From positions 136,352 through 200,351 of the forward strand of contig NZ_SMGQ01000013.1 in NCBI RefSeq assembly GCF_004339095.1: a DNA stretch of 64,000 bases, given 5' to 3'. A program made the translations under genes and the position numbers. This document shows, one piece after another, positions 1-64,000 of this stretch. This DNA comes from Natranaerovirga hydrolytica (GTDB lineage: Bacteria > Bacillota > Clostridia > Lachnospirales > DSM-24629). Within the stretch, counting starts at the first letter, position 1. Each line of letters begins with the position of its first letter. The notes under the pieces were generated by a model. That model was not told the DNA's origin. It made no database searches and saw only the letters and a program-made list of their open reading frames with translations.

Positions 1-18
1 AGATGGAGGTGCATTTAC

Positions 19-291
19 ATGCCAACAATTAGACCAAGCTCAGACTTAAGAAACAAATATAATGAAGTATCGGAATTTTGTCATAAGAATTTAGAACCTG
101 TTTATATAACAAAAAATGGGAAAGGTGACTTAGCTGTTTTAAGCATTGAAGCATATGAAAGACTTGTGGGAAAATATGAACTAAATAAGTTATTAAATGA
201 AGGAATAGAAGATGTTAAGAATAATAAACTTCTGTCAGTAGAAGATTCTTTTAAAAGAATTAGAGAAGGTTTAGAAAATGAAAGAGTATAA
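19..291 (+). CDS. Phd/YefM-family type II antitoxin
   Basis: 90 aa. N-terminal region resembles Phd/YefM. RBS GGAGG sits 7 nt upstream. Its stop overlaps the start of the downstream toxin ORF. Confidence 0.65.
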   Translation: MPTIRPSSDLRNKYNEVSEFCHKNLEPVYITKNGKGDLAVLSIEAYERLVGKYELNKLLNEGIEDVKNNKLLSVEDSFKRIREGLENERV

Positions 292-592
292 AGTTACAAT
301 TACAGAGAAAGCAACAAAGGATATGTATGAAATTACTTCGTATATAGGTAATGAATTATTAGATATGCAGGCAGCAAATAGGTTGTTAGAAAAATTCAAA
401 GTATCTATTGTAAGCTTATCAAATATGCCTAAAAGACACTCATTATTACAAGATGAAGAATTAGCAGGTAGAGGTATTGGGAGAATAGTAGTGGATAATT
501 ATATAATTTTCTATATTTGTTCTGATAAAGATAAAGTAGTGAGATTGATTAGAGTATTATACCATAAAAGAGATTGGGTAACTTTGATATAG
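278..592 (+). CDS. RelE/ParE-family type II toxin
   Basis: 104 aa. Overlaps the upstream antitoxin by 14 nt. Size and C-terminal basic/aromatic pattern fit RelE/ParE. Confidence 0.65.
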   Translation: MKEYKVTITEKATKDMYEITSYIGNELLDMQAANRLLEKFKVSIVSLSNMPKRHSLLQDEELAGRGIGRIVVDNYIIFYICSDKDKVVRLIRVLYHKRDWVTLI

Positions 593-617
593 CTTGGTAT
601 CGTCCGCTGTCACCATC

Positions 618-735
618 ATATAACAAGATTATTCCCATTCACTACGTACATTCCTTCACTGGGTGCAAGCACCGTCTACGGAGAAGGGCTCTGCGTGTTC
701 AGATCAGGAACGTTGGGAATAACAAAACGTTATCT
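618..735 (+). repeat. attC-like site 1 (cassette recombination site, imperfect palindrome)
   Basis: ATATAAC (618-624) ... TTATTCCC (629-636) ... GGGAATAA (714-721) ... GTTATCT (729-735). The outer and inner boxes are exact inverse complements. The internal arms CATTCCTTCACTGG and CCAGATCAGGAACG pair imperfectly, leaving unpaired bases. Confidence 0.75.
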
Positions 736-822
736 GACATTCTCTATGTGCAAAATTTTAATGTATTTTGTAATAAGTTAATGGTATAATTAATAAAAGA
801 ATATATTTGGTGGGGTGAAATT

Positions 823-1002
823 ATGGGTCAAGCTAAAATGGATGCAATCGAAACTTTAAATAGACTGCCCGATGAAGCTTCTTGGGAAGAAATAATGTAT
901 GAATTATATGTTACAAAAAAAGTGAATCAAGCTAGAGAACAAGTTGCTAGAGGTGAATTTGTGACACATGAAGAAGCTAAAAAAAGATTGTTGAAATCAT
1001 GA
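823..1002 (+). CDS. small antitoxin-like protein (putative addiction-module component)
   Basis: 59 aa. The ORF is not in the supplied track because it is under 60 aa. RBS GGTGGGGTG. Its stop overlaps the ATG of the downstream RelE-like ORF (ATGA). Confidence 0.5.
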   Translation: MGQAKMDAIETLNRLPDEASWEEIMYELYVTKKVNQAREQVARGEFVTHEEAKKRLLKS

Positions 1003-1285
1003 AGATAATATGGTCTAACGATTCTTTAGGTGACGTAGATAGAATCAGAGAATATATTAGTCAAGATACGGAGTTTTATGCTCAAATTTTTGTTGAGAAG
1101 ATAATTCAGATAACAGAAAGATTAAAAAATTTCCAATGTCAGGAAGGGTTGTACCTGAGTTTCCAAATGAAAGTATTAGGGAAATTATATTTAGAACCTA
1201 TAGGATTATATATGAGATTACAGAAGAAAATATAATAATATTATCAGTTATACATGGAAGCAAATTATTAGATGACAGAGATTAA
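999..1285 (+). pseudogene. RelE/ParE-family toxin, frameshifted in an A6 run
   Basis: The N-terminal 44 aa are in frame 0. The C-terminus (PMSGRVVPEFPNESIREIIFRTYRIIYEITEENIIILSVIHGSKLLDDRD) is in frame -1. The junction is the A6 run at 1124-1129; an A7 would restore RLKKFPMSGRVVPEF. Confidence 0.6.
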
Positions 1286-1343
1286 ATGACATTATAGAGA
1301 TGGGCTATATGTCATTTTTTTTATGGACAAACAGTCGAACATC

Positions 1344-1434
1344 AGATAACAATGCATCGCCGTTAGCTTTTGCATGTGAAGACTGAAAAAGCACACCCTT
1401 TCACCAAGTGCGTCGGCGATGCGAACCGTTATAC
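1344..1434 (+). repeat. attC-like site 2
   Basis: AGATAAC-AAT-GCATCGCCG ... CGGCGATGC-GAACC-GTTATAC. The R and L boxes are perfect inverse complements. The centre is unrelated to site 1. Confidence 0.7.
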
Positions 1435-1545
1435 GCAATAACTAACTATTAACAAGAGAAAAATTGAGTAAGAACAATTTGTATCAGTAAGCATTTAAGG
1501 GTATTATTAGACTATAATATAATACAAAATGAAGGCGGGCGAACT

Positions 1546-2274
1546 ATGTTTGAATTAATTGATGAAAAAAAGAAGGAAATAGGTAGAAAAAGACCTTTAT
1601 CTACTAATACAGTAAAAAGCATAAGAGAGAAACTCAATCTAGATTGGACATATAATTCTAATGCAATTGAAGGAAATACATTAACATTAGTAGAAACAAA
1701 AGTTGTTCTTGAAGGGATAACAGTTGGTGGAAAGTCTATGAGAGAGCATTTAGAGGTAATTAACCATAAAGATGCAATTCTATATGTTGAAGACATAGTA
1801 AATAAGGAAGAACAACTCTCACAGATACAAATAAAAAATATTCATAAATTGGTTCTTAAAGGAGTTAATGACGAGTATGCAGGAAGATATAGAAGTGAAG
1901 ACGTAATAATTGCAGGTGCAGAACACATACCACCTAATCATTTTAAGTTAGTTGACGAAATGGAAAAATTTATGGAATGGTATTGGAATGAAGGAATAAA
2001 CTTACATCCAGTAGAAAGAGCTGCAAGAGTTCATGTCGATTTTGTTAAGATACATCCATTTATAGATGGTAATGGTAGAACAGCAAGGTTACTACTAAAC
2101 TTAGAATTGTTGAAAGAAGGTTATCCACCAATAATTATAAGAAATGAAGATAGGGTTAAATATTATAATTTACTTTATAAAGCTCATATAAAAGGAGATT
2201 ATGAAGAATTCATTTCCTTAGTAGCTGAAGAATTAGAAAAAAGTCTTGATTTATATTTGAAATTAATAAATTAA
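1546..2274 (+). CDS. Fic-family protein (adenylyltransferase/AMPylator-like)
   Basis: Canonical Fic motif HPFIDGNGRTARLL. 242 aa. Confidence 0.85.
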   Translation: MFELIDEKKKEIGRKRPLSTNTVKSIREKLNLDWTYNSNAIEGNTLTLVETKVVLEGITVGGKSMREHLEVINHKDAILYVEDIVNKEEQLSQIQIKNIHKLVLKGVNDEYAGRYRSEDVIIAGAEHIPPNHFKLVDEMEKFMEWYWNEGINLHPVERAARVHVDFVKIHPFIDGNGRTARLLLNLELLKEGYPPIIIRNEDRVKYYNLLYKAHIKGDYEEFISLVAEELEKSLDLYLKLIN

Positions 2275-2292
2275 ATTATCATGGAGTATTCC

Positions 2293-2389
2293 GTTAGTTA
2301 CAGCATTCCTTCACTGGGTGCAAGCACCGCCTACGGAGAGTTGCCCTGAGGATCCAGTTCAGGAACGTCGGTAATAATAAAACTTATCC
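2293..2389 (+). repeat. attC-like site 3 (R boxes degenerate)
   Basis: Shares CATTCCTTCACTGGGTGCAAGCACC...CCAGTTCAGGAACGTCGG with sites 1 and 5. It ends CTTATCC. Confidence 0.55.
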
Positions 2390-2518
2390 GAAACCATACA
2401 CCATATACAACGATCGTGGCGTCCTGAAGAAGATTGGGGAAGGATACTTCAAGAGATGATTAATACATAGTTATATGATTATGTGTATTGATAAATGTTA
2501 AAGGTTAGAAGGAGTTGA

Positions 2519-2722
2519 GTGAATATGACTGACAAAAATAATAATAATGATGAGAACTCATATGTGGGATTTGGAGTTGCATTTGGATTGCTTGGAGGCG
2601 CTACACTTTCATCTATTGTTGGCATATTTTTTGATTTTCCACTAATCTGGGCTTTTGGACCTGGATTTGGAATGCTTATTGGAATAGTAATAAGCTCAAT
2701 AATGGATTCATTTAAAGATTAG
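2519..2722 (+). CDS. small glycine-zipper membrane protein
   Basis: 67 aa with GxxxG-rich hydrophobic segments. RBS AGGAG. Confidence 0.4.
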   Translation: MNMTDKNNNNDENSYVGFGVAFGLLGGATLSSIVGIFFDFPLIWAFGPGFGMLIGIVISSIMDSFKD

Positions 2723-2789
2723 TATAATGTTAGGATTTAAAAAATAGTTGCAGATCTTTTATATAATTGCAGTACAGGTCAAGTGATAT

Positions 2790-2920
2790 GTTTGAGGGAG
2801 CGACATCCTGTCTCCTTCTGAATCATAGGGTATATGGCATCGGAAGACAACCCATCTGCATAAAGGTACGGGGTAGGCAAGAGCATAACCCCATCCACTA
2901 ATCAAAGATAGGAGTTATCT
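2790..2920 (+). repeat. divergent attC-like spacer ending GTTATCT
   Basis: GTTATCT at 2914-2920, followed by the next ORF. Internal dyad symmetry is weak. Confidence 0.3.
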
Positions 2921-2993
2921 AAGACCAGTGGACGTTGCAGATGCTGACTATTATGTGAAATAAGTAAACTGGTTTTTGATAGGGGGAAAGGTT

Positions 2994-3548
2994 ATGACAA
3001 TAATTAATGGTGAAAGAATCAACTTAAAATTTGCATCTATTGACCATATGAGAACTGTATATGATTTGCTTGTCGCTGAAGATATTAAAGATTTTATATT
3101 TAAGGATAATTATCCCGCACCAACATGGAAAGAATTTCAGGATGACGAAGTGGGTTATTTTAATGGTTGTGCAACAAAGGATGGAAATTACCTGTTGATT
3201 GAGTATAGGGGTGAAGTAGCAGGAAGTATCAGCTATGCTAATGGCTACGAAAAACGAAAATACTCTGAACTTGACATATGGTTATCTAGCAAGCATCTTG
3301 GGCTAGGGCTAGGAACTGAGGCTATTTTGCTTTTACGAGAATTTGTTCACAATGAATATGGTATAGATGAATTTATTATTAGACCATGGAAGAAGAATAT
3401 AAACGCGGTAAAAGCATATCACAAATGCGGATTTCATGAAGATACAACATTTGATATTAGCCAATACTACAGTGATGAAGATTTGGAAGAATATGGTGAT
3501 GGTGATTATGGAGTTGAAGAAACGCTAAATTTGGTTATGAGATATTAG
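2994..3548 (+). CDS. GNAT-family N-acetyltransferase
   Basis: Acetyl-CoA-binding motif HLGLGLGTE. RBS GGGGGAAAGG upstream of ATG 2994. Confidence 0.7.
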   Translation: MTIINGERINLKFASIDHMRTVYDLLVAEDIKDFIFKDNYPAPTWKEFQDDEVGYFNGCATKDGNYLLIEYRGEVAGSISYANGYEKRKYSELDIWLSSKHLGLGLGTEAILLLREFVHNEYGIDEFIIRPWKKNINAVKAYHKCGFHEDTTFDISQYYSDEDLEEYGDGDYGVEETLNLVMRY

Positions 3549-3576
3549 TATTTGACTGTTGATGCTTTCTGACTTT

Positions 3577-3693
3577 ACATAACAAGATTATTTCGGTTCG
3601 CTGACGCACATTCCTTCACTGGGTACAAGCACCGCCAAGGAGAAGGACTTTTCAGGTCTAGTTCAGGGACGTCACAAACACGAGCTGTTATCT
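3577..3693 (+). repeat. attC-like site 5
   Basis: ACATAAC-AAGATTATTTCGG ... CATTCCTTCACTGGGTACAAGCACC ... GTTCAGGGACGTC ... GTTATCT (3687-3693). Near-identical to site 1 at both ends. Confidence 0.75.
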
Positions 3694-3731
3694 GACATTA
3701 TTGATAGTATAGAAAGGAGCAAGATTGGAAT

Positions 3732-4214
3732 ATGATTAAGAGTAACAAAATTATTTTTTATACAGTTATTATAAGCATCATGATGTCTTTAATTAACAAT
3801 GTATTACCATTTTTTATTACTACTTATTATTTAGATAATGTAGAGAGATTGAATGGTATACTCTTTAGTATTGAGATAATAATTGCACTAATAGGATTTG
3901 TCTGCGTTGGGATATATATAATTAAAAAAGCAACATTTTCGGATGTAAGAAATGCAACTATAGTCTTTACAATGTACATTGCTATTGCCTTCGTTTTACA
4001 ACATTTCATACAAAGATTAATAGGGTATAGCTGGTTGCTGATACTTTTGTTTTTCCCTATAAGTATGTTTACAGCATTTCCTAAAATTATTATTTGGCAA
4101 ACTAAGAGTCCAATAATATTGTTTGTAATCAGTTCGATTTTATTTCCGTGCATATTTTTTGTAATAAAAGGAATAGCGATAAGTTTCCAAAGCTGGCGCA
4201 ATAACAACAGATAA
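3732..4214 (+). CDS. hypothetical polytopic membrane protein
   Basis: 160 aa with 4-5 hydrophobic helices. Confidence 0.4.
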   Translation: MIKSNKIIFYTVIISIMMSLINNVLPFFITTYYLDNVERLNGILFSIEIIIALIGFVCVGIYIIKKATFSDVRNATIVFTMYIAIAFVLQHFIQRLIGYSWLLILLFFPISMFTAFPKIIIWQTKSPIILFVISSILFPCIFFVIKGIAISFQSWRNNNR

Positions 4215-4227
4215 AAAGTACTCCAGT

Positions 4228-4530
4228 TCGCTTTGCATGAGAGGACTGTAAAGCACATCAGAGAAGTTAAGAGATGAATACTCAAATAGCCCCTATAATA
4301 TAAGTGTTTAAGAAAACCACATCCATATATTTTTGAATTGGCTATTTTAAAAATGGGATTTAAAGCAGATGATTAATGGTTCATTGGTGACTTATTTGAG
4401 TATGATATCATTGGTGCAAATTTTGTGCACAACAGCACCTAAAAGAGTGTTCTCAACATTCATCAGCAATTTGGGTCAAGCTTTGTGAGAGCTGATGGAC
4501 GTTGGAAACACTTGGAACATTAGCTGACAG
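4228..4530 (+). repeat. degenerate attC remnant(s)
   Basis: Fragments TTCGCT...GGACTG and GGACGTTGG...ATTAGCTGACAG resemble the two halves of the site-1 family. Confidence 0.3.
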
Positions 4531-4600
4531 AAAGCACTAGTTTGTAGATTTGCTTGTATTATTAGATTTTTCTTAAGTATATAGAATAGGAGGGAGTTTA

Positions 4601-5389
4601 ATGAATAAAATAGGAGTTATATTGGATTTAGAAGGAACATTAATCAGTAACGGTGAAGCATTATTAGGTTCAATTAAGCTGCTAGAATATTTAATGGAAA
4701 AGAATATTCCTTTTAGAATAATAACAAATACAGTATCAAAATCATGTAAAGAGTTATCCTTTGCGTTTCATAATGTAGGTATTGATATACCAGAGATCTA
4801 TTTTATAAACCCCATTGTTACAGTAAAAGGATTTTTATCTAAAAACCATATAGAATCGTTTTGGTTTGTTGGCTCGAATGATACTAAGAGTCAATTAGGA
4901 ATAGATGGAAAATATAAAGAAATTCCTGAATATATAATACTGTGTGATTTCGAAAACGTTGATTGTAACTATGAATTACTTAATAGGATATTTAGTTATA
5001 TACATAAGGGTTCAAAGTTGTTAACTATGTCACAGTCAAAATACTATTTATCAAAGAGTGGTCCTAAACTGGATACAGGTGCATTCTGTAGCATGTTTGA
5101 GAATATAACAGGAATCAATTCTATCTTATTTGGAAAACCATCTGATAAAATTTATCAAGAAGCAATTAGTCAAATGAATATTGAATCGAGTAAGATTATT
5201 GCTATAGGAGACGATGTTTTAACAGATATAAAAGGGGGCAATAAAATGAGTGCATATTCAATACTTGTTAAGAGTGGGAAGTATAAAAAAGATGATGAAA
5301 CTAAAATAAAGCCAAATAAAGTGGTTGAAAATTTGCTGGAAATAATACCTTTCTTGAAAAAAATAAACAATGAAAAAGATGTACTATAA
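4601..5389 (+). CDS. HAD-superfamily (IIA-like) hydrolase
   Basis: DLEGTL nucleophile motif near the N-terminus. C-terminal GDDVLTDIKGG. Confidence 0.6.
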   Translation: MNKIGVILDLEGTLISNGEALLGSIKLLEYLMEKNIPFRIITNTVSKSCKELSFAFHNVGIDIPEIYFINPIVTVKGFLSKNHIESFWFVGSNDTKSQLGIDGKYKEIPEYIILCDFENVDCNYELLNRIFSYIHKGSKLLTMSQSKYYLSKSGPKLDTGAFCSMFENITGINSILFGKPSDKIYQEAISQMNIESSKIIAIGDDVLTDIKGGNKMSAYSILVKSGKYKKDDETKIKPNKVVENLLEIIPFLKKINNEKDVL

Positions 5390-5487
5390 GAGTGGTAATT
5401 TACATTCAGTGTAGAAAAAGCTAGGTAGAAAGGGAGATAAAAATGATTGTATTTGGTTGTTTAGCAAGGCTTTTTAATAATAGTAGT

Positions 5488-5530
5488 AGCTCTTCAAGGT
5501 CCAGCATAGGAACGTCGGGAAATGTAATGT
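5488..5530 (+). repeat. partial attC (right arm only)
   Basis: GGTCCAGCATAGGAACGTCGGG matches the right arm GGTCCAGTTCAGGAACGTCGG. Confidence 0.4.
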
Positions 5531-5560
5531 GATATTCTATACAATAAGGAGGTTGTTACC

Positions 5561-6016
5561 ATGAAAAAGGTAATTTTGTTTTTATTAGGAGTTATTCCTC
5601 TTGTATTGGGTTTTCTAATACATACTTGGATGATGAAAAATCAAAATAGTGTTTTACCATTTAAATTAATAGGAATTATATTTCTTCTTTTTTGGGTATG
5701 GGTAGGATTTATAACTTGTAAATTTGAAAGAACCCCATTGAAATCAGCAATAATTGCGAACTCACTTGCATTTTTAATGCTTTTATTTATACTGTTTCAA
5801 GAAATAATATTGGGACGATATGGGGCAAATATGTTTGGAATTGTTCCACAATTGTATTACTTACCCTTGGTTAATATTTCTTCTTCCATTGTTGGATTGC
5901 TTTATTCTTTAATGGGCTGGGGAATGCAGGTTTCAGTAATAAGCTTAATGTCATTTTTGTTTATGTTTGGTTCTTATTACTTAGGAAGTTATTTCAAAAA
6001 GCAAAAAAACATATAG
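5561..6016 (+). CDS. hypothetical membrane protein
   Basis: 151 aa with 4 TM helices. RBS AGGAGG. Confidence 0.4.
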   Translation: MKKVILFLLGVIPLVLGFLIHTWMMKNQNSVLPFKLIGIIFLLFWVWVGFITCKFERTPLKSAIIANSLAFLMLLFILFQEIILGRYGANMFGIVPQLYYLPLVNISSSIVGLLYSLMGWGMQVSVISLMSFLFMFGSYYLGSYFKKQKNI

Positions 6017-6232
6017 TATGATAATAATGATATATTAGAGGGAACGGTGAGTGTCGGGAATGGCAGGAACATTAAGTGTCATTCCAATAATCTCATGGGT
6101 CTTCTCAATGATTAAATGGGCACAAGTCTAAGAGTAATCAAGAAAATCAATTCTTTAACCATAGTAGAATGGTTACGGAATTAAACAAGCCTAAGATTAT
6201 TAAAAAATAGATTTATTCATATGGGTTAATAT

Positions 6233-6318
6233 ATGAAATGAAATCGGATGAAGAAGTTGAAGTATTAGCGATTATACATACCCAAAGAAATTTTATATTG
6301 ACTGATAATGCTTAACAT
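6233..6318 (+). pseudogene. 3'-terminal remnant of a RelE/ParE-like toxin gene
   Basis: Translates to ...EVEVLAIIHTQRNFILTDNA*, resembling toxin C-termini. There is no upstream ORF body. Confidence 0.3.
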
Positions 6319-6491
6319 AAAAGTAGTTTCAGATTTACAAAGAGATGTGGGACTACCTTTTTTTGAAAAAAGTAAGTTGTAATGCTATGAAGTCAACAAT
6401 AATGTAAGTGTCAAAGGATTCCTGACTAAAAATATCCAGAATAAGAAAGGATTCTTTTTTATGGTAATGAAATTATGGTGTAAGGAGTAGA

Positions 6492-7130
6492 TTGGATTTG
6501 AAAATATTAGTTGGACAGCCTAAAAGAACAGAAGATTTATTTGAGTTAGAAAATGCTCTTAAAAAATATAAATGTAATTATGTACTCTTTCCTGAGGGCT
6601 ATATTAGTAATGAGTCATTGTTAGTAGAAGCTTGTGAACTCTCAAAAAAGTATAGGGTACCTATATTGTCAAGTTATTTATCAGACAAAGATCAAAGAGA
6701 TAGAGCTTGTGTGATAGATGAATTTGGAAAAATAGTTTTGAGAAGAAAAAAATCCTTAGTTGAAGGTCCACTGTTAAGTCCATCTAAGGCACTAGTAAAT
6801 AACACCCATATTGGATATCTTTTATGTTGTGAAATATTTTTAGAATATGAGAACTTGAATGGTGTACATATGCTTTTTAATCCAATTGGCGTTGGAATGT
6901 TTAGTGAAGAGCAGTTTGCGGAGTGGTCAGAAAGGGCAAAAAAGATAGCAATAGACTTAAAGTGTATAGTTTTGGGAACAAGTCATGGGGATGGATCTTA
7001 TAGAAATTGTGGTACATCAATACCTATAGCGTATGTTTATAATAAAGATGGAACTGAAATTTTTCTTAGTAAAAATGATACAAGAACTGTTATTGTTGAT
7101 TTGTCTAACAAAGAAGTATCTTATATTTAG
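6492..7130 (+). CDS. carbon-nitrogen hydrolase (nitrilase-superfamily) protein
   Basis: E-K-C triad context: FPEGY, RRKKS, LLCCEIF. Confidence 0.55.
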   Translation: MDLKILVGQPKRTEDLFELENALKKYKCNYVLFPEGYISNESLLVEACELSKKYRVPILSSYLSDKDQRDRACVIDEFGKIVLRRKKSLVEGPLLSPSKALVNNTHIGYLLCCEIFLEYENLNGVHMLFNPIGVGMFSEEQFAEWSERAKKIAIDLKCIVLGTSHGDGSYRNCGTSIPIAYVYNKDGTEIFLSKNDTRTVIVDLSNKEVSYI

Positions 7131-7173
7131 TTATTTGCTAGGGTGAGTGTTTCGAAGATTATGAGTCAACATC

Positions 7174-7289
7174 TTATAACAAAATGTCTCCATTCGCTAT
7201 GCCACCCCTTTACTGAGTCCAAGTACTACCTCTGATGAAGGGCTTTGTGGGTCCAGTTTAAGAAGGTGGAGAACAACAGAAAGTTAGAT
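7174..7289 (+). repeat. attC-like site 8
   Basis: TTATAAC (7174-7180) ... CCATTCGCT ... GGTCCAGTTTAAGAAGGTGG ... GTTAGAT (7283-7289), a perfect GTTRRRY. Confidence 0.7.
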
Positions 7290-7390
7290 GACATAGACTC
7301 TTCTTATCGAGTATTATTTTAGGGTTGATAGAAGAAAACATATTGCAAGTATTATATATGCTATATAATGTATATTAGGAGGAAATAGAA

Positions 7391-7912
7391 ATGAAAACTA
7401 AAAAATTGATTATAGCGTTATCAATACTTCTTGTAGTTGTACTTTATATCGGACTTTACTCAAATGGAAATATGGGTGTTTCTAGAAACAGATTAGAAAA
7501 AGATGCTCGTAAGAGTCAAGAAATAGATGCAACTTGGTTGGTTACTAAGGATGTAACGGATAAAATGGGAGCATTATTATTTTACAATAAAGAATTAAAT
7601 CAGCACACTTTTTCGGTATATTTGAAAAGAGATGGTTTTTCATACGGATATTTTTTTGGTGAAGGCGGTTCTTTAAGCTCTAGTGGTTCAGAAGTACAAG
7701 GCTTTTCATATCAAGATAAAGGAATGGCTTTGATTTCAATGAATACGAAAAATGTTGAAGAAATTACATTGAATGATGGGCAAAATATAGAAAGAATAAA
7801 AATAAATCCACTTGAACCTTTTGCAATAATTATTCCCCACAACGTTGATGTGGTACAACTGTATGATTCAAATGGCAAGAGTATTTCGATAGATAATATT
7901 TGGGCTTATTAA
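7391..7912 (+). CDS. hypothetical N-terminally anchored or secreted protein
   Basis: 173 aa with an N-terminal TM/signal segment. Confidence 0.4.
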   Translation: MKTKKLIIALSILLVVVLYIGLYSNGNMGVSRNRLEKDARKSQEIDATWLVTKDVTDKMGALLFYNKELNQHTFSVYLKRDGFSYGYFFGEGGSLSSSGSEVQGFSYQDKGMALISMNTKNVEEITLNDGQNIERIKINPLEPFAIIIPHNVDVVQLYDSNGKSISIDNIWAY

Positions 7913-8025
7913 GCACCAAGTGCAGTTGTGCGAAGGCTTATCAATTTCATAAATCTGAGAAACATTATATGACAGATGTTGCTGGTCTAAAAGCATAGTT
8001 TAACGAACAGATTGGAGCGTATATA

Positions 8026-8190
8026 ATGGTTATTAAGGAAATTAAGGATGATTTAGTTAAATCAGACATTACTGAAAAAATACTGAGAGAGTTACCGGAA
8101 TGGTTTGGTAATGAGAAGCCTCTGTTGGAATACATAGAAGCGTTGGCTTTTTTCCACTTGAGGAGTTTACAGAAACATGGGATGTAGATA
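8026..8190 (+). pseudogene. orphan N-terminal fragment of a GNAT-like gene
   Basis: 54-aa ORF, MVIKEIKDDLVKSDITEKILRELPEWFGNE..., that ends prematurely. Followed by a partial attC. Confidence 0.3.
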
Positions 8191-8252
8191 ATCCTTGCTT
8201 AATAATGGTGAAAAGTCTCATCTGACAAATGATAATGAAAAAGTAAAACAGA

Positions 8253-8292
8253 AGGGTTATGAGGTCCAGTTTAGAATATGATACGATAGGTA
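8253..8292 (+). repeat. partial attC (right arm)
   Basis: GAGGTCCAGTTTAGAAT matches the family right arm. Confidence 0.4.
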
Positions 8293-8362
8293 ATATTGGA
8301 CACAAGTTTAATTTTAAAACCAGTAATATTTCTATAATTGCATATCAAGGAGGGTAACAACA

Positions 8363-8857
8363 TTGGAACCAACTCAAGAATTAATACAAGAATGGAAATT
8401 AGTTTTTGCAGAATACAAGTCACTTTTGCAACCAAATAAAAAGGGGATCAGTGAAGTAATTCAATATTTGAAGCAAAAATATCAAATGAAAGAAGATACA
8501 TCTGAAAAAGCAAAGCAAGTAGTTATAAGTAATATTACTATGAATGAAGTATTTTCAGCGAAGATTCCTAGAGGTAAAGAATTGAGACCTATCGTATTTA
8601 GCATCGTCAATGAAGAAAAGGGAAAAAAATTATATGAAGAACGAGAAGAAGTGTTTAGAAATTGTCCAATTATGATAGGAATGGAATTTGAAACAGGATG
8701 TAATTTTGTAGAAGGTAGCAGTGAGTTAGCAGATGAAATGACTGCTTTTCAAGGATTGGATAAAGACGATCTTAATAATTATTATTTAGTCGCAAATTAC
8801 ATCAGATGCTTAAAGAAGTATGGCATTTTAGAGACTTTTCTTAATAAAAAAATATAA
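8363..8857 (+). CDS. hypothetical protein
   Basis: 164 aa. No recognisable motif. Confidence 0.4.
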   Translation: MEPTQELIQEWKLVFAEYKSLLQPNKKGISEVIQYLKQKYQMKEDTSEKAKQVVISNITMNEVFSAKIPRGKELRPIVFSIVNEEKGKKLYEEREEVFRNCPIMIGMEFETGCNFVEGSSELADEMTAFQGLDKDDLNNYYLVANYIRCLKKYGILETFLNKKI

Positions 8858-8924
8858 AAGAAGTATCTGTATAGTTAAGTAGTTGGCAGAGGTTTTACTA
8901 GGGATCATTTCCGTGTTCAACACC

Positions 8925-9025
8925 ACCAAACAATGTATCTCTGTTCGCTTCGCGGGGTGTAAGCACCTCTACGAAGAAGGGCTTGGCGGATACAGTTCAG
9001 AGTCGGCGGAGATATGAGGACATTA
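8925..9025 (+). repeat. attC-like site 10
   Basis: TGTTCGCTTCGCGGGGTGTAAGCACC ... GAAGGGCTTGGCGGATACAGTTCAGAGTCGGCGG. The GGTG-TAAG-CACC stem is preserved by a compensatory loop change. Confidence 0.6.
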
Positions 9026-9081
9026 TGGGAAAACTAGTACTTTGTGTTATCTAGAAAATATATTTGAGAGGAAATAATGAT

Positions 9082-9906
9082 ATGAATAGAGATTATATTT
9101 TAGTCATTGGATTGATAGTACTTTTATTAACAGGCTGTCAAGATAGCTCGGTTATTAAAGCGGATTTGAATAATTCTTTAATAGTAACAACTGAAATCAT
9201 AGATGAGATTATAAAAACAGATGATGAGGCAATCAAAGAAAGTTTAGAAAATGCTAAGTATGAAGAACTAGAAGCTTATGAATTTTATATAGATATTGTG
9301 GATAAGAAGTTTAAAGTAGTCATGGAGGCAAAACCATTTGAAGAAGATATAGAGGACATATTGTATGATAGTGAACTTTTAATATCAATATATGATGTTG
9401 ATGATTTAACTGAGCCTGTTCAGCAATTATCAAATAAAACTAATGGCACTTTGTTTTTTGAGAATGGCGTTTTAGATGCTAACTTTGACGGGTATGATGA
9501 TTTTTACTATGTAGCATTTAGAGGTGCTACTAACGCTTCATCGAATTTTTTTCTATGGGATAATGATGAAATGTGCTTTAAATTTTCAGAAGAATTAAGT
9601 GAACTATCATTACCCTCCTTCCATAATGATTTGGAAGTGGTAAGTGAGTTTAATAAGGGGGGAGCGGCTTCAAACTTTACTCGTTATTATAAATTTTATA
9701 AAGATGAATTGATTTGCATTAGAGCATTGTATATGAATGTATCACAAGAAGGAATGCATGTTTTAAGGGTAGAAGATTTAAGGCAAGGAGAACTTGTCGA
9801 AGTATTTAATAAGAATGTTCCTTTAGAACGTATTGAAGAGGCCTATGTTGGTGAAGAATATGATGAGTTTTTTCAGTGGAAGAATCTAGAGTATACAGGT
9901 GAATGA
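9082..9906 (+). CDS. hypothetical lipoprotein
   Basis: Lipobox LLTGC. Acidic mature part. Confidence 0.5.
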   Translation: MNRDYILVIGLIVLLLTGCQDSSVIKADLNNSLIVTTEIIDEIIKTDDEAIKESLENAKYEELEAYEFYIDIVDKKFKVVMEAKPFEEDIEDILYDSELLISIYDVDDLTEPVQQLSNKTNGTLFFENGVLDANFDGYDDFYYVAFRGATNASSNFFLWDNDEMCFKFSEELSELSLPSFHNDLEVVSEFNKGGAASNFTRYYKFYKDELICIRALYMNVSQEGMHVLRVEDLRQGELVEVFNKNVPLERIEEAYVGEEYDEFFQWKNLEYTGE

Positions 9907-9987
9907 TGTAAAAATTTTTAAAATCTAATATCATATGAGTTAAGAAAAAGATGGAGGGAGATTTTAACTTTAAAAGAACTATATGAT

Positions 9988-10716
9988 ATGATTTGTAAAA
10001 GAAAGTCATTTAGAAGATTTGATGATACACTAACTTTTTCAGAAGGGGAATTACAGGATATTAATCAAGCAATAGAAAAATTAAATCCTCTTGTAGATGA
10101 CATAGAAGTAAAATATAAGGTTGTTCCAAGAGAGAAAACCACATCTAAACGTGGAGAATACTGCTTGCTTATCTATAGCGAAGAAAAAGAATATTATTTA
10201 TTAAACGTGGGTTATATGTTTGAGCAATTAGATTTATATTTGGCATCAAAGAACATAGGTGTATGTTGATATGGGATGGGAAAAGTAAATGAGCATCATT
10301 ACGAGAATTTTAAATATGTTATAATGATGGCTTTGGGAAAAGGGAAAGATAGCGACTTTAGGAAAGATTATAAAAAAAGCAAACGTAAGGAAACAAGGGA
10401 TATATGGAAAGGTGATTTGAGTCTTGAGATAGCCGATTTCATTAAATATGCTCCAAGTGCTTGCAATACTCAACCATGGCGAGTGGTTTGTGAAAATAAC
10501 ACATTGAAAATATATAGAACAACAGATGTAAAATCAATTATGCCAAAAGAAAAAGTACCTTTTTATAATTCAATAGATATGGACATTTTTCTATATTTCT
10601 TAGAGTTGGCTTTAGCTCACAATGAAATTTTATTTCAAAAAACTTTGAGTTCCGAACATGAGGGCACTAACTTAATATCTATAGCAACATATTTTTTGGA
10701 AAAAAAAGAAGAATAG
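9988..10716 (+). pseudogene. nitroreductase-family gene interrupted by in-frame TGA (10270-10272)
   Basis: ORFs 9988-10269 and 10276-10716 are in the same frame. Together they carry KRKSFRRFDD and SACNTQPWR nitroreductase motifs. They are separated only by TGA-TAT. Confidence 0.55.
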
Positions 10717-10832
10717 AGCTTACACAAGTTTCTGTTTTTAGAGTATAGGTAGTCTATTATACAAGTTATTTGTGATGTGTTTGACATAAAATACGACCTT
10801 ATTTCTTATTAATAGTACTAGGAGGGACAAAT

Positions 10833-11663
10833 ATGAAATTAAAGAAAAGACTTATAGTAGCAGTGTGTTTGATTATTATAATGGTTCTTAGTGGCTGTAC
10901 GAAAGATCAGGGACCTTCTTTAAAAGAAGGTTTGTTCTCAAATGAAGATGTAAAGAGAATTCTTGAAGAAGAAGGGCTTGATTTAACTAAAGTTTCGGAG
11001 CAACCTTCTATGAAAGTAGATACAAATATAACACCCACTTCCTATGAGGTTGGTGAGAATGAGGACACCTTATTTATTTATTCATTTGATTCAATTTCAT
11101 CTTGTAAAGAGTTTCTATCAATTTTCCATAGTACTTATAACATTGAAAATGAAAATCTATTATTACATATATATGCTGCAAAAAATATAGCTATTGTTTA
11201 TGAACCCCCACAAGAATTTTCAGCCGCTACAGCAGCAGTTTCTCAAAATATATCTAATGCAGTATTTTATAGGATGAATGATGTGAAAAAGGTAGCATTT
11301 CAAGGGGGAGGGGATTACTGGAATACAAATTTAGACTTGGAATATTTTGAATATGAGTGGGAGGATGACAAAGGTGAAGAGCGTTTAGAGTATTATGGAA
11401 GATATGAGCTTTCTATGACCTTTTTAGATGAAAACTCAGAGGAAGTGTCGGATTTAGTTTATCAATTTTCTATAAATGAAAATAGATCCATAGGTGAGAG
11501 GATTAGTAGTCAAGAGGGTGAGAGTGTTTTAGAAAAAGGTGCTACTTATTCTCGAAGTAGCACTATTGATAGGCCTATTGAAAACGAAGCTTTAGATTTT
11601 ATGATTGAATGGAATAATTATGAAGAAAATTTTACATTAATAAAAAGCAATAAAGTATTCTAA
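10833..11663 (+). CDS. hypothetical lipoprotein
   Basis: Lipobox LSGC. 276 aa. Confidence 0.5.
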   Translation: MKLKKRLIVAVCLIIIMVLSGCTKDQGPSLKEGLFSNEDVKRILEEEGLDLTKVSEQPSMKVDTNITPTSYEVGENEDTLFIYSFDSISSCKEFLSIFHSTYNIENENLLLHIYAAKNIAIVYEPPQEFSAATAAVSQNISNAVFYRMNDVKKVAFQGGGDYWNTNLDLEYFEYEWEDDKGEERLEYYGRYELSMTFLDENSEEVSDLVYQFSINENRSIGERISSQEGESVLEKGATYSRSSTIDRPIENEALDFMIEWNNYEENFTLIKSNKVF

Positions 11664-11666
11664 AAG

Positions 11667-11717
11667 TCATTCCTTTAGGGTCCGGTTCGAATGCGTCGCA
11701 AACACAAAACGTTGTCT
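11667..11717 (+). repeat. short attC-like site (central region deleted)
   Basis: TCATTCCTTTAGGGTCCGGTTCGAATGCGTCGCAAACACAAAACGTTGTCT. The left and right arms are fused. Ends GTTGTCT. Confidence 0.55.
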
Positions 11718-11836
11718 AAAACCAAGCTTAACCAGAATTTAAGTGCAATTTAAAAATATGAAAAGAGGCGGGGCTTAAGAAGAGAAATAGGGATTTTAAT
11801 ACAGAAATACAAAAAAATGATTCAAAAGGAGGCAAT

Positions 11837-12205
11837 ATGAATAGACTGAATAAATATGAAGTTATTCAAAGTAGAAAGAGTGACTATCCTAAACCAATTC
11901 AACTGAGGAAGGGAGATGTTGTTCAGGTAGGAAGAGCATCTTCACAAGAGGATGGATGGGAAAATTGGATATATTGTACAAATAATGATATTAGCGGTTG
12001 GGTTCCAAAACAAATATTAGAAAGTAATGAGAATGAGACAGGCTTAATCATTGAAGATTATACTGCTCGTGAATTAGAAATCACCAAAGGCGAGATAATT
12101 GTATCAGAAAAGGAAATGAATGGATGGGTTTGGGGTTTTAAGGAAAATGAAGAAGATAATAAAGGATGGATTCCTTTGGAGAATATCAAAAAAATGAAAG
12201 AATAA
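11837..12205 (+). CDS. hypothetical protein with two SH3-like beta segments
   Basis: 122 aa. Repeated GW motifs. Confidence 0.35.
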   Translation: MNRLNKYEVIQSRKSDYPKPIQLRKGDVVQVGRASSQEDGWENWIYCTNNDISGWVPKQILESNENETGLIIEDYTARELEITKGEIIVSEKEMNGWVWGFKENEEDNKGWIPLENIKKMKE

Positions 12206-12499
12206 AAGTTAGGGGAAGAAAATTACCCCATCAGAATGTCTTTTTCTAATTAGTCTTGAAGAAAAGGTTTTTAAAGTATTAACTCATTTTGCTAACTTTG
12301 CCTGGAAATGTGTTTGAATAGTAAGTGAACGTAATCAGATTTGATTAAGTTATTACAATACTTAATGAAAAATAATACTCCTTTTACAATAATAGCAAAT
12401 ACAGGGACAGTTCTGCCGTGGCAGGCAGAAGAAAACTTTAAAAGCTGTGACAATTCGTGATATCAATGGCCGGTCAACGTCACATCTTTTCATTTGGTG

Positions 12500-12570
12500 G
12501 CAAAAACTGCCAAAGAGTAGTCCGCTAGAGTCCAGCTCACAGATGTCGCAAATGCGAAACTGTAGCCAAT
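12500..12570 (+). repeat. attC-like remnant
   Basis: GTCCGCTAGAGTCCAGCTCACAGATGTCGCAAATGCGAAACTGTAGCC resembles the right half of the family. Confidence 0.4.
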
Positions 12571-12595
12571 ATGCTTTATCATGGAGGAAGAAGAT

Positions 12596-13267
12596 ATGAT
12601 TTTATTTATAATGGCTTTAATAGTAATGTTAATAAATTTTGCTTATCTAAGAGTAATAGTTTATAAAAAAGTAAAAACGGAGAAGGATAAAAGAAAGAAA
12701 TTAAGGAAATTAATATTAGCTTTATGCATAGTTTATTCGGGTTTGATTTCATATTTTGTAACAGATGATATTATAGGATTTAGTGGTGTTTTTTTATTGA
12801 TCAGTTCGTATTACATCATTTGTCATATTAGCTATAATCAACCTAGTAACTTATTGAATAATTTAGTCCTAAGTCTGGGCTTTCCTTTAGTTTTCATATT
12901 ATCTATAAGATTCATAAAGTACATTCTTATGAATGTATCTTTGACAGTATTTCTCTTAATAATTCCAATCTTATTTATAGAAAAAGTAGAACATAAAGCA
13001 AATAAATTAATAAAGAATATTTGTTTAGTAATGGGTATTGGCATTATGTGGTTACTAGTGATTATCTTATATGATAATGATAATACACACAAGTTAAAGC
13101 CGGAGATAGCGGCAGAAAAGTATTTAATTAATGAACATGATATTGTTTCTGAATATACTTATTCGAGGGGTGGCATTAGGGGGAATGAGATTGAAGTCAA
13201 AGTATATAGTGAAAATAAAAGAATTACCTTAATATATAAGAATGGAAAAATAATAAGAATGAAATAG
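12596..13267 (+). CDS. hypothetical membrane protein
   Basis: About 223 aa with multiple TM helices. RBS GGAGGAAG before ATG 12596. Confidence 0.4.
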   Translation: MILFIMALIVMLINFAYLRVIVYKKVKTEKDKRKKLRKLILALCIVYSGLISYFVTDDIIGFSGVFLLISSYYIICHISYNQPSNLLNNLVLSLGFPLVFILSIRFIKYILMNVSLTVFLLIIPILFIEKVEHKANKLIKNICLVMGIGIMWLLVIILYDNDNTHKLKPEIAAEKYLINEHDIVSEYTYSRGGIRGNEIEVKVYSENKRITLIYKNGKIIRMK

Positions 13268-13288
13268 TATATTTAGTGAATATCAGCT

Positions 13289-13430
13289 AATAAAACATAT
13301 TCGGTCACCTCTTCGCTGGGAGCACGCTTGCACTAGGAATTTTACGTGCCACATCCTCAGTCCAAGACAAAAGCTATGGATGGGAAATATCTTGAGTGCA
13401 AGGACGTTGAGTGATAGAATTGATTATCTT
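13289..13430 (+). repeat. attC-like site 13
   Basis: TCGGTCACCTCTTCGCTGGGAGCACGCTTGCACT ... CAAGGACGTTGAGTGATAGAATTGATTATCT. Contains a GTTGAGT box and the terminal TTATCT. Confidence 0.5.
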
Positions 13431-13496
13431 AACATATAGGGCAAAGGTATTAAAAATAGATTTGGTAATATATGAAAATGGAAAAGAGGGGATAAA

Positions 13497-14015
13497 ATGA
13501 ATGCTTTTTGGACAGTGATACCAATTATTTTAATTAGGTATGGTCTTTTAAATGTGGTAAACAAAGAAGCACTTAAGCGTGCAAGTTTCTTTGCTCCATT
13601 AGTTGGAAAAGAAAAGATAGCATTCTGGGTTTATCAAATGACAACGGCATTTATGGTGATATATTTATTAGTACTTAAGATTAAAACTGGTTCTGAGTGG
13701 TTTTACATAGGCTTGATAGTATATGGTTTAGGACTGATTTTATATGCTGTATCGATTGTTAATTATGCTAAGCCTAAAATGAATGGAATAAATTTAAAGG
13801 GTTTATATAAAGTATCACGCAACCCTATGTACGTTGCATTTTTTATATATTTCTTAGGGTGTGTATTTTTAACGGGTTCATGGGTATTGCTTGGGATATT
13901 GATAAGTTTTCAAATATCAGTACACTGGATTATTCTTTCAGAAGAAAGATGGTGCATTAAGGAATTCGGAGAAGAATATATAAATTATATGAATAAAGTG
14001 AGACGTTATATTTGA
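13497..14015 (+). CDS. isoprenylcysteine carboxyl methyltransferase-family membrane methyltransferase
   Basis: C-terminal RNPMY...EE..L...FG.EY motif. Confidence 0.5.
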   Translation: MNAFWTVIPIILIRYGLLNVVNKEALKRASFFAPLVGKEKIAFWVYQMTTAFMVIYLLVLKIKTGSEWFYIGLIVYGLGLILYAVSIVNYAKPKMNGINLKGLYKVSRNPMYVAFFIYFLGCVFLTGSWVLLGILISFQISVHWIILSEERWCIKEFGEEYINYMNKVRRYI

Positions 14016-14384
14016 TAGAGAAGACATAACTAAATTTTCATCGATGAATAGTTAATAGTTGTTTTATAGAAAAAATATATTGAAATATTTACAATTTTAC
14101 TTAAAAATATGATAAAATAAGATAGTATAATATATACGCAAGGACTGAGAAATATAATGAGTCCAGTAAAATAAAAAGCGATTTAACATATAACAATACT
14201 ACTTAAAGGTGCCTCTTGGGAGGAAATCATGTAAATTGAAGACATAAAAAAATAAATATTATTAGAATCTTACATTGTGGACGAGATATGACAAAAATAA
14301 AAATACATCCGTGGGAAATAACATAAAGTTCTCATGGGTGTTTTTTTATATATTTCTTAAGGGGTTATGTGATTTCCATCATGC

Positions 14385-14475
14385 AACAATCTTGTTCACA
14401 GGGGAAAAGAACTGCCTACACAGAAGGGTTCTATGGTTCAGTTCAGGAACGTCGTGAACAGCAAAATATTATAAG
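14385..14475 (+). repeat. attC-like site 14
   Basis: GGTTCTATGGTTCAGTTCAGGAACGTCGTGAACAGCAAAATATTATAAG parallels GGTCCAGTTCAGGAACGTCGG...AACAAAACGTTATCT. Confidence 0.5.
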
Positions 14476-14653
14476 TAATGGTGATATTGGTATCTTGAAA
14501 GGAAGTGAGCTGTGTGAAAAGAATAAAACGAATTAAATTCTCAGTGCAGTTAAGATAATCTGGTAGCAGATTGTACTGAGATTATAAATGTGTTATCAGT
14601 TAACTGCACTGCTTTTTATTAAAAATAAATAATAAAAAGGAGTACAAGTTATA

Positions 14654-15418
14654 ATGAAAAATAAGGAATTAAGAAAATATTGGTTGTTGGAAGAGCAAAG
14701 AAGTTTTAAAGGTTGGGATTTTTCATATATTAAAAATAGAACAGTAGAAGAACCTTTACCATGGGATTATGATAAGATTATTCGTCAACACTTGAAGACA
14801 AATCATATTGTGTTGGATATGGGTACAGGAGGCGGTGAATATCTGCTAACCTTAAAACATCCATATACAAAAACTTATGTTACAGAAGGATATCCTCCAA
14901 ATGTTGCATTATGCAATGAGAAGCTAACACCCTTAGGAATAACGGTGAAACAAGTTTTTGGTGATAACAAATTGCCTTTTAAAGACGGTATGTTTGATAT
15001 AATAATCAATAGGCATGAATCTTTTGACATTAATGAAGTGCATAGATTGCTTAAGCCAAAGGGTTTGTTTGTTACTCAACAGGTTGGAGGGTTAAACAAT
15101 AAAGAATTATCAAAATTTCTAATAAAAGGGTTTAGAGAAATTATTAGTAGTGGTTATACCTTGGAAAATACCCAAGTTTTAATTAAAAGCAAAGGTTTTT
15201 CTATATTGAAGGCTGAAGAGTATTTTCCTAGGGTTAAATTTTTAGATGTAGGAAGCCTGGTTTATTTAGCTAAAATTATTGAATGGGAGTTTCCTAACTT
15301 CTCTGTTGAAAAATGCTTTGAACAACTATGTGCGCTACATTCTACAATTGAAAAACAAGGTTTTGTAGAAAGTAAACAACATCGATTTATTATTGTTTCA
15401 CAAAAAATAAAGGCGTAA
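14654..15418 (+). CDS. class I SAM-dependent methyltransferase
   Basis: Motif I VLDMGTGGGEYL. Confidence 0.65.
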   Translation: MKNKELRKYWLLEEQRSFKGWDFSYIKNRTVEEPLPWDYDKIIRQHLKTNHIVLDMGTGGGEYLLTLKHPYTKTYVTEGYPPNVALCNEKLTPLGITVKQVFGDNKLPFKDGMFDIIINRHESFDINEVHRLLKPKGLFVTQQVGGLNNKELSKFLIKGFREIISSGYTLENTQVLIKSKGFSILKAEEYFPRVKFLDVGSLVYLAKIIEWEFPNFSVEKCFEQLCALHSTIEKQGFVESKQHRFIIVSQKIKA

Positions 15419-15439
15419 ACAAATCGACACAACTTATAA

Positions 15440-15526
15440 GAATATATCTCTGTGCATTACACACATTCCAGAGCCTAAGTGAATACTTCTAAGGCTCTGG
15501 AAGGCCAGAGATACAAAACGTTAGGC
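15440..15526 (+). repeat. attC-like site 15 ending in canonical core GTTAGGC
   Basis: CATTCCAGAGCCTAAG-tgaata-CTTCTAAGGCTCTGGAAGG palindrome. Then AAAAC-GTTAGGC (15520-15526). Confidence 0.6.
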
Positions 15527-15589
15527 TACAAAAAAGACTTTGTTTATCAAAAATAGAATGATTTGTACGTTTTTTAAGTGAGGTGAGAA

Positions 15590-16200
15590 ATGGTGAAGTT
15601 AATACTTGAAACGTCAAATTTAATAGATTACTTAGCAGAAGATCATAACATTGATTTTAATCATTTAGTAATTAGAGAAAAAGTTAAAGAGCTTTATCAA
15701 GAGTGTGAAAGTGACATTTCAAAAATAAAAAAGGCATATGAATTTGTTCGAGATGAGATAGCTCATTCATGGGATATAGGAAGTACACGTATTACAAAAA
15801 GAGCATCAGAGGTATTGGTTTATAAAGAAGGTATTTGCTATGCAAAGTCTAATTTGTTTGCAGCCTTATTGCGTGCAGTCAATATACCAACAGGGTTTTG
15901 TTATCAAAGACTGACTATTGGTAATGCACCTGAAACAGGCTATTGTATCCATGCCTTGAATGCAGTGTATTTATCGGAATTTCATAAATAGATTCGGTTA
16001 GATACAAGAGGCAATAAAGAAGCAATAAATGCCCAATTTTCAATTGATACAGAACAATTAGCCTTTCCTGTACGCAAATATTATGATGAAAAAGATTACA
16101 TAACAATCTATAAGAATCCAAATGAGGCAACAATGGAAACTTTAAGTAAAAATGAAAATTGTTTAGAGATGTATAAATATCATTTACCTACAGAAATTTA
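15590..16200 (+). pseudogene. transglutaminase-like cysteine peptidase gene with in-frame TAG (15989-15991)
   Basis: C (GICYAKSN) and H (YCIHALN) lie before the stop. The D (IRLDTRGN) continues in the same frame after TAG. The stop sits where related sequences often have Trp. Confidence 0.5.
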
Positions 16201-16486
16201 ACAATAGGTTGTTGGCGTCTTGTTTTGGCCTAAAAGAGTGTTGCTGACGTGGATAGGAACAAGGAAGGGTGTCCACGTGAGTAACACCCAGAACCTTATA
16301 TAAAATTCAGCTAGGCATAGTTCTTAATGGGCTATTAAAACAATAATACCAAAATGTAATTGATTTAAAAATTAAATTCTACTATTCGTGGAATGGTCTC
16401 AATATAGAAGTCAAATATAAGTAGTTTGCCAAAGAAGAAACAATTATACTATAATTTAAACATTAAACAAGAACTAGGGAGGAATT

Positions 16487-17320
16487 ATGATGGATAGCAA
16501 AAAAGTGGGAAGCTTCATATCAGAATTGAGAAAAAAGAAGAATATGACACAACAAGAATTAGGAAATAAATTAAATGTTACAAATAAAGCTGTTTCAAAA
16601 TGGGAGACCGGTGATGGATATCCGGAAATAACGACTATTCCTGCTTTAGCAGAAGTATTAGGCGTATCCACAAGCGAATTGTTAAATGGTGAAATAAAAG
16701 GTAAAGGTATGAATGATGAAAAAGAAGTAGTTAAAAAATTTAATATAAATTTAAAAATGATCAATAAGTTAAAAGAAGGTAATAACACTAATAGGATACT
16801 ATTCGTCATCACTTCAGCATTTTTAATTGGGATTTTTACATGTATGTTATGTGATTATTTAATAAACAAAGCGTTTGGATGGTCTTTATATCCATTGGGG
16901 GCATTATTAATAATATGGTTAATTATAATTCCTATTTTTAAGCTTAAAAAGCACAGAATAATTATTTCATTTACTGTATTTGCACTTTCAGTAATACCCT
17001 ATTTGTTTTTGATAGAATATATAGCCGGAGAGAAAAGGTGGGTAATGCCACTAGCTTTGCCCATAGCAATATTAAGTATTATAGCCTTATATATTGTTTT
17101 ATATCTTTTTATTTATACTCAAATTAGAAAATTATATGTTACTGCAATAAGCTTTATAATTTTTGGAGTAGGTATCAATATTGCTCTGGGGCAGATTATA
17201 GGTGAGTTTGTTAATCATCAACAGAATACGTCAACTTTTATAAACGTATTTCTATCAATTTTTATAGCTTGTATTATAGTGATGTTTGAATATAAAAGAA
17301 CAAGAAAAAGTAGTGAATAA
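16487..17320 (+). CDS. XRE-family HTH regulator fused to a membrane domain
   Basis: N-terminal HTH_XRE (QQELGNKLNVTNKAVSKWE). Four TM helices follow. Confidence 0.7.
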   Translation: MMDSKKVGSFISELRKKKNMTQQELGNKLNVTNKAVSKWETGDGYPEITTIPALAEVLGVSTSELLNGEIKGKGMNDEKEVVKKFNINLKMINKLKEGNNTNRILFVITSAFLIGIFTCMLCDYLINKAFGWSLYPLGALLIIWLIIIPIFKLKKHRIIISFTVFALSVIPYLFLIEYIAGEKRWVMPLALPIAILSIIALYIVLYLFIYTQIRKLYVTAISFIIFGVGINIALGQIIGEFVNHQQNTSTFINVFLSIFIACIIVMFEYKRTRKSSE

Positions 17321-17536
17321 TTGATATTTAATTTAAAGTTAATGAATCAATGAAGTGAATAGTCGATATTAAAATATTAAGATAACCAATATATTATGAA
17401 GAAAAGAGATTTGTTCACCCTTATCTTAAGAATATAATTAAGAAACATATCATAATGATCATAAGCATATGGGTACGATACCAGAATGTTAGAGGATTAT
17501 CTAGACCATTAAAAAATGAAAGGTTGAGGTAGGGAT

Positions 17537-18295
17537 ATGATTGAATACCTAGGAAGAGAAGTTGAGGTAAAAATAGATAGGCCATTAGGAAGTAAGCATC
17601 CAGATCACGGTTTTGTTTACCCCATTAATTATGGATTTATTGAAGGAACCAAAGCCGCAGATAATGAAGAAATTGATGCATATGTTCTTGGTATATTTGA
17701 ACCAATAAGTACTTATAGAGGGAAAGTTATAGGAATAATTAAGAGAAATAATGATGTTGAAGATAAGTTAATAGTAGCTAACGATTTAAATAGTTATGAT
17801 AAGTATCAAATAAAAGCTTTAACAGAATTTCAAGAAAGATTTTTTGATACAGAAATAATAACCTACGATTATTTAAGAAGTTCAATTCGAAATACTGTTC
17901 GGGGATTAATAAAAAAAGGCAATAAGATTCTTGTACTAGAAGAAAAGTATCAAGGAGAAAAATATTATTTTTTACCTGGTGGAGGAATTGAGTATTTAGA
18001 GAAAAGTCAAGAAGCTTTATATCGAGAAATGAAAGAGGAATTGAATGTAGATATAGTAGAGAGTCAATTAATGCACGTAATAGACAATATTTTTGAAGCA
18101 AACGGAATAAAAGCACACGAGGCTACACAAATATATGAGGTTAAAGTAAGTGGAATTGAAGAATTGAAGGATGGGGATAGAATGGATAAAGATTTAATGC
18201 CCAGTAAAATTCGGTGGATAGATATTGAAGAATTAAGAAAAGAAATTGCACCATTGTATCCGGAAGAATTGAAGGGGTTACTGTCTAGGGATTAA
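17537..18295 (+). CDS. inorganic pyrophosphatase-like domain fused to NUDIX hydrolase
   Basis: N-terminus resembles family I PPase. The C-terminus has a Nudix box GGGIEYLEKSQEALYREMKEELNV. Confidence 0.55.
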   Translation: MIEYLGREVEVKIDRPLGSKHPDHGFVYPINYGFIEGTKAADNEEIDAYVLGIFEPISTYRGKVIGIIKRNNDVEDKLIVANDLNSYDKYQIKALTEFQERFFDTEIITYDYLRSSIRNTVRGLIKKGNKILVLEEKYQGEKYYFLPGGGIEYLEKSQEALYREMKEELNVDIVESQLMHVIDNIFEANGIKAHEATQIYEVKVSGIEELKDGDRMDKDLMPSKIRWIDIEELRKEIAPLYPEELKGLLSRD

Positions 18296-18431
18296 CGGCA
18301 TACAAAGAGGGTTATCGATCTAGGCGAGAAATTGAATAAAGTGTAAAAAGGGCTGATTGGAAGGCATCACCAATGTCAATGTTAGGCAAAATAACCACAG
18401 TGTTTACAATAAGAAAAATTGGAGAGTGAGT

Positions 18432-19181
18432 ATGATTATAAGAATAGAAGAATTATCTATGAATGCATGGCCATCATTACAAACTCATTTATATGATGGT
18501 TGGATTTTGAGATTTTCTCAAGGATATACCAAAAGAGCCAATTCTATAAATCCAATATACTCATCTGATGCAAACATAGAAGAAAAGATTAAGAACTGTG
18601 AGAAAACATATTTGACTAAAGGCTTGCCAATAATTTATAAGTTAACTAAAGCCTGTTATCCTAAAAATCTTGATAAAATTTTAGAAAGTAAAGGATATAA
18701 GAAGATAGATGAAACATCTGTACAAATCTTAAATATAACAGAAGATTATTCTTTAGAAAAAGTTAGTGGATTGGATATTGAATATGAGTTTACACAAGAC
18801 TGGATTAATTCGTTTGTAGAGTGTTCTAACACTCAAAATGAGTCAACCATTGGAATCATGACGCAGATGCTAAAGAACATTATAGGAGATAAGATATGTG
18901 TCAAAATGAAACTGGATAATCAAATAGTAGGCTGTGGATTTGGAGTAATTGAAGAAAACTATATGGGTATATTTGATATAATCGTAAGAGAAGAAGACAG
19001 AGGACAAGGGATAGGAAAAGCAATAATGCAAGAAATATTAAAAGAAGCCCAAAAAAGAAATGTTTGTAAAGCTTATTTACAAGTAGTAGTTGGAAATTCT
19101 GTAGCTGAGAGTCTATATAATAAACTTGGCTTTAGAGAAAAATATAGATATTGGTATAGAATTAAAAATAGTTCAATTTAG
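18432..19181 (+). CDS. GNAT-family N-acetyltransferase
   Basis: C-terminal GNAT fold with QGIGKAIMQE. RBS GGAGAG before ATG 18432. Confidence 0.65.
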   Translation: MIIRIEELSMNAWPSLQTHLYDGWILRFSQGYTKRANSINPIYSSDANIEEKIKNCEKTYLTKGLPIIYKLTKACYPKNLDKILESKGYKKIDETSVQILNITEDYSLEKVSGLDIEYEFTQDWINSFVECSNTQNESTIGIMTQMLKNIIGDKICVKMKLDNQIVGCGFGVIEENYMGIFDIIVREEDRGQGIGKAIMQEILKEAQKRNVCKAYLQVVVGNSVAESLYNKLGFREKYRYWYRIKNSSI

Positions 19182-19303
19182 TGTACGGGTATAGTTATTG
19201 ATTTATCCTCAATATTAAGTATATGATGTATAGAATTTTGTTAGAGTTAAGTCTATGAATCATATAATAACTATGACGGAAAAAGCAAGAAAGGAAGTGT
19301 TTT

Positions 19304-20077
19304 ATGATTACCATTTATGATTGGTTTGGCTATGAATTACCCATAAAAGAACGTTATCGGTTAATAAAAGAAGCTGGATTTGATGGCGTTTTATTATGGT
19401 GGAGTGATGGCTTTGGTCGGAACGATTATCGCAACGGGCCACAAATTGCGAGGGAAGTGGGGCTTTTTATAGAAAATATCCACACCCCAGTCCAAAATCA
19501 AAACAACCTCTGGCTTGACAATCTGGACGGTGAAACCTTAACCGATTGTTATTTGCAATGTGTTTCAGATTGCGCAGAATTCGAAATTCCCACAATGGTG
19601 GTGCACCTGCCCAACGAAGACTATCCATATAATGAGTTGGGACTGGATAGAATTAAGCGAATCACTGAAAAAGCTGAACAGCTTGGTGTCAATGTTGCAC
19701 TAGAGAATTTACGGAACCTTACCAATTTGGAATATGTGCTGGAGCAAGTGGATTCCTTACGTATAGGGTTCTGTTATGACTGTGGGCATCACTACCGCTA
19801 CTATCCGGGTAAAGATTTATTATCTAAGTATGGCTCCCGGGTGATGGCATTACATTTGCATGATAACGGCGGAGAGTATGAGCAACACCGGTTACCCTTT
19901 GATGGTACGATTGATTGGTCTGTAGCCATGAAAAAAATTGCAGAAACGGGTTATTCTGGTGCCACTGCAATAGAGGCTATGAATTGGGATTATAAGGATT
20001 TATCGGCAGAAGAGTTTTTACAAGAAGCGTTTCAGCGAGCAAAAAGGCTGGAAGCCTTAAAACTTTATAATCCATGA
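19304..20077 (+). CDS. sugar phosphate isomerase/epimerase (xylose-isomerase-like TIM barrel)
   Basis: 257 aa. Noticeably more GC-rich than its neighbours. Confidence 0.55.
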   Translation: MITIYDWFGYELPIKERYRLIKEAGFDGVLLWWSDGFGRNDYRNGPQIAREVGLFIENIHTPVQNQNNLWLDNLDGETLTDCYLQCVSDCAEFEIPTMVVHLPNEDYPYNELGLDRIKRITEKAEQLGVNVALENLRNLTNLEYVLEQVDSLRIGFCYDCGHHYRYYPGKDLLSKYGSRVMALHLHDNGGEYEQHRLPFDGTIDWSVAMKKIAETGYSGATAIEAMNWDYKDLSAEEFLQEAFQRAKRLEALKLYNP

Positions 20078-20104
20078 AAACAAAAATAATTTACAACAAA
20101 CTTA

Positions 20105-20210
20105 TTCTCGTTTGGTGACGCAATTCCTTCATTAGGTGGAAGCACCCCTAAGAAAAAGGACTACGGGGGTCCATTTTAGTAAGTTGGGAATAACAAAACG
20201 CTGGTGGATT
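20105..20210 (+). repeat. attC-like site 17
   Basis: TTCTCGTTTGGTGACGCAATTCCTTCATTAGGTGGAAGCACC ... GGGTCCATTTTAGTAAGTTGGGAATAACAAAACG. Confidence 0.6.
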
Positions 20211-20282
20211 AAACCCTGTAAGTTAATTGGGTACGACAGATGAAAAAGTCAAATAAATAAAGATTACTGGGAGGAAAATTGT

Positions 20283-20888
20283 ATGATGGAATCAGTTATA
20301 AGTCGAGGAATCATAGAATCTGTGATTTATCTATTCATCATGGCAGGGTTGGTTGTTATTCACGAATTTGGACATTTGTTAGCAGGATTTATGCTGGGTA
20401 TACCTAAAAAACGAATGTCCATACAATTTGTTGATAGGAAACCTGAGAAAGGTTTAATGCGTTCTTTAGTATTTTCAATTAGTCCTCACATCGTTCTTTT
20501 AGACAATAAAAACAGTAAAGTTTCGCCTTCACCTAATGAAATGGAAAAGTATGTTGGAATTCTTGAACAGTTTATTCCATCTGAGAAAAAAATGTTTTGG
20601 TTTGTAGCAGGAGGACATACTTTTGAATTAATTATAGTATTGAGTATGGCCATCGTTTCAATTATAAGCAACCACAACTTACTTTTTGAAATGTCATTTA
20701 GAATAACACATATGTCTCTTGTATTAGATATTATTTACTTGTTAATTGATTTGTTCTCTGCTCTTAAATCAAAAGAACTAACAGGTGGAGATTTTTCAGG
20801 GCAATGGGCAATATCTCCAATTAAAACCATCATATTTTATGCATTCTATTTTACGACCCTTATATCTGCATGGATTCTTTTAAAATAG
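20283..20888 (+). CDS. membrane protein with HExxH (M50-like) motif
   Basis: HEFGH within the first TM region. 201 aa. Confidence 0.4.
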   Translation: MMESVISRGIIESVIYLFIMAGLVVIHEFGHLLAGFMLGIPKKRMSIQFVDRKPEKGLMRSLVFSISPHIVLLDNKNSKVSPSPNEMEKYVGILEQFIPSEKKMFWFVAGGHTFELIIVLSMAIVSIISNHNLLFEMSFRITHMSLVLDIIYLLIDLFSALKSKELTGGDFSGQWAISPIKTIIFYAFYFTTLISAWILLK

Positions 20889-20929
20889 ATATAGAAGTTG
20901 TAAGCTATTCAATTTTCACCAAAGTGCTC

Positions 20930-21005
20930 TATCTTTTAACGGATAAAGGCGTTGAGGGTTTAGTTTGGAAAGGTCGAGAACAACAAAAAAATTAAGTGAT
21001 ATTGC
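20930..21005 (+). repeat. attC-like remnant
   Basis: GGTTTAGTTTGGAAAGGTCGAGAACAACAAAAAAATTAAGTGA parallels the site-8 right arm. Confidence 0.45.
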
Positions 21006-21057
21006 CTTTATATTTAAGCGTTATGCTTTAAGGGCATTATCAAAAAAATAGGAGGAT

Positions 21058-21636
21058 TTGATGAAGAAATTAATGTTTTTAATGCTAATTATAGTATTTA
21101 TATTTGTAGGATGTAGTAAAGAAGAGGGCGTTGTGACATCAAGTAAACTTTTTCAAGGTGATGCTAGAAGGCTAGAACCCCATTTAGATATGATTACAGG
21201 CTGTGTAGAGGTCAAGTATAAAGGTGATAAGCAAAATTTAAGTCTTAAATATGAAATATGGGAGGATGGACAACTAAAAGAATCTCAAGATTCACTATCA
21301 GTGTCTATTAACGATAATCAATTTGATGGAGAAGTAAGTCTTTCTTTAAAAGAGAACATGGATACGAATTTAGAAAAAATAGATTCTATGAAACTGAAAC
21401 TGGTTATTAGTGATAGCACTGGGTACAGATCTACAAACTTCACTATAGAAAGTTTTGATCCAAGTTTTGGTTTTGGGCCTGTTGAACTCTATGAAGCAGT
21501 CAAAATAAAGGATAATGAAGAGGTTGCTGTCTGGGGATTAACGGCATACAAAGATGTTTATCAATCTGGACGAGAAATTGAAGAAAGTGTAAAAAAGGCC
21601 GATTGGGGATTTATTCTTAAAGTATATTTTGATTAG
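21058..21636 (+). CDS. hypothetical lipoprotein
   Basis: Lipobox FVGC. 192 aa. Confidence 0.45.
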   Translation: MMKKLMFLMLIIVFIFVGCSKEEGVVTSSKLFQGDARRLEPHLDMITGCVEVKYKGDKQNLSLKYEIWEDGQLKESQDSLSVSINDNQFDGEVSLSLKENMDTNLEKIDSMKLKLVISDSTGYRSTNFTIESFDPSFGFGPVELYEAVKIKDNEEVAVWGLTAYKDVYQSGREIEESVKKADWGFILKVYFD

Positions 21637-21756
21637 GTAACAATCTATGGGTTTAGAGACAAAATCAGCAAATTATAGTACAATAATTTGAAGTATAAGT
21701 ATATTTAAAGTTGGTGTGTTTAAATTTACAAATATTAAAAAGGAGAAAAGCTAAAA

Positions 21757-22364
21757 TGCCATATATTTTTATTCATGGGCTTGGACAAAATTCATCAAGT
21801 TGGGACAAAATGCTTTCCTTGATGACGCAACCTATTCCTACAGTATGCCCAGACTTGTTTGGACTCCTCAATAACAAAGAAGTCACTTATGAGAACTTGT
21901 ACGATGCCTTTGCAGAGTATTGCAATAATATTTCTGGCCCCCTCAATCTGTGCGGGCTTTCTTTAGGAGGCGTTCTTGCGTTGAATTATGCAATAGATTA
22001 TCCTACGAAAGTACAGTCACTGGTGCTAATCAGTGCACAGTATAAAATGCCTAAAAAGTTACTTAAATTTCAAAATATTATTTTTCGCTTGATGCCAGAG
22101 GTTGCTTTTAAAAGTATGGGCATTAAAAAGAGGGATTGCATTGGATTAATAAGTTCTATGATTGATTTAGATTTTACCAAGAAATTGAACAATATATCTT
22201 GTCATACTTTAATTATTTGTGGTTCAAAAGATGGTGCCAATAAGAAAGCAGCAAAAAAGTTAGCCCATAACATATCAAAGTCCCAGCTTCATTTAATAAA
22301 GAAGACAGGCCATGAAGTGAACATAGAAGCCCCTGAGAAATTAGTAAGCATCTTAAGATTATAA
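21757..22364 (+). CDS. alpha/beta-hydrolase fold protein
   Basis: HGLGQN oxyanion region. GLSLGG nucleophile elbow. Confidence 0.6.
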
Positions 22365-22399
22365 GCATACCCTGTACGTTAAAATAAGAACATCTTATG

Positions 22400-22560
22400 A
22401 ACCGAGAGAGTCCATAAGATTAATATATTTTTGCTACAGTCCAACAAGATAAGTGGAAGATTTTATAGTAGGTGGGATTTTCAGTAAGTAAGGCTTAGAA
22501 AACGGATCATAGAGCGTTTTGACATTACCAGATAAGAAAATATTAAGCGTAATCGTTAGG
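22400..22560 (+). repeat. last degenerate attC-like remnant (array boundary)
   Basis: Short palindromes, then GCGTTTTGACATTACC (compare CGTTATCTGACATTC), then GTTAGGT. Confidence 0.3.
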
Positions 22561-22706
22561 TAGTAGACTAACTAGACAGTCAGTGAAAGTTGAAGGGATT
22601 GAGCTTCTAAATATGGTGATTGAAAAGAGTCATATTTAGGAGCAATAAAAAACAATAGGGTTTTGCCATTCCAACGAAAAATTGGAGAAAATGGGAGGAA
22701 AATTAA

Positions 22707-23228
22707 ATGGAAGATTTTTTTGAGTTAGTTTTAAATCGGGAGAGTTGCAGAAGTTATAAAGGAGAACCAGTTAAAAAAGAAGACTTAATAAAGTGCATAG
22801 AAACTGCAAGATTAGCCCCTTCTGCATGTAATGGGCAACCTTGGAAGTTTGTTATAGTGACCAATGATAAAATAATAGAAGAATGCGTTAAATTGACCCA
22901 ACCTTTTACAAAGAACGCTGGTGCTTTTATTATCATTGTAGAAGAAAAACCATCTTTTCAAACCAAAATCGTCAATAAGTTCAAAGAACAAGACTATACT
23001 CAAGTAGATATAGGTATTGTCACGAGTCATATTTGTTTGGCTGCTACGGAACTCGGTATGAGTACTTGTATGTTAGGGTGGTTTAATGAGAAAAAAATAA
23101 AAGAGCTTCTAAATATTTCAGTGTCAAAACGCGTTCGATTAGTTATTAGTGTTGGATATGCTACCAATCAAGAAGTTAAGCCTAAAAAGAGAAAAGATCT
23201 TAGTCAAATACTTACATTTGTTGAATAA
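22707..23228 (+). CDS. nitroreductase-family protein
   Basis: SCRSYK and SACNGQPWKF motifs. Confidence 0.7.
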   Translation: MEDFFELVLNRESCRSYKGEPVKKEDLIKCIETARLAPSACNGQPWKFVIVTNDKIIEECVKLTQPFTKNAGAFIIIVEEKPSFQTKIVNKFKEQDYTQVDIGIVTSHICLAATELGMSTCMLGWFNEKKIKELLNISVSKRVRLVISVGYATNQEVKPKKRKDLSQILTFVE

Positions 23229-23308
23229 AATATTCACCTATGCTAGCCTTAATTTATAGGATGAGATTGTTTGTTAAATATGTATCAAAAGAAGGAAGGA
23301 AGTAGAAT

Positions 23309-23638
23309 ATGGCTACGTTTGATGATTTTTTGAAACTAGATATTAGAGTAGGAGAGATTATTAAAGCAGAAGTTTTTGAAAAAGCTAAAAAGCCTGCATA
23401 TAAACTATGGGTTGATTTTGGTGATGAAATCGGTATAAAAAAGTCAAGTGCTCAAATAACGGAATGCTATAGATGTGAAGAGTTGATTGATAAGCAAGTT
23501 TTAGGAGTAGTAAACTTCCCACCAAGACAAATTGGTGATTTCATGTCAGAAGTGTTAATATTGGGAGTATATGGGTCACAAGGAGTCGTATTAATTCAAC
23601 CAGAACAGCCGGTTAAAAAAGGTGATCGATTAGGTTAA
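23309..23638 (+). CDS. CsaA-like tRNA-binding-domain protein
   Basis: LDIRVGEIIKAE OB-fold motif. Confidence 0.6.
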   Translation: MATFDDFLKLDIRVGEIIKAEVFEKAKKPAYKLWVDFGDEIGIKKSSAQITECYRCEELIDKQVLGVVNFPPRQIGDFMSEVLILGVYGSQGVVLIQPEQPVKKGDRLG

Positions 23639-23734
23639 TTCCATCGATTTGCAAGATTAATCCTATGGGTGTTTTTTATATAAAATGACTAACAAAGAAT
23701 ATTTATATTGTTTTATAGAATAAAGGAGGCATTT

Positions 23735-24562
23735 ATGAAAGTAATAACATTGTTAGAAAATAGAACCATCTCAAAAGAATACAAATGTAAGCATGGATTA
23801 TCATTGTATATAGAAACATCTAATCATAAGATATTATTCGACACGGGAACAGATGATTCATTTGTACAGAATGCTTGTAAGTTAGGAGTGAACTTGGAAG
23901 ATATAGATATAGCAGTTATATCACATGGACACTATGATCATGGTGGTGGACTTGAAGCATTTCTAAAGTGCAATAGTAAAGCAAAAATTTATATTCAGAA
24001 GAGTGCATTTGATAAGCATTTAATAAAACTATTTAAGGTTGTTAAATATAATATAGGGTTAAATAAAAAATTAATTGATAATAACAGGTTTGAATTTGTA
24101 GATAATATGATAAAGATAGACAATGAATTAGTTTTATTAGGTAATGTTCAAGGTGATAAGTTAATACCTAAGGGGAATGATAAATTACTAAAAGAGAATC
24201 GTCAGGGGTTAGTGGTACAAGACGATTTTGAACATGAAATAAGTTTGTTGATTAATGATCAAGGCAAGTATAGTTTGTTTTGCGGGTGTGCTCACAAAGG
24301 GATTGTTAATATAATAGAGAGAACGAAAGACATTATAGATAATGAATTAAACACAGTCATTGGTGGATTTCATTTAATGGGAATGAACATTAAAAAATCT
24401 GAATCTAAAAAGTTTCTAGATGATCTTTCAAGTATGCTTATAATTAATAACATAGATAAGTATTACACATGTCATTGTACTGGCGAACAAGCATACAGTT
24501 ACTTAAGTCAGAAGATGAAGAATCTAGATGAATTAAAAACGGGAAAGGTTATTGAAATATAG
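23735..24562 (+). CDS. MBL-fold metallo-hydrolase
   Basis: HGHYDHGGG motif. Confidence 0.65.
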   Translation: MKVITLLENRTISKEYKCKHGLSLYIETSNHKILFDTGTDDSFVQNACKLGVNLEDIDIAVISHGHYDHGGGLEAFLKCNSKAKIYIQKSAFDKHLIKLFKVVKYNIGLNKKLIDNNRFEFVDNMIKIDNELVLLGNVQGDKLIPKGNDKLLKENRQGLVVQDDFEHEISLLINDQGKYSLFCGCAHKGIVNIIERTKDIIDNELNTVIGGFHLMGMNIKKSESKKFLDDLSSMLIINNIDKYYTCHCTGEQAYSYLSQKMKNLDELKTGKVIEI

Positions 24563-24612
24563 TAGGACTCGCAGTTAATAAAAAAATATAGAAGCAAAGG
24601 AGATAAATTAAA

Positions 24613-25098
24613 ATGATTATTTCTCATATCGTTGCAATAGCAAAAAATAATGTAATAGGTAAAGATAATGATATACCTTGGAGAATACCTGGGGAACAAT
24701 TGAGATTCAAAGAACTTACAATGAATAATACCGTCATCATGGGAAGAAAAACTTATGAATCATTAGGAAGAAAATTAAAAGGAAGAGATATAATAGTCAT
24801 CTCAAAAACATTGGAAGAAAATAATAATCAATACAGGGTGGCCCATACCATTAATAAAGCATTAGAAATGTCAAAAGGAAAAGACGAAGTATTTATTGCT
24901 GGTGGGGGTCAATTATATAAAGACACACTTCATTTAGCGGACAAATTATATATTACTGTTTTAGATGATGAAATAGAAGGAACGATCTTTTATCCTAAAA
25001 TAGATGAGAGTCAATACAATGTAACTTTTGAAAAATACGTTACAGAAGCTGTTATACCCTATACCTATTATACATATGAAAGATTAAATTTTTATTGA
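24613..25098 (+). CDS. dihydrofolate reductase
   Basis: 161 aa. Resembles the DHFR N-terminus (IGKDNDIPWRIPGEQLRFKELT). Confidence 0.8.
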   Translation: MIISHIVAIAKNNVIGKDNDIPWRIPGEQLRFKELTMNNTVIMGRKTYESLGRKLKGRDIIVISKTLEENNNQYRVAHTINKALEMSKGKDEVFIAGGGQLYKDTLHLADKLYITVLDDEIEGTIFYPKIDESQYNVTFEKYVTEAVIPYTYYTYERLNFY

Positions 25099-25229
25099 TG
25101 AACCCTAAAATCGTTAGAGAAACCATATCTAGCGATTTTTTTATAATTAAAGATGCTAAATACATTAATATAGGTTATTCTATAGTTAATAACAGTTAAA
25201 AAGTAACCAATAGAAAGGAAAAAACATAT

Positions 25230-25925
25230 ATGAAAAAATTATTATTAGTTGAAGATGAAAAAATAATGGCAAAAAATATTGCTTTTTTCTTAGAAAGAGA
25301 AGGTTATCAAGTTGATATAGAATACGATGGTATAGAAGCTTTACAAGCATATAATAAGAACACATATGATTTAATATTATTAGATTGGACACTACCTAAA
25401 AAAGATGGATTAGAAGTTTGTAAAGACATTCGCAAGACATCCCAGATCCCCATTATTATGATAACAGCTAAAGGAGATCTATTTGACAAAATTATTGGCT
25501 TAGAAATTGGTGCAGACGATTACCTTGTTAAACCATTTGACCAAAGAGAATTGTTAGCAAGAATTCATGCTGTATTAAGAAGAAATGAAAAAGCCAATGA
25601 CAATGATGCAGCCAAAGTAGAACAATGGTTAGAGTATGACGGTATCAAACTAGACAGAGAAAAATTAATGATACAATTTGAAGACAAACACGTTTCATTA
25701 ACTGCAAATGAGTACAAATTAATGGAAATACTAATGAAAAAACCTGAAAATGTATTTTCAAGAGAGTTCTTATACGAAGCAGTGTGGGGCGGTTCACTAA
25801 TGTACAATGAACGGACAGTGGATATGACCATTAGTCGATTAAGAAAAAAGTTGTTAGAGATGACAGGTAAAAAATATTTTGAAGCCATAAGAGGAATGGG
25901 TTATCGTTTAGGAGGTCAGGTATGA
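25230..25925 (+). CDS. OmpR-family response regulator
   Basis: Receiver domain and winged-helix domain. ATGA overlap with the downstream HK. Confidence 0.85.
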   Translation: MKKLLLVEDEKIMAKNIAFFLEREGYQVDIEYDGIEALQAYNKNTYDLILLDWTLPKKDGLEVCKDIRKTSQIPIIMITAKGDLFDKIIGLEIGADDYLVKPFDQRELLARIHAVLRRNEKANDNDAAKVEQWLEYDGIKLDREKLMIQFEDKHVSLTANEYKLMEILMKKPENVFSREFLYEAVWGGSLMYNERTVDMTISRLRKKLLEMTGKKYFEAIRGMGYRLGGQV

Positions 25926-27283
25926 AAATACAATATAAATTGTGGATGATTTTTTCCAGTTTATTTATAATGGTTTGTATTTTTACCTATATGGTTATTT
26001 CTAATCTATATGAAAATAATCTTCAAACAAGTTATGAGCAAATTTCAATGGCTCAAGGTCATGGCGTTATAGAGCAAGTAAAAAATACATATCCATACGC
26101 AGACAACAGAAGTATTCCCTATTTAAGAGCTTATGGTGAAGAAATAGATGGAAGACTTATTATCTTAGACGATAACAAGGATGTGTTTGCAGATGGATTT
26201 GCAGAACTAAGCAAAGGAACCAATCTTAATCTAAGGGTATTAACCTTAGAATCAGGAGCCTATTTTTATGAAACAGAAGACTTTGGCTATATACAATATA
26301 CCATCATACCCTTTAGGCAGTATGAGATCAATGGATACCTATTAATGATTCAAGATGCAGAGTATTTGAATGTAGAAATACAAGCTTTTCAAAATTGGAT
26401 GGTACGAATATTATTGGTAGCCATTTCTATCTTCTTTATGATTGCGTATTTTATCTCTAATTGGTTTACTAAGCCTATACGACAAATTATCATTCAGTTA
26501 AATAACATTACACCCAATAAAAGGTCTTTCTATTTAAAGTATAGATCAAAAGATGAAATAGGTGCATTAATTCATGCATTAGAAAATATGGTAAACGAAT
26601 TGAACTTATACGGTGAAAGACAAAGAAGGTTTTTAAGCACTTCTTCTCATGAATTAAAAACACCCTTAAGTACCATTCAATTAATAACCGAAAATTTACC
26701 ATATCTCCGAGAAGATCAAGAAAGACATCAAGAATATATACAAGATTTATCTTTTGAAATAGAAAAAATGAAACAAATGGTGGAACAATTATTAGAACTG
26801 AATCAAATATTAGATGTGAAATTGGAAAAAACCTCTATTAATACAATGGATTTAAAAGATTATATTACTCAGTCTTTTCAATATATTGCAGAGGATAAAC
26901 ATATACAATTAAATTTTAAAATAGAACCTATAAAGCTTTTGGTAGATGAAAAGTTATTTTTAAGGTGTATAGATAACTTGATTTCTAATGCCATTCGTTA
27001 CTCGCCTACCAATAGTCAGATTACAATTGGTATGAAGCAGTTTAAAAATCAATGTCAAATCAGTATTTTTGATGAGGGGATAGGTATTTCAAAAAAAGAT
27101 TTGCCCCATATTTTTGAGGCGTTTTATAGAGCCAATGATGCTACTGCGTGGAATCAAGAAGGTAGTGGATTGGGATTATACATTGTCAAGGAAATTGTAG
27201 AACGACATGGTGGGACCATAAAAGTAGAATCAGAAGAAAAGAAAGGAACATGCATTTACATCTATTTGAAAAATGTTAAGTAA
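25922..27283 (+). CDS. sensor histidine kinase
   Basis: Two TM helices, HAMP, H-box SHELKTPL, and GxGxG ATPase region. Confidence 0.85.
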   Translation: MKIQYKLWMIFSSLFIMVCIFTYMVISNLYENNLQTSYEQISMAQGHGVIEQVKNTYPYADNRSIPYLRAYGEEIDGRLIILDDNKDVFADGFAELSKGTNLNLRVLTLESGAYFYETEDFGYIQYTIIPFRQYEINGYLLMIQDAEYLNVEIQAFQNWMVRILLVAISIFFMIAYFISNWFTKPIRQIIIQLNNITPNKRSFYLKYRSKDEIGALIHALENMVNELNLYGERQRRFLSTSSHELKTPLSTIQLITENLPYLREDQERHQEYIQDLSFEIEKMKQMVEQLLELNQILDVKLEKTSINTMDLKDYITQSFQYIAEDKHIQLNFKIEPIKLLVDEKLFLRCIDNLISNAIRYSPTNSQITIGMKQFKNQCQISIFDEGIGISKKDLPHIFEAFYRANDATAWNQEGSGLGLYIVKEIVERHGGTIKVESEEKKGTCIYIYLKNVK

Positions 27284-27399
27284 CAAAAATGTTACATTTT
27301 TTATATTTCTATGATACAAAAGCTGTCTATAATAAAGATATGCTATTAGATAGCAAGTTGAAAACACATATAATAAGATTTAATTGGAGGTTGTTTAAA

Positions 27400-28329
27400 A
27401 TGAAAAAATTAATGATTATTTTAGTAATCGTTATAAGTATGTTTGCACTAAGTGCTTGCGAACAAGGGGATTTAGAAGATGAAATAATAGAGCAGTCAGA
27501 TGGAACAGAGAATCAAGATGAGGATTTGGATGAATCTAATTTATCACCTAATCCAAGTGATGAAGAAGAGGAAGTAATAGAGGAAGTTGTTTTATACTTT
27601 CCAGATAATGATTTAATGCATACCTATCGTGTGAAATCTCAAATCAGTATAGGTGCGGGAGAAAGTATAGAAGAGGAAGCGCTCAAAGCTTGGATGGAAG
27701 GGCCAGAACACGAAAAATTAATGGGATTAATTGGCTCAAGTGTTATTATTGAATATGTAGAAGATGTGGACGGAATAGCCCATGTCAGCTTTTCAAAAGA
27801 AATTCAAGAAGTGAATTTAGGTTCTGGTGGAGAATTAATGTTGATTGAACAAGTGTCTATGATTATGAGCCAATTTGGATATGATAGAACACAGCTTTTA
27901 GTAGAAGGTGAAATTGGTGAATCATTAATTGGACATATCTATACAGGTGAACCTTATGGCGCTAATGACCCAGAAAATTATCTTTGGATTGATGAAATAG
28001 ATTCTGGAGAAATTGCTTTACAAAATGTTGCATTTAGAATTTATGAACCGGCGCCTCATACAGAAGTAACAGATACTATTGTGGTTAGAGGATTAGCTAG
28101 AGTATATGAAGCTACCATACAATATGAATTTGAAGATGGTCATAATATTTTAGACAAAGGATTTACAACAGCCAGTGAAGGTGCACCTGGATGGGGAGAA
28201 TTTGAAATAACTATAGATATAGAAGGTGAAGTAGCTAATAATACAGGAAGTATTATTTTATATGAAGAAAGTATGAAAGATGGATCAAGAATGAATGAAT
28301 TAATTATTCCTGTAGAAGTTGCAAAATAA
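27400..28329 (+). CDS. GerMN-domain lipoprotein with Ig-like C-terminus
   Basis: Lipobox LSAC, acidic linker, and GerMN-like middle. Confidence 0.55.
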   Translation: MKKLMIILVIVISMFALSACEQGDLEDEIIEQSDGTENQDEDLDESNLSPNPSDEEEEVIEEVVLYFPDNDLMHTYRVKSQISIGAGESIEEEALKAWMEGPEHEKLMGLIGSSVIIEYVEDVDGIAHVSFSKEIQEVNLGSGGELMLIEQVSMIMSQFGYDRTQLLVEGEIGESLIGHIYTGEPYGANDPENYLWIDEIDSGEIALQNVAFRIYEPAPHTEVTDTIVVRGLARVYEATIQYEFEDGHNILDKGFTTASEGAPGWGEFEITIDIEGEVANNTGSIILYEESMKDGSRMNELIIPVEVAK

Positions 28330-28336
28330 AGTTTTG

Positions 28337-28385
28337 GGGAAGAAAGCAAATAATATATTTGAATAATTTGCTTTCTTTTTTGAAA
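28337..28385 (+). terminator. rho-independent terminator
   Basis: GAAAGCAAA/TTTGCTTTC stem followed by TTTTTT. Confidence 0.6.
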
Positions 28386-28486
28386 CATAACAATAAAACG
28401 ATAATTGACTAGACTTTTTTTTGTAAACTTGTATATTGTGTACAAGTTTATTTCTTTTTGTCTAAAATATGTAGTGGTTATGTTAA

Positions 28487-28515
28487 TTGACGCGTACAAT
28501 TTAGAGGCGTATAAT
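28487..28515 (+). promoter_or_regulatory. sigma-A-type promoter (TTGACG-17-TATAAT) preceded by a 9-N7-9 palindrome
   Basis: -35 at 28487-28492. -10 at 28510-28515. Palindrome AAACTTGTA-N7-TACAAGTTT at 28425-28449. Confidence 0.5.
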
Positions 28516-28564
28516 CATTGTTAGTGCCCATAACATTTAGAATATAACAGAAAGAAGGATTAAG

Positions 28565-29377
28565 ATGAAAAAGGGTTATTCGGGTCCAAAAGCACTAACA
28601 GATTATATCTTAAAGCAAAGCAGAAACAAAGCAAACAAATCTTTTATGATATTGTTGGTACAAGGTATACTTGCTGGGATGTATGTTTCTCTAGGTGCTA
28701 TAGGATATTTTAAAATTGCAGCAAATACAATAGATCCAGGTTTAGGGTCTTTTTTAGGTGCGTTAGTATTCCCATTAGGTATCATAGCAATATTACTTAT
28801 GCAAGCTGAGTTATTTACCAGTGATAGTATGGTAATGATTGCTGTTTATGATAAAAAGACAAAATTTGTTAAAACATTACGCATTTTATCATTGGTTATT
28901 TTTGCCAATATGATTGGTGCAATGTTCATTGCGTTTATGACTCAAGCGTCAGGAATCTTCAATGAACAAGTCATGGGAATGGTAATGGAAAAATCCATTC
29001 AAAAGGTCAATCTGCCCATAGATCAATTGCTAATCAGTGGTATTATGTGTAATATATTGGTTTCTACAGGTGTCTGTTTATCCTATAGTTGTAAAGACGA
29101 AATTGCAAAAATCATTGTGGTTTGGTTTGCCATTACTGTTTTTGTTTTAACAGGTACAGAGCATGTTGTTGCCAATATGTATTATTTATTTACAGCGTAT
29201 TTTGCAGGTGCACAAATATCATTGGCGCAAATTTTTTATAACTTATCCATCGTAGCAGTAGGTAATTTTATAGGCGGAGGCATTATTGTCTCAGGTATTA
29301 ATTATGTGTTAGCATATAAAAATAATGAAAAACCTGAACCAATACAAATGGTAGAACCTAAAGTAAATATATTATAA
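28565..29377 (+). CDS. formate/nitrite transporter (FNT) family channel
   Basis: 270 aa with 6 TM helices. FNT N-terminal pattern. Confidence 0.7.
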   Translation: MKKGYSGPKALTDYILKQSRNKANKSFMILLVQGILAGMYVSLGAIGYFKIAANTIDPGLGSFLGALVFPLGIIAILLMQAELFTSDSMVMIAVYDKKTKFVKTLRILSLVIFANMIGAMFIAFMTQASGIFNEQVMGMVMEKSIQKVNLPIDQLLISGIMCNILVSTGVCLSYSCKDEIAKIIVVWFAITVFVLTGTEHVVANMYYLFTAYFAGAQISLAQIFYNLSIVAVGNFIGGGIIVSGINYVLAYKNNEKPEPIQMVEPKVNIL

Positions 29378-29459
29378 AATAAGGTTATATCCAACTATGA
29401 TAATGCTGCTTAAAAGCATTATTATACTTGGATATAGTTGCAAAAAGAGGTGGAGGCAA

Positions 29460-30422
29460 ATGAAAAAAATAATTGTAGCAAAAGATGGCAGCGGAGATTA
29501 TACAAAAATACAAGAGGCTATTGATTCAACTAGGGACTATAAAGGAAAAGTAGAAATACATCTTAAACAAGGTATTTATAAAGAGAAATTATTTATAGAA
29601 CAGTCTAATGTTGAAATAATAGGAGAAAATAAAACAAATACCATCATAACAAACGATGATTATGGCAAAAAAGAATGGTCAAATAACGAAAAAATGGGCA
29701 CATTTAGATCATACACTGTTTTTATTGGTGGTGATGACTTCAAAGCAAAGAATATTACATTTGAAAATTCATCAGGATGTGGACGCATCGTTGGTCAGGC
29801 AGTTGCAGTCTATGCCAATGGTGACCGATGTGTCTTTGAAGGGTGTTATTTCTTAGGCAGCCAAGATACATTATTTACAGGGCCTCTACCATTAAAAGAA
29901 AAAATACAAGGAGGATTTAAAGGTCCTGGAGAACATTTAGAAAGAAAACCCACTAGACAATTGTATAAGGACTGCTATATAAAAGGCGATATTGATTTTA
30001 TATTTGGTTCAGCTCAAGCAGTGTTTTATAATTGTGAAATAGAATCAGTAGATAGACAGATGAAAGAAAATGGTTATATTACTGCACCGTCTACCCCAGA
30101 AGGTCAAGAGTATGGTTATGTTTTCATAGAATGTAAATTGACCAGCACAGCACAAGCAGAAACTGTTTATTTAGGAAGACCTTGGCGAAATCATGCCAAA
30201 GCAGCATTTATTAATTGTTGGTTGGGAGCCCACATACACAGATTGGGGTGGCATGATTGGGATAAAGAAGATGCCAGAAAAACAGTAGCCTTTGTTGAGT
30301 ATAACAATAAAGGTCCAGGAGCAAATGATAATGCAAGAGCCACTTGGTCTAAAATTTTAACAGAAGATGAAGCCAACGAATACCAAATAGAAAAAACATT
30401 ACCTGTAGAAATGTTAAGGTAA
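29460..30422 (+). CDS. pectinesterase (pectin methylesterase), no signal peptide
   Basis: QAVAV, GCYFLGSQDTLF and DFIFG catalytic motifs. Confidence 0.75.
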   Translation: MKKIIVAKDGSGDYTKIQEAIDSTRDYKGKVEIHLKQGIYKEKLFIEQSNVEIIGENKTNTIITNDDYGKKEWSNNEKMGTFRSYTVFIGGDDFKAKNITFENSSGCGRIVGQAVAVYANGDRCVFEGCYFLGSQDTLFTGPLPLKEKIQGGFKGPGEHLERKPTRQLYKDCYIKGDIDFIFGSAQAVFYNCEIESVDRQMKENGYITAPSTPEGQEYGYVFIECKLTSTAQAETVYLGRPWRNHAKAAFINCWLGAHIHRLGWHDWDKEDARKTVAFVEYNNKGPGANDNARATWSKILTEDEANEYQIEKTLPVEMLR

Positions 30423-30466
30423 AGGTTAAATTAAATAAAATAAACAATAAAGCAAAAACATCTGTA

Positions 30467-30500
30467 GGTTTATAACAAGCAGGTGTTTTTACTTTATAAA
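30467..30500 (+). terminator. rho-independent terminator
   Basis: ACATCTG/CAGGTGT stem followed by TTTTT. Confidence 0.5.
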
Positions 30501-30653
30501 AAAAGAATGAGTTCTTTAAGGGGACTATATGAAATAATAGGACAAAAGACCCATCATTGAATGCATTGCAAAAAGACCAATAACATTTATTGACATAAAA
30601 ATTTAAAAGATATATTATAATTATATTAGACAGTAAAAAAGGAGGGGAGTATT

Positions 30654-31238
30654 TTGACTGGATTTTTTGACAACTTATCAACTGTCCAACAGTTTTTTTA
30701 CTTTGTTGCGATACCTTCAACAGTGATATTGATTATCCAAACCATTATGACTGTGTTTGGATTGTCTGAAGGAGATGACTTTGAAGTTGGAGAAACGGCA
30801 GAAGATATGGATGGCAGCGCTGATTTTAGATTTTTTTCTGTTAGAGGATTAGTGGCTTTTTTCACTATCTTTGGCTGGGTAGGCATCGTTTTAAGTGAGC
30901 AGAACGTGCCGGTTATGTTGAATCTGTTAATCTCTTTAGTGGCAGGTCTGATTGCTATGGTTCTCGTAGGTTATTTATTTCATAGCATTAACAAACTGCA
31001 ATCTAATGGTAGTATAACACTAAAAAATGCCATTGGTCGAACAGGTGAAGTCTACATACCTATTCCACCTAACAGAAAAGGAATAGGAAAGATACAATTG
31101 CTAATGCAGGAAAGGTATATTGAAGTAGATGCTATAACAGATGATAGCAAACAATTAAAAACAGGATCAGTTGTAGAGGTAATTGACTTATTAAATGTAA
31201 ATACAGTAATTGTACGAGGTTATAACAATGGTAAGTAA
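30654..31238 (+). CDS. NfeD-family membrane protein (TTG start)
   Basis: N-terminal TM helices and a C-terminal OB-fold. Immediately upstream of the flotillin gene. Confidence 0.6.
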   Translation: MTGFFDNLSTVQQFFYFVAIPSTVILIIQTIMTVFGLSEGDDFEVGETAEDMDGSADFRFFSVRGLVAFFTIFGWVGIVLSEQNVPVMLNLLISLVAGLIAMVLVGYLFHSINKLQSNGSITLKNAIGRTGEVYIPIPPNRKGIGKIQLLMQERYIEVDAITDDSKQLKTGSVVEVIDLLNVNTVIVRGYNNGK

Positions 31239-31294
31239 GTTGACTTACTACTCAAAATGATAATTATAATAAAAATAAGAAGGAGATTCTAATC

Positions 31295-32707
31295 ATGCCA
31301 AGTGGAATTATATTAGTAACAGTTATTGTTGTATTAATTTTTGGAACGTTGATGGCATTATTAACACGATACAAAAAATGCCCATCAGATAAAGTAATGG
31401 TCATTTATGGTAAAGTAGGTAGAAGTGGTGAGGGTACAGAAAGAAGTTCAAAATGTGTTCATGGTGGTGCGGCATTTATTTGGCCCGTTTTTCAGTTTTA
31501 CGAATTTTTAGACCTGACACCTATGTCTATAGAAGTTAATCTTAGAAATGCATTAAGTAAACAAAATATTCGTGTGGATGTGCCGTCACGTTTTACAGTG
31601 GGGATTTCTACTGAACCAGGTGTGATGCAAAATGCAGCTGAACGTTTATTAGGTTTACCATTACAAGAAATTCAAGAGTTAGCAAGGGATATTATTTTTG
31701 GTCAATTGCGTTTGGTTGTAGCAACAATGGATATAGAAGAAATTAATACAGATAGAGATAAGTTTTTATCTGCAGTATCAGCAAATGTAGAATCAGAGTT
31801 AAAGAAAATAGGTTTAAGACTGATTAATGTTAATGTAACGGATATTAATGATGAATCAGGCTATATCGAAGCATTAGGTAAAGAAGCTGCAGCAAAAGCA
31901 ATTAACGATGCTAAAAGAACTGTGGCGGAACAAAATAGAGATGGTTCTATCGGGCAAGCCAACGCAGAAAGAGATCAACGTATTAGAGTGGCTGAAGCCA
32001 ATTCACATGCTATTCAAGGTGAGAATAGTGCCAAAGTAACCATTGCTAATTCGGAATCTGAAAGAAGAGAGCGTGAAGCAGAGGCACTTAAAAAAGCAAC
32101 AGCATCTGAAAAAGTTCAATCTGCAAAAGCATTAGAAGAAGCGTATCTTGCTGAAGAAAATGCTGAAAAAGCTAGAGCCAGTCGAGAAAAAGCAACGAAA
32201 GAAGCCGATGTAATTATTTTAGCAGAAATCGAGCAAAGAAAAGTTGAAATTGAAGCAGAAGCAGAAGCAGAGCAAACAAGAAGAAAAGCAAAAGGGGAAG
32301 CAGACGCTATTTTTGCAAAGATGGAAGCACAAGCACGTGGTGTAGAAGAAATCTTACTAAGACAAGCGAAAGGTTTCAAAGAATTAGTTGAGGCATCAGG
32401 TGGTAATGCTAATGATGCAATACGTTTAATGATTGCAGATAAGATGGAAGACTTAGTTAAAACGCAAGTTGAAGCAGTTAAAAATCTTAAAATTGATAAA
32501 GTTACGGTTTGGGACAATATGGGTGGCAAAGATGGTACCACTTCAACGGCTAATTTCTTATCAGGTATGATGAAATCCATACCACCGATGAAGGATATGT
32601 TTGATATGGCAGGAATGGATTTGCCAGATTATCTTGGAAAAGAAAAACAAAAAGAAAAGGATTCTATAGATGAAGCAATAGAGCCAGAATCTAATCCTAC
32701 TGAATAA
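31295..32707 (+). CDS. flotillin-like SPFH/band-7 protein
   Basis: SPFH domain and a long Ala/Glu-rich coiled coil. Confidence 0.8.
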   Translation: MPSGIILVTVIVVLIFGTLMALLTRYKKCPSDKVMVIYGKVGRSGEGTERSSKCVHGGAAFIWPVFQFYEFLDLTPMSIEVNLRNALSKQNIRVDVPSRFTVGISTEPGVMQNAAERLLGLPLQEIQELARDIIFGQLRLVVATMDIEEINTDRDKFLSAVSANVESELKKIGLRLINVNVTDINDESGYIEALGKEAAAKAINDAKRTVAEQNRDGSIGQANAERDQRIRVAEANSHAIQGENSAKVTIANSESERREREAEALKKATASEKVQSAKALEEAYLAEENAEKARASREKATKEADVIILAEIEQRKVEIEAEAEAEQTRRKAKGEADAIFAKMEAQARGVEEILLRQAKGFKELVEASGGNANDAIRLMIADKMEDLVKTQVEAVKNLKIDKVTVWDNMGGKDGTTSTANFLSGMMKSIPPMKDMFDMAGMDLPDYLGKEKQKEKDSIDEAIEPESNPTE

Positions 32708-32719
32708 ATAAAAAAACAG

Positions 32720-32795
32720 CTATTATCATTGAGTATTGAACCGACCCCCAAAAGTTAGACCTAAAAATCTAACAATTGGAGGTCGGTTTTTTATG
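32720..32795 (+). terminator. compound hairpin terminator
   Basis: ACCGAC...GTCGGT with a nested GTTAGA/TCTAAC stem, then TTTTTT. Confidence 0.5.
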
Positions 32796-32872
32796 GCAAA
32801 ATTTAAGGTTTATTTAAGGATTGGATGATAAAGTTTAACCATAAAATGAAAATACAAATGGAGGTAGTCAAT

Positions 32873-34858
32873 ATGAAGATAACTAAAAAGTATATTCAAT
32901 TATCAATATTATTAATAATAGCAGTTTTATTTTATGGATGTGACAGTGATATTGAAGGTATGATTGATGTTCAAGAAAATGATGTAGAGGAAATCTTAGT
33001 TGAAGATGAAAGCGTCAATAAGGATGAATTTTATGATGAGTCAGATGGGTATAGTGATTGGAGAAATGAGAATCCAATTTATATTAACTTTACAAATAGC
33101 TTAGAGGATATCAATGATTCAGGTATAGAAGTCGACGGTCATACACTCACGATTACTGAAGCAGGTGTATATGTTTTAAGTGGTGAATTAGAAAATGGTC
33201 AGATTGTTGTTAATGAGCAAAATGATGGAGATATCAAATTGGTTTTAAATGGTGTCAAAATTCATAATGAAGACAGTGCAGCAATTCATATTGTAAAAGC
33301 AGGCAAAACAATCATTTCGTTAGAAGAAGGTACAGATAATATAATTTCTGATGGCAGTGTCTATATTGATGAGGAAGATGAGGCAAATGCTACAATCTTT
33401 AGCAAAAGTGATTTGACAATTAATGGAAATGGGAATCTTACGGTTTATGCAAATTATAATAATGGTATCGTTAGCAGAGACAATCTTATTATAACGGGAG
33501 GTAATTTGCACATATTTTCTGCAGACGATGGACTAATGGGTAGAGATTTAGTAGCTATTTATGATGGTATCATTCACATTGAATCTGAGGATGATGGCAT
33601 AAAATCAACAAATGATAACGAAGGCAAAGGACAAATTATTATAGCAGGTGGCACCATTAATATTAATGCCAATGGAGACGGTATACAAGGTGCAGGAGAT
33701 TTATACATTATAGATGGGGAATTCAATATCGTTACAGGTGGTGGCAGTGGCAATTCAGAAGAAAATACAAGTAGTACAAAAGGTATTAAATCAAATACTT
33801 TAATTGGTATTGATGGTGGTGTTCTTAACGTAGACAGTTTAGATGATGCCATTCATAGTGACGGTGATATTGTAATAAATGACGGTGAGATGAATTTAAA
33901 GACAGGGGATGATGGCATTCACGCAGATGGATCTATAGTGATAAATGGTGGTATCATTGATATTTTAGAAAGTTATGAAGGCATTGAAGGTGCAAGTATT
34001 ACCATAACAAATGGAGAAATTTACATTGTTGCCAGTGATGATGGTATTAATGTGGCTGATGGAACAAGTGATATGGCAGAACCAAGAAGGGGTAATCAAA
34101 ATATTCCAGACGATTTAAGACTTATCATTGAAGGAGGGTATATCGTTGTAAATGCCCAAGGTGATGGGATAGATTCCAATGGACACATTGATATGACGGG
34201 TGGCGTTGTTATTGTAAATGGACCGACAGCTCATATGGATAGCGCCATTGATTATGATGGTGTATTTGAAATAAGTGGTGGTACTTTAATTGCTGCAGGA
34301 AGCTCAGGAATGGTAGAAGCACCTTCAGACAGTTCGACACAAAATGCTATTTCAGTCACTTTCTCCACTGTGCAAGAAGCCAATACTTTAATAAATGTAC
34401 AAGATAGTCAAGGTCATTCCATACTTACTTTTGCACCAGAGAAAAACTTTCAAAATGTGGTTATTTCGACAGAAGCATTAGTAGAAACTGAAAGTTACAC
34501 AGTCTATATAGGTGGAACAGTTTCTGGAGAGGATACAAACGGTCTTTATACCAATGAAAGCTATGAAAACGGAAAAGAGTATGTTAGTTTTACATTGTCT
34601 GATACAATTACTTGGCTATCTGAGGAAGGAATAACGACTGGCAATCAACAAGGTAGAATGCCAATGGAAGGAGGCGGTGGCCGTATGAACCAAAGAGAAA
34701 TGCCAGAAGATGAAGCATTTTTTAATAGAGAAGATTTTCCCGATAGGGAAGACATGCCAAAGAATCAAGAATTTGAAAATAATGGTGGCCTTCCTATGAT
34801 GCCAAGAGAAGATCAAAATGAACCTATGAACTTTAACAATAATAGAGACTTTGAATAA
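32873..34858 (+). CDS. DUF4097-like beta-helical repeat lipoprotein (putative adhesin)
   Basis: Lipobox FYGC. Multiple DDGI/GDGI repeats. Low-complexity Met/Pro/Glu/Arg-rich tail. Confidence 0.5.
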   Translation: MKITKKYIQLSILLIIAVLFYGCDSDIEGMIDVQENDVEEILVEDESVNKDEFYDESDGYSDWRNENPIYINFTNSLEDINDSGIEVDGHTLTITEAGVYVLSGELENGQIVVNEQNDGDIKLVLNGVKIHNEDSAAIHIVKAGKTIISLEEGTDNIISDGSVYIDEEDEANATIFSKSDLTINGNGNLTVYANYNNGIVSRDNLIITGGNLHIFSADDGLMGRDLVAIYDGIIHIESEDDGIKSTNDNEGKGQIIIAGGTININANGDGIQGAGDLYIIDGEFNIVTGGGSGNSEENTSSTKGIKSNTLIGIDGGVLNVDSLDDAIHSDGDIVINDGEMNLKTGDDGIHADGSIVINGGIIDILESYEGIEGASITITNGEIYIVASDDGINVADGTSDMAEPRRGNQNIPDDLRLIIEGGYIVVNAQGDGIDSNGHIDMTGGVVIVNGPTAHMDSAIDYDGVFEISGGTLIAAGSSGMVEAPSDSSTQNAISVTFSTVQEANTLINVQDSQGHSILTFAPEKNFQNVVISTEALVETESYTVYIGGTVSGEDTNGLYTNESYENGKEYVSFTLSDTITWLSEEGITTGNQQGRMPMEGGGGRMNQREMPEDEAFFNREDFPDREDMPKNQEFENNGGLPMMPREDQNEPMNFNNNRDFE

Positions 34859-34867
34859 GGAGTTAGA

Positions 34868-34908
34868 CAAAAAATAATGTCCATAAAGTGGCATTATTTT
34901 TTTGTGTA
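34868..34908 (+). terminator. rho-independent terminator
   Basis: AATAATGTC...GCATTATT stem followed by TTTTTTT. Confidence 0.5.
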
Positions 34909-34999
34909 AAAAGTATAAAGAATCCGTATCAGTGAAATCTTAAGAATAGAATTGTAGATAATTTCTAGAAGATATGATTTTAAAAGGAGACCCTGTGAA

Positions 35000-35650
35000 A
35001 TGAAATCTATTCTAAAGGTGATGTTAGGTTTAGCGCTCATAATCGTCGTTACAACAGTTGTTTTTTTAAATCAAAACCAACAGTTTTTATCCAATATAAT
35101 GATCAACACTTTTGAATCAAAAATAATGACAAGTTTAATTATCATCATTCTTTTTTGTGTAAAACCTATTTTTTGTTTTATTCCATACTATATATTATAC
35201 ACTGTTATAGGTTATTTCTTTTCAAAAGGTATAGCTTTGGTATTAATTTATACAGGACTCATTTTAAATCTTACCATTGGTTTTTTATTAGGAAAAAAAT
35301 TAGGCAAAGACTATGTAAGACCTATTATAATGAAATACAAATACTCAAAAAAAGTAATAGAAATTGTAGAAAAAAATGGCGTGCTTAGTTGCTTGATTAT
35401 ACGGTTTTTACCAACACCGCCATCCGATGTTAGCAATATGTTTTTTGGCACAACCAATGTATCATATCATACTTTTTTGATATCTTCATTAATGGGTTTA
35501 ACACCGGGGATTATACCTTTTTTATTTTTAGGAGAAGCCATATCTAACCCATTGAGCGAAAGTGTTATAACAATAAGTATCGTGAGTATTCTAAGTATCA
35601 TGGTTGTGTGTGGCATTGGTTTTATTATAAAAAAGAAATACGTTCATTAA
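35000..35650 (+). CDS. DedA/TVP38-family (VTT domain) membrane protein
   Basis: 216 aa, polytopic. Confidence 0.55.
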   Translation: MKSILKVMLGLALIIVVTTVVFLNQNQQFLSNIMINTFESKIMTSLIIIILFCVKPIFCFIPYYILYTVIGYFFSKGIALVLIYTGLILNLTIGFLLGKKLGKDYVRPIIMKYKYSKKVIEIVEKNGVLSCLIIRFLPTPPSDVSNMFFGTTNVSYHTFLISSLMGLTPGIIPFLFLGEAISNPLSESVITISIVSILSIMVVCGIGFIIKKKYVH

Positions 35651-35804
35651 AGACAGAGAATGACCAAGTTTTTGATGTGTATCTAAAAAAGTAGGATGCC
35701 CTTTTCTGTTGCACTTTGGTGTATAAAATTGACAGATGAATATAAAAAGCGTATATATAAGTAAAGCAGTAGTTGTATATTCAAAAGATGAAAGGGTGAC
35801 AGAC

Positions 35805-36659
35805 ATGAAAGTGATAGACGCACATCTTCATTTTTCTAATAGAGAAGGGTTTAAAAACACAGCAAAAGAAATTGGCCAAGTGGATTACAGTGCAACTGGA
35901 TTAAAAAAATCATTTCAATCAGCTAATATTGTTGCAGGTGTCATAATGGGAACACCAAGTAGAGAAACCAATCAAGTTTATGGTTACCCAGATGAATTTA
36001 TATATGAAGATGGAACATTAGACTGTTTGTTTTCATGTGTAGGTGTTAATTCAGAAAGGTTAATTGAAGATGCTGAAACGGAACTGTTTTATATAGAAGA
36101 AGAACTTAAAAAAGATAAAGTAGTGGGCATAAAAATTTATGCAGGATATTTTCATTATTATGCTTATGATCCAATATATACACCGGTTTATGAATTAGCA
36201 AAAAAATACAATATTCCAGTTGCCATACATTGTGGGGATACCCAATCACCCAGCGGGCTTTTGAAATACGCCCATCCTTTAACCATAGATGAACTGGCTG
36301 TCAACTATTCAGATATTAACTTTATTATATGCCATATAGGTTCGCCTTGGGCTTTAGATGCGGCAGAGGTAATTGCTAAAAATAACAACGTGTATACCGA
36401 TTTATCAGGATTATTGGCAGGTAATGAAAAAGAAGTTAGAAGGATGAAATCAGTAAGATTATTTAGAGAGCATTATCAAAAAGCACTGATCTTTGCAAAT
36501 AGTTATGATAAGGTTTTGTTTGGAACAGATTGGCCTCTTGTGCCCATACAACCTTATGTTGAGTTTGTTCAAAGTCTTATTCCTAAAGAATATTATGAAC
36601 AAGTGTTTTATAAAAATGCTTTAGAGGTGTATTCAAGAATGAAAAAATATATTGATTGA
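35805..36659 (+). CDS. amidohydrolase-family metal-dependent hydrolase
   Basis: N-terminal IDAHLHF metal-binding motif. Confidence 0.6.
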   Translation: MKVIDAHLHFSNREGFKNTAKEIGQVDYSATGLKKSFQSANIVAGVIMGTPSRETNQVYGYPDEFIYEDGTLDCLFSCVGVNSERLIEDAETELFYIEEELKKDKVVGIKIYAGYFHYYAYDPIYTPVYELAKKYNIPVAIHCGDTQSPSGLLKYAHPLTIDELAVNYSDINFIICHIGSPWALDAAEVIAKNNNVYTDLSGLLAGNEKEVRRMKSVRLFREHYQKALIFANSYDKVLFGTDWPLVPIQPYVEFVQSLIPKEYYEQVFYKNALEVYSRMKKYID

Positions 36660-36693
36660 CCTTATGCCTCTTACTAAGGTAAGAGACATAAGA
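36660..36693. repeat. long hairpin CTTATGCCTCTTAC-N4-GTAAGAGACATAAG (family B copy)
   Basis: Inverted repeat with 14-bp arms. Paralogous copies at 48316 and 58587. Confidence 0.55.
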
Positions 36694-36695
36694 CA

Positions 36696-36740
36696 AGTTT
36701 AAAGCCGATAGAATTGGTAATCCTATCGGCTTTAAATATA
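36696..36740. terminator. bidirectional terminator hairpin between convergent genes
   Basis: AAAGCCGATAG/CTATCGGCTTT, 11 bp. Confidence 0.55.
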
Positions 36741-36755
36741 TCATAAGGGGAGAGT

Positions 36756-37361
36756 TTATTGACCATTTTTCAACCAACTTGCAATTTCTACAGTCCGTTT
36801 GGATTGGTGAAAAACAGCGTCTTTGACATCTTCAACCATTCCATTTGGACCAGCAGAAACACTGGTACCATATGGATTACCACCTGCTTTAAAAATAGAA
36901 TCATCTGAATAGCCAGGTGGCACAATGATAGCGCCCCAATGCATCATGGAATCATACAAACTTTTTATTGTTCCTTCTTGCCCGCCATGTGGGTTTTGTG
37001 CAGAGGACATGGCACTAACAACTTTGTTCATTAACTTTCCTTGAGCCCATAAGCCACCTTGTGCGTCAATAAATTGCTTTATCTGTGCAGGAAGATTTCC
37101 AAACCGAGTAGGTGCACTAAAAATAATAGCGTCAGCCCAATCTAAATCTTGGGACGTTGCTTCTGGAATATCTTGAGTCGTGCTCAGGTGTTCTTTCCAA
37201 ACAGGATTTGAATCAATTGCTGATTCTGGAGCTGTTTCTGTCACTTTTAAAAGTCTTACGTCAGCACCATTAGTTTTGGCAGATTCAGCTGCCCATGTCG
37301 CTAATTGATAATTGGTACCCGTCATACTATAATAAATAACACTTAATTTAACTTTTTTCAT
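36756..37361 (-). CDS. wrbA: WrbA-type NAD(P)H:quinone oxidoreductase (flavodoxin-like)
   Basis: N-terminal flavodoxin-like fold (YYSMTGTN). 201 aa. Confidence 0.65.
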   Translation of the reverse strand: MKKVKLSVIYYSMTGTNYQLATWAAESAKTNGADVRLLKVTETAPESAIDSNPVWKEHLSTTQDIPEATSQDLDWADAIIFSAPTRFGNLPAQIKQFIDAQGGLWAQGKLMNKVVSAMSSAQNPHGGQEGTIKSLYDSMMHWGAIIVPPGYSDDSIFKAGGNPYGTSVSAGPNGMVEDVKDAVFHQSKRTVEIASWLKNGQ

Positions 37362-37682
37362 AATAAATGCTCCTTTCTATAATAAATCTGACGATAAAAA
37401 ATGCTAATGCAATACTGGTTAATAATAAGTAATTATATGTAAATTATTACATAATATTCTCGGAGTGTCAAGCTTCTATTATAAAACAATTAAAATCAAA
37501 TAATAATTAATATCTAAAACAGAATTATAAACGATATAATGATAGAGTACAAGTGATTGAATAGAGAAGACTTATGAATAATACAACCAAGATAATCAGA
37601 TAATACAGTAGGTAAAATATATTGCATTAAGAGTAAAAAAGACAATGGTTTCATTGGTTACATCAAAAAAGAGGTGAATGTC

Positions 37683-37961
37683 ATGAAGGATGATAGAGCG
37701 TATAAAGACAGTTATTTAGAAAGATTAAAAACAGATAGAAGTGCTTATGAAAATGATCCTTTAAAAAGTGCTTTAGAAAACAATAAAAATGATTTAGTAA
37801 GTGAGCAAGGTGATTCTGGCATTAAAAATATACAAATGGGAAGAAAAATGTCAAAAATAGAAAAAGAATATTTGATTCGATCACAACGGTTTGATAGAGA
37901 TGAAGAAAATCCAATGTATGATGATGCCCATTCGACTTGGGGCGAACCAGATCATTTTTAA
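37683..37961 (+). CDS. hypothetical small acidic protein
   Basis: 92 aa. RBS AGAGGTG. Confidence 0.35.
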   Translation: MKDDRAYKDSYLERLKTDRSAYENDPLKSALENNKNDLVSEQGDSGIKNIQMGRKMSKIEKEYLIRSQRFDRDEENPMYDDAHSTWGEPDHF

Positions 37962-38241
37962 GGCACCAAAAGTTCTAGAGAGACTGCCTCATATAAAAAA
38001 TAATCACAATGGTTTCTCTAGAGTATTCACATAACTTGGATTAATTTAATTGACTAAGCATTAAATTTGTTTTACCCTTAAAGTAATAATAAGTGTCTAC
38101 ATAAACCATTAAAGTGACAGTTTAAAGAATAGAGACTATATAAGCCTAATGTAACAAGGGTTACTGAATTAAATGTACCATAAGCATAAGATTATAGTAT
38201 GATAATCATTTTCAATACAAACAATAACAAGGAGGTTGCTT

Positions 38242-39738
38242 ATGAAAAAAGATATTCAATACGTTACAATTGACGGAAGAGGAGAACATGAATCTTTTAA
38301 AGAATGTGTGACGAAAGCATTAAAAGAATTAAAGCCAAATGAAGGATTGCATGTTATTAAAGACTTTGAACCCTTTCCATTGTATAAGATGATGGAAAAT
38401 AAAGGATTTGAAAAATCAGTTGAGAAAGTAAGTGAAGAGGAGTACCATGTTTATTTTTCACCTGTGCCAGTAGATGAAGTCAACAATATAAAAATGAGCG
38501 AGAATCTTAACCTAGACCAAACAAAACTAAAAAACATACTGGATATAAAAGTAAGTTATTTAAAAGGTCATCTATCACTAGATGAAGCCAAAGCAAAATT
38601 AAATCAATCTGTGGACAAAGTAACGGCTCAAGAATTTGCAATATGCGAACAATATATTCAACAATATGGCATTACCGATGAAGAATTAACCAATAGAATG
38701 GATGAAATTTTAGAGATATTTGCTGATGTTTTAGTAACTAATTCGTTAGACCTTCCGTTAGGTCATCCCATTCGTACTTATTTAGAAGAAGTTAAAGCCA
38801 TTCGAAAAGTGTTAAAAGATATAGAAAGCATGAAGTATAAAAAGTTTATTAAAAACCAATGGGTTGAACTTTATGATCAACTAAGTGCAATCAATATTCA
38901 TTTTGCAAGAAAACAAAACCAACTTTTCCCAGCATTAGAAGATAAAGGATTTGATAAACCTTCAAAAATTATGTGGACTTTAGATAACAATATTAAAGAT
39001 ATTGTTAAGAAAGCAATGTATTGTTTGGCATCAGATGAAGAGCAAAAGTTTTTAAATCTACAAGATGAAGTCATAGAAATGGTAGAAGATATGATGGTGA
39101 AAGAAGAAGAAATATTATATCCAACGGCTATGGACCTTATTTCAGATGAAGAATTTGTTAAGATTCGAAAAGGTGATGATGAAATTGGCTACTGTTTAAT
39201 TGACACACCGCCATTATACGGTAGTGAGAAGGAAGAAACGACGGTTAGTCATAATAAAGACTTAATGAAAGACTTACAAAGTTTATTGAAAAAACATGGT
39301 GTTTTAGAAAGCACCAGTACAGAAAATATTTTAGACGTTAGTCAGGGTAAATTAACTTTAGAACAGATTAATTTAATTTTTAAACATTTAAAAGTTGATT
39401 TATCTTATGTAGATGAAGAAGAAATAGTGAAATTTTATAGCGATACAAAGCATAGAGTTTTTCCAAGAAGCCCAGGTGTCATTGGAAGAAAAGTACAAAA
39501 TTGCCATCCAAAAGAAAGTGTTCATACAGTAGAAGAAATTATAAAGGCTTTTAAATCAGGCGAACATGATGAAGCTGAGTTTTGGTTAGAGATGGGTGGA
39601 AAGTTCATTTATATCATTTACACAGCTGTACGTGATGAAAAAGGCAATTTTAAAGGCGTATTAGAAATGATGCAAGATGTCACTAGAATTAGGAGTTTAG
39701 AAGGTAATCAAAGGCTGTTATCTTGGGGTAACAAGTAA
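38242..39738 (+). CDS. DUF438-like protein (hemerythrin-like/PAS architecture, putative)
   Basis: About 498 aa. The family call rests on overall composition and length and is tentative. Confidence 0.35.
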   Translation: MKKDIQYVTIDGRGEHESFKECVTKALKELKPNEGLHVIKDFEPFPLYKMMENKGFEKSVEKVSEEEYHVYFSPVPVDEVNNIKMSENLNLDQTKLKNILDIKVSYLKGHLSLDEAKAKLNQSVDKVTAQEFAICEQYIQQYGITDEELTNRMDEILEIFADVLVTNSLDLPLGHPIRTYLEEVKAIRKVLKDIESMKYKKFIKNQWVELYDQLSAINIHFARKQNQLFPALEDKGFDKPSKIMWTLDNNIKDIVKKAMYCLASDEEQKFLNLQDEVIEMVEDMMVKEEEILYPTAMDLISDEEFVKIRKGDDEIGYCLIDTPPLYGSEKEETTVSHNKDLMKDLQSLLKKHGVLESTSTENILDVSQGKLTLEQINLIFKHLKVDLSYVDEEEIVKFYSDTKHRVFPRSPGVIGRKVQNCHPKESVHTVEEIIKAFKSGEHDEAEFWLEMGGKFIYIIYTAVRDEKGNFKGVLEMMQDVTRIRSLEGNQRLLSWGNK

Positions 39739-39804
39739 TCATTAGGTTTATTTATTGATTCATTTACAAGCTATTAATGAAAATTAAAAATTATTTTTTA
39801 GTAC

Positions 39805-39858
39805 AAGGGACATATGATTTTTTGAAATACATTTATCAAATCATAGTCCCTTTTTATT
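39805..39858 (+). terminator. rho-independent terminator
   Basis: GGGACATATGATTT...AAATCATAGTCCC stem followed by TTTTTATTT. Confidence 0.55.
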
Positions 39859-39997
39859 TGTTTATAGAAGATGAAATGTTATAATGTTATTAGAAGAGTA
39901 TTCTAGATGATTTTAAGGTATGCATGTTATAATATTCTTATATAGTGGGAACTAAAGCAATAAAAATATCGTATAAATAATAAAAGGAGGTCATACA

Positions 39998-40957
39998 ATG
40001 ATCAATAAAAAAATAATAGCAGTGGTGACTTTGTTAATGCTTATGTTTGTATTTGTAGGTTGTGATGAGATTGAAAATAGGGATACTTCTAATAATAACT
40101 TAGAGGAAGAATCGCCAAATGATTCCATTATAGATGAGGAAGAAAACGATAATGATGAAGAAGAAATCATGTTAAACTTTGATTTGATGGTACAAGAAAA
40201 TGAGGAACTAATAGAAATCATAGAGTATGTAGATGAAAATATTTCTGATGTATCAAAAGAAAATGCTTCTTTTATGATTGAAGAACTTGAAGCTCTACAA
40301 AAAAATGAATTGACGTTATTAGAAAATGAATTTTACACAGACATGGCTATTCAAAGCAATTTAATGGAAGTATTTCAAGAAACATTAGATATAGAAGCAT
40401 TAAATGAATCAGAAGATGAAAATATACAGCCCATATTAGAAGCCTTGCATCAAAAAGGGTTTAAAGTGGAAATTGCAGAAGGTGTTTTTTATCCTATGAT
40501 GGATTATAATTTTTACAATCCGTACAGTGATTATGTAACAGAGGATATAAAAAATTATATTGAAATAATGGTGATAGAAAGCAATCAAGTCCCTGCTAAA
40601 GATGCAGCTTTGATGATTGAATGGGAAGAAGTGATTAATAGAGCGTTAGAGATGGAAGCTTTTATTAATCAATATAAAGATTCCAATAGAATACAAGAGG
40701 TTGAAGCATTATATAACAGATATGTGTACTTTTTATTATTTGGATTAGACAACACACCATTATTTGATTATAGTAATAATGATATGATAGAAGAAGTTCA
40801 ACAGGTCTATCATACTGCAATAGAAACTCAAGAATCAAGTGCTTTATTAGATTTGTTAGAAGACTATTTAGAAGTTATAGAGCAAAACAATAATCAATTA
40901 ACAGATGAAGTGGTGGCCTATCGAAACGATGTTTATGAAAATATGACTCAAAGATAA
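39998..40957 (+). CDS. highly acidic lipoprotein
   Basis: Lipobox FVGC. Glu/Asp-rich. Confidence 0.45.
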   Translation: MINKKIIAVVTLLMLMFVFVGCDEIENRDTSNNNLEEESPNDSIIDEEENDNDEEEIMLNFDLMVQENEELIEIIEYVDENISDVSKENASFMIEELEALQKNELTLLENEFYTDMAIQSNLMEVFQETLDIEALNESEDENIQPILEALHQKGFKVEIAEGVFYPMMDYNFYNPYSDYVTEDIKNYIEIMVIESNQVPAKDAALMIEWEEVINRALEMEAFINQYKDSNRIQEVEALYNRYVYFLLFGLDNTPLFDYSNNDMIEEVQQVYHTAIETQESSALLDLLEDYLEVIEQNNNQLTDEVVAYRNDVYENMTQR

Positions 40958-40989
40958 ATAATCATATTACAAGGTTAACCATATAAAGG

Positions 40990-41028
40990 ACAATGTTACT
41001 GACTTTCAAGTAGCATTGTCCTTTTACA
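40990..41028. terminator. bidirectional terminator
   Basis: GGACAATG...CATTGTCC stem followed by TTTT. Confidence 0.55.
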
Positions 41029-41040
41029 AAGAAGTATCAA

Positions 41041-42225
41041 TTAAAAAATGTCAATGCAGCGATTCAATATGCCATTAAGATAAGCTAATGTCACCCCATA
41101 ATTTGTAATGGGAACCCCTAATGCTTTGCATTGATTGATTCGTGAGATCATTGTTTTTTTATTAAGCATACAAGACCCACAATGGATAATTAAATCATAA
41201 TGTTTAATGTCCTCAGGAAAATCGTGTCCCATTTTAAAGTCGTAAGTTAATGACTTACCAGTATATTGATTAAGAAGGTGAGGAATTTTAACCCGTCCAA
41301 TATCTTCGTGAGAATGATTATGTGTACAGCTTTCTGAAATTAATATTCTGGAATGTTCCGTTAGTTTATTAATGGTATTAACCCCTTCTACAAAAGTTTT
41401 TAAATCTCCTTTATATCTTGCAAAAACAATAGAAAAGCTGGTTAATGGAATAGATGTAGGAACCAATTGATTAACCTTTTTAAAGGCTTGAGAATCTGTA
41501 ACGACTAAATCAACATCATCTAGGTCTTCTAAGGCAGTTTGAAGTTCCGTATCACGAACCACATAACTTTTGATACCGTGATCTAGACAATCTCTAATCA
41601 ACTGAACTTGTGGTAAAATAATTCTGCCCTTTGGAGCCTCTGAGTCAATAGGAACAACTAAAATGACTTTTCCATTATAAGGAATGATGTCACCGATAAT
41701 CGGAGGATCTTCTTCAGTATCCTGAAGTTTCTTAATCAAGTGGTCTTTTAAATTCAAAATGTCTTGTGCATTTGTTGTAGAGATGTAGATGGCTTCTTTA
41801 AATGTTTTTTTGGCTTCATTTAGTATAGCTTCTGAGGCTGTATCACATTTGTTAATAACGGTTACATAAGGAATATTATGTTTCTTGAACGTGTTAAGGG
41901 TTGCGTTGTAATGCGCCAAATCTCTGTCGTGTATATCTAAGACATACAATGCAAAATCTGTACGCTGAAGCATTTGTAGACTTTTTTGGACTCTTAGTTC
42001 ACCAAGCTGACTGGAATCATCAAGACCCGCCGTATCTAAGAAAATAACAGGACCATAAGGTAGTAATTCCATAGGTTTTGAAACGGGATCAGTAGTGGTA
42101 CCTTTAATATCAGAGATAATCGAGATATCTTGACCAATAATGGCATTAAAAAGAGATGATTTACCAGAATTGGTTTTACCATAAATTGCAATATGGGTTC
42201 GATTTGAACTGGGTGTTGTATTCAT
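41041..42225 (-). CDS. hydF: [FeFe]-hydrogenase H-cluster maturation GTPase HydF
   Basis: N-terminal GTPase motifs (GKTNSGKSSL, DTAG, NKCD). C-terminal cluster-binding domain with CxH...HC. Confidence 0.8.
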   Translation of the reverse strand: MNTTPSSNRTHIAIYGKTNSGKSSLFNAIIGQDISIISDIKGTTTDPVSKPMELLPYGPVIFLDTAGLDDSSQLGELRVQKSLQMLQRTDFALYVLDIHDRDLAHYNATLNTFKKHNIPYVTVINKCDTASEAILNEAKKTFKEAIYISTTNAQDILNLKDHLIKKLQDTEEDPPIIGDIIPYNGKVILVVPIDSEAPKGRIILPQVQLIRDCLDHGIKSYVVRDTELQTALEDLDDVDLVVTDSQAFKKVNQLVPTSIPLTSFSIVFARYKGDLKTFVEGVNTINKLTEHSRILISESCTHNHSHEDIGRVKIPHLLNQYTGKSLTYDFKMGHDFPEDIKHYDLIIHCGSCMLNKKTMISRINQCKALGVPITNYGVTLAYLNGILNRCIDIF

Positions 42226-42236
42226 CTGAATCCTCC

Positions 42237-43613
42237 TTATAAATAAAGATCTCTTTGACCTTGTTTAAGTTTTTCAAGGTAATTAAGGGTAAGCTTTTTA
42301 ATATCTTCACGTTTGATTTTCTCTACCTCATTATAAATCAAGTCTTTATGAGCAAGATAAAAATCATCATCACCGTAATCCAGTATATATTCCATTAAAG
42401 TAATTAAGGCGTTAGGTTGACACACATTCTGGATTTGTCCAGATTTAGCAAGTCTCATAAATCGGTCTCCCGTTCTGCCTTGTCGATAACATGCAGTGCA
42501 GTAACTAGGAATATGCCCCTCTTTTAGCAGTTCAGAGATAATTTCTATAGGGGGCCTATGATCAGAAACATCAAATTGTCCAATATTTGTTTGGTCTTGA
42601 CTTTCTTTATAGCCACCAACACCGGTACAAGAGCCGGCACTGACTTGAGAAACACCATATTGAATCACTTCTTTCCTCATTTTGGGTGTTTCTCTTGTAG
42701 AAAGAATGATACCTGTATAAGGTAAGGCAATTCGAAGTATGGCTACAATTTTTTTGAATTGTTCATCACTTACAAGATGGGGAAACTGATCTAAAGTCAT
42801 ACCATCGGCTTTTTTTAATCGAGGAACGGAGATGGTATGAAAGCCAACGCCAAAAGTGTTTTCAAGATGTTCGTTATGTAGCATAAGAGACAAGACTTCA
42901 AACTTAGGATCTGCAAGTCCAAAAAGAACACCGCCACCTACATCATCAATCCCTGCTTCCATTGCTCTATCAAAAGCATAAAGGTGGTATGAATAATCCC
43001 CTTTAATGGATTTTGGGTGCATCAATTCATAGGTAGGTTGGTGATACGTCTCTTGGAATAGAATATAAGTCCCAATATTAGCAGATTTAAGCTTTTTATA
43101 ATGATCCACGGAAGTTGCCGCAATGTTAACATTCATTCTTCTAATCTCACCGGTATGATTAACCGTAGAATAGACGGCATCAATGGCATCTAAGATATAG
43201 TCTATATTACAATTAACAGGATCTTCACCTGCCTCAAGCGCCAAACGTTTATGTCCCATTTTCTCTAAGATACTCACTTCTTCTTTAATTTCTTCTAAGC
43301 TAAGCTTTTTCCTAGGAAATGTATTATTATGTTTGTAGCCACAATAAACACAATTATTAACACAGTAGTCACTAATATAAAGCGGTGCAAATATAACGAT
43401 TCGATTGCCGTAAATGGAAGACTTTATTGCGTTAGCCAAATGGTAAATTTCACGAATTTGTTCAGGGTCAGTGGTTTCAAGAAGTATTGCGATTTCTTTT
43501 GAGGTCAGTCCTTTTTTTAACTGAGCTTTTTCAAGGACTTGGTCAATAGCTTCTTTTGAAGCATCTTTTGCTTCATTCAGTACAGTTTGAATATAATTAT
43601 GATTAATAAACAT
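42237..43613 (-). CDS. hydG: [FeFe]-hydrogenase maturase HydG (radical SAM)
   Basis: CVNNCVYCG radical-SAM motif. C-terminal CTACYRQGRTGDRF. Confidence 0.85.
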   Translation of the reverse strand: MFINHNYIQTVLNEAKDASKEAIDQVLEKAQLKKGLTSKEIAILLETTDPEQIREIYHLANAIKSSIYGNRIVIFAPLYISDYCVNNCVYCGYKHNNTFPRKKLSLEEIKEEVSILEKMGHKRLALEAGEDPVNCNIDYILDAIDAVYSTVNHTGEIRRMNVNIAATSVDHYKKLKSANIGTYILFQETYHQPTYELMHPKSIKGDYSYHLYAFDRAMEAGIDDVGGGVLFGLADPKFEVLSLMLHNEHLENTFGVGFHTISVPRLKKADGMTLDQFPHLVSDEQFKKIVAILRIALPYTGIILSTRETPKMRKEVIQYGVSQVSAGSCTGVGGYKESQDQTNIGQFDVSDHRPPIEIISELLKEGHIPSYCTACYRQGRTGDRFMRLAKSGQIQNVCQPNALITLMEYILDYGDDDFYLAHKDLIYNEVEKIKREDIKKLTLNYLEKLKQGQRDLYL

Positions 43614-44659
43614 TATGAATTCCTCCAATTTTTATGATCGCCTCGTGACATATTGACTTTAAAACCAGCATGGGTAATGCGTCTTTCGATACATTGACGA
43701 CATTCTGCAGCCTCATCTCCGGTACAGATTTTGCCATCATATAGTGCGTATTTTTCTCTAACATTTGTCGGTGATAAATTAGGCATAACCACATTGGCAC
43801 CTGCTTTAATACCCTGTTCTCTGCCATATGGATTAATACTGCCTAATGCAGTGGTTGCAGGAAGTAATACATTAGGTAAAAGTAATCGAATAATGGCTAA
43901 AAGGGTTATGGTTTTATTAAGAGTTCCAGTGCTAGAGCCATTTAAAGGTGTGTTGTGTTGGGGGATAAAAGGTCCAATTCCAATCATATGGGGCTCAAAT
44001 TCCTTTAAAAAGATTAGGTCTTTGACGTAATCCTCATCCCTTTGATTTGGAAGACCAACCATAAACCCAGCGCCTACTTGATAACCTATGTCTTTTAAAT
44101 TCTCCAAACAGTTCATTCGATGCTCAAAAGACATTGTAGGATGGAGTGTTTCATATAAAGATTGAGAAGCTGTTTCATGACGTAAAAGATAGCGATCTGC
44201 TCCAGCATCATAATAGTCTTTATAAGAAGCGTAACTTTTTTCGCCAAGAGATAAAGTAAGAGCACAGTCGGGATAAAGTTCTTTAATACTGGTAATCAAA
44301 TGGATCATAATATCATCAGTAAAAAAAGAATCCTCGCCACCTTGAAGGACAAACGTACGATACCCTAGTTTATGTCCAAGAGCACAACAGGCTAAGATGG
44401 TTTCTTTTGTTAATCGATAGCGCTCTATATGGGTATTACTGGCCCTCAGTCCACAATAAAGACAGTTCTGCTTGCAATAATTCGTAAATTCAATTAACCC
44501 GCGCATAAAAACATCGGTACCAAGAGTAGAGAGACGTGTTTGATTTGCGTATTGAATTAATAAGGCGTTGGAATCATCATCTAAATGCTGTAACAAATAT
44601 AAAAGTTCTTCTTCCGTTAGATTGTTTTGTGAATAAAGTTTTTTAATCAATGACTGCAT
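43613..44659 (-). CDS. hydE: [FeFe]-hydrogenase maturase HydE (radical SAM)
   Basis: CKQNCLYCGLRASN motif. Stop overlaps the hydG start (TAATG). Confidence 0.85.
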   Translation of the reverse strand: MQSLIKKLYSQNNLTEEELLYLLQHLDDDSNALLIQYANQTRLSTLGTDVFMRGLIEFTNYCKQNCLYCGLRASNTHIERYRLTKETILACCALGHKLGYRTFVLQGGEDSFFTDDIMIHLITSIKELYPDCALTLSLGEKSYASYKDYYDAGADRYLLRHETASQSLYETLHPTMSFEHRMNCLENLKDIGYQVGAGFMVGLPNQRDEDYVKDLIFLKEFEPHMIGIGPFIPQHNTPLNGSSTGTLNKTITLLAIIRLLLPNVLLPATTALGSINPYGREQGIKAGANVVMPNLSPTNVREKYALYDGKICTGDEAAECRQCIERRITHAGFKVNMSRGDHKNWRNS

Positions 44660-44660
44660 A

Positions 44661-44912
44661 TTAAACCTCTTTCTTAGAAATAGCTGTTTTAATAAGGACA
44701 TGGGGGATATTACCTAATTTTCCAGTAAAACTATTGATTTCATCTAAAGTCCCTACAACAGTAATGCAAATAATAGCAATGCCTTCTTCATTAAAAGGAA
44801 TCCCCATCCGTCCTTTTATAATCCCGCCAAAAGAAGAAACCACTTCGTTGAATTTATTCTGACAGTGCTTAGGCTCTTCTAAAATGGCACTTATGACTGC
44901 GATTTTTTTCAC
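44661..44912 (-). CDS. TM1266-like ACT-domain regulator of the iron-only hydrogenase system (GTG start)
   Basis: 83 aa, VKKIAVISAILEEP.... RBS AGGAGGG. Stop abuts the hydE start. Confidence 0.5.
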   Translation of the reverse strand: MKKIAVISAILEEPKHCQNKFNEVVSSFGGIIKGRMGIPFNEEGIAIICITVVGTLDEINSFTGKLGNIPHVLIKTAISKKEV

Positions 44913-45275
44913 ATTATCCCTCCTTAAACATAAAAAACTTTCCATGGTAGGAAAGTTTTAGGTATCAAAAATAAATCCGAAAATGACGGACAAAACCTAT
45001 GTAAAACTTCCTTCCAGATTAGAGCAATACTTTTCTGTTAGGTGTCTATAATAATGAAACAAATACATTAAGAAGATTCTCAAATACATTTGAATACTTG
45101 TTAATATTTTATCAATTATATCAGAGAAAGTCAAATGAAATGAATGTATTATAAAAAGTAATTGTAAGTGGTTACTATATAAGAGAGCAGAAGCGCTAGA
45201 ATTTGACAGAAAGAGAGGTTTAAGCTATAATAATCATAAATGACTGACGGTCAGTCATTATAAAGGTGGTTTGAT

Positions 45276-45854
45276 ATGAAAGAAAAAATAGACAAGCGTC
45301 AGAAGATTATTATGGCAGCAGTAGATGTGATTCAAGAAAAAGGTTTTGAAAAAACATCAATATCTGAGATTGCTAAAAGAGCAGATGTGGCAAAAGGAAC
45401 ATTTTATATATACTTTGAATCTAAAAATCATTTAACCATAAGCATTGCACAAATGATTTTAGATGATCAATTGAATCGATTAAAAAGGACTCCGAGCCAA
45501 ACCCTTCAATCAGTAGAAGGTTTAATTCATACTTTAATAGAAGTGACTTACACAATAACAAAAGCATACAAAGAACTCATTAATTTTTGTTATGCCAAAT
45601 TGGCATATTATGAATCATTAGATCAATGGGAAAAAATTTATGAGCCTTATTATTTATGGTTAGAAGACAAATTATCTTACTTAAGAGACGTTGGCGCATT
45701 ACAGAAAGATGCCGATCTTTCTTACTTAGCCAATTTTACAGTAGGCATATTAGAGCATAGTGCAGAGTCCTATTATTTGTTTTGTGCTGAAGAAAAATTA
45801 GAACAATCAAAACTAGAACTAAAAAAATTCTTAACAAAAGTATTGTTAAAGTGA
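45276..45854 (+). CDS. TetR-family transcriptional regulator
   Basis: N-terminal HTH (GFEKTSISEIAKRADVAKGTFYIYF). Confidence 0.75.
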   Translation: MKEKIDKRQKIIMAAVDVIQEKGFEKTSISEIAKRADVAKGTFYIYFESKNHLTISIAQMILDDQLNRLKRTPSQTLQSVEGLIHTLIEVTYTITKAYKELINFCYAKLAYYESLDQWEKIYEPYYLWLEDKLSYLRDVGALQKDADLSYLANFTVGILEHSAESYYLFCAEEKLEQSKLELKKFLTKVLLK

Positions 45855-45864
45855 GGTCATAAGA

Positions 45865-46782
45865 ATGATACACTCGGAAAAAAGACAAAAGAAATTATTA
45901 ATATTTTCCTTATACGGAGCAGTTGGATTTGCCATAGTGGGCATTATTTTAGGCGTTATAATTGATTCTCAAATGATTTTATTTGATGGTTTGTATTCTC
46001 TTATTAGTGTGGGCTTATCAGGCATGTCATTATATGCTACATCATTTATGTATAAAAATGATTGGAAACGATACCCATTTGGGAAAACCATTGTAGAACC
46101 TTTGGTTATTATCATCAAATATATGATTATTTTATTCTTAGTAATGGGTTCTTTAATATCTGCCGTTGTCACTCTATTTCAAGGGGGAAGAGTCATTGTA
46201 ATCGAAACAGCCGTTTTGTATTCTGTAGTAGGCACAGTGGTTTGCTATGGATTTTACTATTATATTAATAAATTTTCAAAAAAGAATGGCTCAGGTATTA
46301 CGCAAGCAGAAGCCAATCAATGGCTAATGGATACCTTAGTGAGTTTAGGGGTATTGGTTGGTTTTCTAATCGCTTTTATATTACAGGGTTTATCAAAATT
46401 TGAAACAATTATTCCTTTTATTGATCCAATAATGGTTATAGTAATAGCCATATATTTTATTAAAGTACCTGTAAAAGAGATACGTTTGGCTTTAAGAGAG
46501 TTATTAAAAATGTCTCCAGAAGGTAAATTGAGCAAGAGCATAAATGGTATTGTCGGCACCATTGAAAAAAAATATTTTTTTCAAGAATCCTTTTTAAGGG
46601 TATCCAAAAGTCAAAAAATGTTATGGATTGAAATAGATTTTGTGGTTCAAAAAGAATCTAGAATTCAAACCATAAAAGACCAAGATACCATTAGAGAAGA
46701 GATTAACAAAGAAATTAATAAACTAGGTTATGATCAATGGCTAACAGTTTCCTTTACCAATGATAGGAAATGGGCTTTATAA
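45865..46782 (+). CDS. cation diffusion facilitator (CDF) transporter
   Basis: 6 TM helices with a C-terminal cytoplasmic domain. Confidence 0.55.
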   Translation: MIHSEKRQKKLLIFSLYGAVGFAIVGIILGVIIDSQMILFDGLYSLISVGLSGMSLYATSFMYKNDWKRYPFGKTIVEPLVIIIKYMIILFLVMGSLISAVVTLFQGGRVIVIETAVLYSVVGTVVCYGFYYYINKFSKKNGSGITQAEANQWLMDTLVSLGVLVGFLIAFILQGLSKFETIIPFIDPIMVIVIAIYFIKVPVKEIRLALRELLKMSPEGKLSKSINGIVGTIEKKYFFQESFLRVSKSQKMLWIEIDFVVQKESRIQTIKDQDTIREEINKEINKLGYDQWLTVSFTNDRKWAL

Positions 46783-46972
46783 TATAAAGTTTTTTGATAT
46801 GCAATTTTTAAGGTTGGTAACGGTTATTTCTTTGGTTCCTAGCCTCATATATTTGTTTGTATAATTTTTATATTTCATTATGTGACATTATGTGATATAA
46901 TTTTTAACTGTGATTTGGTAAATTGGTAAACGGTTAGCAAGTCAAACAAATAATACTTTAGGAGGAGAAGTT

Positions 46973-48283
46973 ATGACGTTAAATCCAGTGGTTATTTCCG
47001 TTATTGTTATGATTGTATTATGTCTGTTTAAGTTGAATGTAATCCTTTCATTAATTATTGCCGCTTTAGTAGGAGGTACTTTAGCAGGATTTCCCCTTGA
47101 TGAAACAATGGGTATTCTAATTGAAGGAATGAGTGGCAATGCAAGTACAGCATTAAGTTATATTTTATTGGGGATGTTGGCTGCAGCGATTCATAAATCA
47201 GGAGTTGCAAGAGTTTTGACAAAAAGTATAGGTAGATGGATAGCAGGAAAAGGTGTGGTTTTAGTTATTATACTTGCAGTCATTAGTAGTTTGTCACAAA
47301 ATTTGATTCCAGTTCATATTGCATTTATACCAATCTTAATTCCACCATTAATTGCAGTAATGAATAAGTTGAAAATAGACAGAAGAGCTGTTGCTACTTC
47401 TTTGACATTTGGTTTAAAAGCACCTTATGTAGCCTTACCATTTGGATATGGTTGGATCTTTCATGGATTAATCAGTGAACATATGACAAGAAATGGTATG
47501 GAAATTGCTCAAGGCGATGTATGGCGTTCTATGTGGATTGCTGGGTTTGCCATGTTTGTAGGTTTGTTGGTTGCTATTTTTATTACATATAGAAAACCTA
47601 GAGATTATGAAGCAATAGATATTGTTGATGATTCAAATATAACAAGTTTTGAAGATGAAAGAATTACAAGAAGACAATTTGTTGCTTTAATTGGTGCAGT
47701 AGCAGCTTTTGGAGTACAATTGTCTCCTTTAGAATCTTTACACATTGGCGCTTTAGTAGGTATTGCAATAATGGTTGTAGGTGGCGCCATTAAGTGGAGT
47801 GATATTGATGAAATGGTTAACAATGGTATTGGCATGATGGGATATATCGCATTTGTTATGTTGGTCGCTGCGGGTTATGCAGAAGTACTTGATACAACAG
47901 GTGGTGTTCATACTTTAGTAGAAACCATTACGGGTGTAATAGGTCAAAATCAACTTATAGCAGCTACCATAATGATTTTAATTGGTCTAGTCATTACAAT
48001 GGGAATCGGTACTTCGTTTGGTACCATCTCTATTATAGCTGTTTTATATGTCCCTTTAGCAACGGCAGTAGGTTTTAGTCCAATGGCTACCGTTTTATTA
48101 ATTGGTACAGCAGCAGCCCTAGGAGACGCAGGTTCGCCAGCATCGGATAGTACGTTAGGACCTACTGCTGGATTAAATGTAGATGGTCAGCATGATCATA
48201 TTTGGGATACTTGTGTACCTACGTTCTTGCATTATAATATACCATTAATTATTTTTGGAATCATTGGTGCAATTATGTTGTAA
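46973..48283 (+). CDS. GntP/NhaC-type anion/cation permease
   Basis: 436 aa with about 12 TM helices. Confidence 0.45.
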   Translation: MTLNPVVISVIVMIVLCLFKLNVILSLIIAALVGGTLAGFPLDETMGILIEGMSGNASTALSYILLGMLAAAIHKSGVARVLTKSIGRWIAGKGVVLVIILAVISSLSQNLIPVHIAFIPILIPPLIAVMNKLKIDRRAVATSLTFGLKAPYVALPFGYGWIFHGLISEHMTRNGMEIAQGDVWRSMWIAGFAMFVGLLVAIFITYRKPRDYEAIDIVDDSNITSFEDERITRRQFVALIGAVAAFGVQLSPLESLHIGALVGIAIMVVGGAIKWSDIDEMVNNGIGMMGYIAFVMLVAAGYAEVLDTTGGVHTLVETITGVIGQNQLIAATIMILIGLVITMGIGTSFGTISIIAVLYVPLATAVGFSPMATVLLIGTAAALGDAGSPASDSTLGPTAGLNVDGQHDHIWDTCVPTFLHYNIPLIIFGIIGAIML

Positions 48284-48315
48284 AAAAATAGTATGATTTT
48301 CAGCGAAACGGGTGT

Positions 48316-48340
48316 CTCTTACGTTAGTAAGAGGCATCAG
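48316..48340. repeat. hairpin family B copy (CTCTTAC-GTTA-GTAAGAG)
   Basis: Perfect 7-8 bp inverted repeat sharing the arm sequence with 36660 and 58587. Confidence 0.5.
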
Positions 48341-48349
48341 TTGAGTTAA

Positions 48350-48404
48350 ATATGAAAGCCCAATCTGCAAACTTGCTAGCAAGGATTTGGAGATTGGGCT
48401 TTTG
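48350..48404 (+). repeat. hairpin family A copy 1: variable stem enclosing conserved loop GCAAACTTGCTAGCAAGGATTTGG, then T-tract
   Basis: Stem GCCCAATCT/AGATTGGGC. Preceded by AATATGAAAG. Followed by TTTTG, so it probably terminates the permease gene. Confidence 0.65.
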
Positions 48405-48740
48405 TTGATATGAATCAAGTCTATTTTATGCTCTTTATTATCCTATAATTGGGCTCAGAGAGTAAAGATAGCTTGGTTTTTAAAAAAATAAAAGGCATTT
48501 ACCAACAGAGTCTTTACAGTTAAATTGTATAAATGCTAAAATACTTATGAGAAAACTTTTTTGAAATAATGATGTAGAAAAAATCAGGCCATCAATTGAG
48601 TGAAATTTATTAAAAAAAGATAAGAAGATTTATAACCATAAAAAGGATTTATGTAAAAGAAGAAAGAAAAGGGCCATTAAATCTTTTGATATTAACCTGC
48701 CCCATGTAGCTCCAAACCCAGTAGCTACACAGGTTATCAA

Positions 48741-48797
48741 TGAAAGTTAAATTTCCAAATCCTTGCCAGCAAGTTTGCAGATTTAACTTTCATATTA
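48741..48797 (-). repeat. hairpin family A copy 2 (inverted orientation)
   Basis: Stem GAAAGTTAAAT/ATTTAACTTTC. The loop is the reverse complement of the conserved motif. 22 nt upstream of the LacI start. Confidence 0.65.
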
Positions 48798-48812
48798 ATA
48801 TAGGAGGGTCGT

Positions 48813-49802
48813 ATGACTATATATGATATTGCTAAAGAAGCAGGTGTATCTGCGAGTACAGTTTCTAGAGTGATCAATAATAAGCCAGGTATTAAAGAAG
48901 AAACAAGGGAAAAAGTTAAAGAATTACTAGAAAAATATAACTATGTACCCAATGTAGCTGCAAGAGGATTGGTTATGCAGAAATCTAAAACCATTGGTAT
49001 TCTAGTTGCTGACGTAAGAGTAGCACACCATATAGAAGGGGCATATATCATTGAAAAAGAATTAGCTGCAATAGGATATTATAGCATTATTCTTAATACA
49101 GGTCATAAAAATGAGGAAAAAGAAAAATATATTAAAGCGTTAGAACAAAGAAGAGTAGATGGTATTATACTTATTGGTTCGACTTTCCAATGTGACTATA
49201 TTAAAGAAGTCATTCGTAAATCCTTTAGAGAAATTCCAGTGATTATAGCCAATGGCTATATTGATTTACCCAATGTTTATGGCATTATAATTGATGAGTT
49301 GAATGGAATCAAGGATTGTGTTAATCTTCTACACTCAAAAGGGCATACTAAATTAGCATTTGTATTAGATCATCATACACCTAGTAATTATTCAAAAAAA
49401 ATAGGTTTTATGGAGGCCATGATACAAGAAGGATGGCAAGAAGACCAATTATGGTTATATGAAACAACAAGCTCAGTAGAAGGTGGATATCATATTACAA
49501 AAGAAATTGTTAAAGAGCATCCTGATATTGAGGGGATTGTTTTTAGTGTAGACATTACAGCAGTAGGTGCCATAAGAGCTTTAATGGATTTGAAAATTTC
49601 TGTACCAGAGCAGGTAAGCATTACAGGCGTTGATAATACTATTTTTGGAGAAATTTCATATCCTAAACTGACCTCATTAGATAATAAACTGAAGGATTTA
49701 AGCCGGTTTTGTGCCAAAGTATTGATAGATGTTTTAGAAGGGAAAGATACACCTAAAAAGATGATGTTATTTACATCTATAGTAGAAAGAGAAAGTACTT
49801 AA
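48813..49802 (+). CDS. LacI-family transcriptional regulator
   Basis: HTH MTIYDIAKEAGVSASTVSRVINNK and a periplasmic-binding-like domain. Confidence 0.8.
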   Translation: MTIYDIAKEAGVSASTVSRVINNKPGIKEETREKVKELLEKYNYVPNVAARGLVMQKSKTIGILVADVRVAHHIEGAYIIEKELAAIGYYSIILNTGHKNEEKEKYIKALEQRRVDGIILIGSTFQCDYIKEVIRKSFREIPVIIANGYIDLPNVYGIIIDELNGIKDCVNLLHSKGHTKLAFVLDHHTPSNYSKKIGFMEAMIQEGWQEDQLWLYETTSSVEGGYHITKEIVKEHPDIEGIVFSVDITAVGAIRALMDLKISVPEQVSITGVDNTIFGEISYPKLTSLDNKLKDLSRFCAKVLIDVLEGKDTPKKMMLFTSIVEREST

Positions 49803-49832
49803 AATAACCCATAGAGGTTATTTTTTTTTGAA
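49803..49832 (+). terminator. rho-independent terminator
   Basis: AATAACC/GGTTATT stem followed by T9. Confidence 0.55.
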
Positions 49833-49912
49833 AACAATTAAGAATTGAAAAAAACATATTAACATGATATCATAAAATGGCAATCGATTGCAAAAGAATA
49901 GAGGTGAGCAAT

Positions 49913-50902
49913 ATGACGATATATGACATTGCAAAAGTAGCTGGTGTTTCAGCCAGTACAGTTTCAAGAGTCATTAATAACAAAGAAAATATAAAAAAAG
50001 AAACAAGAGATAAAGTGAAACAAATACTTAGAGAGTACAATTATATTCCCAATGATCAAGCTAGAGGCTTGGTTACTCGTTCTACAAAATTAATTGGTAT
50101 TTTGGTAGTGGATATTCGTAACGCCCATCATACAGATATAGCATTTGTTGTAGAAAAATTTTTGAGGAAAAAAGGGTACTGCTCCATCATTCTCAATGCA
50201 GGAGAAGATGAAAGTGAAATGTGTGAAGCCATAAGAATAATAGAGCAAAGAAGAGTGGATGGTGTGTTATTAATCGGTTCAATGTTTCAAAATAAAAGAG
50301 TTAAGACAGAAATTATTCAAAATCTATCTCACATACCGATTGTTATGGCCAATGGTTATATTGATCGTTCAAATGTCTATGGGGTTTTAGTAGATGAATA
50401 TGAGGGGGTTAAAAAATGTGTGGATTTATTGTTTTCAAAAGGCAAAAACAATATTGCTTTCATTGCTAAAAGTACTACGCCTAGTAGTCAAGAAAAGATT
50501 AAAGGTTATATAGAAGGATTAAAAAAGCATAATTATTTAGAAAAAGACATAATCATTATAGAAACAAATAACACCTTAAAAGGTGGTTATAAAGCAACCC
50601 AAGAATTATTAATGGAAAAGAAACATATTGATGCCATTATATACTCAGAAGATATTATTGCAGTAGGGGGAATACAAGCAGTAAAGGATTTGGGATTATG
50701 TATTCCTAAAAAGGTTGCAATTATAGGAGTTGATAACACAATCTATGGTCAAATCATAAGTCCCAGTTTAACTTCTTTAGATAATAAAATGACAGATATG
50801 GCATTACAAGCTTCCAATATTCTTATTGATGACTTAGAAGGTATGAATCATCCAGAAAAAATCATGTTATTTTCAGAAATTGTGGAAAGAGAAACTACTT
50901 GA
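49913..50902 (+). CDS. LacI-family transcriptional regulator (paralogue of the upstream one)
   Basis: The first 25 residues are near-identical to the upstream LacI. Confidence 0.8.
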   Translation: MTIYDIAKVAGVSASTVSRVINNKENIKKETRDKVKQILREYNYIPNDQARGLVTRSTKLIGILVVDIRNAHHTDIAFVVEKFLRKKGYCSIILNAGEDESEMCEAIRIIEQRRVDGVLLIGSMFQNKRVKTEIIQNLSHIPIVMANGYIDRSNVYGVLVDEYEGVKKCVDLLFSKGKNNIAFIAKSTTPSSQEKIKGYIEGLKKHNYLEKDIIIIETNNTLKGGYKATQELLMEKKHIDAIIYSEDIIAVGGIQAVKDLGLCIPKKVAIIGVDNTIYGQIISPSLTSLDNKMTDMALQASNILIDDLEGMNHPEKIMLFSEIVERETT

Positions 50903-51106
50903 GAAAAAAGCAATCGATATTATTAATCAAAAAATAATAATATCTATATAGAATAAATAAATACTGTTTATCAATAAAAACTAGTAAATATGCATAAGTT
51001 AAAGAAGGTATATTTGTTAAAATATACAATATTGACAATTGCAATCGATTGCTATAATATGTATTTATCACGTGAAATGAGTTTAATAACGGAATGGAGG
51101 AAATAT

Positions 51107-52111
51107 ATGAGAGTTAGATATGAAGAAATGATAGATGAATTTAAAAAAATCCTTATAAAAAAAGGTTTTTCAGAGTCAGATGCATTGGACGCAGGAACAA
51201 TATTTGCCCAAAACAGCTTAGATGGTGTGTATTCCCATGGGGTTAATAGATTTCCAAGAGTGATCTCTTATATTGAAAAAGGGGGTATTGACCCAAAAGC
51301 AAAGCCAGTGTGTGAAGGAAAAATAGGCGCTTTTGAAAAATGGAATGGTAACTTGGGATTAGGTAATCTTAATGCAAAAAAAGCTATGGATAGAGCGTGT
51401 GAATTGTCTAATGAATTTGGAATTGGTATTGTAGCAATGGCAAACACCAATCATTGGATGAGAGGTGGTCATTATGGTTGGCAAGCAGCAGATAAAGGTT
51501 GCATAGGTATATGTTGGACCAATACCATGCCTAATATGCCAGCTTGGGGAAGTAAAGAGAGAAACATAGGAAACAATCCTTTTATTATGTCAATACCTAA
51601 AAGCGATGGCAAACATGTTGTTATCGATTGTGCTGTAGCTCAATTTTCTTACGGTAAAATAGAAGAGTCAAGATTGAAGGGGGTTCAACTCCCTGTTGTA
51701 GGTGGATACGATACAAAAGGGAATGTAACGACAGATCCTAAAGAAATTGAAAAAACATGGCGAGTATTACCAATTGGTTTTTGGAAGGGGAGTGGCATAT
51801 CCATAGCTTTGGACTTAATTGCTTCTGTGCTTTCAGGTGGTAATTCTGTAACCGATATTGGAAGAAAATACAAAGATGAGATTGGTTTATCACAGGTTAT
51901 GATAGCCATTAATCCCAATCATATGTCTACAAAAGAGTCAACGGATTACATTATAAACAATGTAATTGAAGATATAAAATCTTCTGAGCCAGCAACTGAG
52001 GGAGGTGAAATATATTATCCTGGAGAGTTAGAAGTCAAAACTAGAAATGAGAATCTTGCAAATGGTATTCCTGTGCTAAATGAAATATGGGAAACAATTT
52101 TAAAATTATAA
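51107..52111 (+). CDS. Ldh_2-family (malate/L-lactate dehydrogenase-like) oxidoreductase, YiaK-like
   Basis: SHGVNRFPR motif. Confidence 0.65.
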   Translation: MRVRYEEMIDEFKKILIKKGFSESDALDAGTIFAQNSLDGVYSHGVNRFPRVISYIEKGGIDPKAKPVCEGKIGAFEKWNGNLGLGNLNAKKAMDRACELSNEFGIGIVAMANTNHWMRGGHYGWQAADKGCIGICWTNTMPNMPAWGSKERNIGNNPFIMSIPKSDGKHVVIDCAVAQFSYGKIEESRLKGVQLPVVGGYDTKGNVTTDPKEIEKTWRVLPIGFWKGSGISIALDLIASVLSGGNSVTDIGRKYKDEIGLSQVMIAINPNHMSTKESTDYIINNVIEDIKSSEPATEGGEIYYPGELEVKTRNENLANGIPVLNEIWETILKL

Positions 52112-52126
52112 TAAAGGAGAGATAGT

Positions 52127-53179
52127 ATGAAAAAAACAATATCAATACTAGTTATTTCAATGTTAGTGATGTCATTAATAGGGTGTACAAGTGAACCCAG
52201 TCAACAATCAAGTGGTGAAAACGCAGTAACAACAACTAATGAAGTGGAATTAGAATTAATTGTAGCACATAATCAAACGTCTCAAGAAAATCCATATGCA
52301 CATGGTATGAACAAATTCAAAGAAGAAATTGAGAAGATTTCTGATGGGAAAGTTAATGTAACAGTGCATCATGGTACATTAGGTCAGAGTGAATCAGAGC
52401 TTATAGAAAACATGCAAATGGGTTCGATATCAATGGTTGTTGCTTCGCCAGGGTTTATGACGGCGATTGGTGTTCCAGAAATAGATATTTTTTCACTGCT
52501 ATACTTATTTGATAGCTTTGATCATTGGGAAAAAGCTGTTGATGGGGATTTTGGAGATACTATGAAAGAAACGGTAAAAGAACAAACAAATAATTCATTT
52601 AAGATTATGGATTATTGGACAGCATCGGTTAGAGATTATTATGGTAAAGAAGCGATTCAATCGCCAGATGATATAGCAGGAATGACAATACGTACGCAAA
52701 CGTCAGGTGTTGTAAGGGAGTTTTGGGAAGAAGCCGGAGCAATTCCAACAAGTGTAGCTTGGGGGGAGTTGTACCAAGCATTATCACAAGGTGTGGTTGA
52801 CTCAGCAGAAAACGATTACACCAATTTTATGCTACAAGACCATCATAGAACAGCAAATGGTAAATATGTAAGCGAGACAAACCATGACTACACAACACGT
52901 TTGTTATTAATGGATGGTAATGTATATGACAGCTTAACAGAAGAGCAACAAGGTTGGATAGATGAAGCAGTAAAAGCAGCAACAGAAGTAGAACGTCAAG
53001 TGACATATGATATGTATGCAGAATCAAAGCAAAAGGTAATCGAAGATGGTGGTATCATTACAGAGTATGAAGATATGGATATAGAAGCATTTACAGAGAT
53101 TGCAATACCCATTCAAGATAGATTTGCAGAGCAATACAATATGCAATCAGAGTTGGATATGATTAGATCTGTTAGATAG
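52127..53179 (+). CDS. TRAP transporter substrate-binding lipoprotein (DctP family)
   Basis: Lipobox LIGC. Sits immediately upstream of the DctQ/DctM-like membrane-protein pair. Confidence 0.65.
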   Translation: MKKTISILVISMLVMSLIGCTSEPSQQSSGENAVTTTNEVELELIVAHNQTSQENPYAHGMNKFKEEIEKISDGKVNVTVHHGTLGQSESELIENMQMGSISMVVASPGFMTAIGVPEIDIFSLLYLFDSFDHWEKAVDGDFGDTMKETVKEQTNNSFKIMDYWTASVRDYYGKEAIQSPDDIAGMTIRTQTSGVVREFWEEAGAIPTSVAWGELYQALSQGVVDSAENDYTNFMLQDHHRTANGKYVSETNHDYTTRLLLMDGNVYDSLTEEQQGWIDEAVKAATEVERQVTYDMYAESKQKVIEDGGIITEYEDMDIEAFTEIAIPIQDRFAEQYNMQSELDMIRSVR

Positions 53180-53268
53180 GCAGTATAAGAATTTCTAGCG
53201 TACCGCTACGATAAATGTAGCGGTACGTTATAAGAAGTATCAATCTATTTGATATGGAGGAAGGTAGA

Positions 53269-53754
53269 ATGAAAAAAGTTGTTCATTATGTACAAAAACT
53301 ACAATTAGCTGTAGGTGCTTTGTTTTTAACTGTTTTTTTAATAACAGTTGTCTATCAAATGTTTTCTAGGTATGCAGGTATTTCAGCTACTTGGACAGAA
53401 GAAGTGGCAATGTATTCATTTATATGGTCTGTTTTTATGGGTGCAGGTGCAATGGTATTTGAAAAAAAACATTTTGCATTTACTTCTATTGGTGATATGA
53501 TTAATAATCCTAAATTTAAAGCATTATTATCCATTGTCATTGCAATTATTATGTTAATTTTTTCTATTTTCATGGTTTATTATGGATATAAAGTAACAAA
53601 ACAGTTTTGGAATTACAATTGGGTAACCATGCCACAGTTTAAAAGAGGACCAGTCTGGGTATGTATTCCAATTGCAGGTTTAACCTCAGCAATATACTTA
53701 ATTAATAATATTGTTTTAGACATATTAACTATCGTCAAAGGGGGAGAAGAATAA
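53269..53754 (+). CDS. TRAP transporter small permease (DctQ)
   Basis: About 161 aa with 4 TM helices. Confidence 0.6.
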   Translation: MKKVVHYVQKLQLAVGALFLTVFLITVVYQMFSRYAGISATWTEEVAMYSFIWSVFMGAGAMVFEKKHFAFTSIGDMINNPKFKALLSIVIAIIMLIFSIFMVYYGYKVTKQFWNYNWVTMPQFKRGPVWVCIPIAGLTSAIYLINNIVLDILTIVKGGEE

Positions 53755-55040
53755 TGGGAGTCTTATTAATTCTGATGTTCGTTATTTTTATTGCAATTGG
53801 TGTTCCGATTTCTTTTGCACTAGGAATGATTTCATTTGCAGGGATTGCATCATTACCTGCAACACCAAATGCAGTTATATTTACAAGGATGTTTAATGGA
53901 CTGAATAGTTTTACATTGTTAGCGGTACCATTATTTATACTTGCTGCAAATCTAATGAATGAAGGTTCTATTTCAGACCGTCTTGTAGGTGTATGTAGTT
54001 CATCAGTGGGTCATGTAAGAGGTGGATTAGCTTATGCCAATATATTGGTTTCTATGATTTTTGCTGGAATATCAGGCTCATCTCAAGCAGATACTGCAGG
54101 TGTAGGAAAAATACTGATACCAGCAATGGAAAAACAAGGGTATGATAAAGGAACATCTGTTGGTGTTACAGCTGCTTCGTCAACTTTAGGCTCGATTATT
54201 CCGCCAAGTATTACAATGGTAATATATGCAGGGATCGCTAACGTGAGCACTGGAGCGCTATTTATGACAGGATTAATTCCTGGAGCTATGTTGGGGCTTT
54301 CAATGATTGGTGTTGTATTTGTTTTATCTAAAAAACAAGGTTTTCCTAAGGGTGAAAGAATGCCTTTAAAAGCCATTGTCAAACAAATATTGACCTCGTT
54401 ACCAGCTTTAATTACACCTATTATTCTGATTGGAGGTATTGTAACAGGACGATTCACTCCTACGGAATCAGCAGCATTTGCGTGTATATATGCATTATTG
54501 ATAGGTGTATTCTTTTATAAAACCATTCAAATAAAAAGATTGCCATTTATTATAGTGGAAACTTTGAAATTATCATCACTTTCTTTGTTTGCATTAGCCA
54601 CTGCAAATGCATTAGGTGAATTACTAAGTTATTATCAATTGAATGCAATGGTAAGAGATTTCTTTTTATCAATTGTAGGTGGGCGCTTGGTGTTTTTGTT
54701 AATTGTTGTACTTTTCTTCTTGTTTATAGGTACATTTATGGATGCTGTTCCAGCAATGATTCTGTTTGTACCAATTGTACTGCCTTCAGCAGTAGCTTTA
54801 GGAATCAGTCCAGTAATATTAGGGTTAATTATTATTATGACATTATCATTAGGTTTGGTTACGCCTCCTTACGGATTATGTCTGCTAATAGCAGGATCAA
54901 TCAGTGGCGTGAAAGTTGAAACAGCTTTTAAAGGTGTGTTACCCTATTTTCTTGTATCTCTTGGTGTATTAAGTGTTGTCGTTGTTTTTCAAGATGTGTT
55001 TTTAAGTATTCCAACAGCGATGTTTCCAAATTTATTTTAA
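53754..55040 (+). CDS. TRAP transporter large permease (DctM)
   Basis: 428 aa with 12 TM helices. ATGG overlap with the upstream gene. Confidence 0.75.
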   Translation: MGVLLILMFVIFIAIGVPISFALGMISFAGIASLPATPNAVIFTRMFNGLNSFTLLAVPLFILAANLMNEGSISDRLVGVCSSSVGHVRGGLAYANILVSMIFAGISGSSQADTAGVGKILIPAMEKQGYDKGTSVGVTAASSTLGSIIPPSITMVIYAGIANVSTGALFMTGLIPGAMLGLSMIGVVFVLSKKQGFPKGERMPLKAIVKQILTSLPALITPIILIGGIVTGRFTPTESAAFACIYALLIGVFFYKTIQIKRLPFIIVETLKLSSLSLFALATANALGELLSYYQLNAMVRDFFLSIVGGRLVFLLIVVLFFLFIGTFMDAVPAMILFVPIVLPSAVALGISPVILGLIIIMTLSLGLVTPPYGLCLLIAGSISGVKVETAFKGVLPYFLVSLGVLSVVVVFQDVFLSIPTAMFPNLF

Positions 55041-55054
55041 AAAGAGGAGAATAA

Positions 55055-55708
55055 ATGATAAAAGCAGTCATATTTGATATGGATGGATTAATGTTTGGTA
55101 CAGAAAAGCTGGCCTTAGAAGGATGGTTAAAAGCTAGTAGACAATTAAATTATCCAATCACAGAAGAAACAGTTGAAATGATTAGAGGAAAAAACGAAAA
55201 CGACAGTAAAAAAATTTTCAATACGCTCTTTGGAAAAACAGTAAACTATGATAAAGCAAAGACAATTAAAGACAAATATATTTTAGATACAGTAGAAACT
55301 TATGGTGTGCCCATTAAAAAGGGTTTACTGGAATTAATTAAGTACTTAAAAGAAAAGAATATAAAAATGGCAGTGGCTACTTCTACAGCTGAAGAAAAAG
55401 CAAAAAAGTTATTAGAACTGGCCCAAATCAATAATTATTTTGAGTGTTGTACTTTTGGTGACAGGGTAAGAAAGGGAAAACCTAACCCAGAAATATATAT
55501 CAAAACAATGACGCAATTAAAAGTGTTGCCTAATGAGTGTGTGTTATTGGAAGATAGCCCAAATGGCGTAATAGGTGGACATAGTGCAGGTATTAAAGTT
55601 TTTTTAGTTCCAGATTTAAGTGCCCCAACTCAAGAAATAAAAGAGATGGCTTCATATATCTGTAGCGACTTATTAAAAGCTAAAGAAAGTATAGAAAAAC
55701 TAATATAG
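55055..55708 (+). CDS. HAD-IA hydrolase (beta-phosphoglucomutase-like)
   Basis: FDMDGLMF motif I. Confidence 0.65.
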   Translation: MIKAVIFDMDGLMFGTEKLALEGWLKASRQLNYPITEETVEMIRGKNENDSKKIFNTLFGKTVNYDKAKTIKDKYILDTVETYGVPIKKGLLELIKYLKEKNIKMAVATSTAEEKAKKLLELAQINNYFECCTFGDRVRKGKPNPEIYIKTMTQLKVLPNECVLLEDSPNGVIGGHSAGIKVFLVPDLSAPTQEIKEMASYICSDLLKAKESIEKLI

Positions 55709-55718
55709 GAGGTTTTGT

Positions 55719-56183
55719 ATGCTTACATCAAAGCTAACATTAGCCGAAAAGTATGATTATTTATCTGATGATTTTATAGAAGCCTTTGAGTTTCTAAAAA
55801 ATGAAGATTTATCTCAGTTAAAAGAAGGTACATATCCAATTAAAGAGGATAAGATTATTGTTAATGTTGAAGAATATTTGACAATAGAAGCGTCTCAAGT
55901 ATCCTTTGAAACACATAATAAATATTTTGATATTCACTATGTAGTAGAAGGAGAAGAAAAATTTGGGTATGTCAATAGAAGTGAACGAGACATAAAAAAT
56001 GAATATAATGAAATAGAAGATATTACTTTTTATAAAGAACCACAAAAAAGTGGGTATGTGGTATTAAATAAAGGAGATTTTGTTATTGTGTCTCCTGAAG
56101 ATGCTCACAAACCACGTTGTACCGTTGATAAACCGTGTAAGGTGAAAAAAATTGTTATTAAAATACTTGCTTATCCCCTTTAA
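55719..56183 (+). CDS. YhcH/YjgK/YiaL-family (DUF386) protein
   Basis: 154 aa beta-sandwich, similar to YiaL. Confidence 0.55.
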   Translation: MLTSKLTLAEKYDYLSDDFIEAFEFLKNEDLSQLKEGTYPIKEDKIIVNVEEYLTIEASQVSFETHNKYFDIHYVVEGEEKFGYVNRSERDIKNEYNEIEDITFYKEPQKSGYVVLNKGDFVIVSPEDAHKPRCTVDKPCKVKKIVIKILAYPL

Positions 56184-56194
56184 AAATATATATA

Positions 56195-56250
56195 ACAAAA
56201 AATATATTAACAGTTCTTTTTTACAAGAATTTGTTAATATATTTTTGTGT
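56195..56250 (+). terminator. rho-independent terminator
   Basis: ATATATTAACA/TGTTAATATAT stem followed by TTTTGTGTTTTTA. Confidence 0.55.
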
Positions 56251-56752
56251 TTTTATAGAAACTTACTCCATAGTTCTTGGAATAGAACATAATTTATAAG
56301 AGTCTGTTGTTCGATGAATTTGGATACAATACAAAGCATAAATGCAATACTATTGACGCTTAAAGTCAGCATAGTATGTGAATAGTAAAAAAAGAACTTT
56401 AATTATTTTTATAAAACATATATGAGAAGGAGTACACCAGATATTATATTTGTTAAGATTTATTAGATTTAATCCAGTCGGCTTATATATACCTTTAAAT
56501 GAATATCATAAGCAATGAGAAAGTAATTTTTTTGTTAATAAAGAATTGAAGGGATTTAAGCATAAAATATAGTGTATACAAAAAACAAACAAGACTGTAC
56601 GTTATGCACAATATTCAATGCATTTTTTGTATACCCAATCCATTAATAATTAAACGTATCCAAGTTATAATGTAAAAATAACTAGATGATTCAATGTTAT
56701 TTAAAGCATATGCTTTAAATATAGATAAAAACGACAACAAGGAGGAAGGTAT

Positions 56753-58123
56753 ATGAAAAAGTATTTTGTAGTATTTATGATTTTAGCATTAATGGTATCA
56801 GTTGTAGGTTGTGGTTCTGATAACGATAATGGAAATGACCAGCCACAACCAGCAACTCAAGGAGGCTCATCAACAGACAATGATGATGAAATCGAAATAA
56901 GGTTTTCTTGGTGGGGTGGAGACGGACGTCATGAAGCCACATTAGAAGTCATACGATTATTTGAAGAAGCCAATCCAAATGTTAATGTAATTCCTGAGTA
57001 CACTGCTTGGAGTGGACATTTTGAAAGAGTTGCAACTCAATTAACAGCTAATGATGAAGCAGATTTAATGCAAATCAACTTTAACTGGTTCTATAACTTT
57101 TCACCAGATGGAGAAAGATTTGTTGATCTAAATACTTTAGAGGGGCATATTGACTTAAGCAACTGGCCAGATGAAATATTTGACGCAGTAACAATTAATG
57201 GAAAGATTCAAGGGGTGCCAACAAGTGTTGGGTCACGAGTTTATTATATGAATACAACAATTTATGATGACTTAGGCATTGATATTCCAGAAACTTGGGA
57301 TGACTTAATGGCTGCTGGTAATCAAATTAGAGATGAATTAGGTGGAGACTATTATGCATTAGGTAATATTGAATACGATGCAAGTTTATCTCTTATGATG
57401 TTTGGATACTTAGCACAAATGACAGGTAAAGATATTTTTGATGAAAATGATGAGATTTCATATACAGTTGAAGAATTAACAGAAGGATTTAATTTCGTAC
57501 AAGATTTAGTAGATAACCATGTTATTCCTGGATTCCATGACGACTCATCGGAAAAAAATCATGAAAATCCAAATTGGATTCAAGGTAGATATCCAGCAAC
57601 TTATAATTGGCCATCATCATTTAGTAGATACTATGATAACTTAGAACCAGAGTTTCAAGAAAATGTAGTAGCTGTTCCATATTTCAAACTAAATGATAAT
57701 CAACTTCACAGTGGTACATTTAATAAAGTGTTAATGGCTTTTTCAGTAAGTCCTAATTCAGACCATCCAGAAATAGCAGCACAGTTAATTGATTTTATGT
57801 ATACAAATGAAGAAGCCGTTGTAGCTCACGGATTAGAAAGAGACGTACCAGCTAATACAGTAGCTCAAGATATTTTAGCAGCAAATGATTTATTAAAAGG
57901 TGTGGAATTTGAAGGACAACAATTAATTGAACAATATGATGATATGTTTACATTCCATCCTTTCTATGAAGACAGTGTTGTAAGATCTACGTATGAAGAT
58001 TTATTAGACGAATTTGTAATGGCTGAAGGCGGAATGTCTGCTGAAGAAGCAGCACAAAGACTTCTTCAAGAAACAAATGCTGCTATGGCAGAAGCAATAG
58101 CAGATGCACAAGATTTTCAATAA
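56753..58123 (+). CDS. ABC-transporter sugar-binding lipoprotein (family 1 SBP), orphan
   Basis: Lipobox VVGC. 456 aa. No permease or ATPase genes adjacent. Confidence 0.7.
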   Translation: MKKYFVVFMILALMVSVVGCGSDNDNGNDQPQPATQGGSSTDNDDEIEIRFSWWGGDGRHEATLEVIRLFEEANPNVNVIPEYTAWSGHFERVATQLTANDEADLMQINFNWFYNFSPDGERFVDLNTLEGHIDLSNWPDEIFDAVTINGKIQGVPTSVGSRVYYMNTTIYDDLGIDIPETWDDLMAAGNQIRDELGGDYYALGNIEYDASLSLMMFGYLAQMTGKDIFDENDEISYTVEELTEGFNFVQDLVDNHVIPGFHDDSSEKNHENPNWIQGRYPATYNWPSSFSRYYDNLEPEFQENVVAVPYFKLNDNQLHSGTFNKVLMAFSVSPNSDHPEIAAQLIDFMYTNEEAVVAHGLERDVPANTVAQDILAANDLLKGVEFEGQQLIEQYDDMFTFHPFYEDSVVRSTYEDLLDEFVMAEGGMSAEEAAQRLLQETNAAMAEAIADAQDFQ

Positions 58124-58174
58124 TATAAATTAAAAAAATTAATAATTATTTATTAAAACTTCCCTCACTCTATT

Positions 58175-58210
58175 TTTAAAGGCTATCTTAAATTAAGATA
58201 GCCTTTATAT
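58175..58210. terminator. bidirectional terminator
   Basis: AAAGGCTATCTTAA/TTAAGATAGCCTTT, 14-bp stem. Confidence 0.6.
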
Positions 58211-58220
58211 ACGTTTGAAT

Positions 58221-58460
58221 TTATTTTAGATATTTGCTTTTAACTTGAAATTCTTCTTCAGTTAATTCACCCTTTGCAAAACGTTCTTTAAGAATGCTTT
58301 GTGCTTGGTTATTTTCTTTATTACGATCCTTAAATATTAAAAATATAATAATTCCTATAATAATGAGCCAAAATACTCCCATTCCAAACATACCTCCTCC
58401 AAATCCAAAGCCACAAGCACTTCTAGCTGAATTGGCACCGTTTGTCCAATTGTACCACAT
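58221..58460 (-). CDS. SHOCT-like small membrane protein
   Basis: N-terminal Gly-rich TM. C-terminal KERFAKGELTEEEF. RBS AAAAGGTGGTG. Confidence 0.4.
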   Translation of the reverse strand: MWYNWTNGANSARSACGFGFGGGMFGMGVFWLIIIGIIIFLIFKDRNKENNQAQSILKERFAKGELTEEEFQVKSKYLK

Positions 58461-58523
58461 TATAAACACCACCTTTTATTTATTAAATATGAACTAATAT
58501 CATTATGTCATAAAGTTGTGAAG

Positions 58524-58582
58524 ATAATATGAAAATGTAATTTGCAAACTTGCTGGCAAGGATTTGGAAATTACATTTTCAG
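58524..58582 (+). repeat. hairpin family A copy 3
   Basis: Stem GAAAATGTAATTT/AAATTACATTTTC (13 bp). Loop GCAAACTTGCTGGCAAGGATTTGG. Confidence 0.65.
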
Positions 58583-58586
58583 CAAA

Positions 58587-58620
58587 CCTTATGCCTCTTA
58601 CGTCAGTAAGAGGCATAAGG
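58587..58620. repeat. hairpin family B copy (perfect 15-bp arms CCTTATGCCTCTTAC-GTCA-GTAAGAGGCATAAGG)
   Basis: Perfect inverted repeat. Confidence 0.6.
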
Positions 58621-58625
58621 TGAGA

Positions 58626-58690
58626 TAATATGAAAGTACTAATTTGCAAACTTGCTGGCAAGGATTTGAAATTAATGCTTTTATTGAAAT
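58626..58690 (+). repeat. hairpin family A copy 4
   Basis: Stem GTACTAATTT/AAATTAATGC (imperfect). Loop GCAAACTTGCTGGCAAGGATTTG. Confidence 0.55.
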
Positions 58691-58744
58691 CTTGTGTCTG
58701 AAGCGTAGCGTAAGGTATTTTCATAAGTTGAGTGATATGAAATA

Positions 58745-60100
58745 TTATTTAGGCAAGGAAATGATAAATTTACTACCTTGTCCTTCTGTGCTTTCAACGC
58801 GAATCGTACCATTATGGGCATTAATAATTTCTTTTACAATGGAGAGTCCTAACCCAGAACCTCCAGTCGCTTTATTTCTTGAAGAGTCTCCTCTATAAAA
58901 CCTTTCAAAAACAAATGGAATATCTTCTTTTTTAATACCGCAGCCAGAATCTTCAACAATAATTATCACGTGGTGTGAAGCGTTTTCCACACTTACTTTT
59001 ACAAAATCATTTTCAGAGGTATAGTGATAAGCATTTTTTAACAAATTAATAATAACCTGTTTCAGTTTATCTTTATCTCCGTTAATCAATACATTTTCGT
59101 CAGATTCAAATTTTAAAAAAATCTTTTTTTCTAAATACATGGTCTCAAATTGTATCATAACGGTTTGTATCAACTCATTTAATGAAAGCGTCTTTTTATT
59201 TAATGATGAAATGTGTGCATCTAAATCAGTTAGTTTGTCCAAATTCTCTACTAGTCTAGTTAAGCGAACGACCTCTTCGTAACAAATTTTTAATTTGTCC
59301 GGCGTAGGCTCCCATATATGATCTAATAAAGCTTCAATTTGATTTTGTAATACATTTAAAGGTGTTCTAAGTTCATGAGAGATATCAGAAGTTAAGCGCT
59401 TTCTTAAAAGTTCTTGTTGCTCTAGTGTTGAAGCCAAATGATTTATTGTAGAAGCCAATTTATCAATTTCAAAAGTATTAGAACGTATAGAAACTCTTGA
59501 AGATAGATCTCTTTCTAACAAGTTAGCGGTGTCATTAATGGTAATAATTGGTTTCGTTAGTTGTTTAGCAATAAAGTAACCTATAAAAATCGCTAATACC
59601 AAACCCAATATAGCAACAATACCAAGCCCTGTAAAAAGTGTGTTTTTAAACTTAATATCTGAATCACTTAAAAGTAAAGAACCGTATTGTCCAATATCAA
59701 CATATCCAATTAGATTATTATTTTGATAAATAGAATAAGTGGATTCTACATAATGATCTGAAGAAGTGGATGTATGTCTTTGAGAATGACTATGTGGCAT
59801 CATTCTAGAAGAGTGATTATGAGAAGTCCATATAACCTCTTCATTGGTATCACGCAAAGTCAGATAATACCCTTCTGTCATAGCATTATGACTTAAAGCC
59901 ATCAAAACATCATGACTAAGAGTCGTTGTACTTTCTAAGTAAGAAACAATTTCTTGATTTCTACGTTCTTGATTGTCGTATATATAGCTTTCAAATGTAT
60001 TATCAATGATTAGTTTAGTTACTAGGAAGAACATACCAATCATTATAATTGAAGAAAAAGCAAAGACTAATGTCATTTTTTTAGTTAAAGTGATTTTCAT
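58745..60100 (-). CDS. sensor histidine kinase
   Basis: Two TM helices, HAMP, and H-box SHELRTPLN. Confidence 0.8.
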   Translation of the reverse strand: MKITLTKKMTLVFAFSSIIMIGMFFLVTKLIIDNTFESYIYDNQERRNQEIVSYLESTTTLSHDVLMALSHNAMTEGYYLTLRDTNEEVIWTSHNHSSRMMPHSHSQRHTSTSSDHYVESTYSIYQNNNLIGYVDIGQYGSLLLSDSDIKFKNTLFTGLGIVAILGLVLAIFIGYFIAKQLTKPIITINDTANLLERDLSSRVSIRSNTFEIDKLASTINHLASTLEQQELLRKRLTSDISHELRTPLNVLQNQIEALLDHIWEPTPDKLKICYEEVVRLTRLVENLDKLTDLDAHISSLNKKTLSLNELIQTVMIQFETMYLEKKIFLKFESDENVLINGDKDKLKQVIINLLKNAYHYTSENDFVKVSVENASHHVIIIVEDSGCGIKKEDIPFVFERFYRGDSSRNKATGGSGLGLSIVKEIINAHNGTIRVESTEGQGSKFIISLPK

Positions 60101-60788
60101 TTTTCTCACCTTCAAATCTATACCCAATGCCAAAAACAGTTTTAATATATTCAGGTTTTTTAGGGTTGGTTTCTATTTTTTTTCGTATATTTTTTATATG
60201 GGCATCTATGGTTCGGTCATAGCCATTATAGTCGATTCCAAGAACTTTATCAATTAACGCTTCTCTAGAAAAAACCTTATTTGGATTAACGGCAAAGAAA
60301 ATTAAAAATTTATATTCTAATCCAGTAAGATTAAGAGGAACATTATTTTTGTATACACGGTGTTCTGTAGTATGAATAATTAAATCATCGTGATTGAATT
60401 TTAAAATAGGTGAAATGGTTTTTGATGCCTTAACCCTACGAAGCAAAGTTTGAACCCTAACAACCAGTTCTCTTGGACTAAATGGTTTTATTAAATAATC
60501 GTCAGCACCTAATTGTAACCCACTAATTCGATCATCAACTGTGCTTTTAGCAGTTAACATAATAATAGGCAGATCAGATTGTTTGCGAACTTCTTTACAA
60601 ATTTCTTCACCGTTTATAGTAGGTAACATTAAGTCAAGAATCAATAAATCAGGTTGTATTTGAAAAAACAAATCTAAACCTTTAGCACCATCAAGAGCAG
60701 TAGAAACTGTATGATTATCTTTTTCTAAATATGCTTGAACAACTTCTAGCACTTTTTCTTCATCTTCTATAATTAAAATATTTGCCAT
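60081..60788 (-). CDS. OmpR-family response regulator
   Basis: Receiver domain (DLMLP, K) and winged helix. Confidence 0.85.
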   Translation of the reverse strand: MANILIIEDEEKVLEVVQAYLEKDNHTVSTALDGAKGLDLFFQIQPDLLILDLMLPTINGEEICKEVRKQSDLPIIMLTAKSTVDDRISGLQLGADDYLIKPFSPRELVVRVQTLLRRVKASKTISPILKFNHDDLIIHTTEHRVYKNNVPLNLTGLEYKFLIFFAVNPNKVFSREALIDKVLGIDYNGYDRTIDAHIKNIRKKIETNPKKPEYIKTVFGIGYRFEGEKNENHFN

Positions 60789-61017
60789 ATAAAAACTCCT
60801 TTAAGACATTTACTTAAATATTATTATACCAAAACCATATGAAGAAAAAATGAATACATATAATAATTTATAGTCATATTTATACCAATTCTATTATATA
60901 TATAAGAGGGTATAATTATTTTGCCTAAAATTATATATTTTCAAGGATAACCTGTTTTTTACTGAGTTTGGACCTGTATGGAGCAGGTTAAATTAAAATG
61001 TAAAGGGAGAATAAAAA

Positions 61018-62697
61018 ATGAAGCAAAGAATGAAAAAAATTTTTTCTATCATTTTGACATTAAGTGTGGCAATGACGTTGGTAATGCCAACTCAAGTTTT
61101 AGGGGCTAATGAAAAGAGACAGATTATTAATGTTGGAGAGAATTCTTGTGCTGTTATTATGAATGATGGTAGTTTATGGACTTGGGGAAACAATCAAGAT
61201 GGACAATTAGGTGATGGTACAAAACAAAACAGAAACAAGCCTGTGAAGATAATGGAAAATGTCGTACAAGTTTCCATAGGAGAAAGCCATGGATTAGCAG
61301 TAAAAAGTGATGGTACGTTATGGGGCTGGGGATCAAATTTGTTTTATCAATTAGGTGATCTTGAAGAGATTGATGTCCTTACGCCTGTATTATTAATGGA
61401 AGATGTTGCTACGGCTTCTGCAGGTGGTGCTTTATCATTGGTTGTCAAAAAAGATGGGACACTGTGGGGAGCAGGCAGTAATTATTTGGGAATGTTAGGT
61501 GTTGGAGAAGATGTGTATACAAGAGAATTTGTAAAAATCTTAGATGATGTAGAAAAAGTATATTCAGGAAACTGGCACAATGGAGCCATTAAAAAAGATG
61601 GTAGTTTGTGGGTTTGGGGAGACAATATAGATGGACAGTTAGGTGACGGAACAACTGAAATAAGATATACACCAATAAAAATAATGGATAACGTTAAAGA
61701 CGTTGTCATGGTCAGATGGCATACATTGGTTATAAAAGAAGATAATAGTTTATGGGGATTTGGTCGAAATGGGCTTGGACAATTAGGAGATGGTACAGAG
61801 GAGAATAAAAAAACACCTATAAAAATAATGGATGATGTCAAGAAAGCATCCATAGAAAGCCAATACACTGTTGTGTTAAAAAATGATAATACGTTATGGG
61901 AGTTTGGTTATAGAGGATTTATAGAGGACTCAGAATATGGTATGCTTATGCTAACACCAGAAAAATTAAAAGAAGATGTAATGAGTATGGCAGTTGGGGA
62001 AAGACATATATTGATAGTGACCTTAGATGGGGACTTAGTGACTATGGGTGAAAACGAATCTGGTCAATTAGGAGATGGAACCAATGAGGATAATTATAAG
62101 GGTGTAGTCATTATAGATGGATTAACAAATGAACCAATTTTTTATTCAGAACCCAATCAAGAAGAAAGCTCAAAACCATCTTTATGGGCAGAAGAAGGAG
62201 TAAATGAAGCCATTCAGTATGATTTAGTAACTGAAAGAGTTTTAAGCCATTATCAAGAAAATATAACACGAGAAGAATTTTGTGAGTTGGTTGTCAAGTT
62301 GTATGAAAATTTGAAAGGCAAACCATTAGAGGTATCCGTGGCAAATGAGTTTATAGATACAAATAATGAAGAAGTATTAAAAGCTTATGAACTAGGCATT
62401 GTATATGGCATTAGTCAGGATAAATTTGGACCGGCACAATCCATTACTAGAGAAGAAATAGCCGTTATGTTTGATAGACTTTTAAAGGCTTTAGAAATTA
62501 ATCCAACACTAACAATGGAATATGTTTATTTCTCAGATGAAGCAGATATATCTACTTGGGCAAAAGACTCGGTTCAAAAACTAAATAAACTCGGTATCAT
62601 TAATGGCATTGGTTCAGAACAAATAGGACCTAAAGACTTAGCAACGAGAGAACAAGCCATCTTATTTGTCTTAAGAACCTATAAATTATTTAATTAA
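61018..62697 (+). CDS. RCC1-repeat protein with C-terminal SLH domains
   Basis: Signal peptide, repeated GQLGDGT blades, and a C-terminal SLH-like region. Confidence 0.6.
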   Translation: MKQRMKKIFSIILTLSVAMTLVMPTQVLGANEKRQIINVGENSCAVIMNDGSLWTWGNNQDGQLGDGTKQNRNKPVKIMENVVQVSIGESHGLAVKSDGTLWGWGSNLFYQLGDLEEIDVLTPVLLMEDVATASAGGALSLVVKKDGTLWGAGSNYLGMLGVGEDVYTREFVKILDDVEKVYSGNWHNGAIKKDGSLWVWGDNIDGQLGDGTTEIRYTPIKIMDNVKDVVMVRWHTLVIKEDNSLWGFGRNGLGQLGDGTEENKKTPIKIMDDVKKASIESQYTVVLKNDNTLWEFGYRGFIEDSEYGMLMLTPEKLKEDVMSMAVGERHILIVTLDGDLVTMGENESGQLGDGTNEDNYKGVVIIDGLTNEPIFYSEPNQEESSKPSLWAEEGVNEAIQYDLVTERVLSHYQENITREEFCELVVKLYENLKGKPLEVSVANEFIDTNNEEVLKAYELGIVYGISQDKFGPAQSITREEIAVMFDRLLKALEINPTLTMEYVYFSDEADISTWAKDSVQKLNKLGIINGIGSEQIGPKDLATREQAILFVLRTYKLFN

Positions 62698-62801
62698 GAA
62701 AGTAAATCTTATAGTTTGAAAAGTGGTTTTCCATTTTTTTACTTGGAAAATCTCTAGAAATAAGCTATAATGGTGTCAAAACTTAAGGAGGATATATTAA
62801 T

Positions 62802-63440
62802 ATGAAAATTGCACTAATAAATGAAAATAGCCAAGCGGCTAAAAATGAAATTGCTTACAATACTTTGAAGAAGGTAGTAGAACCAAAAGGACATACAGTT
62901 TATAATTATGGTATGTATACGCCAGAAGATGACACTCAGTTAACATATGTTATGGCCGGTTTATTGTCATCTATTTTATTAGAAACAAAAGCAGCAGATT
63001 TTGTTGTAACAGGTTGTGGTACAGGTGAAGGTGCAGTAATGGCAGCTAATGCATTTCCTGGTGTGTTATGTGGACACATTGTAGATCCAGCTGATGGGTT
63101 CTTATTTGCTCAAATAAACGATGGTAATGCCATATCATTAGCATTTGCAAAAGGATTCGGATGGGGTGCTGAATTAAACTTAGAATACATCTTTGAAAAA
63201 TTATTCCAAGGTGAAAAAGGCCAAGGCTATCCAAAAGAGAGAGTTGAGCCACAACAAAGAAATAAAAAGATTTTAGATGAAGTTAAAAAAGTGACCCATG
63301 TAGACTTATTAACGATCTTAAAAAATATTGACCAAGAATTCTTAAAAACTGCTATAAGTGGACCAAAGTTCCAAGAATATTTCTTTGCAAATTGCCAAGA
63401 TCAAGAAGTAGCAGATTACTTAAAAAGCGTATTAAACTAA
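62802..63440 (+). CDS. RpiB/LacA/LacB-family sugar-phosphate isomerase (long form)
   Basis: GCGTGEGAVMAANA active-site region. Confidence 0.55.
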   Translation: MKIALINENSQAAKNEIAYNTLKKVVEPKGHTVYNYGMYTPEDDTQLTYVMAGLLSSILLETKAADFVVTGCGTGEGAVMAANAFPGVLCGHIVDPADGFLFAQINDGNAISLAFAKGFGWGAELNLEYIFEKLFQGEKGQGYPKERVEPQQRNKKILDEVKKVTHVDLLTILKNIDQEFLKTAISGPKFQEYFFANCQDQEVADYLKSVLN

Positions 63441-63504
63441 TATTTTCATTTAAACCTTGCGCCTGAAACGAAGTGGAAGGCTTGTTACAAGGTTAATATA
63501 AAAG

Positions 63505-63550
63505 TACAGATAAAAAAGCGTAGGTTATAAGACATAACTTACGCTTTTTT
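63505..63550 (+). terminator. rho-independent terminator
   Basis: AAGCGTAGGTTAT...ATAACTTACGCTT stem followed by TTTTTG. Confidence 0.6.
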
Positions 63551-63656
63551 GTATGCTATAGATGAAGAAAAAAGTTCTATTGAATAAAGCGTTTGTTTTA
63601 TGTATAATGCAGATAAATAAGAAATGTTTTTTAAATACCTATTTGGGAGGATGCAT

Positions 63657-64000
63657 ATGGTAGTACTTGACTCAAGTTTAGCTCAAAAATTTATTCATAA
63701 AACTGCCAATTATTTTGAATACAATATAAATATAATGAATTACAAAGGCATTATTATTGCCAGTAAAGATGAATCAAGAGTAGGAGATTTTCATGAAGTA
63801 GCTTATAATATGTTAAGAGGAGCTTTGGATACTGGGATTGTAAAGGAAGAACAAAAATACTTAGGTACCAAGTTAGGGGTTAACCTATTCATTGAATATA
63901 AAGGTGAAAACATAGGGGTAATTGGCGTATCTGGAGATCCTGATACAGTAAAAGTTTTTGCCCACATGCTAAAAAACTTTTTGGAAGCCATGATAGAATA
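63657..64000 (+). CDS. CdaR-family sugar-diacid regulator, N-terminal part (runs off window)
   Basis: Diacid-recognition-like N-terminus. RBS TGGGAGGA. Confidence 0.5.
   Translation, partial: MVVLDSSLAQKFIHKTANYFEYNINIMNYKGIIIASKDESRVGDFHEVAYNMLRGALDTGIVKEEQKYLGTKLGVNLFIEYKGENIGVIGVSGDPDTVKVFAHMLKNFLEAMIE

Follow-up and report, generated by a model that had tools for sequence, protein, structure and literature searches.

Each replicon has a single 28-bp duplex dif site at which Xer enzymes act. In Treponema, IntI proteins possess the canonical extra domain, and integron-specific profiles detect them. The Treponema integrons themselves have been described (PMC3607928), and IntegronFinder 2.0 recorded "a few CALIN" in Firmicutes. 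We analyzed a 64-kb window, the whole stretch of Natranaerovirga hydrolytica DNA considered here, for which an earlier note had proposed that a Firmicute carries a cassette array of the integron type, with attC-like sites. L-box covariation, a chain rule linking neighboring sites, a duplication bounded by GTT boxes, and the recombinase and attI-like site that head related arrays all supported this proposal. Positions 1 to about 21 kb are probably the promoter-distal, largely fossilised part of a chromosomal cassette array of the integron kind, built up by a recombinase.

All substantial ORFs between positions 19 and 22364 were on the + strand, as had been described for the ORFs from the window start, and encoded 50-280 aa; the minus-strand ORFs in this interval were short and overlapped them. 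Between positions 1 and 21,011, the short + strand genes were separated by a single hairpin-repeat family, represented by about 19 copies or remnants; as a number of recognizable sites, the earlier count of at least 25 cassettes was too high, and most of the sites were decayed. A profile built from the window's copies and run over the whole window (E≤1e-3) matched eight segments, all on the + strand: 614-742, 2274-2395, 3572-3700, 7169-7296, 8920-9035, 14395-14479, 20091-20210, and 20939-21005. No copy was found in the 43 kb from 21 to 64 kb, confirming that the repeats stop rightward; the last recognizable remnant ended at 21011, and the right edge of the array lies between 21.0 and 22.7 kb. 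Position-weight matrices, one per site arm, gave strong matches (at least 12 bits) only on the + strand and only within 1-16 kb, with 5' arms at 618, 1344, 3577, 7174, and 8925 and 3' arms at 729, 1428, 2383, 2950, 3687, 7283, 11711, and 15520. Shuffled sequence yielded about 1.5 weak single-arm matches per strand and zero complete sites; in the window, only four sites were complete by these matrices. Because only two of the approximately 19 sites (618-735 and 1344-1434) retained both boxes and a perfect L stem, and the G of GTT was gone in eight, the window copy is mostly fossilised and may be inactive. A Logan contig from the same organism continued the array leftward by 120 bp with another 3' arm ending in GTTATAT. 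The cargo, assigned by Pfam, comprised toxin-antitoxin pairs, Fic, GNATs, HAD, NUDIX, methyltransferases, and pseudogenes, which is typical of chromosomal integrons, as the note had remarked. Internal duplications were also present in the window.

Each site was an imperfect palindrome of 90-220 nt standing 3' of a gene or toxin-antitoxin pair. On the + strand, its order was R'' (RYYYAAC, nnnTAAC), a 4-nt spacer, an 8-nt L'', two hairpins that form the branched centre, the conserved motif (A)CGTC, L', a 6-nt spacer, and R' (GTTAKRY). All boxes quoted previously (ATATAAC, AGATAAC, and ACATAAC; GTTATCT, GTTAGAT, GTTAGGC, GTTGTCT, and GTTGAGT) were present. In a covariation set of 61 distinct complete sites, 81% of the pairs over the eight L-box positions were Watson-Crick, compared with 42% (maximum 49%) for shuffled partners and 24-37% for shifted registers; each position showed 3-4 types of pair, and the set contained 37 distinct octamers. 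The claim that the repeats match the definition of integron attC sites held for the box and L anatomy; however, the sites fold as a three-way junction, and the L stem of the 61 sites contained no extrahelical bases. Among non-Watson-Crick L pairs read on the top strand, A.C outnumbered G.T (23 versus 9, p=0.02), and the bottom strand was the more stable in 46 of the 61 sites; both observations fit a folded bottom strand rather than a sense RNA.

The cassettes, all on the + strand, are given here from left to right. Cassette 1 (1-735, starting left of the window) carries a Phd antitoxin (19-291) and a ParE toxin (278-592; Pfam) and ends in an intact site at 618-735 (R'' ATATAAC, L TTATTCCC/GGGAATAA, R' GTTATCT; profile E=1e-37, matrix score 56), whose R'' is the complement of the GTTATAT box found 120 bp beyond the window's left end. 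Cassette 2 (730-1434) has small ORFs at 823-1002 and 999-1235 (weakly ParE-like) and the other intact site, 1344-1434, located by the arm matrices (R'' AGATAAC, L CATCGCCG/CGGCGATG, R' GTTATAC); its R'' is complementary to the GTTATCT of the preceding site, and its bottom strand folds with z=-4.3. Cassette 3 (1429-2389) encodes a Fic/DOC protein (1546-2274), followed by a site at 2274-2389 whose 5' arm is degenerate and whose R' has lost its G (CTTATCC). Cassette 4 (2384-2956) contains a 67-aa ORF (2519-2722) and a degenerate site at about 2846-2956 (L CATCTGCA/TGCAGATG, R' ATTATGT; 3' arm 13.4 bits, 5' arm by eye). The GNAT acetyltransferase of cassette 5 (2951-3693; gene 2976-3548) precedes the site 3577-3693 (R'' ACATAAC, L stem broken, R' GTTATCT; profile and matrices), the R'' of which is complementary to the xTTATGT of the preceding site. 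Cassette 6 (3688-4525) holds a 160-aa ORF (3732-4214) and a long degenerate site, recognized by eye only, at about 4208-4525 (R'' AGATAAA, R' ATTAGCT); this R'' fits the GTTATCT before it.

Farther right, the unit 4520-5540 encodes a HAD-family hydrolase (4601-5389; Pfam) and retains a 3'-half site remnant at 5494-5535 (profile match 5494-5522, E=0.008-0.014). The unit 5561-7289 contains ORFs of no family (5561-6016 and 6492-7130), a remnant 3' arm at about 6050-6074 (ATTAAGT), and a complete site at 7174-7289 (R'' TTATAAC, L stem interrupted by a 1-nt bulge, R' GTTAGAT; profile and matrix). The next unit (7284-9031) comprises ORFs 7391-7912 and 8363-8857, a site remnant at about 8255-8290, and the site 8925-9031 (R'' ACCAAAC, L TATCTCTG/GGAGATA, R' ATTATGG; profile and matrix). 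ORFs 9064-9906 and 10833-11663 of the unit 9064-11717 flank a split TM1586-type nitroreductase pseudogene (9988-10269 and 10276-10716; Pfam), and the unit ends in a 3'-half site at 11664-11717 (R' GTTGTCT, 3' arm 15.2 bits). An SH3-domain protein (11837-12205), a HAD gene fragment (12334-12404) listed under duplication family D6, and a weak 3' arm by matrix ending at 12567 (TGTAGCC) form the unit 11837-12567. The unit 12581-13410 consists of ORF 12581-13267 and a degenerate site seen by eye at 13289-13410 (R' GTTGAGT), whose arms no longer pair. Two methyltransferase units follow: 13497-14484, with a PEMT-like gene (13497-14015) and a site at about 14381-14484 (L CTTGTTCAC/GTGAACAG, R' ATTATAA; profile E=3e-11), and 14654-15526, with a gene at 14654-15418 (Pfam) and a site at 15436-15526 (L TATCTCTG/CAGAGATA, R' GTTAGGC, R'' degenerate; 3' arm 21.1 bits, bottom-strand fold z=-5.9). 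The long unit 15590-20210 includes a transglutaminase-like fragment (15590-15991), a possible remnant site at about 16200-16323 (CTTATAT), HTH-DUF6320 (16487-17320), NUDIX (17537-18295), GNAT (18357-19181), and TIM-barrel AP_endonuc_2 (19304-20077) genes assigned by Pfam, and a site at 20091-20210 that has lost R' (R'' TTACAAC; profile E=3e-25). An M50-like ORF (20283-20888) occupies the unit 20283-21011, which closes with the final 3'-half remnant, 20939-21011 (ATTAAGT), the right-hand limit of recognizable sites. Two more short ORFs without a site lie at 21058-22364: ORF 21058-21636, whose 3' end matches the NUDIX cassette's end at 88% identity (family D4), and an alpha/beta hydrolase (21711-22364). 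Their membership in the array is uncertain.

Neighboring sites were linked by a chain rule, which we regard as decisive: the four variable bases of R' in one site were perfectly complementary to those of R'' in the next at 37 of 48 junctions, three of them in the window. Box pairs from the same site agreed in only 7 of 57 cases and random partners in 8.6%, and none of 20000 permutations reached 37. In L025, L026, L027, L030, and L031, the rule also spanned the step from the attI-like box to the first site; in Tindallia, it held at only two of five later junctions. The chain rule indicates that the genes came in as circular cassettes. An exact cassette duplication in the related array L027 (887 nt, 100% identical, with unrelated flanks) began 4 nt ahead of one GTT box and reached the GTTA of the next. 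One breakpoint between contigs, L018 versus L025, fell in a site centre away from the boxes and looks like homologous rather than site-specific recombination.

No tyrosine recombinase was encoded anywhere in the 64-kb window (tblastn), in agreement with the earlier note, and the link between enzyme and array consequently rests on other genomes. Related arrays in other Clostridia, in Halanaerobiales, and on a Chryseobacterium plasmid from a second phylum (L032) carried a tyrosine recombinase of 350-390 aa just upstream (L014, L025, L026, L027, L030, and L031, with a fragment in L006), together with an attI-like site. An integrase on the minus strand had been predicted; instead, the recombinase was on the cassette strand in all related loci. 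The attI-like site, just after the recombinase stop codon, is an imperfect palindrome with CGACAT repeats and a terminal GTTAKRY box. By both sequence and fold, the best PDB match of the recombinase was the Vibrio integron integrase VchIntIA (2A3V), and XerA structures were second best by fold. The catalytic R, K, H, R, H, and Y were invariant. The expectation of a canonical IntI failed, as the counterpart of IntI residues 173-238, the IntI-specific insertion, was missing, and TIGR02249 scored 211-223 bits, under its cut-off of 265, in a two-piece alignment lacking the middle. The NCBIfam XerA/integron-integrase model NF040815 was passed (239 bits, cut-off 220). An N-terminal HARP-like domain was matched by HARP (PF07443) in 32 of 55 members (best E=3.9e-6). 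The family has more than 7700 relatives at E<1e-30, of which eight genomic contexts were sampled. Arrays of different genomes shared their architecture and differed in their genes.

These data suggest a mechanism in which units would be inserted singly, as circles, by a tyrosine recombinase cutting at or adjoining G|TT of R'; with such a cut, the first six bases of each cassette would pair with R'' of its own site. Judging from the related arrays, the enzyme serving the window array would be a relative of integron integrases and Xer recombinases, presumably encoded left of the window, and would itself catalyze the exchange. Its substrate would be single-stranded, probably the bottom strand. 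The HARP-like domain may read folded or branched DNA. The canonical IntI insertion holds extrahelical bases; this recombinase lacks the insertion, and its putative sites lack such bases.

An ordinary CALIN, with canonical attC sites that a canonical IntI encoded elsewhere left behind or serves in trans, and with an incidental Xer-like recombinase, would agree with the R/L box architecture, the cargo, the missing integrase in the window, and the few CALIN that IntegronFinder 2.0 gives in Firmicutes. We regard it as improbable: one recombinase family headed the arrays, identically placed and oriented, in seven loci that span different orders and a second phylum, the box right after its stop codon was complementary to R'' of the first site, and the sites lacked the extrahelical bases that a canonical IntI needs. 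No canonical IntI was found in any of the 31 related loci. Integration of a whole island by the adjoining recombinase, with repeats arising from tandem duplication and homologous recombination, could account for the recombinase at the island edge beside housekeeping genes, the inter-contig breakpoint inside a site, and the internal duplications. Even so, we consider it very improbable, since unrelated genes each have a site, L boxes differ yet pair, tandem duplication could not create the chain rule between neighboring sites, and arrays of different genomes are alike in architecture and unlike in genes.

We give the least weight, amounting to a very slim chance, to structured RNAs or REP/MITE-like repeats (3' UTR stabilisers, terminators, or selfish hairpins) without cassette mobility. 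The hairpins do stand behind co-transcribed genes, and the centre of one subfamily is conserved over seven genera in the manner of an RNA motif. This reading is nevertheless largely refuted. Rfam returned no match even at E≤5, the sites had no T tracts, terminator-like sites were no commoner than in shuffles, and the mismatches favoured wobble pairing on the antisense strand. Nor was REP-like dispersal seen within the window, where every copy lay on one strand inside the array; moreover, neither an RNA nor a MITE explains the chain rule and the exact GTT-bounded duplication.

Among the closest known systems are sedentary chromosomal integrons such as the Vibrio cholerae superintegron, whose attC sites are the VCRs. 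There, as here, short accessory genes and toxin-antitoxin pairs form extended arrays that read in a single direction, and behind each gene stands an imperfect palindrome of 90-200 nt. It bears RYYYAAC/GTTRRRY boxes and L boxes that pair with each other, together with a spacer that stays unpaired and a centre that branches. Within an array the sites resemble one another, and cassettes begin and end at G|TT, so that R'' matches the first bases of the cassette; an attI-like site adjoins the integrase. In contrast to sedentary chromosomal integrons, the recombinase here lacks the IntI-specific insertion, has a HARP-like N-terminus, and shares the strand of the cassettes; the sites lack extrahelical L-stem bases and have spacers of 4 and 6 nt, and such arrays occur in Bacillota and on a Bacteroidota plasmid. 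Treponema-type ("inverted integrase") integrons likewise have the integrase on the cassette strand at the head of a chromosomal array; however, unlike Treponema IntI, the recombinase here stays under the TIGR02249 cut-off. Its core is Xer-sized, without insertion, like those of archaeal XerA and XerC/D, as reflected in NF040815; unlike Xer/dif, it has an extra N-terminal domain and is accompanied by dozens of hairpin sites, each 90-220 nt long, that mark the ends of genes. The window resembles a CALIN in being a cluster of attC-like sites without an integrase, whereas the related arrays are not orphaned: each comes with a recombinase that looks cognate but would fail integron-specific profiles. 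From sequence comparison, these arrays probably represent an integron variant whose integrase lacks the hallmark integron domain, and Gram-positives thus seem to possess a form of integron of their own that has gone unnoticed.

All substantial ORFs between positions 19 and 22364 lay on the + strand and encoded 50-280 aa, and the genes to the right of 22.7 kb were ordinary chromosomal ones (nitroreductase, DHFR, a two-component system, GerM, and a formate transporter) with no recombinase among them. The protein encoded at 32825-34858 was 100% identical to one from Natranaerovirga hydrolytica (Bacillota, Clostridia, Lachnospirales). The G+C content was ~31% across the whole window, and the array edge was not marked by a compositional break. 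When the whole window was searched with a profile made from the repeat copies, eight matches reached E<=1e-3; they lay between 614 and 21005, each of them on the + strand, and the other 43 kb contained none. Scanning for R and L boxes with a loose regular expression gave as many matches in shuffled DNA and was dropped; a stricter scan and matrices for the two site arms were used in its place. The arm matrices matched strongly on the + strand only, with matches confined to 1-16 kb, and the shuffled-sequence control gave about 1.5 weak single-arm matches per strand and no complete site. Counting remnants read by eye, the window held ~19 sites, but only those at 618-735 and 1344-1434 were fully intact. 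These results confirmed the one-strand array of short ORFs and repeats described in the earlier note, and its cargo was typical of sedentary chromosomal integrons. A Logan contig from the same organism reached 120 bp further left and opened with a 3' arm ending in GTTATAT; because these 120 bp hold another 3' arm, the array runs past the left end of the window.

Related arrays were found in other genomes. A 24-nt core of the repeat centre was present in seven of them (Clostridium magnum, Anaerovirgula, Natronincolaceae, Sporosalibacterium, Tissierellales, and others), and a looser 21-nt core matched 17 metagenome contigs. The copies in these loci were co-oriented and 1-3 kb apart, each lying 10-130 nt after a same-strand ORF. 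In one subfamily of sites, the centre was nearly identical (CATTCCTTCACTGGGTGCAAGCACC ... GTCCAGTTCAGGAACGTC) in at least seven genera of different families while the L boxes varied freely; it was found at 649-728 in the window and in related loci L002-L008 (e.g., L004 7379-7499 and L007 1387-1514). The shared centre could reflect either a recent spread of cassettes between taxa or a hairpin with a sequence-specific role. In the C. magnum locus (L002), a single AbiH (abortive infection) gene at 1497-2790 was preceded by a partial 3' arm and followed by a complete site, and appears to be a solitary cassette that belongs to no array. A tyrosine recombinase located 3 kb from it was set aside, as it belonged to a different, ordinary Xer-like family (27% identity).

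The geometry of the 61 distinct complete sites (91-217 nt) was constant. From 5' to 3', R'' (nnnTAAC) was separated by a 4-nt spacer from an 8-nt L''; the variable centre and a conserved (A)CGTC came next, and then an 8-nt L', which a 6-nt spacer set apart from R' (GTTAKRY). GACAT often followed R'. TAAC and GTTA were conserved in 95-100% of the sites. The L boxes paired at 81% of positions, compared with 42% for shuffled partners and 24-37% for shifted registers, and the pairing ended sharply at both edges; each of the eight positions showed three to four pair types, and 37 different octamers were used. RNAalifold, applied to a whole-site MAFFT alignment, recovered just a 4-bp stem because the variable centre was misaligned; MAFFT also placed the site arms in two registers, and a fixed-register arm analysis was used instead. 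In the folded strand, an asymmetric internal loop separated the R stem from the L stem, and a three-way junction bore two hairpins. The L stem was formed by eight contiguous pairs, and no bulged or extrahelical base was conserved in it across the 61 sites; the unpaired bases of the folded site sat at the three-way junction.

Several other explanations for the repeats were weighed against this structure. If they belonged to a known RNA family, a match might be expected in Rfam; a search of the sites at the gathering threshold and at E<=5 returned none, and in a terminator scan the sites were not terminator-like. L-stem mismatches read on the top strand were A.C in 23 cases versus G.T in 9 (p=0.02), and the bottom strand gave the more stable fold in 46 of the 61 sites, so that the mismatch bias and the stability point, indirectly, to the bottom DNA strand, rather than a sense RNA, as the strand that would fold. 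REP/BIME elements or other dispersed repeats were rejected since all copies in the window were on one strand and inside the array, and Xer/dif modules (IMEX, pdif) are 28-bp duplexes with two 11-bp arms and a 6-8 bp centre, whereas the sites were hairpins of 91-217 nt.

If gene circles join an array through crossover at G|TT, the final six bases of each R' would come from the next cassette and be expected to pair with the R'' of that cassette. The four variable bases of R' and of the following R'' were perfectly complementary in 37 of 48 junctions. By comparison, the two boxes of a single site were complementary in 7 of 57 cases, random partners in 8.6%, and none of 20000 permutations reached 37. 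This chain rule was obeyed in the window by GTTATAT (left of the window) and ATATAAC at 618, by GTTATCT at 729 and AGATAAC at 1344, and by ATTATGT at 2950 and ACATAAC at 3577; a further junction, GTTATCT at 3687 and AGATAAA at 4208, was recognized by eye. In Ca. Clostridium radicumherbarum (locus L027), a GNAT cassette was duplicated. All 13 differences between the copies fell in the upstream site, after which they were identical over 887 nt, from 4 nt before GTTATAC to the GTTA of the next box, and the flanks diverged. The mobile unit is therefore the ORF with its downstream site, bounded by GTT boxes. Two related loci, L018 and L025, were 99.6% identical over 3.9 kb and broke in the centre of a site, which looks more like homologous exchange between similar sites.

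No match was obtained anywhere in the 64-kb window when three recombinases were used as tblastn queries. In two metagenome loci, a co-oriented tyrosine recombinase of ~360 aa lay just upstream of the array, and in locus L006 a fragment of the 3' end of the recombinase gene stood ahead of the array. Relatives of this enzyme number more than 7700 at E<1e-30, eight sampled contexts of which underlie its linkage to arrays, and carry the NCBI name "site-specific tyrosine recombinase/integron integrase". Three members that were looked up (in Tindallia californiensis, FNPV01000007.1; Ca. Clostridium radicumherbarum, JBJHZY010000003.1; and Clostridium sp. OS1-26, CP133264.1) showed the order housekeeping genes, recombinase, and short same-strand genes with sites between them; the same gene arrangement occurred in Selenihalanaerobacter shriftii (Halanaerobiales), and in one further member the contig stopped directly after the recombinase gene. 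A second recombinase-like ORF of 201 aa occupied a cassette-like position directly after a site in L025 (6360-6962, equal to L018 1149-1751), and matched only the N-terminal half of Xer-type enzymes.

By both sequence and fold, the best PDB match of the recombinase was the Vibrio integron integrase 2A3V, followed by archaeal XerA, and the catalytic residues R, K, HxxR, H, and Y were invariant. The alignment to IntI fell into two pieces: IntI residues 173-238, the integron-specific insertion, had no counterpart, and 24 residues of the recombinase (252-275) stood opposite these 66 residues of VchIntIA. The enzyme passed the XerA/integron-integrase model, and its score of 211-223 bits, in two stretches, against the integron-integrase family TIGR02249 was below the cut-off of 265. 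The tyrosine recombinase with an IntI-specific domain that had been expected is thus not the one heading the related arrays. A published classification of recombinases describes the insertion as "not fully conserved" in an integron-like subgroup. The first ~66 residues formed a small beta/alpha domain that matched HARP (PF07443) in 32 of 55 members. In SMARCAL1, HARP domains bind branched DNA, and by analogy the HARP-like domain may read the folded site.

An attI-like region was present 70-190 nt after the recombinase stop codon in the related loci, consisting of an imperfect palindrome of 12-13 nt, CGACAT repeats, and a GTTAKRY box. In five loci (L025, L026, L027, L030, and L031), the first site had an R'' complementary to this box. 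In T. californiensis (L026, ~11135-11160) the palindrome read GCGAACCTTGGTTCGC, and in the other genomes its sequence was different. We take the L026 palindrome to fit the Gram-positive LexA (Cheo) box CGAAC-N4-GTTCG; canonical intI genes are under SOS control, and it is therefore worth a look.

A full-length recombinase homologue (41% identity) was found on a Chryseobacterium plasmid (L032, NZ_CP041688.1), followed by short same-strand genes and sites, with the chain rule kept at three successive junctions. Two genes on the strand opposite the cassettes directly followed 5' arms: an IS110-family transposase gene (13260-14261, after TGGTAAC at 13216) and a group II intron reverse-transcriptase gene (15726-17042, after CAGGTAA at 15677). 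The two genes echo two kinds of element in canonical integrons, IS1111-attC elements and group IIC-attC introns. Targeting of attC sites by group IIC introns has been described in canonical integrons (PMC3001079). The plasmid also carried four copies of a gene-less unit of ~175 nt (10110, 12205, 14586, and 17655), each just upstream of a gene, starting with TTGGGAAAAATCG and having its own perfectly paired 12-bp L stem; the unit could be a promoter-bearing empty cassette. In two other related loci, sites were cut short mid-centre and followed by unrelated DNA (L005 3127-3193 and L019 856-948), which in L005 included putative IS-transposase-like ORFs. Sites may serve as insertion targets.

The window copy was mostly decayed and has the look of an old, distal array end. 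L stems were broken, 5' arms were missing, the G of GTT had been lost at eight sites, and pseudogenes were present. A TM1586-type nitroreductase was split into two ORFs at 9988-10716, a frameshifted pseudogene inside the array, and an intact nitroreductase-family gene lay just right of the array at 22707-23228. The array also contained internal duplications. A 71-nt HAD fragment (12334-12404), another pseudogene, was 80% identical to the HAD hydrolase cassette at 4663-4733. Similarly, the 3' end of the ORF at 21058-21636 (21516-21606) was 88% identical to the end of a NUDIX cassette and its downstream spacer (18270-18360). The first base of GTT, presumably the crossover base, was replaced at eight of the ~19 window sites (2383, 2950, 4519, 6068, 9025, 14472, 16317, and 20993), by A in six and by C in two, and TTA was kept; unlike in the window, GTT was kept at almost every site of the other loci. 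The loss could be due to selection locking cassettes in place or to a by-product of the reaction. The gaps from R' to the next start codon were 20-215 nt, leaving room for cassette-borne promoters. A promoter-like stretch (TTGTAA, 17 nt, TGGTATAAT) was noticed upstream of the second cassette at 736-822, and a promoter consensus scan showed no enrichment. Promoters of their own may be present in some of the cassettes, probably those with toxin-antitoxin genes.

Integrons are the textbook example of a device that captures and reshuffles genes. No complete integron was found in Firmicutes in a 2016 survey, and one (Limnochorda) together with a few CALIN in a 2022 survey; they are regarded as essentially missing from the phylum, with one complete integron in more than one-fifth of all complete genomes (PMC9024848), and there is no accepted reason for this scarcity (PMC4889954). 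In a literature search, no description of arrays tied to such enzymes was found; the searched collection was limited, and this is no proof of novelty. On balance, we lean towards a second, old integron lineage, missed so far. Its integrase would be a sister of IntI in which the insertion binding extrahelical bases was never acquired or has been lost, and its HARP-like N-terminus would recognize branched attC hairpins lacking such bases. This lineage would be widespread in Bacillota (Clostridia and Halanaerobiales) and present on Bacteroidota plasmids, and would have gone unnoticed because the IntI-specific domain is demanded by integron finders. In that case, the long-noted "absence" of integrons in Gram-positive bacteria would largely be an artefact of how they are detected. 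A cassette system that follows integron logic with another integrase architecture would alter the picture for Firmicutes, provide a natural experiment in attC hairpin recognition without the I2 domain and without extrahelical bases, and be relevant to how IntI arose from Xer-like ancestors. It would also open a large unexplored pool of cassettes in anaerobes, with toxin-antitoxin, Fic, and AbiH-type defence genes among them, and might yield a cassette-shuffling tool compatible with Gram-positive hosts. For annotation, a "site-specific tyrosine recombinase/integron integrase" gene with short same-strand genes downstream in Clostridia should prompt a check for arrays.

Compared with known systems, the arrays share with integrons an integrase-like recombinase and an attI-like site (both in the related loci only) and co-oriented cassettes, each an ORF with one attC-like site at its 3' end. 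The sites resemble attC in their inverse core RYYYAAC at the 5' end and core GTTRRRY at the 3' end, in paired L boxes that are conserved in structure and not in sequence and are set off from the R boxes by unpaired spacers, and in an apparent crossover at G|TT, indicated by the 37 of 48 junctions and by duplication boundaries at GTT. With regard to CALIN (at least two attC sites, integrase-free over ~4 kb), the window was integrase-free, but the array runs off its left end. The integron-type reading of the earlier note was right in kind, as the chain rule, the boxes, and the duplication indicate, and wrong in some particulars, among them that the sites match the full attC definition. In contrast to canonical integrons, the integrase of the related arrays lacks the IntI insertion (the I2 helix, between the catalytic K and HxxR), and the L'' arm of the folded bottom strand lacks extrahelical bases. 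The two absences are mutually consistent, as the insertion reportedly holds those bases in the VchIntIA structure (2A3V). Since both are missing, the arrays do not belong to the canonical integrons, and the system is best regarded as a novel integron variant.

What the first reader, a model, noticed from the sequence alone, without database searches (positions are those of the whole stretch)
618..735. Anatomy of attC-like site 1: nested exact inverse-complement boxes with asymmetric spacers
ATATAAC-aaga-TTATTCCC ... GGGAATAA-caaaac-GTTATCT. The outer 5-nt boxes ATAAC/GTTAT and the inner 8-nt boxes are perfect inverse complements. The spacers differ in length (4 vs 6), and the inner arms ACGTaCATTCCTtcaCTGG and CCAGatcAGGAACGT pair with unpaired bases on one strand only. 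That asymmetry is what gives attC its strand selectivity. The central stem GGTGC-AA-GCACC is conserved in five family members, with compensatory changes (GGTG-TAAG-CACC at 8950, GGTG-GAAG-CACC at 20135).
Basis: seen in the sequence. Interest (0 to 1): 0.7.

Follow-up and report, generated by a model that had tools for sequence, protein, structure and literature searches.

The report
Clostridial integron-type attC recombination site
This 118-base stretch is a folded-DNA recombination site of the kind that bounds integron gene cassettes. It is one of about twelve in a 21-kb cassette array of the soda-lake clostridium Natranaerovirga hydrolytica, which belongs to a bacterial group reported to be almost free of integrons.

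Summary
TGGGAATAA (714-722), CAAAAC, GTTATCT (729-735).

Covariance models find about twelve such sites in the window. All are on the + strand, all lie within 619-21001, and each follows one or a few genes (toxin-antitoxin pairs, GNATs, methyltransferases and others). The same family forms same-strand arrays in Clostridium, Anaerovirgula, Natronincolaceae, Tissierellales, Sporosalibacterium and metagenomes.

Across 41 distinct sites the outer boxes and inner helices covary strongly. The asymmetry is conserved:
- spacers of 4 versus 6 nt;
- a one-sided bulge, usually 10 nt, on the R''/L'' arm.

An A.C mismatch and a TC/TC loop are also conserved. On the bottom strand these become G.T and tandem G.A. 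With the shared architecture imposed, the bottom strand is about 2.5 kcal/mol more stable; free MFEs do not differ.

A cassette shared by two genomes has homology limits exactly at the GTT cores.

No integrase was found, because the array runs off the window's left edge. Verdict: an attC-type site, an unusual variant, with integron membership unproven.

The parts
618..624 (+). R'' box (ATATAAC). Family consensus is yTAAC.
   Evidence: Sequence. TAAC is conserved in 26-30 of 41 distinct family sites. It pairs with R' (helix 1, 87% of cells paired).
625..628 (+). 5' unpaired spacer (AAGA, 4 nt)
   Evidence: Not complementary to CAAAAC. Length 4 in about 30 of 41 sites, against 6 on the other arm.
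629..637 (+). L'' box (TTATTCCCA), 9-bp perfect partner of 714-722
   Evidence: the repeat finder I1. All 9 pairs of this helix show changes on both sides across the family.
638..647 (+). One-sided bulge (TTCACTACGT, 10 nt) with no bases opposite. It stands where canonical attC sites carry single extrahelical bases.
   Evidence: Length 10 in most sites even where the sequence is unrelated, with 0 nt on the opposite arm in all sites. Bottom-strand folds place it as a 10-nt bulge on the 3' arm.
648..655 (+). Inner helix, 5' arm (ACATTCCT). A650 faces C711 as a conserved A.C mismatch, which is G.T on the bottom strand.
   Evidence: A.C in 31 of 41 sites while the neighbouring pairs covary (C-G to A-T or T-A). 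The TTCCT/AGGAA pairs show CCGAT/ATCGG, CCTTC/GAAGG and TCGAT/ATCGA variants.
656..657 (+). TC of the symmetric 2x2 internal loop (partner TC at 704-705). On the bottom strand it reads as tandem 5'-GA/3'-AG.
   Evidence: T.C in 31 of 41 and C.T in 35 of 41 sites, although the flanking helices covary.
658..662 (+). Inner helix 2, 5' arm (ACTGG). It pairs with 699-703 (TCAGA), imperfectly in this copy.
   Evidence: Family ACTGG/CCAGT is 93% paired together with the inner helix, with ATCGG/CCGAT and ACCGG/CCGGT variants.
662..673 (+).
   Evidence: 96% of cells paired. Only 3 compensatory cells, otherwise nearly invariant. Not used in the MFE fold of this copy.
674..698 (+). Rest of the sequence-conserved core (GTCTACGGAGAAGGGCTCTGCGTGT). 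Its fold is undetermined.
   Evidence: Candidate hairpins are 69% paired or less, and the alternatives are no better. The sequence is highly conserved across genera.
699..713 (+). 3' arms of inner helix 2 (699-703), TC loop (704-705) and inner helix (AGGAACGT, 706-713)
714..722 (+). L' box (TGGGAATAA). It abuts the inner helix directly.
723..728 (+). 3' unpaired spacer (CAAAAC, 6 nt)
   Evidence: Length 6 in nearly all sites.
729..735 (+). R' box (GTTATCT). The predicted crossover lies between G729 and T730. Family consensus is GTTAKNT followed by GAMA (736-739).
   Evidence: G 33, T 35, T 39 and A 36 of 41 sites. In a related array, homology between two copies of one cassette starts and stops at this core. 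The crossover position itself is inferred from integron biology (PMC5027507).
1..729 (+). Cassette that ends in this site: Phd/YefM antitoxin (19-291) and ParE toxin (278-592). Its start lies about 90 nt left of the window, at a GTTATAT core.
   Evidence: Pfam hits. The Logan contig L001 shows the preceding site's 3' end.
1345..1438 (+). Next site in the array. Its sequence type differs (GATAAC-AAT-GCATCGCCG ... CGGCGATGC-GAACC-GTTATAC).
   Evidence: R1 E 0.015, R2 E 0.014, not in the training sets. Sequence.
2275..2393 (+). Family site, decayed: the G of the R' GTT is lost.
3578..3697 (+). Family site with a broken L box. It does not fold.
4438..4529 (+). Weak site
   Evidence: R2 E 0.09.
7175..7293 (+). 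Family site
8926..9032 (+). Family site (non-training for R1, E 3e-7)
12454..12571 (+). Divergent site (non-training, R2 E 9e-5)
14364..14478 (+). Family site (non-training for R1, E 1e-5)
15435..15530 (+). Site with different L boxes (TATCTCTG/CAGAGATA) and a simple long hairpin in place of the core. Same 10-nt bulge and CAAAAC spacer; R' is GTTAGGC.
   Evidence: R1 E 4e-5, non-training. Sequence.
20092..20210 (+). Family site
20884..21001 (+). Last, weak site. It marks the end of the array.
   Evidence: R2 E 0.02. Housekeeping genes follow.

Best explanation
Positions 618-735 are an attC-type cassette recombination site. It closes a Phd/ParE toxin-antitoxin cassette in a chromosomal array of at least 21 kb in Natranaerovirga hydrolytica (class Clostridia).

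Proposed mechanism:
1. When the DNA is single-stranded, the bottom strand folds back on itself.
2. The R' and R'' boxes (GTTAT/ATAAC) pair, separated by a non-complementary 6/4-nt spacer from a 9-bp L helix.
3. The L helix stacks directly on an 8-bp inner helix that holds a G.T wobble. A tandem G.A loop, a second short helix and a conserved branched core follow.
4. A 10-nt bulge is present only on the arm opposite the bottom strand's 5'-AAC-3'.
5. A tyrosine recombinase of the integron-integrase kind would bind this structure, tell the bottom strand from the top by the one-sided bulge and spacer asymmetry, and cut within AAC (between G729 and T730 in top-strand terms). Cassettes would thereby be excised and inserted in one orientation.

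Shown: the anatomy, its conservation and covariation, the co-oriented array, the bottom-strand bias of the non-Watson-Crick positions, and cassette limits at GTT in a related array.

Inferred: single-strand folding in vivo, the cleavage point, the identity of the recombinase, and whether this copy is still active.
For: (1) Exact boxes and spacers.

(2) Model R1 was built from 8 sites using the outer helices only. It finds non-training sites at 8926, 14364, 15435 and 1345. R2 adds 12454, 20884 and 4438. All 12 are on the + strand and within 619-21001, with none in the other 43 kb.

(3) Each site follows the stop codon of one gene or a few genes. The cargo is typical of cassettes: Phd/ParE, Fic, GNATs, HAD, methyltransferases, NUDIX and many proteins of unknown function.

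(4) The same family forms same-strand arrays of 4-6 sites in Anaerovirgula multivorans, a Clostridiaceae MAG and metagenome contigs. Between genomes, homology is confined to the sites and the cargo differs.

(5) On 41 distinct sites, 85.9% of cells are paired against 76.4% in shuffles (0 of 500 reach the observed value). All 9 L-box pairs and all 9 inner-helix pairs show changes on both sides. Sliding the 3' partner by 1 to 3 columns drops pairing to 28-42%.

(6) The asymmetry is conserved: spacers of 4 versus 6 nt, and a bulge whose modal length is 10 nt against 0 opposite, even where the bulge sequence differs. The bulge lies on the arm that carries AAC in the top strand, as described for attC extrahelical bases (PMC5027507).

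(7) The conserved A.C and TC/TC positions become G.T and tandem G.A on the bottom strand. With the common stalk imposed, the bottom strand is more stable in 21 of 25 sites (mean 2.5 kcal/mol, Wilcoxon p 5e-4). For 263 mobile-integron attC sites the reported figures are 2.12 kcal/mol and an excess of bottom-strand G:T mispairs (PMC5027507).

(8) A flavodoxin cassette is 94% identical between A. multivorans and an unrelated metagenome contig. The identity starts at the upstream GTTATCT and ends at its own GTTATG, and the flanks are unrelated.

(9) There is no Rfam match, even at E up to 1, and no terminator-like tail.
Against: - No integron integrase was seen.
- The single tyrosine recombinase found nearby (Clostridium magnum) fails the integron-integrase model, scoring 69.5 bits against a cutoff of 265. 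Its homologues sit in array-free contexts.
- The array's upstream end, where intI would lie, is outside the window and could not be fetched.
- Canonical attC sites carry two or three single extrahelical bases and a variable centre. Here there is a 10-nt bulge, and the centre is the most conserved part.
- Unconstrained MFEs show no strand difference.
- Several window copies are decayed (2275, 3578), so activity is uncertain.
- The alignment used for the counts was fitted to the outer helices by the model. The counts therefore lean towards that structure, although the compensatory variants are plain to the eye.
- GC skew of the sites is about 0 rather than negative.
Confidence: 0.78

Rival explanations
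1. These are attC-like folded sites served by a recombinase that is not a canonical integron integrase. This would be a separate clostridial cassette system that converged on, or diverged early from, integrons.
For: - No IntI was found in any locus.
- Firmicutes are reported to be nearly devoid of complete integrons (PMC4889954, PMC9024848).
- The anatomy departs from canonical attC. It has a 10-nt bulge instead of single extrahelical bases, a 4-nt spacer, and an inner core that is almost invariant in sequence across several genera and clostridial lineages.
Against: - The integrase side of every array examined lies off the contig or locus, so absence is not shown.
- The AAC/GTT core, spacer, L boxes, side of the asymmetry and GTT-delimited cassettes all match integron rules.
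- The only candidate recombinase tested was rejected.
Confidence: 0.12
2. The element works as RNA in the 3' untranslated region of cassette transcripts, as a stabiliser, processing site or attenuator. Its DNA-level resemblance to attC would then be incidental.
For: - It lies immediately after stop codons on the coding strand.
- Covariation cannot by itself tell RNA from DNA folding.
- The conserved core suggests a sequence-specific ligand.
Against: - The conserved non-Watson-Crick positions are C.U/U.C and A.C on the sense transcript. They form pairs (G.A, G.T) only on the antisense strand, and stalk energies favour the antisense strand.
- There is no U-tract and no terminator-like site.
- There is no Rfam match, even at E up to 1.
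- An RNA role does not explain cassette homology ending at the GTT cores.
Confidence: 0.05
3. It is a REP/MITE-like intergenic palindromic repeat, spread by a transposase acting in trans (for example a Y1 RAYT/IS200-type enzyme) and not tied to cassette exchange.
For: - It is a repeated, GC-richer (about 45% against 31%) intergenic palindrome found in many genomes.
- No cognate recombinase is nearby.
Against: - All copies share one orientation and cluster in one 21-kb block rather than being scattered. None occurs in the remaining 43 kb.
- No Y1 transposase or other transposase is among the window ORFs scanned.
- The outer boxes covary freely while keeping the AAC/GTT core, unlike copies of a MITE.
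- A whole gene plus its site moves as one unit bounded by GTT.
Confidence: 0.04

Closest known systems
attC sites of sedentary chromosomal integrons, e.g. Vibrio cholerae repeats (VCRs)
   Same: - It is long: 117 nt from R'' to R', within the published 57-141 bp range.
- It is a homogeneous family within an array.
- It has AAC/GTT core boxes, unpaired spacers and L boxes.
- Extra bases lie on the R''/L'' arm only.
- It has a long, probably branched centre, as described for chromosomal attC sites (PMC5027507).
- Toxin-antitoxin cassettes are interspersed.
- The bottom strand is energetically favoured through G.T and purine-rich mismatches.
   Different: - It has a single 10-nt bulge instead of two or three single extrahelical bases spaced by a 6-bp stem.
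- The spacers are 4/6 nt rather than 5-6 nt on each arm.
- The centre is the most sequence-conserved part and is shared across several genera and clostridial lineages, whereas the L boxes vary.
- The host is a low-GC clostridium.
- No integrase has been seen.
attC sites of mobile integrons (e.g. attCaadA7)
   Same: R''-L''...L'-R' order with GTTRRRY-like R' at the 3' end of the cassette coding strand. Recognition is expected to depend on structure rather than sequence in the outer helices (covariation).
   Different: Mobile-integron sites are mostly short (about 60 nt) with a 3-nt terminal loop and little sequence conservation. R' here is GTTAKNT rather than strict GTTRRRY. This family gave no match in the plasmid or phage collections.
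CALIN (clusters of attC sites lacking an integron integrase; Cury et al. 2016)
   Same: Within the window this is operationally a CALIN: at least 2 co-oriented attC-type sites and no integrase nearby. A few CALINs were the only integron parts reported in Firmicutes, apart from one complete integron.
   Different: The window cuts the array on its integrase side, so CALIN status is undecided. At about 12 sites over 21 kb it is large, and its site family is shared by many clostridial genomes. That argues for a living system somewhere in the clade.
REP/BIME-type extragenic palindromes
   Same: Imperfect intergenic palindromes, GC-richer than their surroundings, in many copies.
   Different: REPs are dispersed and occur in both orientations. 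These sites are clustered, co-oriented, bounded by AAC/GTT cores, and delimit mobile gene units.

Membership tests
integron attC site | Inverse core RYYYAAC (R'') and core GTTRRRY (R') at the two ends, with AAC/GTT conserved | tested here: met
   ATATAAC / GTTATCT at 618-624 / 729-735. Family counts: TAAC in 26-30 of 41 sites, GTTA in 33-39 of 41. The purine/pyrimidine pattern beyond GTTA is loose (GTTAKNT).
integron attC site | Unpaired central spacer between the R and L boxes, usually 5-6 nt per arm, sequence not complementary | tested here: met
   AAGA (4 nt) against CAAAAC (6 nt), non-complementary. The lengths are conserved. The 4-nt arm is one base shorter than the usual range (PMC5027507).
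integron attC site | L''/L' boxes that pair, recognised by structure (covariation rather than sequence) | tested here: met
   9-bp perfect pairing here. All 9 pairs show double changes across the family.
integron attC site | Two or three single extrahelical bases on the R''/L'' arm (G in L'', a T about 6 bp further in) | tested here: not met
   There are no single-base bulges in the consensus. Instead there is a one-sided bulge, 10 nt long in most sites, directly after L''. It is on the correct arm, the one that carries AAC in the top strand, so the geometry is analogous but the feature is not the canonical one.
integron attC site | Bottom strand folds more stably than the top (G:T mispairs, purine skew) | tested here: inconclusive
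   Free MFEs are equal. With the common stalk imposed, the bottom strand is favoured in 21 of 25 sites by 2.5 kcal/mol, and G.T and tandem G.A are conserved on the bottom strand. GC skew of the sites is about 0, not negative.
integron attC site | Lies at the 3' end of a gene cassette, in a co-oriented array; cassettes are units bounded at G|TT of R' | tested here: met
   12 sites, all on the + strand, following ORFs within 619-21001. GTT-bounded homology was shown for a related cassette. It was not shown for the 618-735 cassette itself.
integron attC site | Recombined by an integron integrase as folded single-stranded DNA | not testable with these tools
   This needs binding or recombination assays, or population-level junction data.
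complete integron | intI (tyrosine recombinase with the IntI-specific extra domain) and attI next to the first cassette | tested here: inconclusive
   There is no tyrosine recombinase in the window. The array continues left of position 1, and that DNA could not be retrieved. No IntI was found in other loci.
CALIN | At least 2 attC sites with no integrase within about 4 kb | tested here: inconclusive
   This holds inside the window, but the integrase-proximal end of the array is not in view.
Rfam RNA families | Match to a curated covariance model | tested here: not met
   No match at gathering thresholds over the whole window, and none at E up to 1 over 560-800.

The most novel reading that the evidence does not exclude
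Clostridia, and perhaps some Fusobacteriales, may carry their own widespread and still active lineage of integron-like cassette platforms. Their recombination sites would form a distinct structural class:
- a length-fixed 10-nt bulge in place of single extrahelical bases;
- conserved G.T and tandem G.A positions;
- a branched core that is nearly invariant in sequence across several genera and clostridial lineages.

They would be served by a divergent integrase not yet recognised, or by another recombinase that reads the conserved core. If so, 'Firmicutes lack integrons' would partly reflect detection models trained on proteobacterial sites.
Probability: 0.3. Interest if true: 0.75.

Novelty: new variant of a known kind. 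Interest (0 to 1): 0.55.

Why it matters
The two IntegronFinder surveys report that Firmicutes almost lack integrons. They list no complete integron in 2016, one (Limnochorda) in 2022, and a few CALINs, and they call the reason unclear.

Here a clostridial chromosome carries at least 21 kb of co-oriented cassettes. The site family recurs, with compensatory variation and GTT-bounded cassette units, in at least six other clostridial genera or families and in metagenomes.

This gives a concrete way to ask three things: whether Gram-positive anaerobes run native cassette systems, what integrase serves them, and how far the structural rules for attC recognition can stretch. On the last point the test cases are a 10-nt bulge in place of single flipped-out bases, and a conserved rather than variable centre.

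The cargo (toxin-antitoxin pairs, AbiH, Schlafen-like, GNATs, many unknown proteins) would also be a new reservoir of accessory and defence genes.

The finding as originally worded, the anatomy of one site, is mostly a correct recognition of a known kind of element.

Tried and rejected
(1) Looking for the integrase.
- The same search against all fetched loci found only a 285-aa Xer-like protein in C. magnum.
- That protein fails TIGR02249. It lies 4 kb from a lone site, and its homologues sit in ordinary array-free neighbourhoods. Rejected as the array integrase.

(2) Walking left of the window. Exact-protein look-ups for Phd, Fic and HAD returned only short Logan contigs of run SRR8436137, broken at the repeats. 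The NCBI contig carrying the identical HydF is not on record.

(3) Following a flavodoxin cassette gene into other genomes to reach an array start. This found no integrase. In C. botulinum the homologue sits inside the cbi operon without any site.

(4) Wobble-count strand test (G.T on the top versus the bottom strand over all helices). It was uninformative, roughly equal, and the alignment rules bias it towards the top strand.

(5) Unconstrained MFE comparison of the strands showed no difference.

(6) Candidate folds for the core beyond the GGTG/CACC hairpin were two registers of a second hairpin and the long bottom-strand hairpin from RNAalifold. None is well supported.

(7) Searches for the site in plasmid, phage and viral-contig collections gave no match.

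(8) Literature searches for integrons in Clostridia, Bacillota or Natranaerovirga found nothing specific. The IntegronFinder 2.0 supplement is truncated and showed no relevant entries.

(9) The GC/AT skew of the sites shows no purine enrichment on the bottom strand.
Full report
**Observation.**
- ATATAAC at 618-624
- AAGA at 625-628
- TTATTCCCA at 629-637
- TGGGAATAA at 714-722
- CAAAAC at 723-728
- GTTATCT at 729-735

GGTGCAAGCACC lies at 662-673. Two details are wrong.
- The string quoted as CCAGatcAGGAACGT is TCAGATCAGGAACGT (699-713).
- The variants offered as compensatory (GGTGTAAGCACC near 8955, GGTGGAAGCACC near 20134) alter one side of the pair next to the loop, so they are not compensatory.

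As single-stranded DNA the region folds better than shuffles: top strand -17.0 kcal/mol (z -3.4), bottom strand -15.6 (z -2.4).

**Setting.**
The window is 31% GC with strong positive GC skew, and almost all genes are on the + strand. Its right two thirds encode clostridial housekeeping functions: HydE/F/G, a GerM-like protein, SLH-domain and Cthe_2159 proteins, and two-component systems. HydF is 100% identical to that of Natranaerovirga hydrolytica, a haloalkaliphilic pectin-fermenting anaerobe from soda lakes (PMC3325495).

The left 21 kb is different. It holds short, co-oriented genes separated by GC-richer islands. The genes encode:
- Phd/ParE and a ParE fragment
- Fic, GNATs and a HAD hydrolase
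- a split nitroreductase
- SH3 and PEMT proteins
- methyltransferases
- a transglutaminase-like protein
- an HTH protein, a NUDIX protein and an AP_endonuc_2 protein
- many proteins with no Pfam match

**A family of sites.**
The islands align into one family. Its consensus is yTAAC-AAGA-TTATTyCCG-(10 nt)-ACATTCCT-TC-ACTGG-GTGCAAGCACC-GCCTACGAAGAAGGGCTCTGnGGGT-CCAGT-TC-AGGAACGT-CGGrAATAA-CAAAAC-GTTAKnT-GAMA.

- Model R1 was built from eight sites with only the outer helices specified. In the window it recovers non-training sites at 8926 (E 3e-7), 14364 (1e-5), 15435 (4e-5) and 1345 (0.015).
- Model R2 is broader and adds 12454, 20884 and 4438.
- All twelve hits with E below 0.1 are on the + strand and lie between 619 and 21001. 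Nothing comparable occurs in the other 43 kb or on the - strand.
- Sites 1345 and 15435 have quite different sequences but the same layout. Site 15435 keeps the 10-nt bulge and the CAAAAC spacer and ends in GTTAGGC.
- A Logan contig of the same strain shows another site's 3' end (…GTTATAT) about 90 nt left of the window, so the array continues upstream.

**Other genomes.**
One exact-pattern scan of species-representative genomes and one of metagenomes gave single exact matches in 7 and 11 records. The genome records are Clostridium magnum, Anaerovirgula multivorans, a Natronincolaceae MAG, a Clostridiaceae MAG, a Fusobacteriales MAG, Sporosalibacterium faouarense and a Tissierellales MAG.

R1 then found same-strand arrays of up to six sites in several of them: L003, L005, L009 and L019 have 4-6 sites each, and L006, L015 and L018 have 2-3. 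BLAST of the window array against all these loci gives homology only over the sites, from about 613-621 to 733-743, and never over the cargo. The family is absent from the plasmid, phage and viral-contig collections.

**Structure and covariation.**
Figures are for 41 distinct aligned sites (alignment A5).
- 85.9% of cells form pairs, against 76.4% in column shuffles (0 of 500 shuffles reach the observed value).
- Sliding the 3' partner by 1 to 3 columns drops pairing to 28-42%.
- All nine L-box pairs and all nine inner-helix pairs show changes on both sides. Examples are TTCCT/AGGAA becoming CCGAT/ATCGG, CCTTC/GAAGG or TCGAT/ATCGA, and L boxes of entirely different sequence.
- The alignment was fitted to these outer helices, which inflates the counts somewhat, but the substitutions are obvious by eye.

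- It is 96% paired but almost invariant.
- It has three genuinely compensatory cells: GGCG/CGCC, GGAG/CTCC and AGT/ACT.
- It is plausible, but its support comes mainly from conservation.
- The rest of the core has no well-supported fold.

**Asymmetry.**
- The 4-nt versus 6-nt spacers are kept in about 30 of 41 sites.
- Between L'' and the inner helix there is a bulge with nothing opposite. It is 10 nt long in most sites, even where its sequence is unrelated (TTCACTACGT, AAGCCAAAGC, TAGGCGCGCC, TGCATTACAC).
- Three non-Watson-Crick positions are conserved while their neighbours covary: A.C (31 of 41 sites) and a TC/TC 2x2 loop (31 and 35 of 41).
- On the bottom strand these read as a G.T wobble and a tandem 5'-GA/3'-AG. 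By established nucleic-acid thermodynamics both are structured. The top-strand versions are plain mismatches.

Free MFEs of ten sites do not differ between strands. When the shared stalk is imposed and evaluated with DNA parameters, the bottom strand is lower in 21 of 25 sites, by 2.5 kcal/mol on average (Wilcoxon p 5e-4). For this site the values are -6.9 (bottom) versus -4.5 (top). The sites are related sequences, so the p value overstates their independence.

[quoted passage not shown] The bulge lies on the arm that carries AAC in the top strand, opposite AAC in the bottom strand. That is where attC extrahelical bases lie.

**Cassettes as units.**
A flavodoxin-family gene in the A. multivorans array has a 93-94% identical copy on an unrelated metagenome contig. 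The DNA identity begins exactly at the upstream GTTATCT core and ends at the cassette's own GTTATG core, and the flanks are unrelated. This is the signature of a gene-plus-site unit exchanged by recombination at the GTT core. It was shown for a related array, not for the 618-735 cassette.

**What is missing.**
No integrase was found.
- The window has no tyrosine recombinase.
- The loci have one, a Xer-like protein near a lone site in C. magnum. It fails the integron-integrase model, and its homologues lie in array-free contexts.
- The integrase-proximal side of every array examined runs off the available DNA, and attempts to walk left of the window failed.
- Whether this is a complete sedentary integron or a CALIN therefore stays open.
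- Some window copies are decayed. Site 2275 has lost the G of GTT, and site 3578 has a broken L box and does not fold.

**Rivals.**
- An RNA element is unlikely. The conserved mismatches favour the antisense strand, there is no terminator-like tail, there is no Rfam match even at E up to 1, and an RNA role would not explain GTT-bounded units.
- A REP/MITE-type repeat is unlikely given the clustering, the single orientation, the freely covarying boxes and the absence of a transposase.
- A non-IntI recombinase using attC-like sites cannot be excluded.

**Comparison and novelty.**
The site meets the attC criteria for core boxes, spacer, L boxes, position and array context. It does not meet the criterion of two or three single extrahelical bases, having a length-fixed 10-nt bulge on the correct arm instead. 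It also reverses the usual pattern of conservation: the centre is nearly invariant across several genera and clostridial lineages, and the L boxes are variable.

The IntegronFinder surveys report Firmicutes as lacking complete integrons in 2016, and as having one plus a few CALINs in 2022. I found no paper describing clostridial cassette arrays or this site family, but the searchable library is incomplete.

I therefore rate it a new variant of a known kind.

Noticed in passing
window 9988-10269 and 10276-10716: One TM1586-type nitroreductase is split into two adjacent ORFs that match the N- and C-terminal halves of PF14512. It is probably a frameshifted cassette gene.
   Followed up: partly
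window 823-1235: The second cassette has a 59-aa ORF with no Pfam match, followed by a 78-aa ORF that matches only the first half of the ParE model. It may be a truncated toxin-antitoxin pair.
   Followed up: no
window 2275-2393 and 3578-3697: Two family sites look inactivated. Site 2275 reads AAAAC-TTATCC (the G of the GTT core is lost) and its R'' is TTATC. Site 3578 has a non-complementary L box, and neither strand folds better than shuffles.
   Followed up: partly
window 5490-5535 and 11664-11721: These are 3' halves of family sites (…GGTCCAGCATAGGAACGTCGGGAA…; …GGTCCGGTTCGAATGCGTCGCAAACACAAAACGTTGTCT) with no recognisable 5' halves. The 5' part may lie inside the preceding ORF or may be deleted.
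   Followed up: no
window 15531-20091: Five genes (transglutaminase-like, HTH/DUF6320, NUDIX, GNAT, AP_endonuc_2) with no detectable site between them. This is either one very large cassette or a run of lost sites.
   Followed up: no
window 14575-14611: A 12-nt perfect inverted repeat, CAGTGCAGTTAA … TTAACTGCACTG, lies just upstream of the methyltransferase gene at 14654. It is unrelated to the site family.
   Followed up: no
L005 3071-3187 (Clostridiaceae MAG JASBZB010000064): A family site is cut off in its conserved core, right after GGGTGCAAGCACC. An IS3-family transposase gene follows, so an insertion sequence has landed in an attC-type site.
   Followed up: partly
L020 and L025 (Clostridium botulinum cbi operon): The cobalamin-synthesis operon is interleaved with co-oriented accessory genes: GNATs, Fic, nitroreductase, and a flavodoxin about 90% identical to the A. 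multivorans cassette gene. The site models find nothing there, so cassette-like cargo is present without sites.
   Followed up: partly
L002 1501-2681 (Clostridium magnum): A single, well-formed family site lies directly after an AbiH (abortive infection) gene, with no other site within 8 kb. It looks like a solitary cassette carrying a phage-defence gene.
   Followed up: partly
window 736-739 and the equivalent positions in family sites: Four bases beyond the 7-nt R' box (GACA, consensus GAMA) are conserved. They belong to the start of the next cassette, which suggests the protein footprint extends past the classical core.
   Followed up: no
whole window, compared with the genome-contig collection: The exact-pattern scan of species-representative genomes did not return N. 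hydrolytica, although the window holds four exact matches. Its NCBI contig is also not on record in the gene-position index. The source region therefore appears to be masked or missing in those collections.
   Followed up: no

Follow-up and report, generated by a model that had tools for sequence, protein, structure and literature searches.

Complete integrons are virtually absent from Firmicutes, for a reason that is unclear: Cury (2016) found no complete Firmicutes integron and Néron (2022) a single one (Limnochorda), together with a few CALINs (PMC4889954, PMC9024848). The I2 insertion of integron integrases is held necessary for single-strand attC recombination and is seen as the adaptation of these enzymes to folded single-strand substrates, with evolutionary intermediates lacking (PMC7790495), and conservation of the IntI insertion is incomplete within the integron-like subgroup of a classification of the tyrosine recombinases (PMC8138268). 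The described systems with which the present locus is compared are the attC sites of class 1 integrons and the Vibrio VCRs (attC definitions from PMC8946536), the Firmicutes CALINs reported by IntegronFinder, and the Xer/dif systems (pdif modules, IMEX elements) with their 28-bp dif-like sites.

We analysed a stretch of 64,000 nt from the Natranaerovirga hydrolytica genome, called here the window, and in it a site of 91 nt on the + strand at 1344-1434 (site 2). Read directly from the sequence, the layout of site 2 is AGATAAC-AAT-GCATCGCCG-51 nt-CGGCGATGC-GAACC-GTTATAC, with the R'' box AGATAAC at 1344-1350, a spacer AAT at 1351-1353, the L'' box GCATCGCCG at 1354-1362, the 51-nt centre at 1363-1413, the L' box CGGCGATGC at 1414-1422, a spacer GAACC at 1423-1427 and the R' box GTTATAC at 1428-1434, all on the + strand. 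An earlier note on this DNA had given the boxes and spacers exactly, and its centre of 46 nt is corrected here to 51 nt. The R boxes AGATAAC and GTTATAC pair over 5 bp, with AAC and GTT exact, and positions 2-3 of R'' are purines, in contrast with the pyrimidines of the attC consensus RYYYAAC (R' consensus GTTRRRY). GCATCGCCG and CGGCGATGC form a perfect stem of 9 bp free of bulges, and the central spacers AAT and GAACC (3 vs 5 nt) are unable to pair. The length of 91 nt lies within the attC range of ~57-141 nt.

The covariance model used to score the sites (R1) was trained on 54 sites outside the window, from other genomes and metagenomes, and holds no window sequence; its 121 positions include 23 pairs, which make up the R and L stems and a single distal stem, and the 54 training sites (alignment A3) had been picked for perfect L stems. 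When the window was searched with the filters off, R1 ranked site 2 at the top with 59.2 bits (E 3.3e-11), over model positions 1-121 of 121 and with exact ends. The best-kept copy of the dominant repeat of the array, site 1 (618-735, + strand), scored 58.2 bits (E 5.6e-11); it reads ATATAAC-AAGA-TTATTCCCA...TGGGAATAA-CAAAAC-GTTATCT and has the same anatomy as site 2. The earlier note had taken site 2 for a recombination site of a type other than the dominant repeat and had suggested that both be scored with an attC covariance model. With our own, clostridial model, site 2 is level with the best dominant copy and well clear of background, which agrees with that proposal. A grammar limited to the boxes, with the centre ignored, was derived from other genomes; it asked for TAAC-AA, at least 8 bp of perfect L stem, C-GTTA and the observed spacer pairs, and matched the window only at 618-735 and 1344-1434, with 0 matches in 300 dinucleotide shuffles. 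In single-stranded DNA folding, both strands of site 2 beat 200 of 200 shuffles (z -3.1 and -3.5) and the predicted L stem was formed.

Relatives of both site types were found in other genomes when the two subfamilies were searched for, as the same note had advised. The 21-nt core of the dominant repeat was present at 11 loci in species-representative genomes, of which 10 belong to Clostridia and one to a Fusobacteriales MAG; the clostridial carriers are Schnuerera, Clostridium magnum, Anaerovirgula, Alkaliphilus hydrothermalis, Natronincolaceae, Tissierellales, Sporosalibacterium and Serpentinicella, and the outer boxes at these loci are the textbook GCCTAAC/ACCTAAC...GTTAGGT. A degenerate pattern derived from the centre of site 2 recovered 25 metagenome contigs, whose sites read RYYTAAC-AAA-(ATACTCCAG or ATGTTCAAG)-TTCGCTTTGCATGAGAAGACTGCAAAGCACA-variable hairpin-(CTGGAGTAC or CTTGAACAA)-GAAAC-GTTRRRY, with the canonical boxes GCCTAAC...GTTAGGT in copies of this subfamily. 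The L boxes of site 2 are wholly unlike those of its relatives, yet perfectly complementary to each other.

The pairing of the L boxes was then examined by covariation in 19 sites picked by the centre motif alone, with no pairing criterion. The L helix was 88% paired across these sites and 7 of its 9 pairs were altered on both sides; when the partner was slid by 1-3 columns, pairing fell to 27-37%, and the covariation score of the helix was reached by none of 500 shuffles. At least 15 different L boxes occur among the relatives with complementarity kept, L'' and L' being 50-150 nt apart. The free variation of the L sequence, with complementarity kept over 50-150 nt, argues for pairing of L'' with L'.

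The relatives measure 76-178 nt, a length set by the presence or absence of hairpin modules. Alignment A3 showed a common skeleton made of NNYTAAC-AA, L'', TTCGCT, CACAYYCCTTC, ACGTC, L' and GRAAC-GTTAKNN, which optional hairpin modules enter at two fixed positions. In site 2, module 1 (TTTGCATG..CAAAG) is present and module 2, the distal hairpin, is truncated; the dominant-subfamily sites of the window, site 1 included, are devoid of module 1. Copies in two of the related loci (L030 and L031) mix site-2 modules with dominant-like parts. In local alignment the centres of sites 1 and 2 were no more alike than shuffled sequences (p=0.55), so that the description of the site 2 centre as unrelated, made in the earlier note, holds for the pair and fails at the level of the family: as judged from alignment A3, both site types are members of a single modular clostridial superfamily with mosaic subfamilies. 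The note had also drawn from this heterogeneity that the cassettes came from more than one source pool. This is at most plausible: related arrays all mix subfamilies, so that heterogeneity is usual in this system and calls for no separate origin; mixed attC types within one array are ordinary for integrons. The orientation of the R1 sites, always the same within a locus, was found in at least 20 related loci as well.

The part of the cassette array inside the window spans 1-21000 on the + strand and is defined by unidirectional small ORFs (ORF list and Pfam). Its first ~21 kb have 31% G+C and encode mutually unrelated proteins (Phd/ParE, Fic, GNAT, HAD, methyltransferase, NUDIX and membrane proteins), and a repeat of ~120 nt in constant orientation lies behind most of the ORFs. 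Another site 3' end is located just left of the window, as seen in contig L001, and the array thus extends leftward. Besides sites 1 and 2, dominant-subfamily sites were found on the + strand at 2264-2389 (5' arm decayed; 21.4 bits, E 0.017; alignments A1 and A2), 3577-3693 (mismatches in the L stem; 44.5 bits, E 8.2e-8), 7174-7289 (32.4 bits, E 5e-5), 8926-9028 (R boxes mutated to CAAAC and CATTATG; 21.9 bits, E 0.013) and 20091-20206, the last recognisable one (R' mutated, GCTGG; 18.7 bits, E 0.07; A1). A partial degenerate + strand site at 2853-2947, between a 67-aa ORF and a GNAT cassette, matched model positions 12-112 only (23.5 bits, E 0.0056). The site-2 subfamily has a second, decayed copy at ~4209-4313 on the + strand (17.3 bits, E 0.15; fuzzy centre match) which, compared with site 2 and the metagenome copies, has retained the centre (4231-4257) and L'' GTACTCCAG and has lost the 3' arm and R'. 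A third type of centre, ...ATATCTCTG, hairpin, CAGAGATA-CAAAAC-GTTAGGC, is found on the + strand at 15434-15526 (40.2 bits, E 7.8e-7), with a DNA fold z of -4.9. Every R1 match with E<0.2 falls between 1 and 21 kb, on the + strand and 3' of + strand ORFs. The earlier note had named a family occurring genome-wide outside arrays as a result that would speak against its finding; the family instead proved confined to arrays, as in the window no R1 match with E<1 was obtained past 21 kb, including the 39 kb from 25 to 64 kb, and there was none at E<=0.01 in the 10 kb upstream of five recombinase genes described below. Perfect boxes are kept by only 2 of about 12 window sites, namely sites 1 and 2, which are intact and adjacent. 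Among the array genes, a ParE toxin gene is frameshifted and those for a nitroreductase and a transglutaminase-like protein are split, and a gene fragment is present at 18270-18360. The N. hydrolytica array looks much decayed and partly fossil.

Site 2 begins 57 nt past the end of the frameshifted gene, which encodes a ParE-family toxin (999-1287, + strand; frameshift at the A-run 1124-1129) and which, after repair of the frameshift, matched ParE at 3e-18. It is preceded by an antitoxin-like ORF of 59 aa (823-1002, + strand). Cassette 2 would extend from the TT of the site 1 R' box to the G of the site 2 R' box (730-1428, + strand), with boundaries taken from a duplicated cassette in the related contig L041, and is best explained as a toxin-antitoxin module closed by site 2. 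We consider site 2 to be a well-preserved putative recombination hairpin that ends one gene cassette. No further copy of cassette 2 turned up. As a boundary marker we also tried a cassette gene common to the window (13497-14015) and contig L014, and it was set aside because homology was confined to the ORF.

In L041, a unit of 881 nt consisting of a GNAT gene and its site is present twice, the duplicates being 100% identical over 887 nt (from 12217 to 13103). On the left side, the sites that come before the two copies share one subfamily and differ at 13 positions; on the right side, divergence starts from the first base after GTTA. The duplicate is thus bounded at either end within R', in its invariant ACGTTA, as in integron cassettes with their crossover at G|TT. 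This duplicate is the strongest comparative evidence for reading the sites as crossover sites and "ORF + downstream site" as the mobile unit.

A recombinase gene is linked to such arrays. In the metagenome contig L036, a tyrosine recombinase of 348 aa is followed by six R1 sites on the same strand, each 3' of a small ORF, and its homologues form a large clostridial family of ~350 aa named "site-specific tyrosine recombinase/integron integrase" at NCBI. Five further loci were analysed, from Clostridium sp. OS1-26 (complete genome), Ca. Clostridium radicumherbarum, a 2.4-Mb ENA/NCBI contig, a JGI contig and Orenia marismortui; in each of them housekeeping genes come first, next the recombinase and after it a unidirectional run of small accessory genes. 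The 29 R1 sites of L036, L039, L041, L043 and L044 all lie downstream of the recombinase, on the strand that encodes it, and the 10 kb upstream of the recombinase in L039, L041, L043 and L044 contained no R1 site at E<=0.01. The Orenia marismortui locus gave no R1 match, and its array may use another site type. The recombinase is codirectional with the cassettes in all six loci, an arrangement found in a minority of known integrons, such as those of Treponema. The ~100-200 nt 3' of the recombinase stop codon are conserved between loci, with CGACAT-type repeats and an AGTTAK end followed by TGACA-like cassette starts; this AGTTAK-ended region, present in five loci, is attI-like. At the C. magnum locus (L003), which has one site, a Xer-like gene 4 kb away was considered as the integrase and rejected, as it lacks the N-terminal domain and the SPLD end of the family; the intervening genes are free of sites and its proximity was taken as coincidental.

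The same family is represented in N. hydrolytica by TCK92654.1, encoded on the same contig of 433,204 nt as the proteins of the window, which run from TCK92658.1 (first gene) to TCK92705.1 (HydG); the window HydG is 100% identical to that of N. hydrolytica (Clostridia, Lachnospirales). TCK92654.1 precedes the first gene of the window by four accession numbers, which leaves three CDS between them. From this order of accessions, we infer that the recombinase gene adjoins the array as its head and that the window opens at roughly cassette 2-4. In the Logan contig L046, the TCK92654.1 gene is preceded by 10 kb of housekeeping genes, in which R1 sites were absent at E<=0.01, and the contig ends 88 nt past the recombinase stop codon, inside the attI-like region, whose core is AGATAG in N. 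hydrolytica compared with AGTTAG. The Logan assembly of this same strain breaks at repeats and is uninformative on activity. The recombinase ORF is full length, and the catalytic R, K, HxxR, H and Y align to IntI1.

The recombinase resembles IntI in several respects. Its nearest solved structure, by sequence (E 1.6e-40) and by fold, is VchIntIA (PDB 2a3v); it is 31-34% identical to IntI1, with the C-terminal SPLD motif in common, it carries the N-terminal SAM-like domain PF13495, and its gene, as read in the related loci, stands at the array head beside the attI-like region. However, ~41 residues of IntI1 are absent at the I2/IntI-specific insertion, and the alignment with VchIntIA jumps residues 182-239 of the latter, which correspond to the I2 region. 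The TIGR02249 profile gave 211 bits, under its cut-off of 265, with a match split in two. The recombinase also differs from IntI by an extra N-terminal beta/alpha domain of ~65-75 residues, confidently predicted, for which a Pfam search gave no match; when the recombinase model was used in a fold search, all matches were to recombinase cores and this domain was left unmatched.

Taken together, these data lead us to propose, with a probability of roughly 0.8, that site 2 is the attC equivalent at the end of cassette 2, within an integron-like array on the N. hydrolytica chromosome. The proposal draws directly on the anatomy of the site, its family membership, the covariation of the L boxes, the restriction of the sites to the array with one polarity, the linkage to the recombinase and the R' boundaries in the relative. 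If the analogy with integrons holds, a single strand of the site would fold, R'' with R' and L'' with L', leaving an asymmetric unpaired spacer of 3 vs 5 nt, and the folded site would imitate the core site of a tyrosine recombinase. The IntI-related recombinase encoded at the array head, as the presumed catalyst, would cut within the ACGTTA of R' on whichever strand reacts, and strand exchange would take place with another such site or with the attI-like site beside the recombinase gene. The unit "TTA...ORF...site...G" could thereby be excised, inserted or duplicated. That site 2 still takes part in such events is a further supposition, and its present-day activity is uncertain.

This last point is the subject of the alternative that survives best, in which the array is a non-recombining fossil and site 2 has been preserved by chance. 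With perfect boxes in only 2 of about 12 sites, broken genes for ParE, the nitroreductase and the transglutaminase-like protein, the fragment at 18270-18360 and an attI-like core changed to AGATAG, such a relic is a serious possibility, although we hold it to be on balance the less probable state of the array: the recombinase has a full-length ORF that retains the catalytic residues, and sites 1 and 2 are intact and adjacent. It concerns, moreover, present activity and not the identity of the site, and is compatible with site 2 as an attC equivalent.

It is unlikely that the R'-L' half works as an ordinary double-stranded core site, as for Xer at dif or pdif, with an incidental hairpin potential. 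The array recombinase is Xer-like in architecture and devoid of I2, the insertion regarded as the adaptation to folded single strands (PMC7790495), and XerA_Arch scores 217.7 bits against it, close to the cut-off of 220. However, L'' and L', 50-150 nt apart and in at least 15 variants, are still complementary, a pattern to be expected only of arms that pair together; the substrate would therefore be a folded strand or a cruciform, which speaks against a plain duplex reaction of the Xer type. The clostridial sites are, in addition, long covarying imperfect palindromes (76-178 nt) repeated in direct orientation behind every cassette, unlike the 28-bp dif-like sites, and their arrays have a dedicated, linked recombinase gene.

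Still less credit can be given to the idea that site 2 is a canonical attC, folded from the bottom strand and used by an I2-bearing IntI in an ordinary sedentary chromosomal integron. As in class 1 integrons and Vibrio VCRs, the clostridial site is an imperfect palindrome with the order R''-spacer-L''...L'-spacer-R', it has AAC-AA on the 5' side and C-GTTAG (C-GTTA in site 2) on the 3' side, its L boxes are conserved in pairing and not in sequence, its distal hairpin is variable, and there is one site per mostly promoterless ORF, in a single orientation with the same polarity to the cassette ORFs. For comparison, about eight attC sites were read in six class 1 integron regions; the aadA1 attC reads GTCTAAC-AATTC-GTTCAAGCC...GGCTTAAC-TCAAGC-GTTAGAT. 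When R1 was applied to 90 kb of class 1 integron plasmids, its top three matches were the true attC sites of the aadA1, blaVIM-1 and flavodoxin cassettes, with the right ends and on the cassette sense strand, at 11-15 bits and E 0.8-6, values that are not individually significant. We consider that this shows a resemblance between clostridial and canonical attC sites that is real but distant. VchIntIA as the best solved relative of the recombinase and the shared SPLD motif point in the same direction.

Against a canonical attC, the recombinases of this and of the five related arrays lack the IntI insertion, TIGR02249 remains below its cut-off (211 < 265), and no canonical IntI was found in any of the fetched loci. 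The L stems of the clostridial sites have no extrahelical base, as read in site 2 and as folded by RNAalifold for the 54 relatives, which had been selected for perfect stems, whereas the aadA1 attC has an extra C in L''. The spacers are of 3-4 vs 5-7 nt instead of the 5 vs 6 nt of the aadA1, VIM-1 and flavodoxin attC, the asymmetry is concentrated in the internal loop, and the internal modules TTCGCT, CACAYYCCTTC and ACGTC are conserved between genera. The attC label of the earlier note is apt for the box order and the L pairing and, in its strict sense, is not established (no extrahelical base, spacers of 3 vs 5 nt, I2-less recombinase). Because extrahelical bases and the I2 insertion are both absent, we file the system as integron-like, one that would work like an integron and is not a canonical member. 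Finally, the reading of site 2 as something other than a recombination site (terminator, REP/MITE-like repeat or structured RNA behind small genes) deserves hardly any weight: it is a GC-rich intergenic hairpin 3' of an ORF in an AT-rich genome, as such elements are, but Rfam 15 gave 0 matches at the gathering threshold over the whole window, the stem is read without a trailing T-run, the 39 kb of window outside the array hold no match with E<1, the sites have a strict and polar link to one recombinase family, and the L041 duplication ends inside R'.

The attC-equivalent reading of site 2 leads to a broader proposal, which we make tentatively and at slightly less than even confidence, namely that a Clostridia-wide integron lineage exists in which an I2-less, IntI-related recombinase with an extra N-terminal domain recombines bulge-free, attC-like hairpins. 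In this lineage I2 may never have been acquired or may have been lost. If the proposal is true, the lineage would be either the missing intermediate between Xer and IntI or an independent, I2-free solution to hairpin recombination, and it would overturn the view of Firmicutes as essentially integron-free. The literature that we covered on clostridial and Gram-positive integron-like arrays describes none headed by an I2-less recombinase; most subscription journals fall outside this coverage and a prior description is possible. The clostridial system is widespread and apparently undescribed.

The loci gathered here show many Clostridia with what look like complete platforms, in which a recombinase and an attI-like region go with long cassette arrays; the platforms or their sites occur in Clostridium, Alkaliphilus, Natranaerovirga, Serpentinicella, Tissierellales and many metagenome contigs. 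Provided that their sites pass the attC model, IntegronFinder would report such arrays as CALINs; they differ from CALINs in not being orphan, as a recombinase stands at the head, but one that would fail the intI criterion of the program. Current detectors would thus miss the clostridial platforms or call them orphan arrays. The main interest of site 2 lies in the system that it helps to define and not in the heterogeneity of attC sites. If active, this system would offer a natural I2-less enzyme with bulge-free sites for testing how strand choice and hairpin recognition evolved, and would give anaerobic Gram-positive bacteria a large unexplored pool of cassettes, among them toxin-antitoxin, defence-like, GNAT and NUDIX genes.

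An attI-like region is conserved downstream of the recombinase genes and lies 3' of the gene in N. hydrolytica itself (L046, 11072-11159), in the related recombinase-headed array L036 (1262-1460) and in L039, L041, L043 and L044, in each of these four just past position 11060. Its elements are the inverted repeat CCCGAC..GTCGGG, another CGACAT and a terminal AGTTAK, whereas the N. hydrolytica core reads AGATAG.

At the related loci L006 and L011, RF02005 matched three group II introns: two on the minus strand of L006 (7088-7345 and 4527-4784, with scores of 126-129 bits) and one on the plus strand of L011 (7866-8000, a truncated match of 69.7 bits). In two of the three, L006 7088-7345 and L011, the intron start, GTGTG or GTGCG, directly abuts the GTTA of the R' box, the 3' core box of the attC-like site, and the intron has the same orientation as the cassettes. 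The known group IIC-attC introns, in contrast, are inserted in the bottom strand, in the orientation opposite to the cassettes (PMC3001079). The orientation of the introns could be relevant to the choice of folding strand in the clostridial system.

A member of the same recombinase family stands at the head of a cassette-like array in Orenia marismortui (L045, 11045-15977). The array includes GNAT, MazG and SEC-C genes, and a search of it with model R1, the covariance model built from 54 attC-like sites outside the window, returned zero sites. More distant hosts probably have other site families.

Within the window, the ParE-family toxin gene of cassette 2 (999-1287) carries a frameshift in the A-run 1124-1129; once the frameshift was repaired, its product matched PF05016 at 3e-18. 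Beside it, the sole numbered GenBank protein is an antitoxin-like 59-aa ORF. Two further genes (9988-10716 and 15590-16198), one nitroreductase-like and the other transglutaminase-like, are each apparently split into two ORFs, consistent with the decay of silent cassettes. The lipoprotein-like gene 21058-21636 has a 91-nt stretch at its 3' end (21516-21606) that recurs with 88% identity at 18270-18360, 3' of the NUDIX gene, as a non-coding fragment; this fragment is the remnant of a cassette lost or rearranged. Outside the array, a hairpin repeat, ACCTTATGCCTCTTAC..GTAAGAGGCATAAG, occurs at 36659-36692, 48296-48411 and 58526-58690, and at two of these positions a palindromic TTGCAAACTTGCTAGCAAG motif comes after it; hairpin and motif are possibly a terminator and an operator common to neighbouring sugar-regulon genes.

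Related array L043 carries, as insertions, two IS91-type transposase gene copies, each paired with the gene of a 279-aa tyrosine recombinase (the pairs at 12193-14125 and 16196-18128). Across the related arrays, some cassettes look like anti-phage defence genes, echoing those reported in Vibrio chromosomal integrons: cassette genes code for an AAA ATPase and a second large protein in Serpentinicella (L010, 612-3931), and those of L044 (12168-16525), a JGI contig, for Mrr_cat and AAA_13 proteins.

In Ca. Clostridium radicumherbarum (L041), a GNAT cassette is present twice in one array (12217-13103 and 15638-16524) with 100% identity, and both its ends fall within ACGTTA. This duplication suggests that the recombinase was recently active in this genome.

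Follow-up and report, generated by a model that had tools for sequence, protein, structure and literature searches.

A hairpin family with a conserved bulged tip in intergenic spacers of Natranaerovirga hydrolytica and other Clostridia, possibly a small mosaic repeat of the REP/BOX/Correia kind

Bacterial spacers harbor several kinds of small palindromic repeat, among them the BOX elements of Streptococcus pneumoniae (boxA-boxB-boxC), modular hairpin repeats in which one module is amplified in tandem and which have no transposase of their own. REP elements are imperfect extragenic palindromes with a usual length of 20-40 nt (PMC3733652), whose hairpins are thought to work in RNA as terminators or stabilisers (PMC3733652, PMC6006769); Correia (NEMIS) elements of Neisseria and other MITEs are small non-autonomous insertions near genes (PMC3733652). 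The two surveys describe no REP family in Clostridia, and between them and our own literature searches we found no small palindromic intergenic repeat family of any kind in this class (PMC3733652, PMC6006769). Here we analyse a hairpin family, hairpin A, in a 64-kb stretch of the Natranaerovirga hydrolytica genome (the window) and in relatives from other Clostridia. Our main reading, to which we give a probability of roughly one half, is that it represents a new non-coding mosaic repeat, comparable to REP, BOX and Correia elements, which occupies intergenic and untranslated spacers in N. hydrolytica and other Clostridia.

The window holds four copies. A 24-nt pattern, GCAAACTTGCYRGCAAGGATTTGG, matches exactly at 48367-48390 (+; copy 1, central dinucleotide TA), 48755-48778 (-; copy 2, central TG) and 58544-58567 (+; copy 3), and with one mismatch, the final G to A, at 58646-58669 (+; copy 4); zero matches are expected by chance, and 100 dinucleotide shuffles returned none. 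A covariance model trained on 13 copies of hairpin A recovered exactly these four over the 64 kb, at 72-82 bits in sense and 28-39 bits in antisense orientation, with no further site above 17 bits in the window, and this difference in score gives hairpin A a defined sense strand. All four are hairpins of 55-60 nt with folding energies of -13.8 to -27.5 kcal/mol (z -3.6 to -5.9), and their complementary strands fold almost equally well. Copy 1 (48349-48408, +; 78.4 bits; -27.5 kcal/mol, z -5.6) is made up of AATATGAAAG, an extended hairpin and a T-rich tail, CTTTTGTTGA; copy 2 (48738-48797, -; 80.4 bits; -17.5 kcal/mol, z -5.4) is inverted relative to it. Copy 3 (58526-58585, +; 82.4 bits; -20.6 kcal/mol, z -5.9) has the variant AATATGAAAA, and copy 4 (58627-58687, +; 72.5 bits; -13.8 kcal/mol, z -3.6), whose stem is the weakest with one mismatch and one wobble pair, lies 102 nt past copy 3 in direct tandem. 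Pattern, covariance model and folding scores thus bear out the four-copy hairpin family that an earlier note had described from the sequence.

The internal structure differs from that first description in several respects. The 24-nt "loop" is indeed conserved in all four copies and is itself a bulged mini-hairpin, in which the helices CAAA/UUUG and CUUG/CAAG (4 bp each) flank a 2-nt GA bulge and enclose a 4-nt CUNG loop (CAAA-CUUG-[CUNG]-CAAG-(GA)-UUUG). The stems, said to be completely different, share an outer GAAAG/CTTTY and an inner ATYT/ARAT pairing and vary only in 4-5 central base pairs (CCCA, TTAA, TGTA, TACTA). These central bases covary and are fully complementary in every copy except copy 4; to speak of full stem covariation around an invariant loop is an overstatement. 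Likewise, the sequence reported to precede each copy is exact as AATATGAAAG in three of the four and takes the form AATATGAAAA in the other, and its GAAAG is part of the stem. An alternative fold, TTGCAA/TTGCAA, is not conserved across lineages and was discarded. The copies share no reading frame; a small peptide (MKAQSANLLARIW... in copies 1 and 2) was also considered and rejected, as it has no ribosome-binding site and meets a stop at codon 4 in copy 3 and a frameshift in copy 4.

Beyond hairpin A, the repeat is longer than first reported. Positions 48296-48411 and 58575-58690 are 75% alike over 116 nt because a second hairpin, B1, of the general form CCTTATGCCTCTTAC-N4-GTAAGAGGCATAAGG, accompanies hairpin A; it lies directly 5' of copy 1 at 48307-48340 (+; GTGTCTCTTAC-GTTA-GTAAGAGGCAT) and between copies 3 and 4 at 58586-58621 (+; ACCTTATGCCTCTTAC-GTCA-GTAAGAGGCATAAGGT, 16 bp). 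A solo B1 at 36659-36692 (-), overlapping the stop codon (36657-36659) of an amidohydrolase gene (35736-36659), indicates that the modules occur separately too. A further module, B2, comes next after copy 2 on the minus strand (48694-48735; AACCTGTGTAGCTAC...GCTACATGGGGCAGGTT), and a solo B2-like hairpin (82.5% over 40 nt, E 0.001) is found at 60949-60989 (+), upstream of an RCC1/SLH gene. Copy 4 is followed at 58691-58727 (+) by a degenerate hairpin in the B position, read from the sequence as CTTGTG...CATAAG, and then by GTTGAGTGATATGAAAT, the partial start of another unit, so that copies 3 and 4 form a direct tandem array A-B1-A-B-like with a 102-nt period. Hairpin A is therefore one module of an A/B1/B2 mosaic with a unit of about 100 nt.

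The four window copies sit in two spacers. Copy 1 lies in sense orientation 66 nt downstream of the stop codon of a permease gene (46973-48283) that is 100% identical to EDC19_1865 of this species; its stem contains G+C and is followed by CTTTTGTTG, and the other three copies are AT-rich. Copy 2 is antisense within the 5' leader of lacI, with about 16 nt separating it from the ATG at 48813. Copies 3 and 4, earlier assigned to the SHOCT leader, occupy the spacer that separates the stop of the histidine kinase gene from the start of the SHOCT gene, on the strand opposite to both. Upstream of the window copies stands TAATAT or TAAATAT without a usable -35, and a promoter scan of the window called none upstream of any hairpin A copy. 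Four copies were counted in about 73 kb (the 64-kb window and its right flank); neither the ORFs of the window nor the 10-kb right flank include a transposase, recombinase or HUH gene, and no window copy is surrounded by a target-site duplication. For the window histidine kinase we found no close orthologue, and an N. pectinivora locus chosen for comparison is not syntenic and carries no copy. Two further contigs (L031, L049) come from the same N. hydrolytica strain and are identical across the region. In an independent Logan assembly of this strain, one contig starts inside the core of copy 3, which fits an assembly break at repeated or palindromic sequence; the window copies share only about 30 nt, just below the presumed k-mer size.

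The motif is not confined to this genome. A single scan of species-representative genomes with CAAACTTGCNNGCAAGGATTTG yielded 25 loci. About half of these are chance or coding matches, for example in a Neisseria gene, and their central dinucleotides vary; the remainder are intergenic with TT, TG or TC at the centre. In all, the 22-nt tip occurs in about eight other Clostridia lineages, on stems that are unrelated yet complementary. Core carriers are the Eubacteriales MAG C1M08_25 (L005, L020, L024, L025; 5 copies, two of them 102 nt apart, the same spacing as in the window tandem), the MAG H07658-L1 (L001, L017, L022, L023), two Epulonipiscium MAGs (L003, L018) and the loci L010, L011, L012, L019 and L030, the last being the one real-looking match from a JGI metagenome scan. 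By source, the intergenic loci of the genome scan trace to C1M08_25, H07658-L1, the two Epulonipiscium MAGs, a Clostridia MAG from the Hadza gut, two MAGs of Christensenellaceae and one that is unclassified. Whole MAGs hold 5-7 exact cores each. Because the search that gathered the cross-lineage relatives demanded identity at 20 core bases, part of the uniformity of the core between lineages follows from the method; the intergenic position of the relatives, their complementary flanks and their multi-copy occurrence are independent of that search. A local fuzzy search also recovered core variants, with GG in place of the GA bulge or, in L019, AAAA...TTTT in place of CAAA...TTTG, where both partners of the outer core pair are replaced and the structure is kept. 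Three flank types can be told apart: type 1 in the window and C1M08_25, type 2 in H07658-L1, L010 and part of L019, and type 3 in L011.

Covariation of the flanking stem, first suggested from the four window copies, is also seen across lineages, where almost every copy has flanks that pair around its core. In an alignment of 13 copies, 83.9% of the flank cells are paired, compared with at most 59.3% when the partner is slid; of the 13 outer pairs, 9 are changed on both sides, and none of 500 shuffles reached the observed covariation score. A cruder, ungapped set of copies agrees. The relatives lie after genes, before genes, between convergent genes, in UTRs and in rRNA operon spacers, including one 65 nt upstream of a 16S rRNA gene (L003) and one in a 23S-tRNA-5S spacer (L030). 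Gene maps give a tally of about 14 copies in sense and about 7 in antisense orientation to local transcription, which does not suit a cis-regulatory leader of a single gene class. Rfam 15 gave no match in the window at the gathering threshold, nothing relevant around the window copies up to E=5, and no match at the element copies in 15 related loci; phage and plasmid blastn returned chance-level matches only, and literature searches by sequence and topic did not find hairpin A. Viral contigs contained no match to a strict pattern, and all 16 matches to a loose one, 15 of them in two conserved coding-gene contexts, were judged unrelated. Taken with the conserved centre and the covarying stem, the Rfam result upholds the earlier view that the family is more than a plain terminator and lies outside known families. 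No transposase adjoins the element at any exact-core locus.

Evidence for gain and loss comes from the Christensenellaceae lineage of L011, not from N. hydrolytica, through a comparison of contigs that encode MetK. Among contigs with identical MetK, four carry one unit (L051, L054, L055, L057; spacer 270-271 nt), three carry two (L052, L053, L056; spacer 418-420 nt) and one carries three (L058), the step between them being exactly 149 nt. The element is absent, with gene order the same, from eight contigs of a lineage at 95% MetK identity and from one contig each at 89% and 86%. In the alignment the element directly follows the -10 box of a radical-SAM gene promoter, and the flanks of the L051 insertion show no target-site duplication. 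At the MetK site the element is thus a recent gain, and it multiplies there in tandem. Presence and absence at one orthologous site are thus observed, in this Christensenellaceae lineage only; to that extent the mobility proposed earlier is supported, and the proposal that copies 1 and 2 are the ends of a mobile element is not (see below).

Several features point to function as a single strand, RNA and single-stranded DNA not being told apart by them. Hairpin A alone has a small stability advantage in the sense strand; for complete units of types 2 and 3 this advantage amounts to 4-13 kcal/mol. In all six copies of the type 2 unit (H07658-L1), hairpin A is combined with a closed junction, GGCACUU/AAGUGCC, holding three hairpins, and changes among them fall in loops or appear as G-U pairs. 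The last hairpin of type 2 and 3 units often has a C-GTYA-G apex, seen also in the B1 hairpin of the window and recurring on different stems in all three types, and type 3 units (L011/L058) end in a terminal hairpin with a T-rich tail. Several copies have a -10-like box 1-16 nt upstream: TATAAT stands 1-11 nt before the core in L011, L012 and L024, and L019 has a perfect promoter, TTGCAA-17-TATAAT, 12 nt before the core.

This same body of evidence, together with the TAATAT boxes of the window copies, sustains the main rival explanation, that each copy is a structured small RNA, or an RNA domain, of a multi-copy family and is driven by its own promoter, with the tandem arrays as sRNA gene clusters. 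Hairpin A would then be a 5' domain whose tip binds a protein or other partner, and the later hairpins, the last with its C-GUYA-G apex, would complete and terminate the RNA. We regard this as possible but on balance doubtful. A usable -35 is absent from the window copies, all type 2 copies and the internal L011 units, and the promoter scan was empty upstream of the copies in the window. Roughly a third of the copies run antisense to the only transcription that could plausibly read through them, and some lie within rRNA leaders or spacers or between a promoter and its ribosome-binding site. The flanks of hairpin A contain 18 G-U against 22 A-C oppositions, hence no strand bias and no G-U excess; the conserved region is largely base-paired rather than an exposed seed, and Rfam holds no similar family.

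Under the mosaic-repeat reading, the element would be non-autonomous and spread at the DNA level, multiplying locally through unequal recombination and acting as a single-stranded nucleic acid. When transcribed through, it would form a very stable RNA hairpin that may stop or protect transcripts in both directions, so that copy 1 would serve as the permease terminator, copies 3 and 4 as the end of the kinase operon, and copy 2 as a structured leader for lacI. A putative trans-acting protein would recognise the strongly conserved tip (GA/GG bulge, CUNG loop); by analogy with REP/RAYT systems and the end hairpins of IS200/IS605, this protein would most likely be the enzyme that moves the element. 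That the tip is common to distant Clostridia, on stems that vary freely, suggests a common protein partner, and its sharing between a soda-lake Lachnospirales isolate and gut Christensenellaceae points to a shared recognition partner. More tentatively, then, we propose that the 22-nt bulged mini-hairpin (CAAA-CUUG-CUNG-CAAG-GR-UUUG) may be the docking site of an undiscovered protein common to several Clostridia orders, either an enzyme that mobilises single-stranded DNA or an RNA-binding protein. Counted against the mobile-repeat reading are the lack of a transposase and of a target-site duplication, an apparently low copy number unlike that of classical REPs, an identical 22-nt tip across orders, which is unusual for REP and MITE families that normally diverge with their host, and the sense-strand stability and -10 boxes, which suit an RNA gene at least equally.

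Another explanation is that the copies are merely bidirectional intrinsic terminators, with an A-rich 5' flank (GAAAG) and a T-rich 3' flank (CTTTY) around a long stem, whose shared centre results from local duplication and has no function of its own; the finding would then be ordinary. The position of copy 1 after the permease gene and its ending in CTTTTGTTG agree with this, as do copies 3 and 4 after the kinase gene on the other strand, and L025 (3757-3813) has a canonical bidirectional terminator with a similar succession of A-tract, stem and T-tract, its apex even looking like half the core. We nevertheless consider it unlikely. A terminator scan found none at the copies, though bulged stems lie beyond its rules; the stems are AT-rich; copy 2 separates the likely promoter of lacI from the start codon of that gene; and termination alone leaves unexplained why distant lineages carry the 22-nt tip too, placed on unrelated stems and located in rRNA spacers and 5' leaders.

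The inverted arrangement of copies 1 and 2, noted earlier and confirmed here as 62-nt arms that are 84% complementary and 324 nt apart between the permease gene and lacI, invites two further readings. They bracket an AT-rich, gene-less spacer (48409-48693) in which the promoter scan called one good promoter-like site, at 48513-48542 (+; TTTACA-18-TAAAAT with TG), that faces lacI. As the ends of a MITE enclosing a 340-bp segment, one of the roles proposed in the earlier note, they are unsupported: they lack a target-site duplication, the spacer sequence turned up nowhere else in the window or among the loci fetched, and the remaining copies stand alone or in direct tandem. As the inverted repeats of a DNA switch, at which a recombinase would flip the 324-bp segment and its promoter, they have in their favor the arms themselves, the site directed toward lacI and a near-palindromic centre around a variable dinucleotide, reminiscent of a crossover site. 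Yet copies 1 and 2 do not agree in their central dinucleotide (TA against TG), no recombinase gene is present in the window or flank, the remaining copies, whether from this genome or from others, stand singly or in direct tandem, and both assemblies, which are of the same strain, show one orientation; we find nothing positive for a recombination site or invertible switch and judge it very improbable.

Also very improbable is a double-stranded operator for a transcription factor, such as the adjacent LacI-family repressors, a role suggested by the 12-bp palindrome CTTGC-YR-GCAAG just upstream of lacI and by the placement of the core directly after a -10 box in several lineages. LacI-family operators are palindromes of 14-20 bp upstream of the genes they regulate, typically with a central CG; the centre of hairpin A is TA or TG. 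Of the four copies, a single one has a LacI gene nearby, none precedes the Ldh_2/TRAP operon, the presumed target of these regulators, and the same sequence is found after the permease gene, between the kinase and SHOCT genes and, elsewhere, in rRNA operons. Moreover, the two half-sites do not mirror each other (CAAA-CTTGC versus CAAATCCTTGC), which is a conserved difference, and a double-stranded site has no need of long covarying flanking stems. Other candidates were set aside: integron attC sites (conserved base RYYYAAC ... GTTRRRY, variable apex, next to cassettes) have the opposite layout and a consensus that the bases of hairpins A and B do not fit consistently, and a sigma-54 promoter, CRISPR repeat, RAT antiterminator, ANTAR, K-turn and T-box terminator fit poorly when compared by eye with their consensus. 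CAAGGAU in the tip matches the CsrA SELEX core, and a CsrA site there is only remotely conceivable, since its GGA lies in the bulge.

The 22-nt hairpin offers a concrete bait for finding its recognition partner. Should a single-stranded-DNA enzyme dock on the tip, this would be the first REP/RAYT-like system in Clostridia; should an RNA-binding protein do so, the multi-hairpin units of 100-165 nt would constitute a new widespread class of structured RNA. The elements reshape promoters, leaders and gene ends and vary in number between strains; they also create spurious small ORFs, and in one short-read assembly a contig breaks at a copy. Through these effects on promoters, copy number and ORFs, they matter for annotation and for strain-level regulatory variation.

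How does hairpin A compare with the known systems in detail? The small RNAs LhrC1-5, Qrr1-5 and the csRNAs resemble it in unit length (about 100-150 nt), in occasional tandem arrangement, in having conserved and covarying parts and, for some copies, a promoter and terminator of their own; they differ in that the conserved part is usually an exposed seed, each copy has a regulated promoter, and copies inside rRNA spacers or mRNA leaders are not known. In IS200/IS605 elements and their gene-less derivatives (PATEs), a Y1 (HUH) transposase recognises, on one DNA strand, a short and imperfect subterminal hairpin of some 22 nt that contains unpaired bases, and recognition of this type would explain the conserved tip, the strand preference and the spread between distant hosts; against this, no tnpA or tnpB stands beside any copy, no conserved cleavage tetranucleotide was found, and the apex of hairpin B is variable. 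With Correia elements and other MITEs (RUP, ERIC, bcr1) it shares long transcribed hairpins that can bring -10 boxes and that are present or absent between strains; the defined terminal inverted repeats of MITEs, their target-site duplications (TA in Correia) and a related full-length insertion sequence were not found here, and the hairpin arms, which are inverted repeats, extend over the whole element and leave no separate termini to define.

The REP/BIME elements of Proteobacteria, which are mobilised by RAYT (a Y1 transposase whose gene REPs typically flank), are likewise extragenic imperfect palindromes, some with a bulge of 1-3 nt between two stems. They are found alone, as inverted pairs or in clusters interspersed with other short motifs, mostly after genes and in either orientation. 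Hairpin A is such a hairpin-folding extragenic palindrome with a bulge, 55-60 nt long rather than 20-40, and the GTAG/GTGG or CGTC tetranucleotide that stands 0-2 nt 5' of a REP stem is absent at the window copies. The type 2 relatives have CGTC 1 nt before the outer helix, perhaps by coincidence. Its apparent copy number is low compared with the tens to hundreds of REPs per genome, neither the window nor the 10-kb right flank contains a RAYT gene, and its tip is conserved on a variable stem, unlike REP families, which are conserved as a whole. With BOX elements it has in common intergenic non-coding modules of which one is amplified in tandem to a variable number; BOX modules are conserved whole within one genus, and here only the tips are common, across orders, so that no relationship in sequence is expected between the two. 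The element thus has the defining features of none of REP/BIME, BOX or Correia, though in its behaviour it is comparable to all three.

Two further hairpin modules, B1 and B2, belong to the mosaic repeat that contains hairpin A, the repeated 55-60 nt hairpin with a conserved tip. B1 (CCTTATGCCTCTTAC-N4-GTAAGAGGCATAAGG, with a stem of 13-16 bp) lies at window positions 36659-36692, 48307-48340 and 58586-58621, and it is found both accompanied by hairpin A and without it. The two window occurrences of B2 (GATAACCTG...CAGGTTAA) are at 48694-48735, adjoining hairpin A copy 2, and at 60949-60989, where the module stands alone upstream of the gene (61018-62697) for an SLH-domain protein with RCC1 repeats; this gene itself harbors internal DNA repeats at spacings of 144 to 576 nt. 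Copy 2 occupies the leader of the first of two neighbouring LacI-family genes (48813-49802 and 49877-50902), paralogues with 73-76% DNA identity across matched stretches (48788-48975 versus 49888-50075; 49141-49190 versus 50241-50290), and the pair precedes an Ldh_2/TRAP transporter/HAD/DUF386/SBP cluster. Copy 3, in turn, coincides with the start of a contig: position 1 of a Logan contig from the same strain corresponds to window position 58554, within the core of this copy, where the palindromic repeat probably broke the short-read assembly.

Outside this strain, the H07658-L1 MAG (L001, L017, L022, L023) carries hairpin A in a unit of ~165 nt with a distinct flank, termed type 2, in which hairpin A is followed by a predicted 7-bp helix (GGCACTT/AAGTGCC) enclosing three short hairpins; all six copies are predicted to form this cloverleaf-like junction. 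After the type 2 unit in this MAG comes a further common repeat (…GGATTGCCGCGGTC…CTCGCAATGACA). A canonical bidirectional terminator, AAAAAGAAAGACAAAATTGCAA-aacttac-TTGCAATTTTGTCTTTCTTTTT, is present at 3757-3813 of locus L025 from the C1M08_25 MAG, and its apex is similar to the 5' half of the core of hairpin A; this likeness may be due to chance or may be a clue to where the core came from. Separately, a different small repeat in a Christensenellaceae sister lineage (…GGAGGAAAC…CTCAAAGTTCCTCGGATAC…GCGGTGG…) differs in copy number between strains (L059 7093-7359 versus L060 7093-7219; L060 475-958 versus L059 718-958).

At its left end (1-25100), the window holds ~25 small genes of unrelated functions, every one on the + strand (Fic, GNAT, HAD, nitroreductases, SH3, PEMT, methyltransferase, transglutaminase, NUDIX, M50, MBL, DHFR and others), with a PhdYeFM/ParE pair immediately upstream (in locus L050). 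Gaps between these genes are occupied by a G+C-richer repeat of ~130 nt, again always on the + strand (600-760, 2255-2415, 3560-3720, 7159-7319, 14360-14520 and 20073-20233). Its consensus contains ...CATTCCTTCACTGGGTGCAAGCACCGCCTACGGAGAAGGGCTCTG..CAGTTCAGGAACGTCGGGAATAACAAAACGTTATCTGACAT and has obvious internal pairings (CCTTC/GAAGG, GGTGC/GCACC); a comparison with Rfam gave no match at the gathering threshold. The repeat may be a structured RNA belonging to a cassette-like array, or the array's recombination site. No integrase was seen within the 64-kb window; the layout of the small genes resembles that of a gene-cassette array (integron or CALIN-like), a kind of array that would be unusual for Clostridia.
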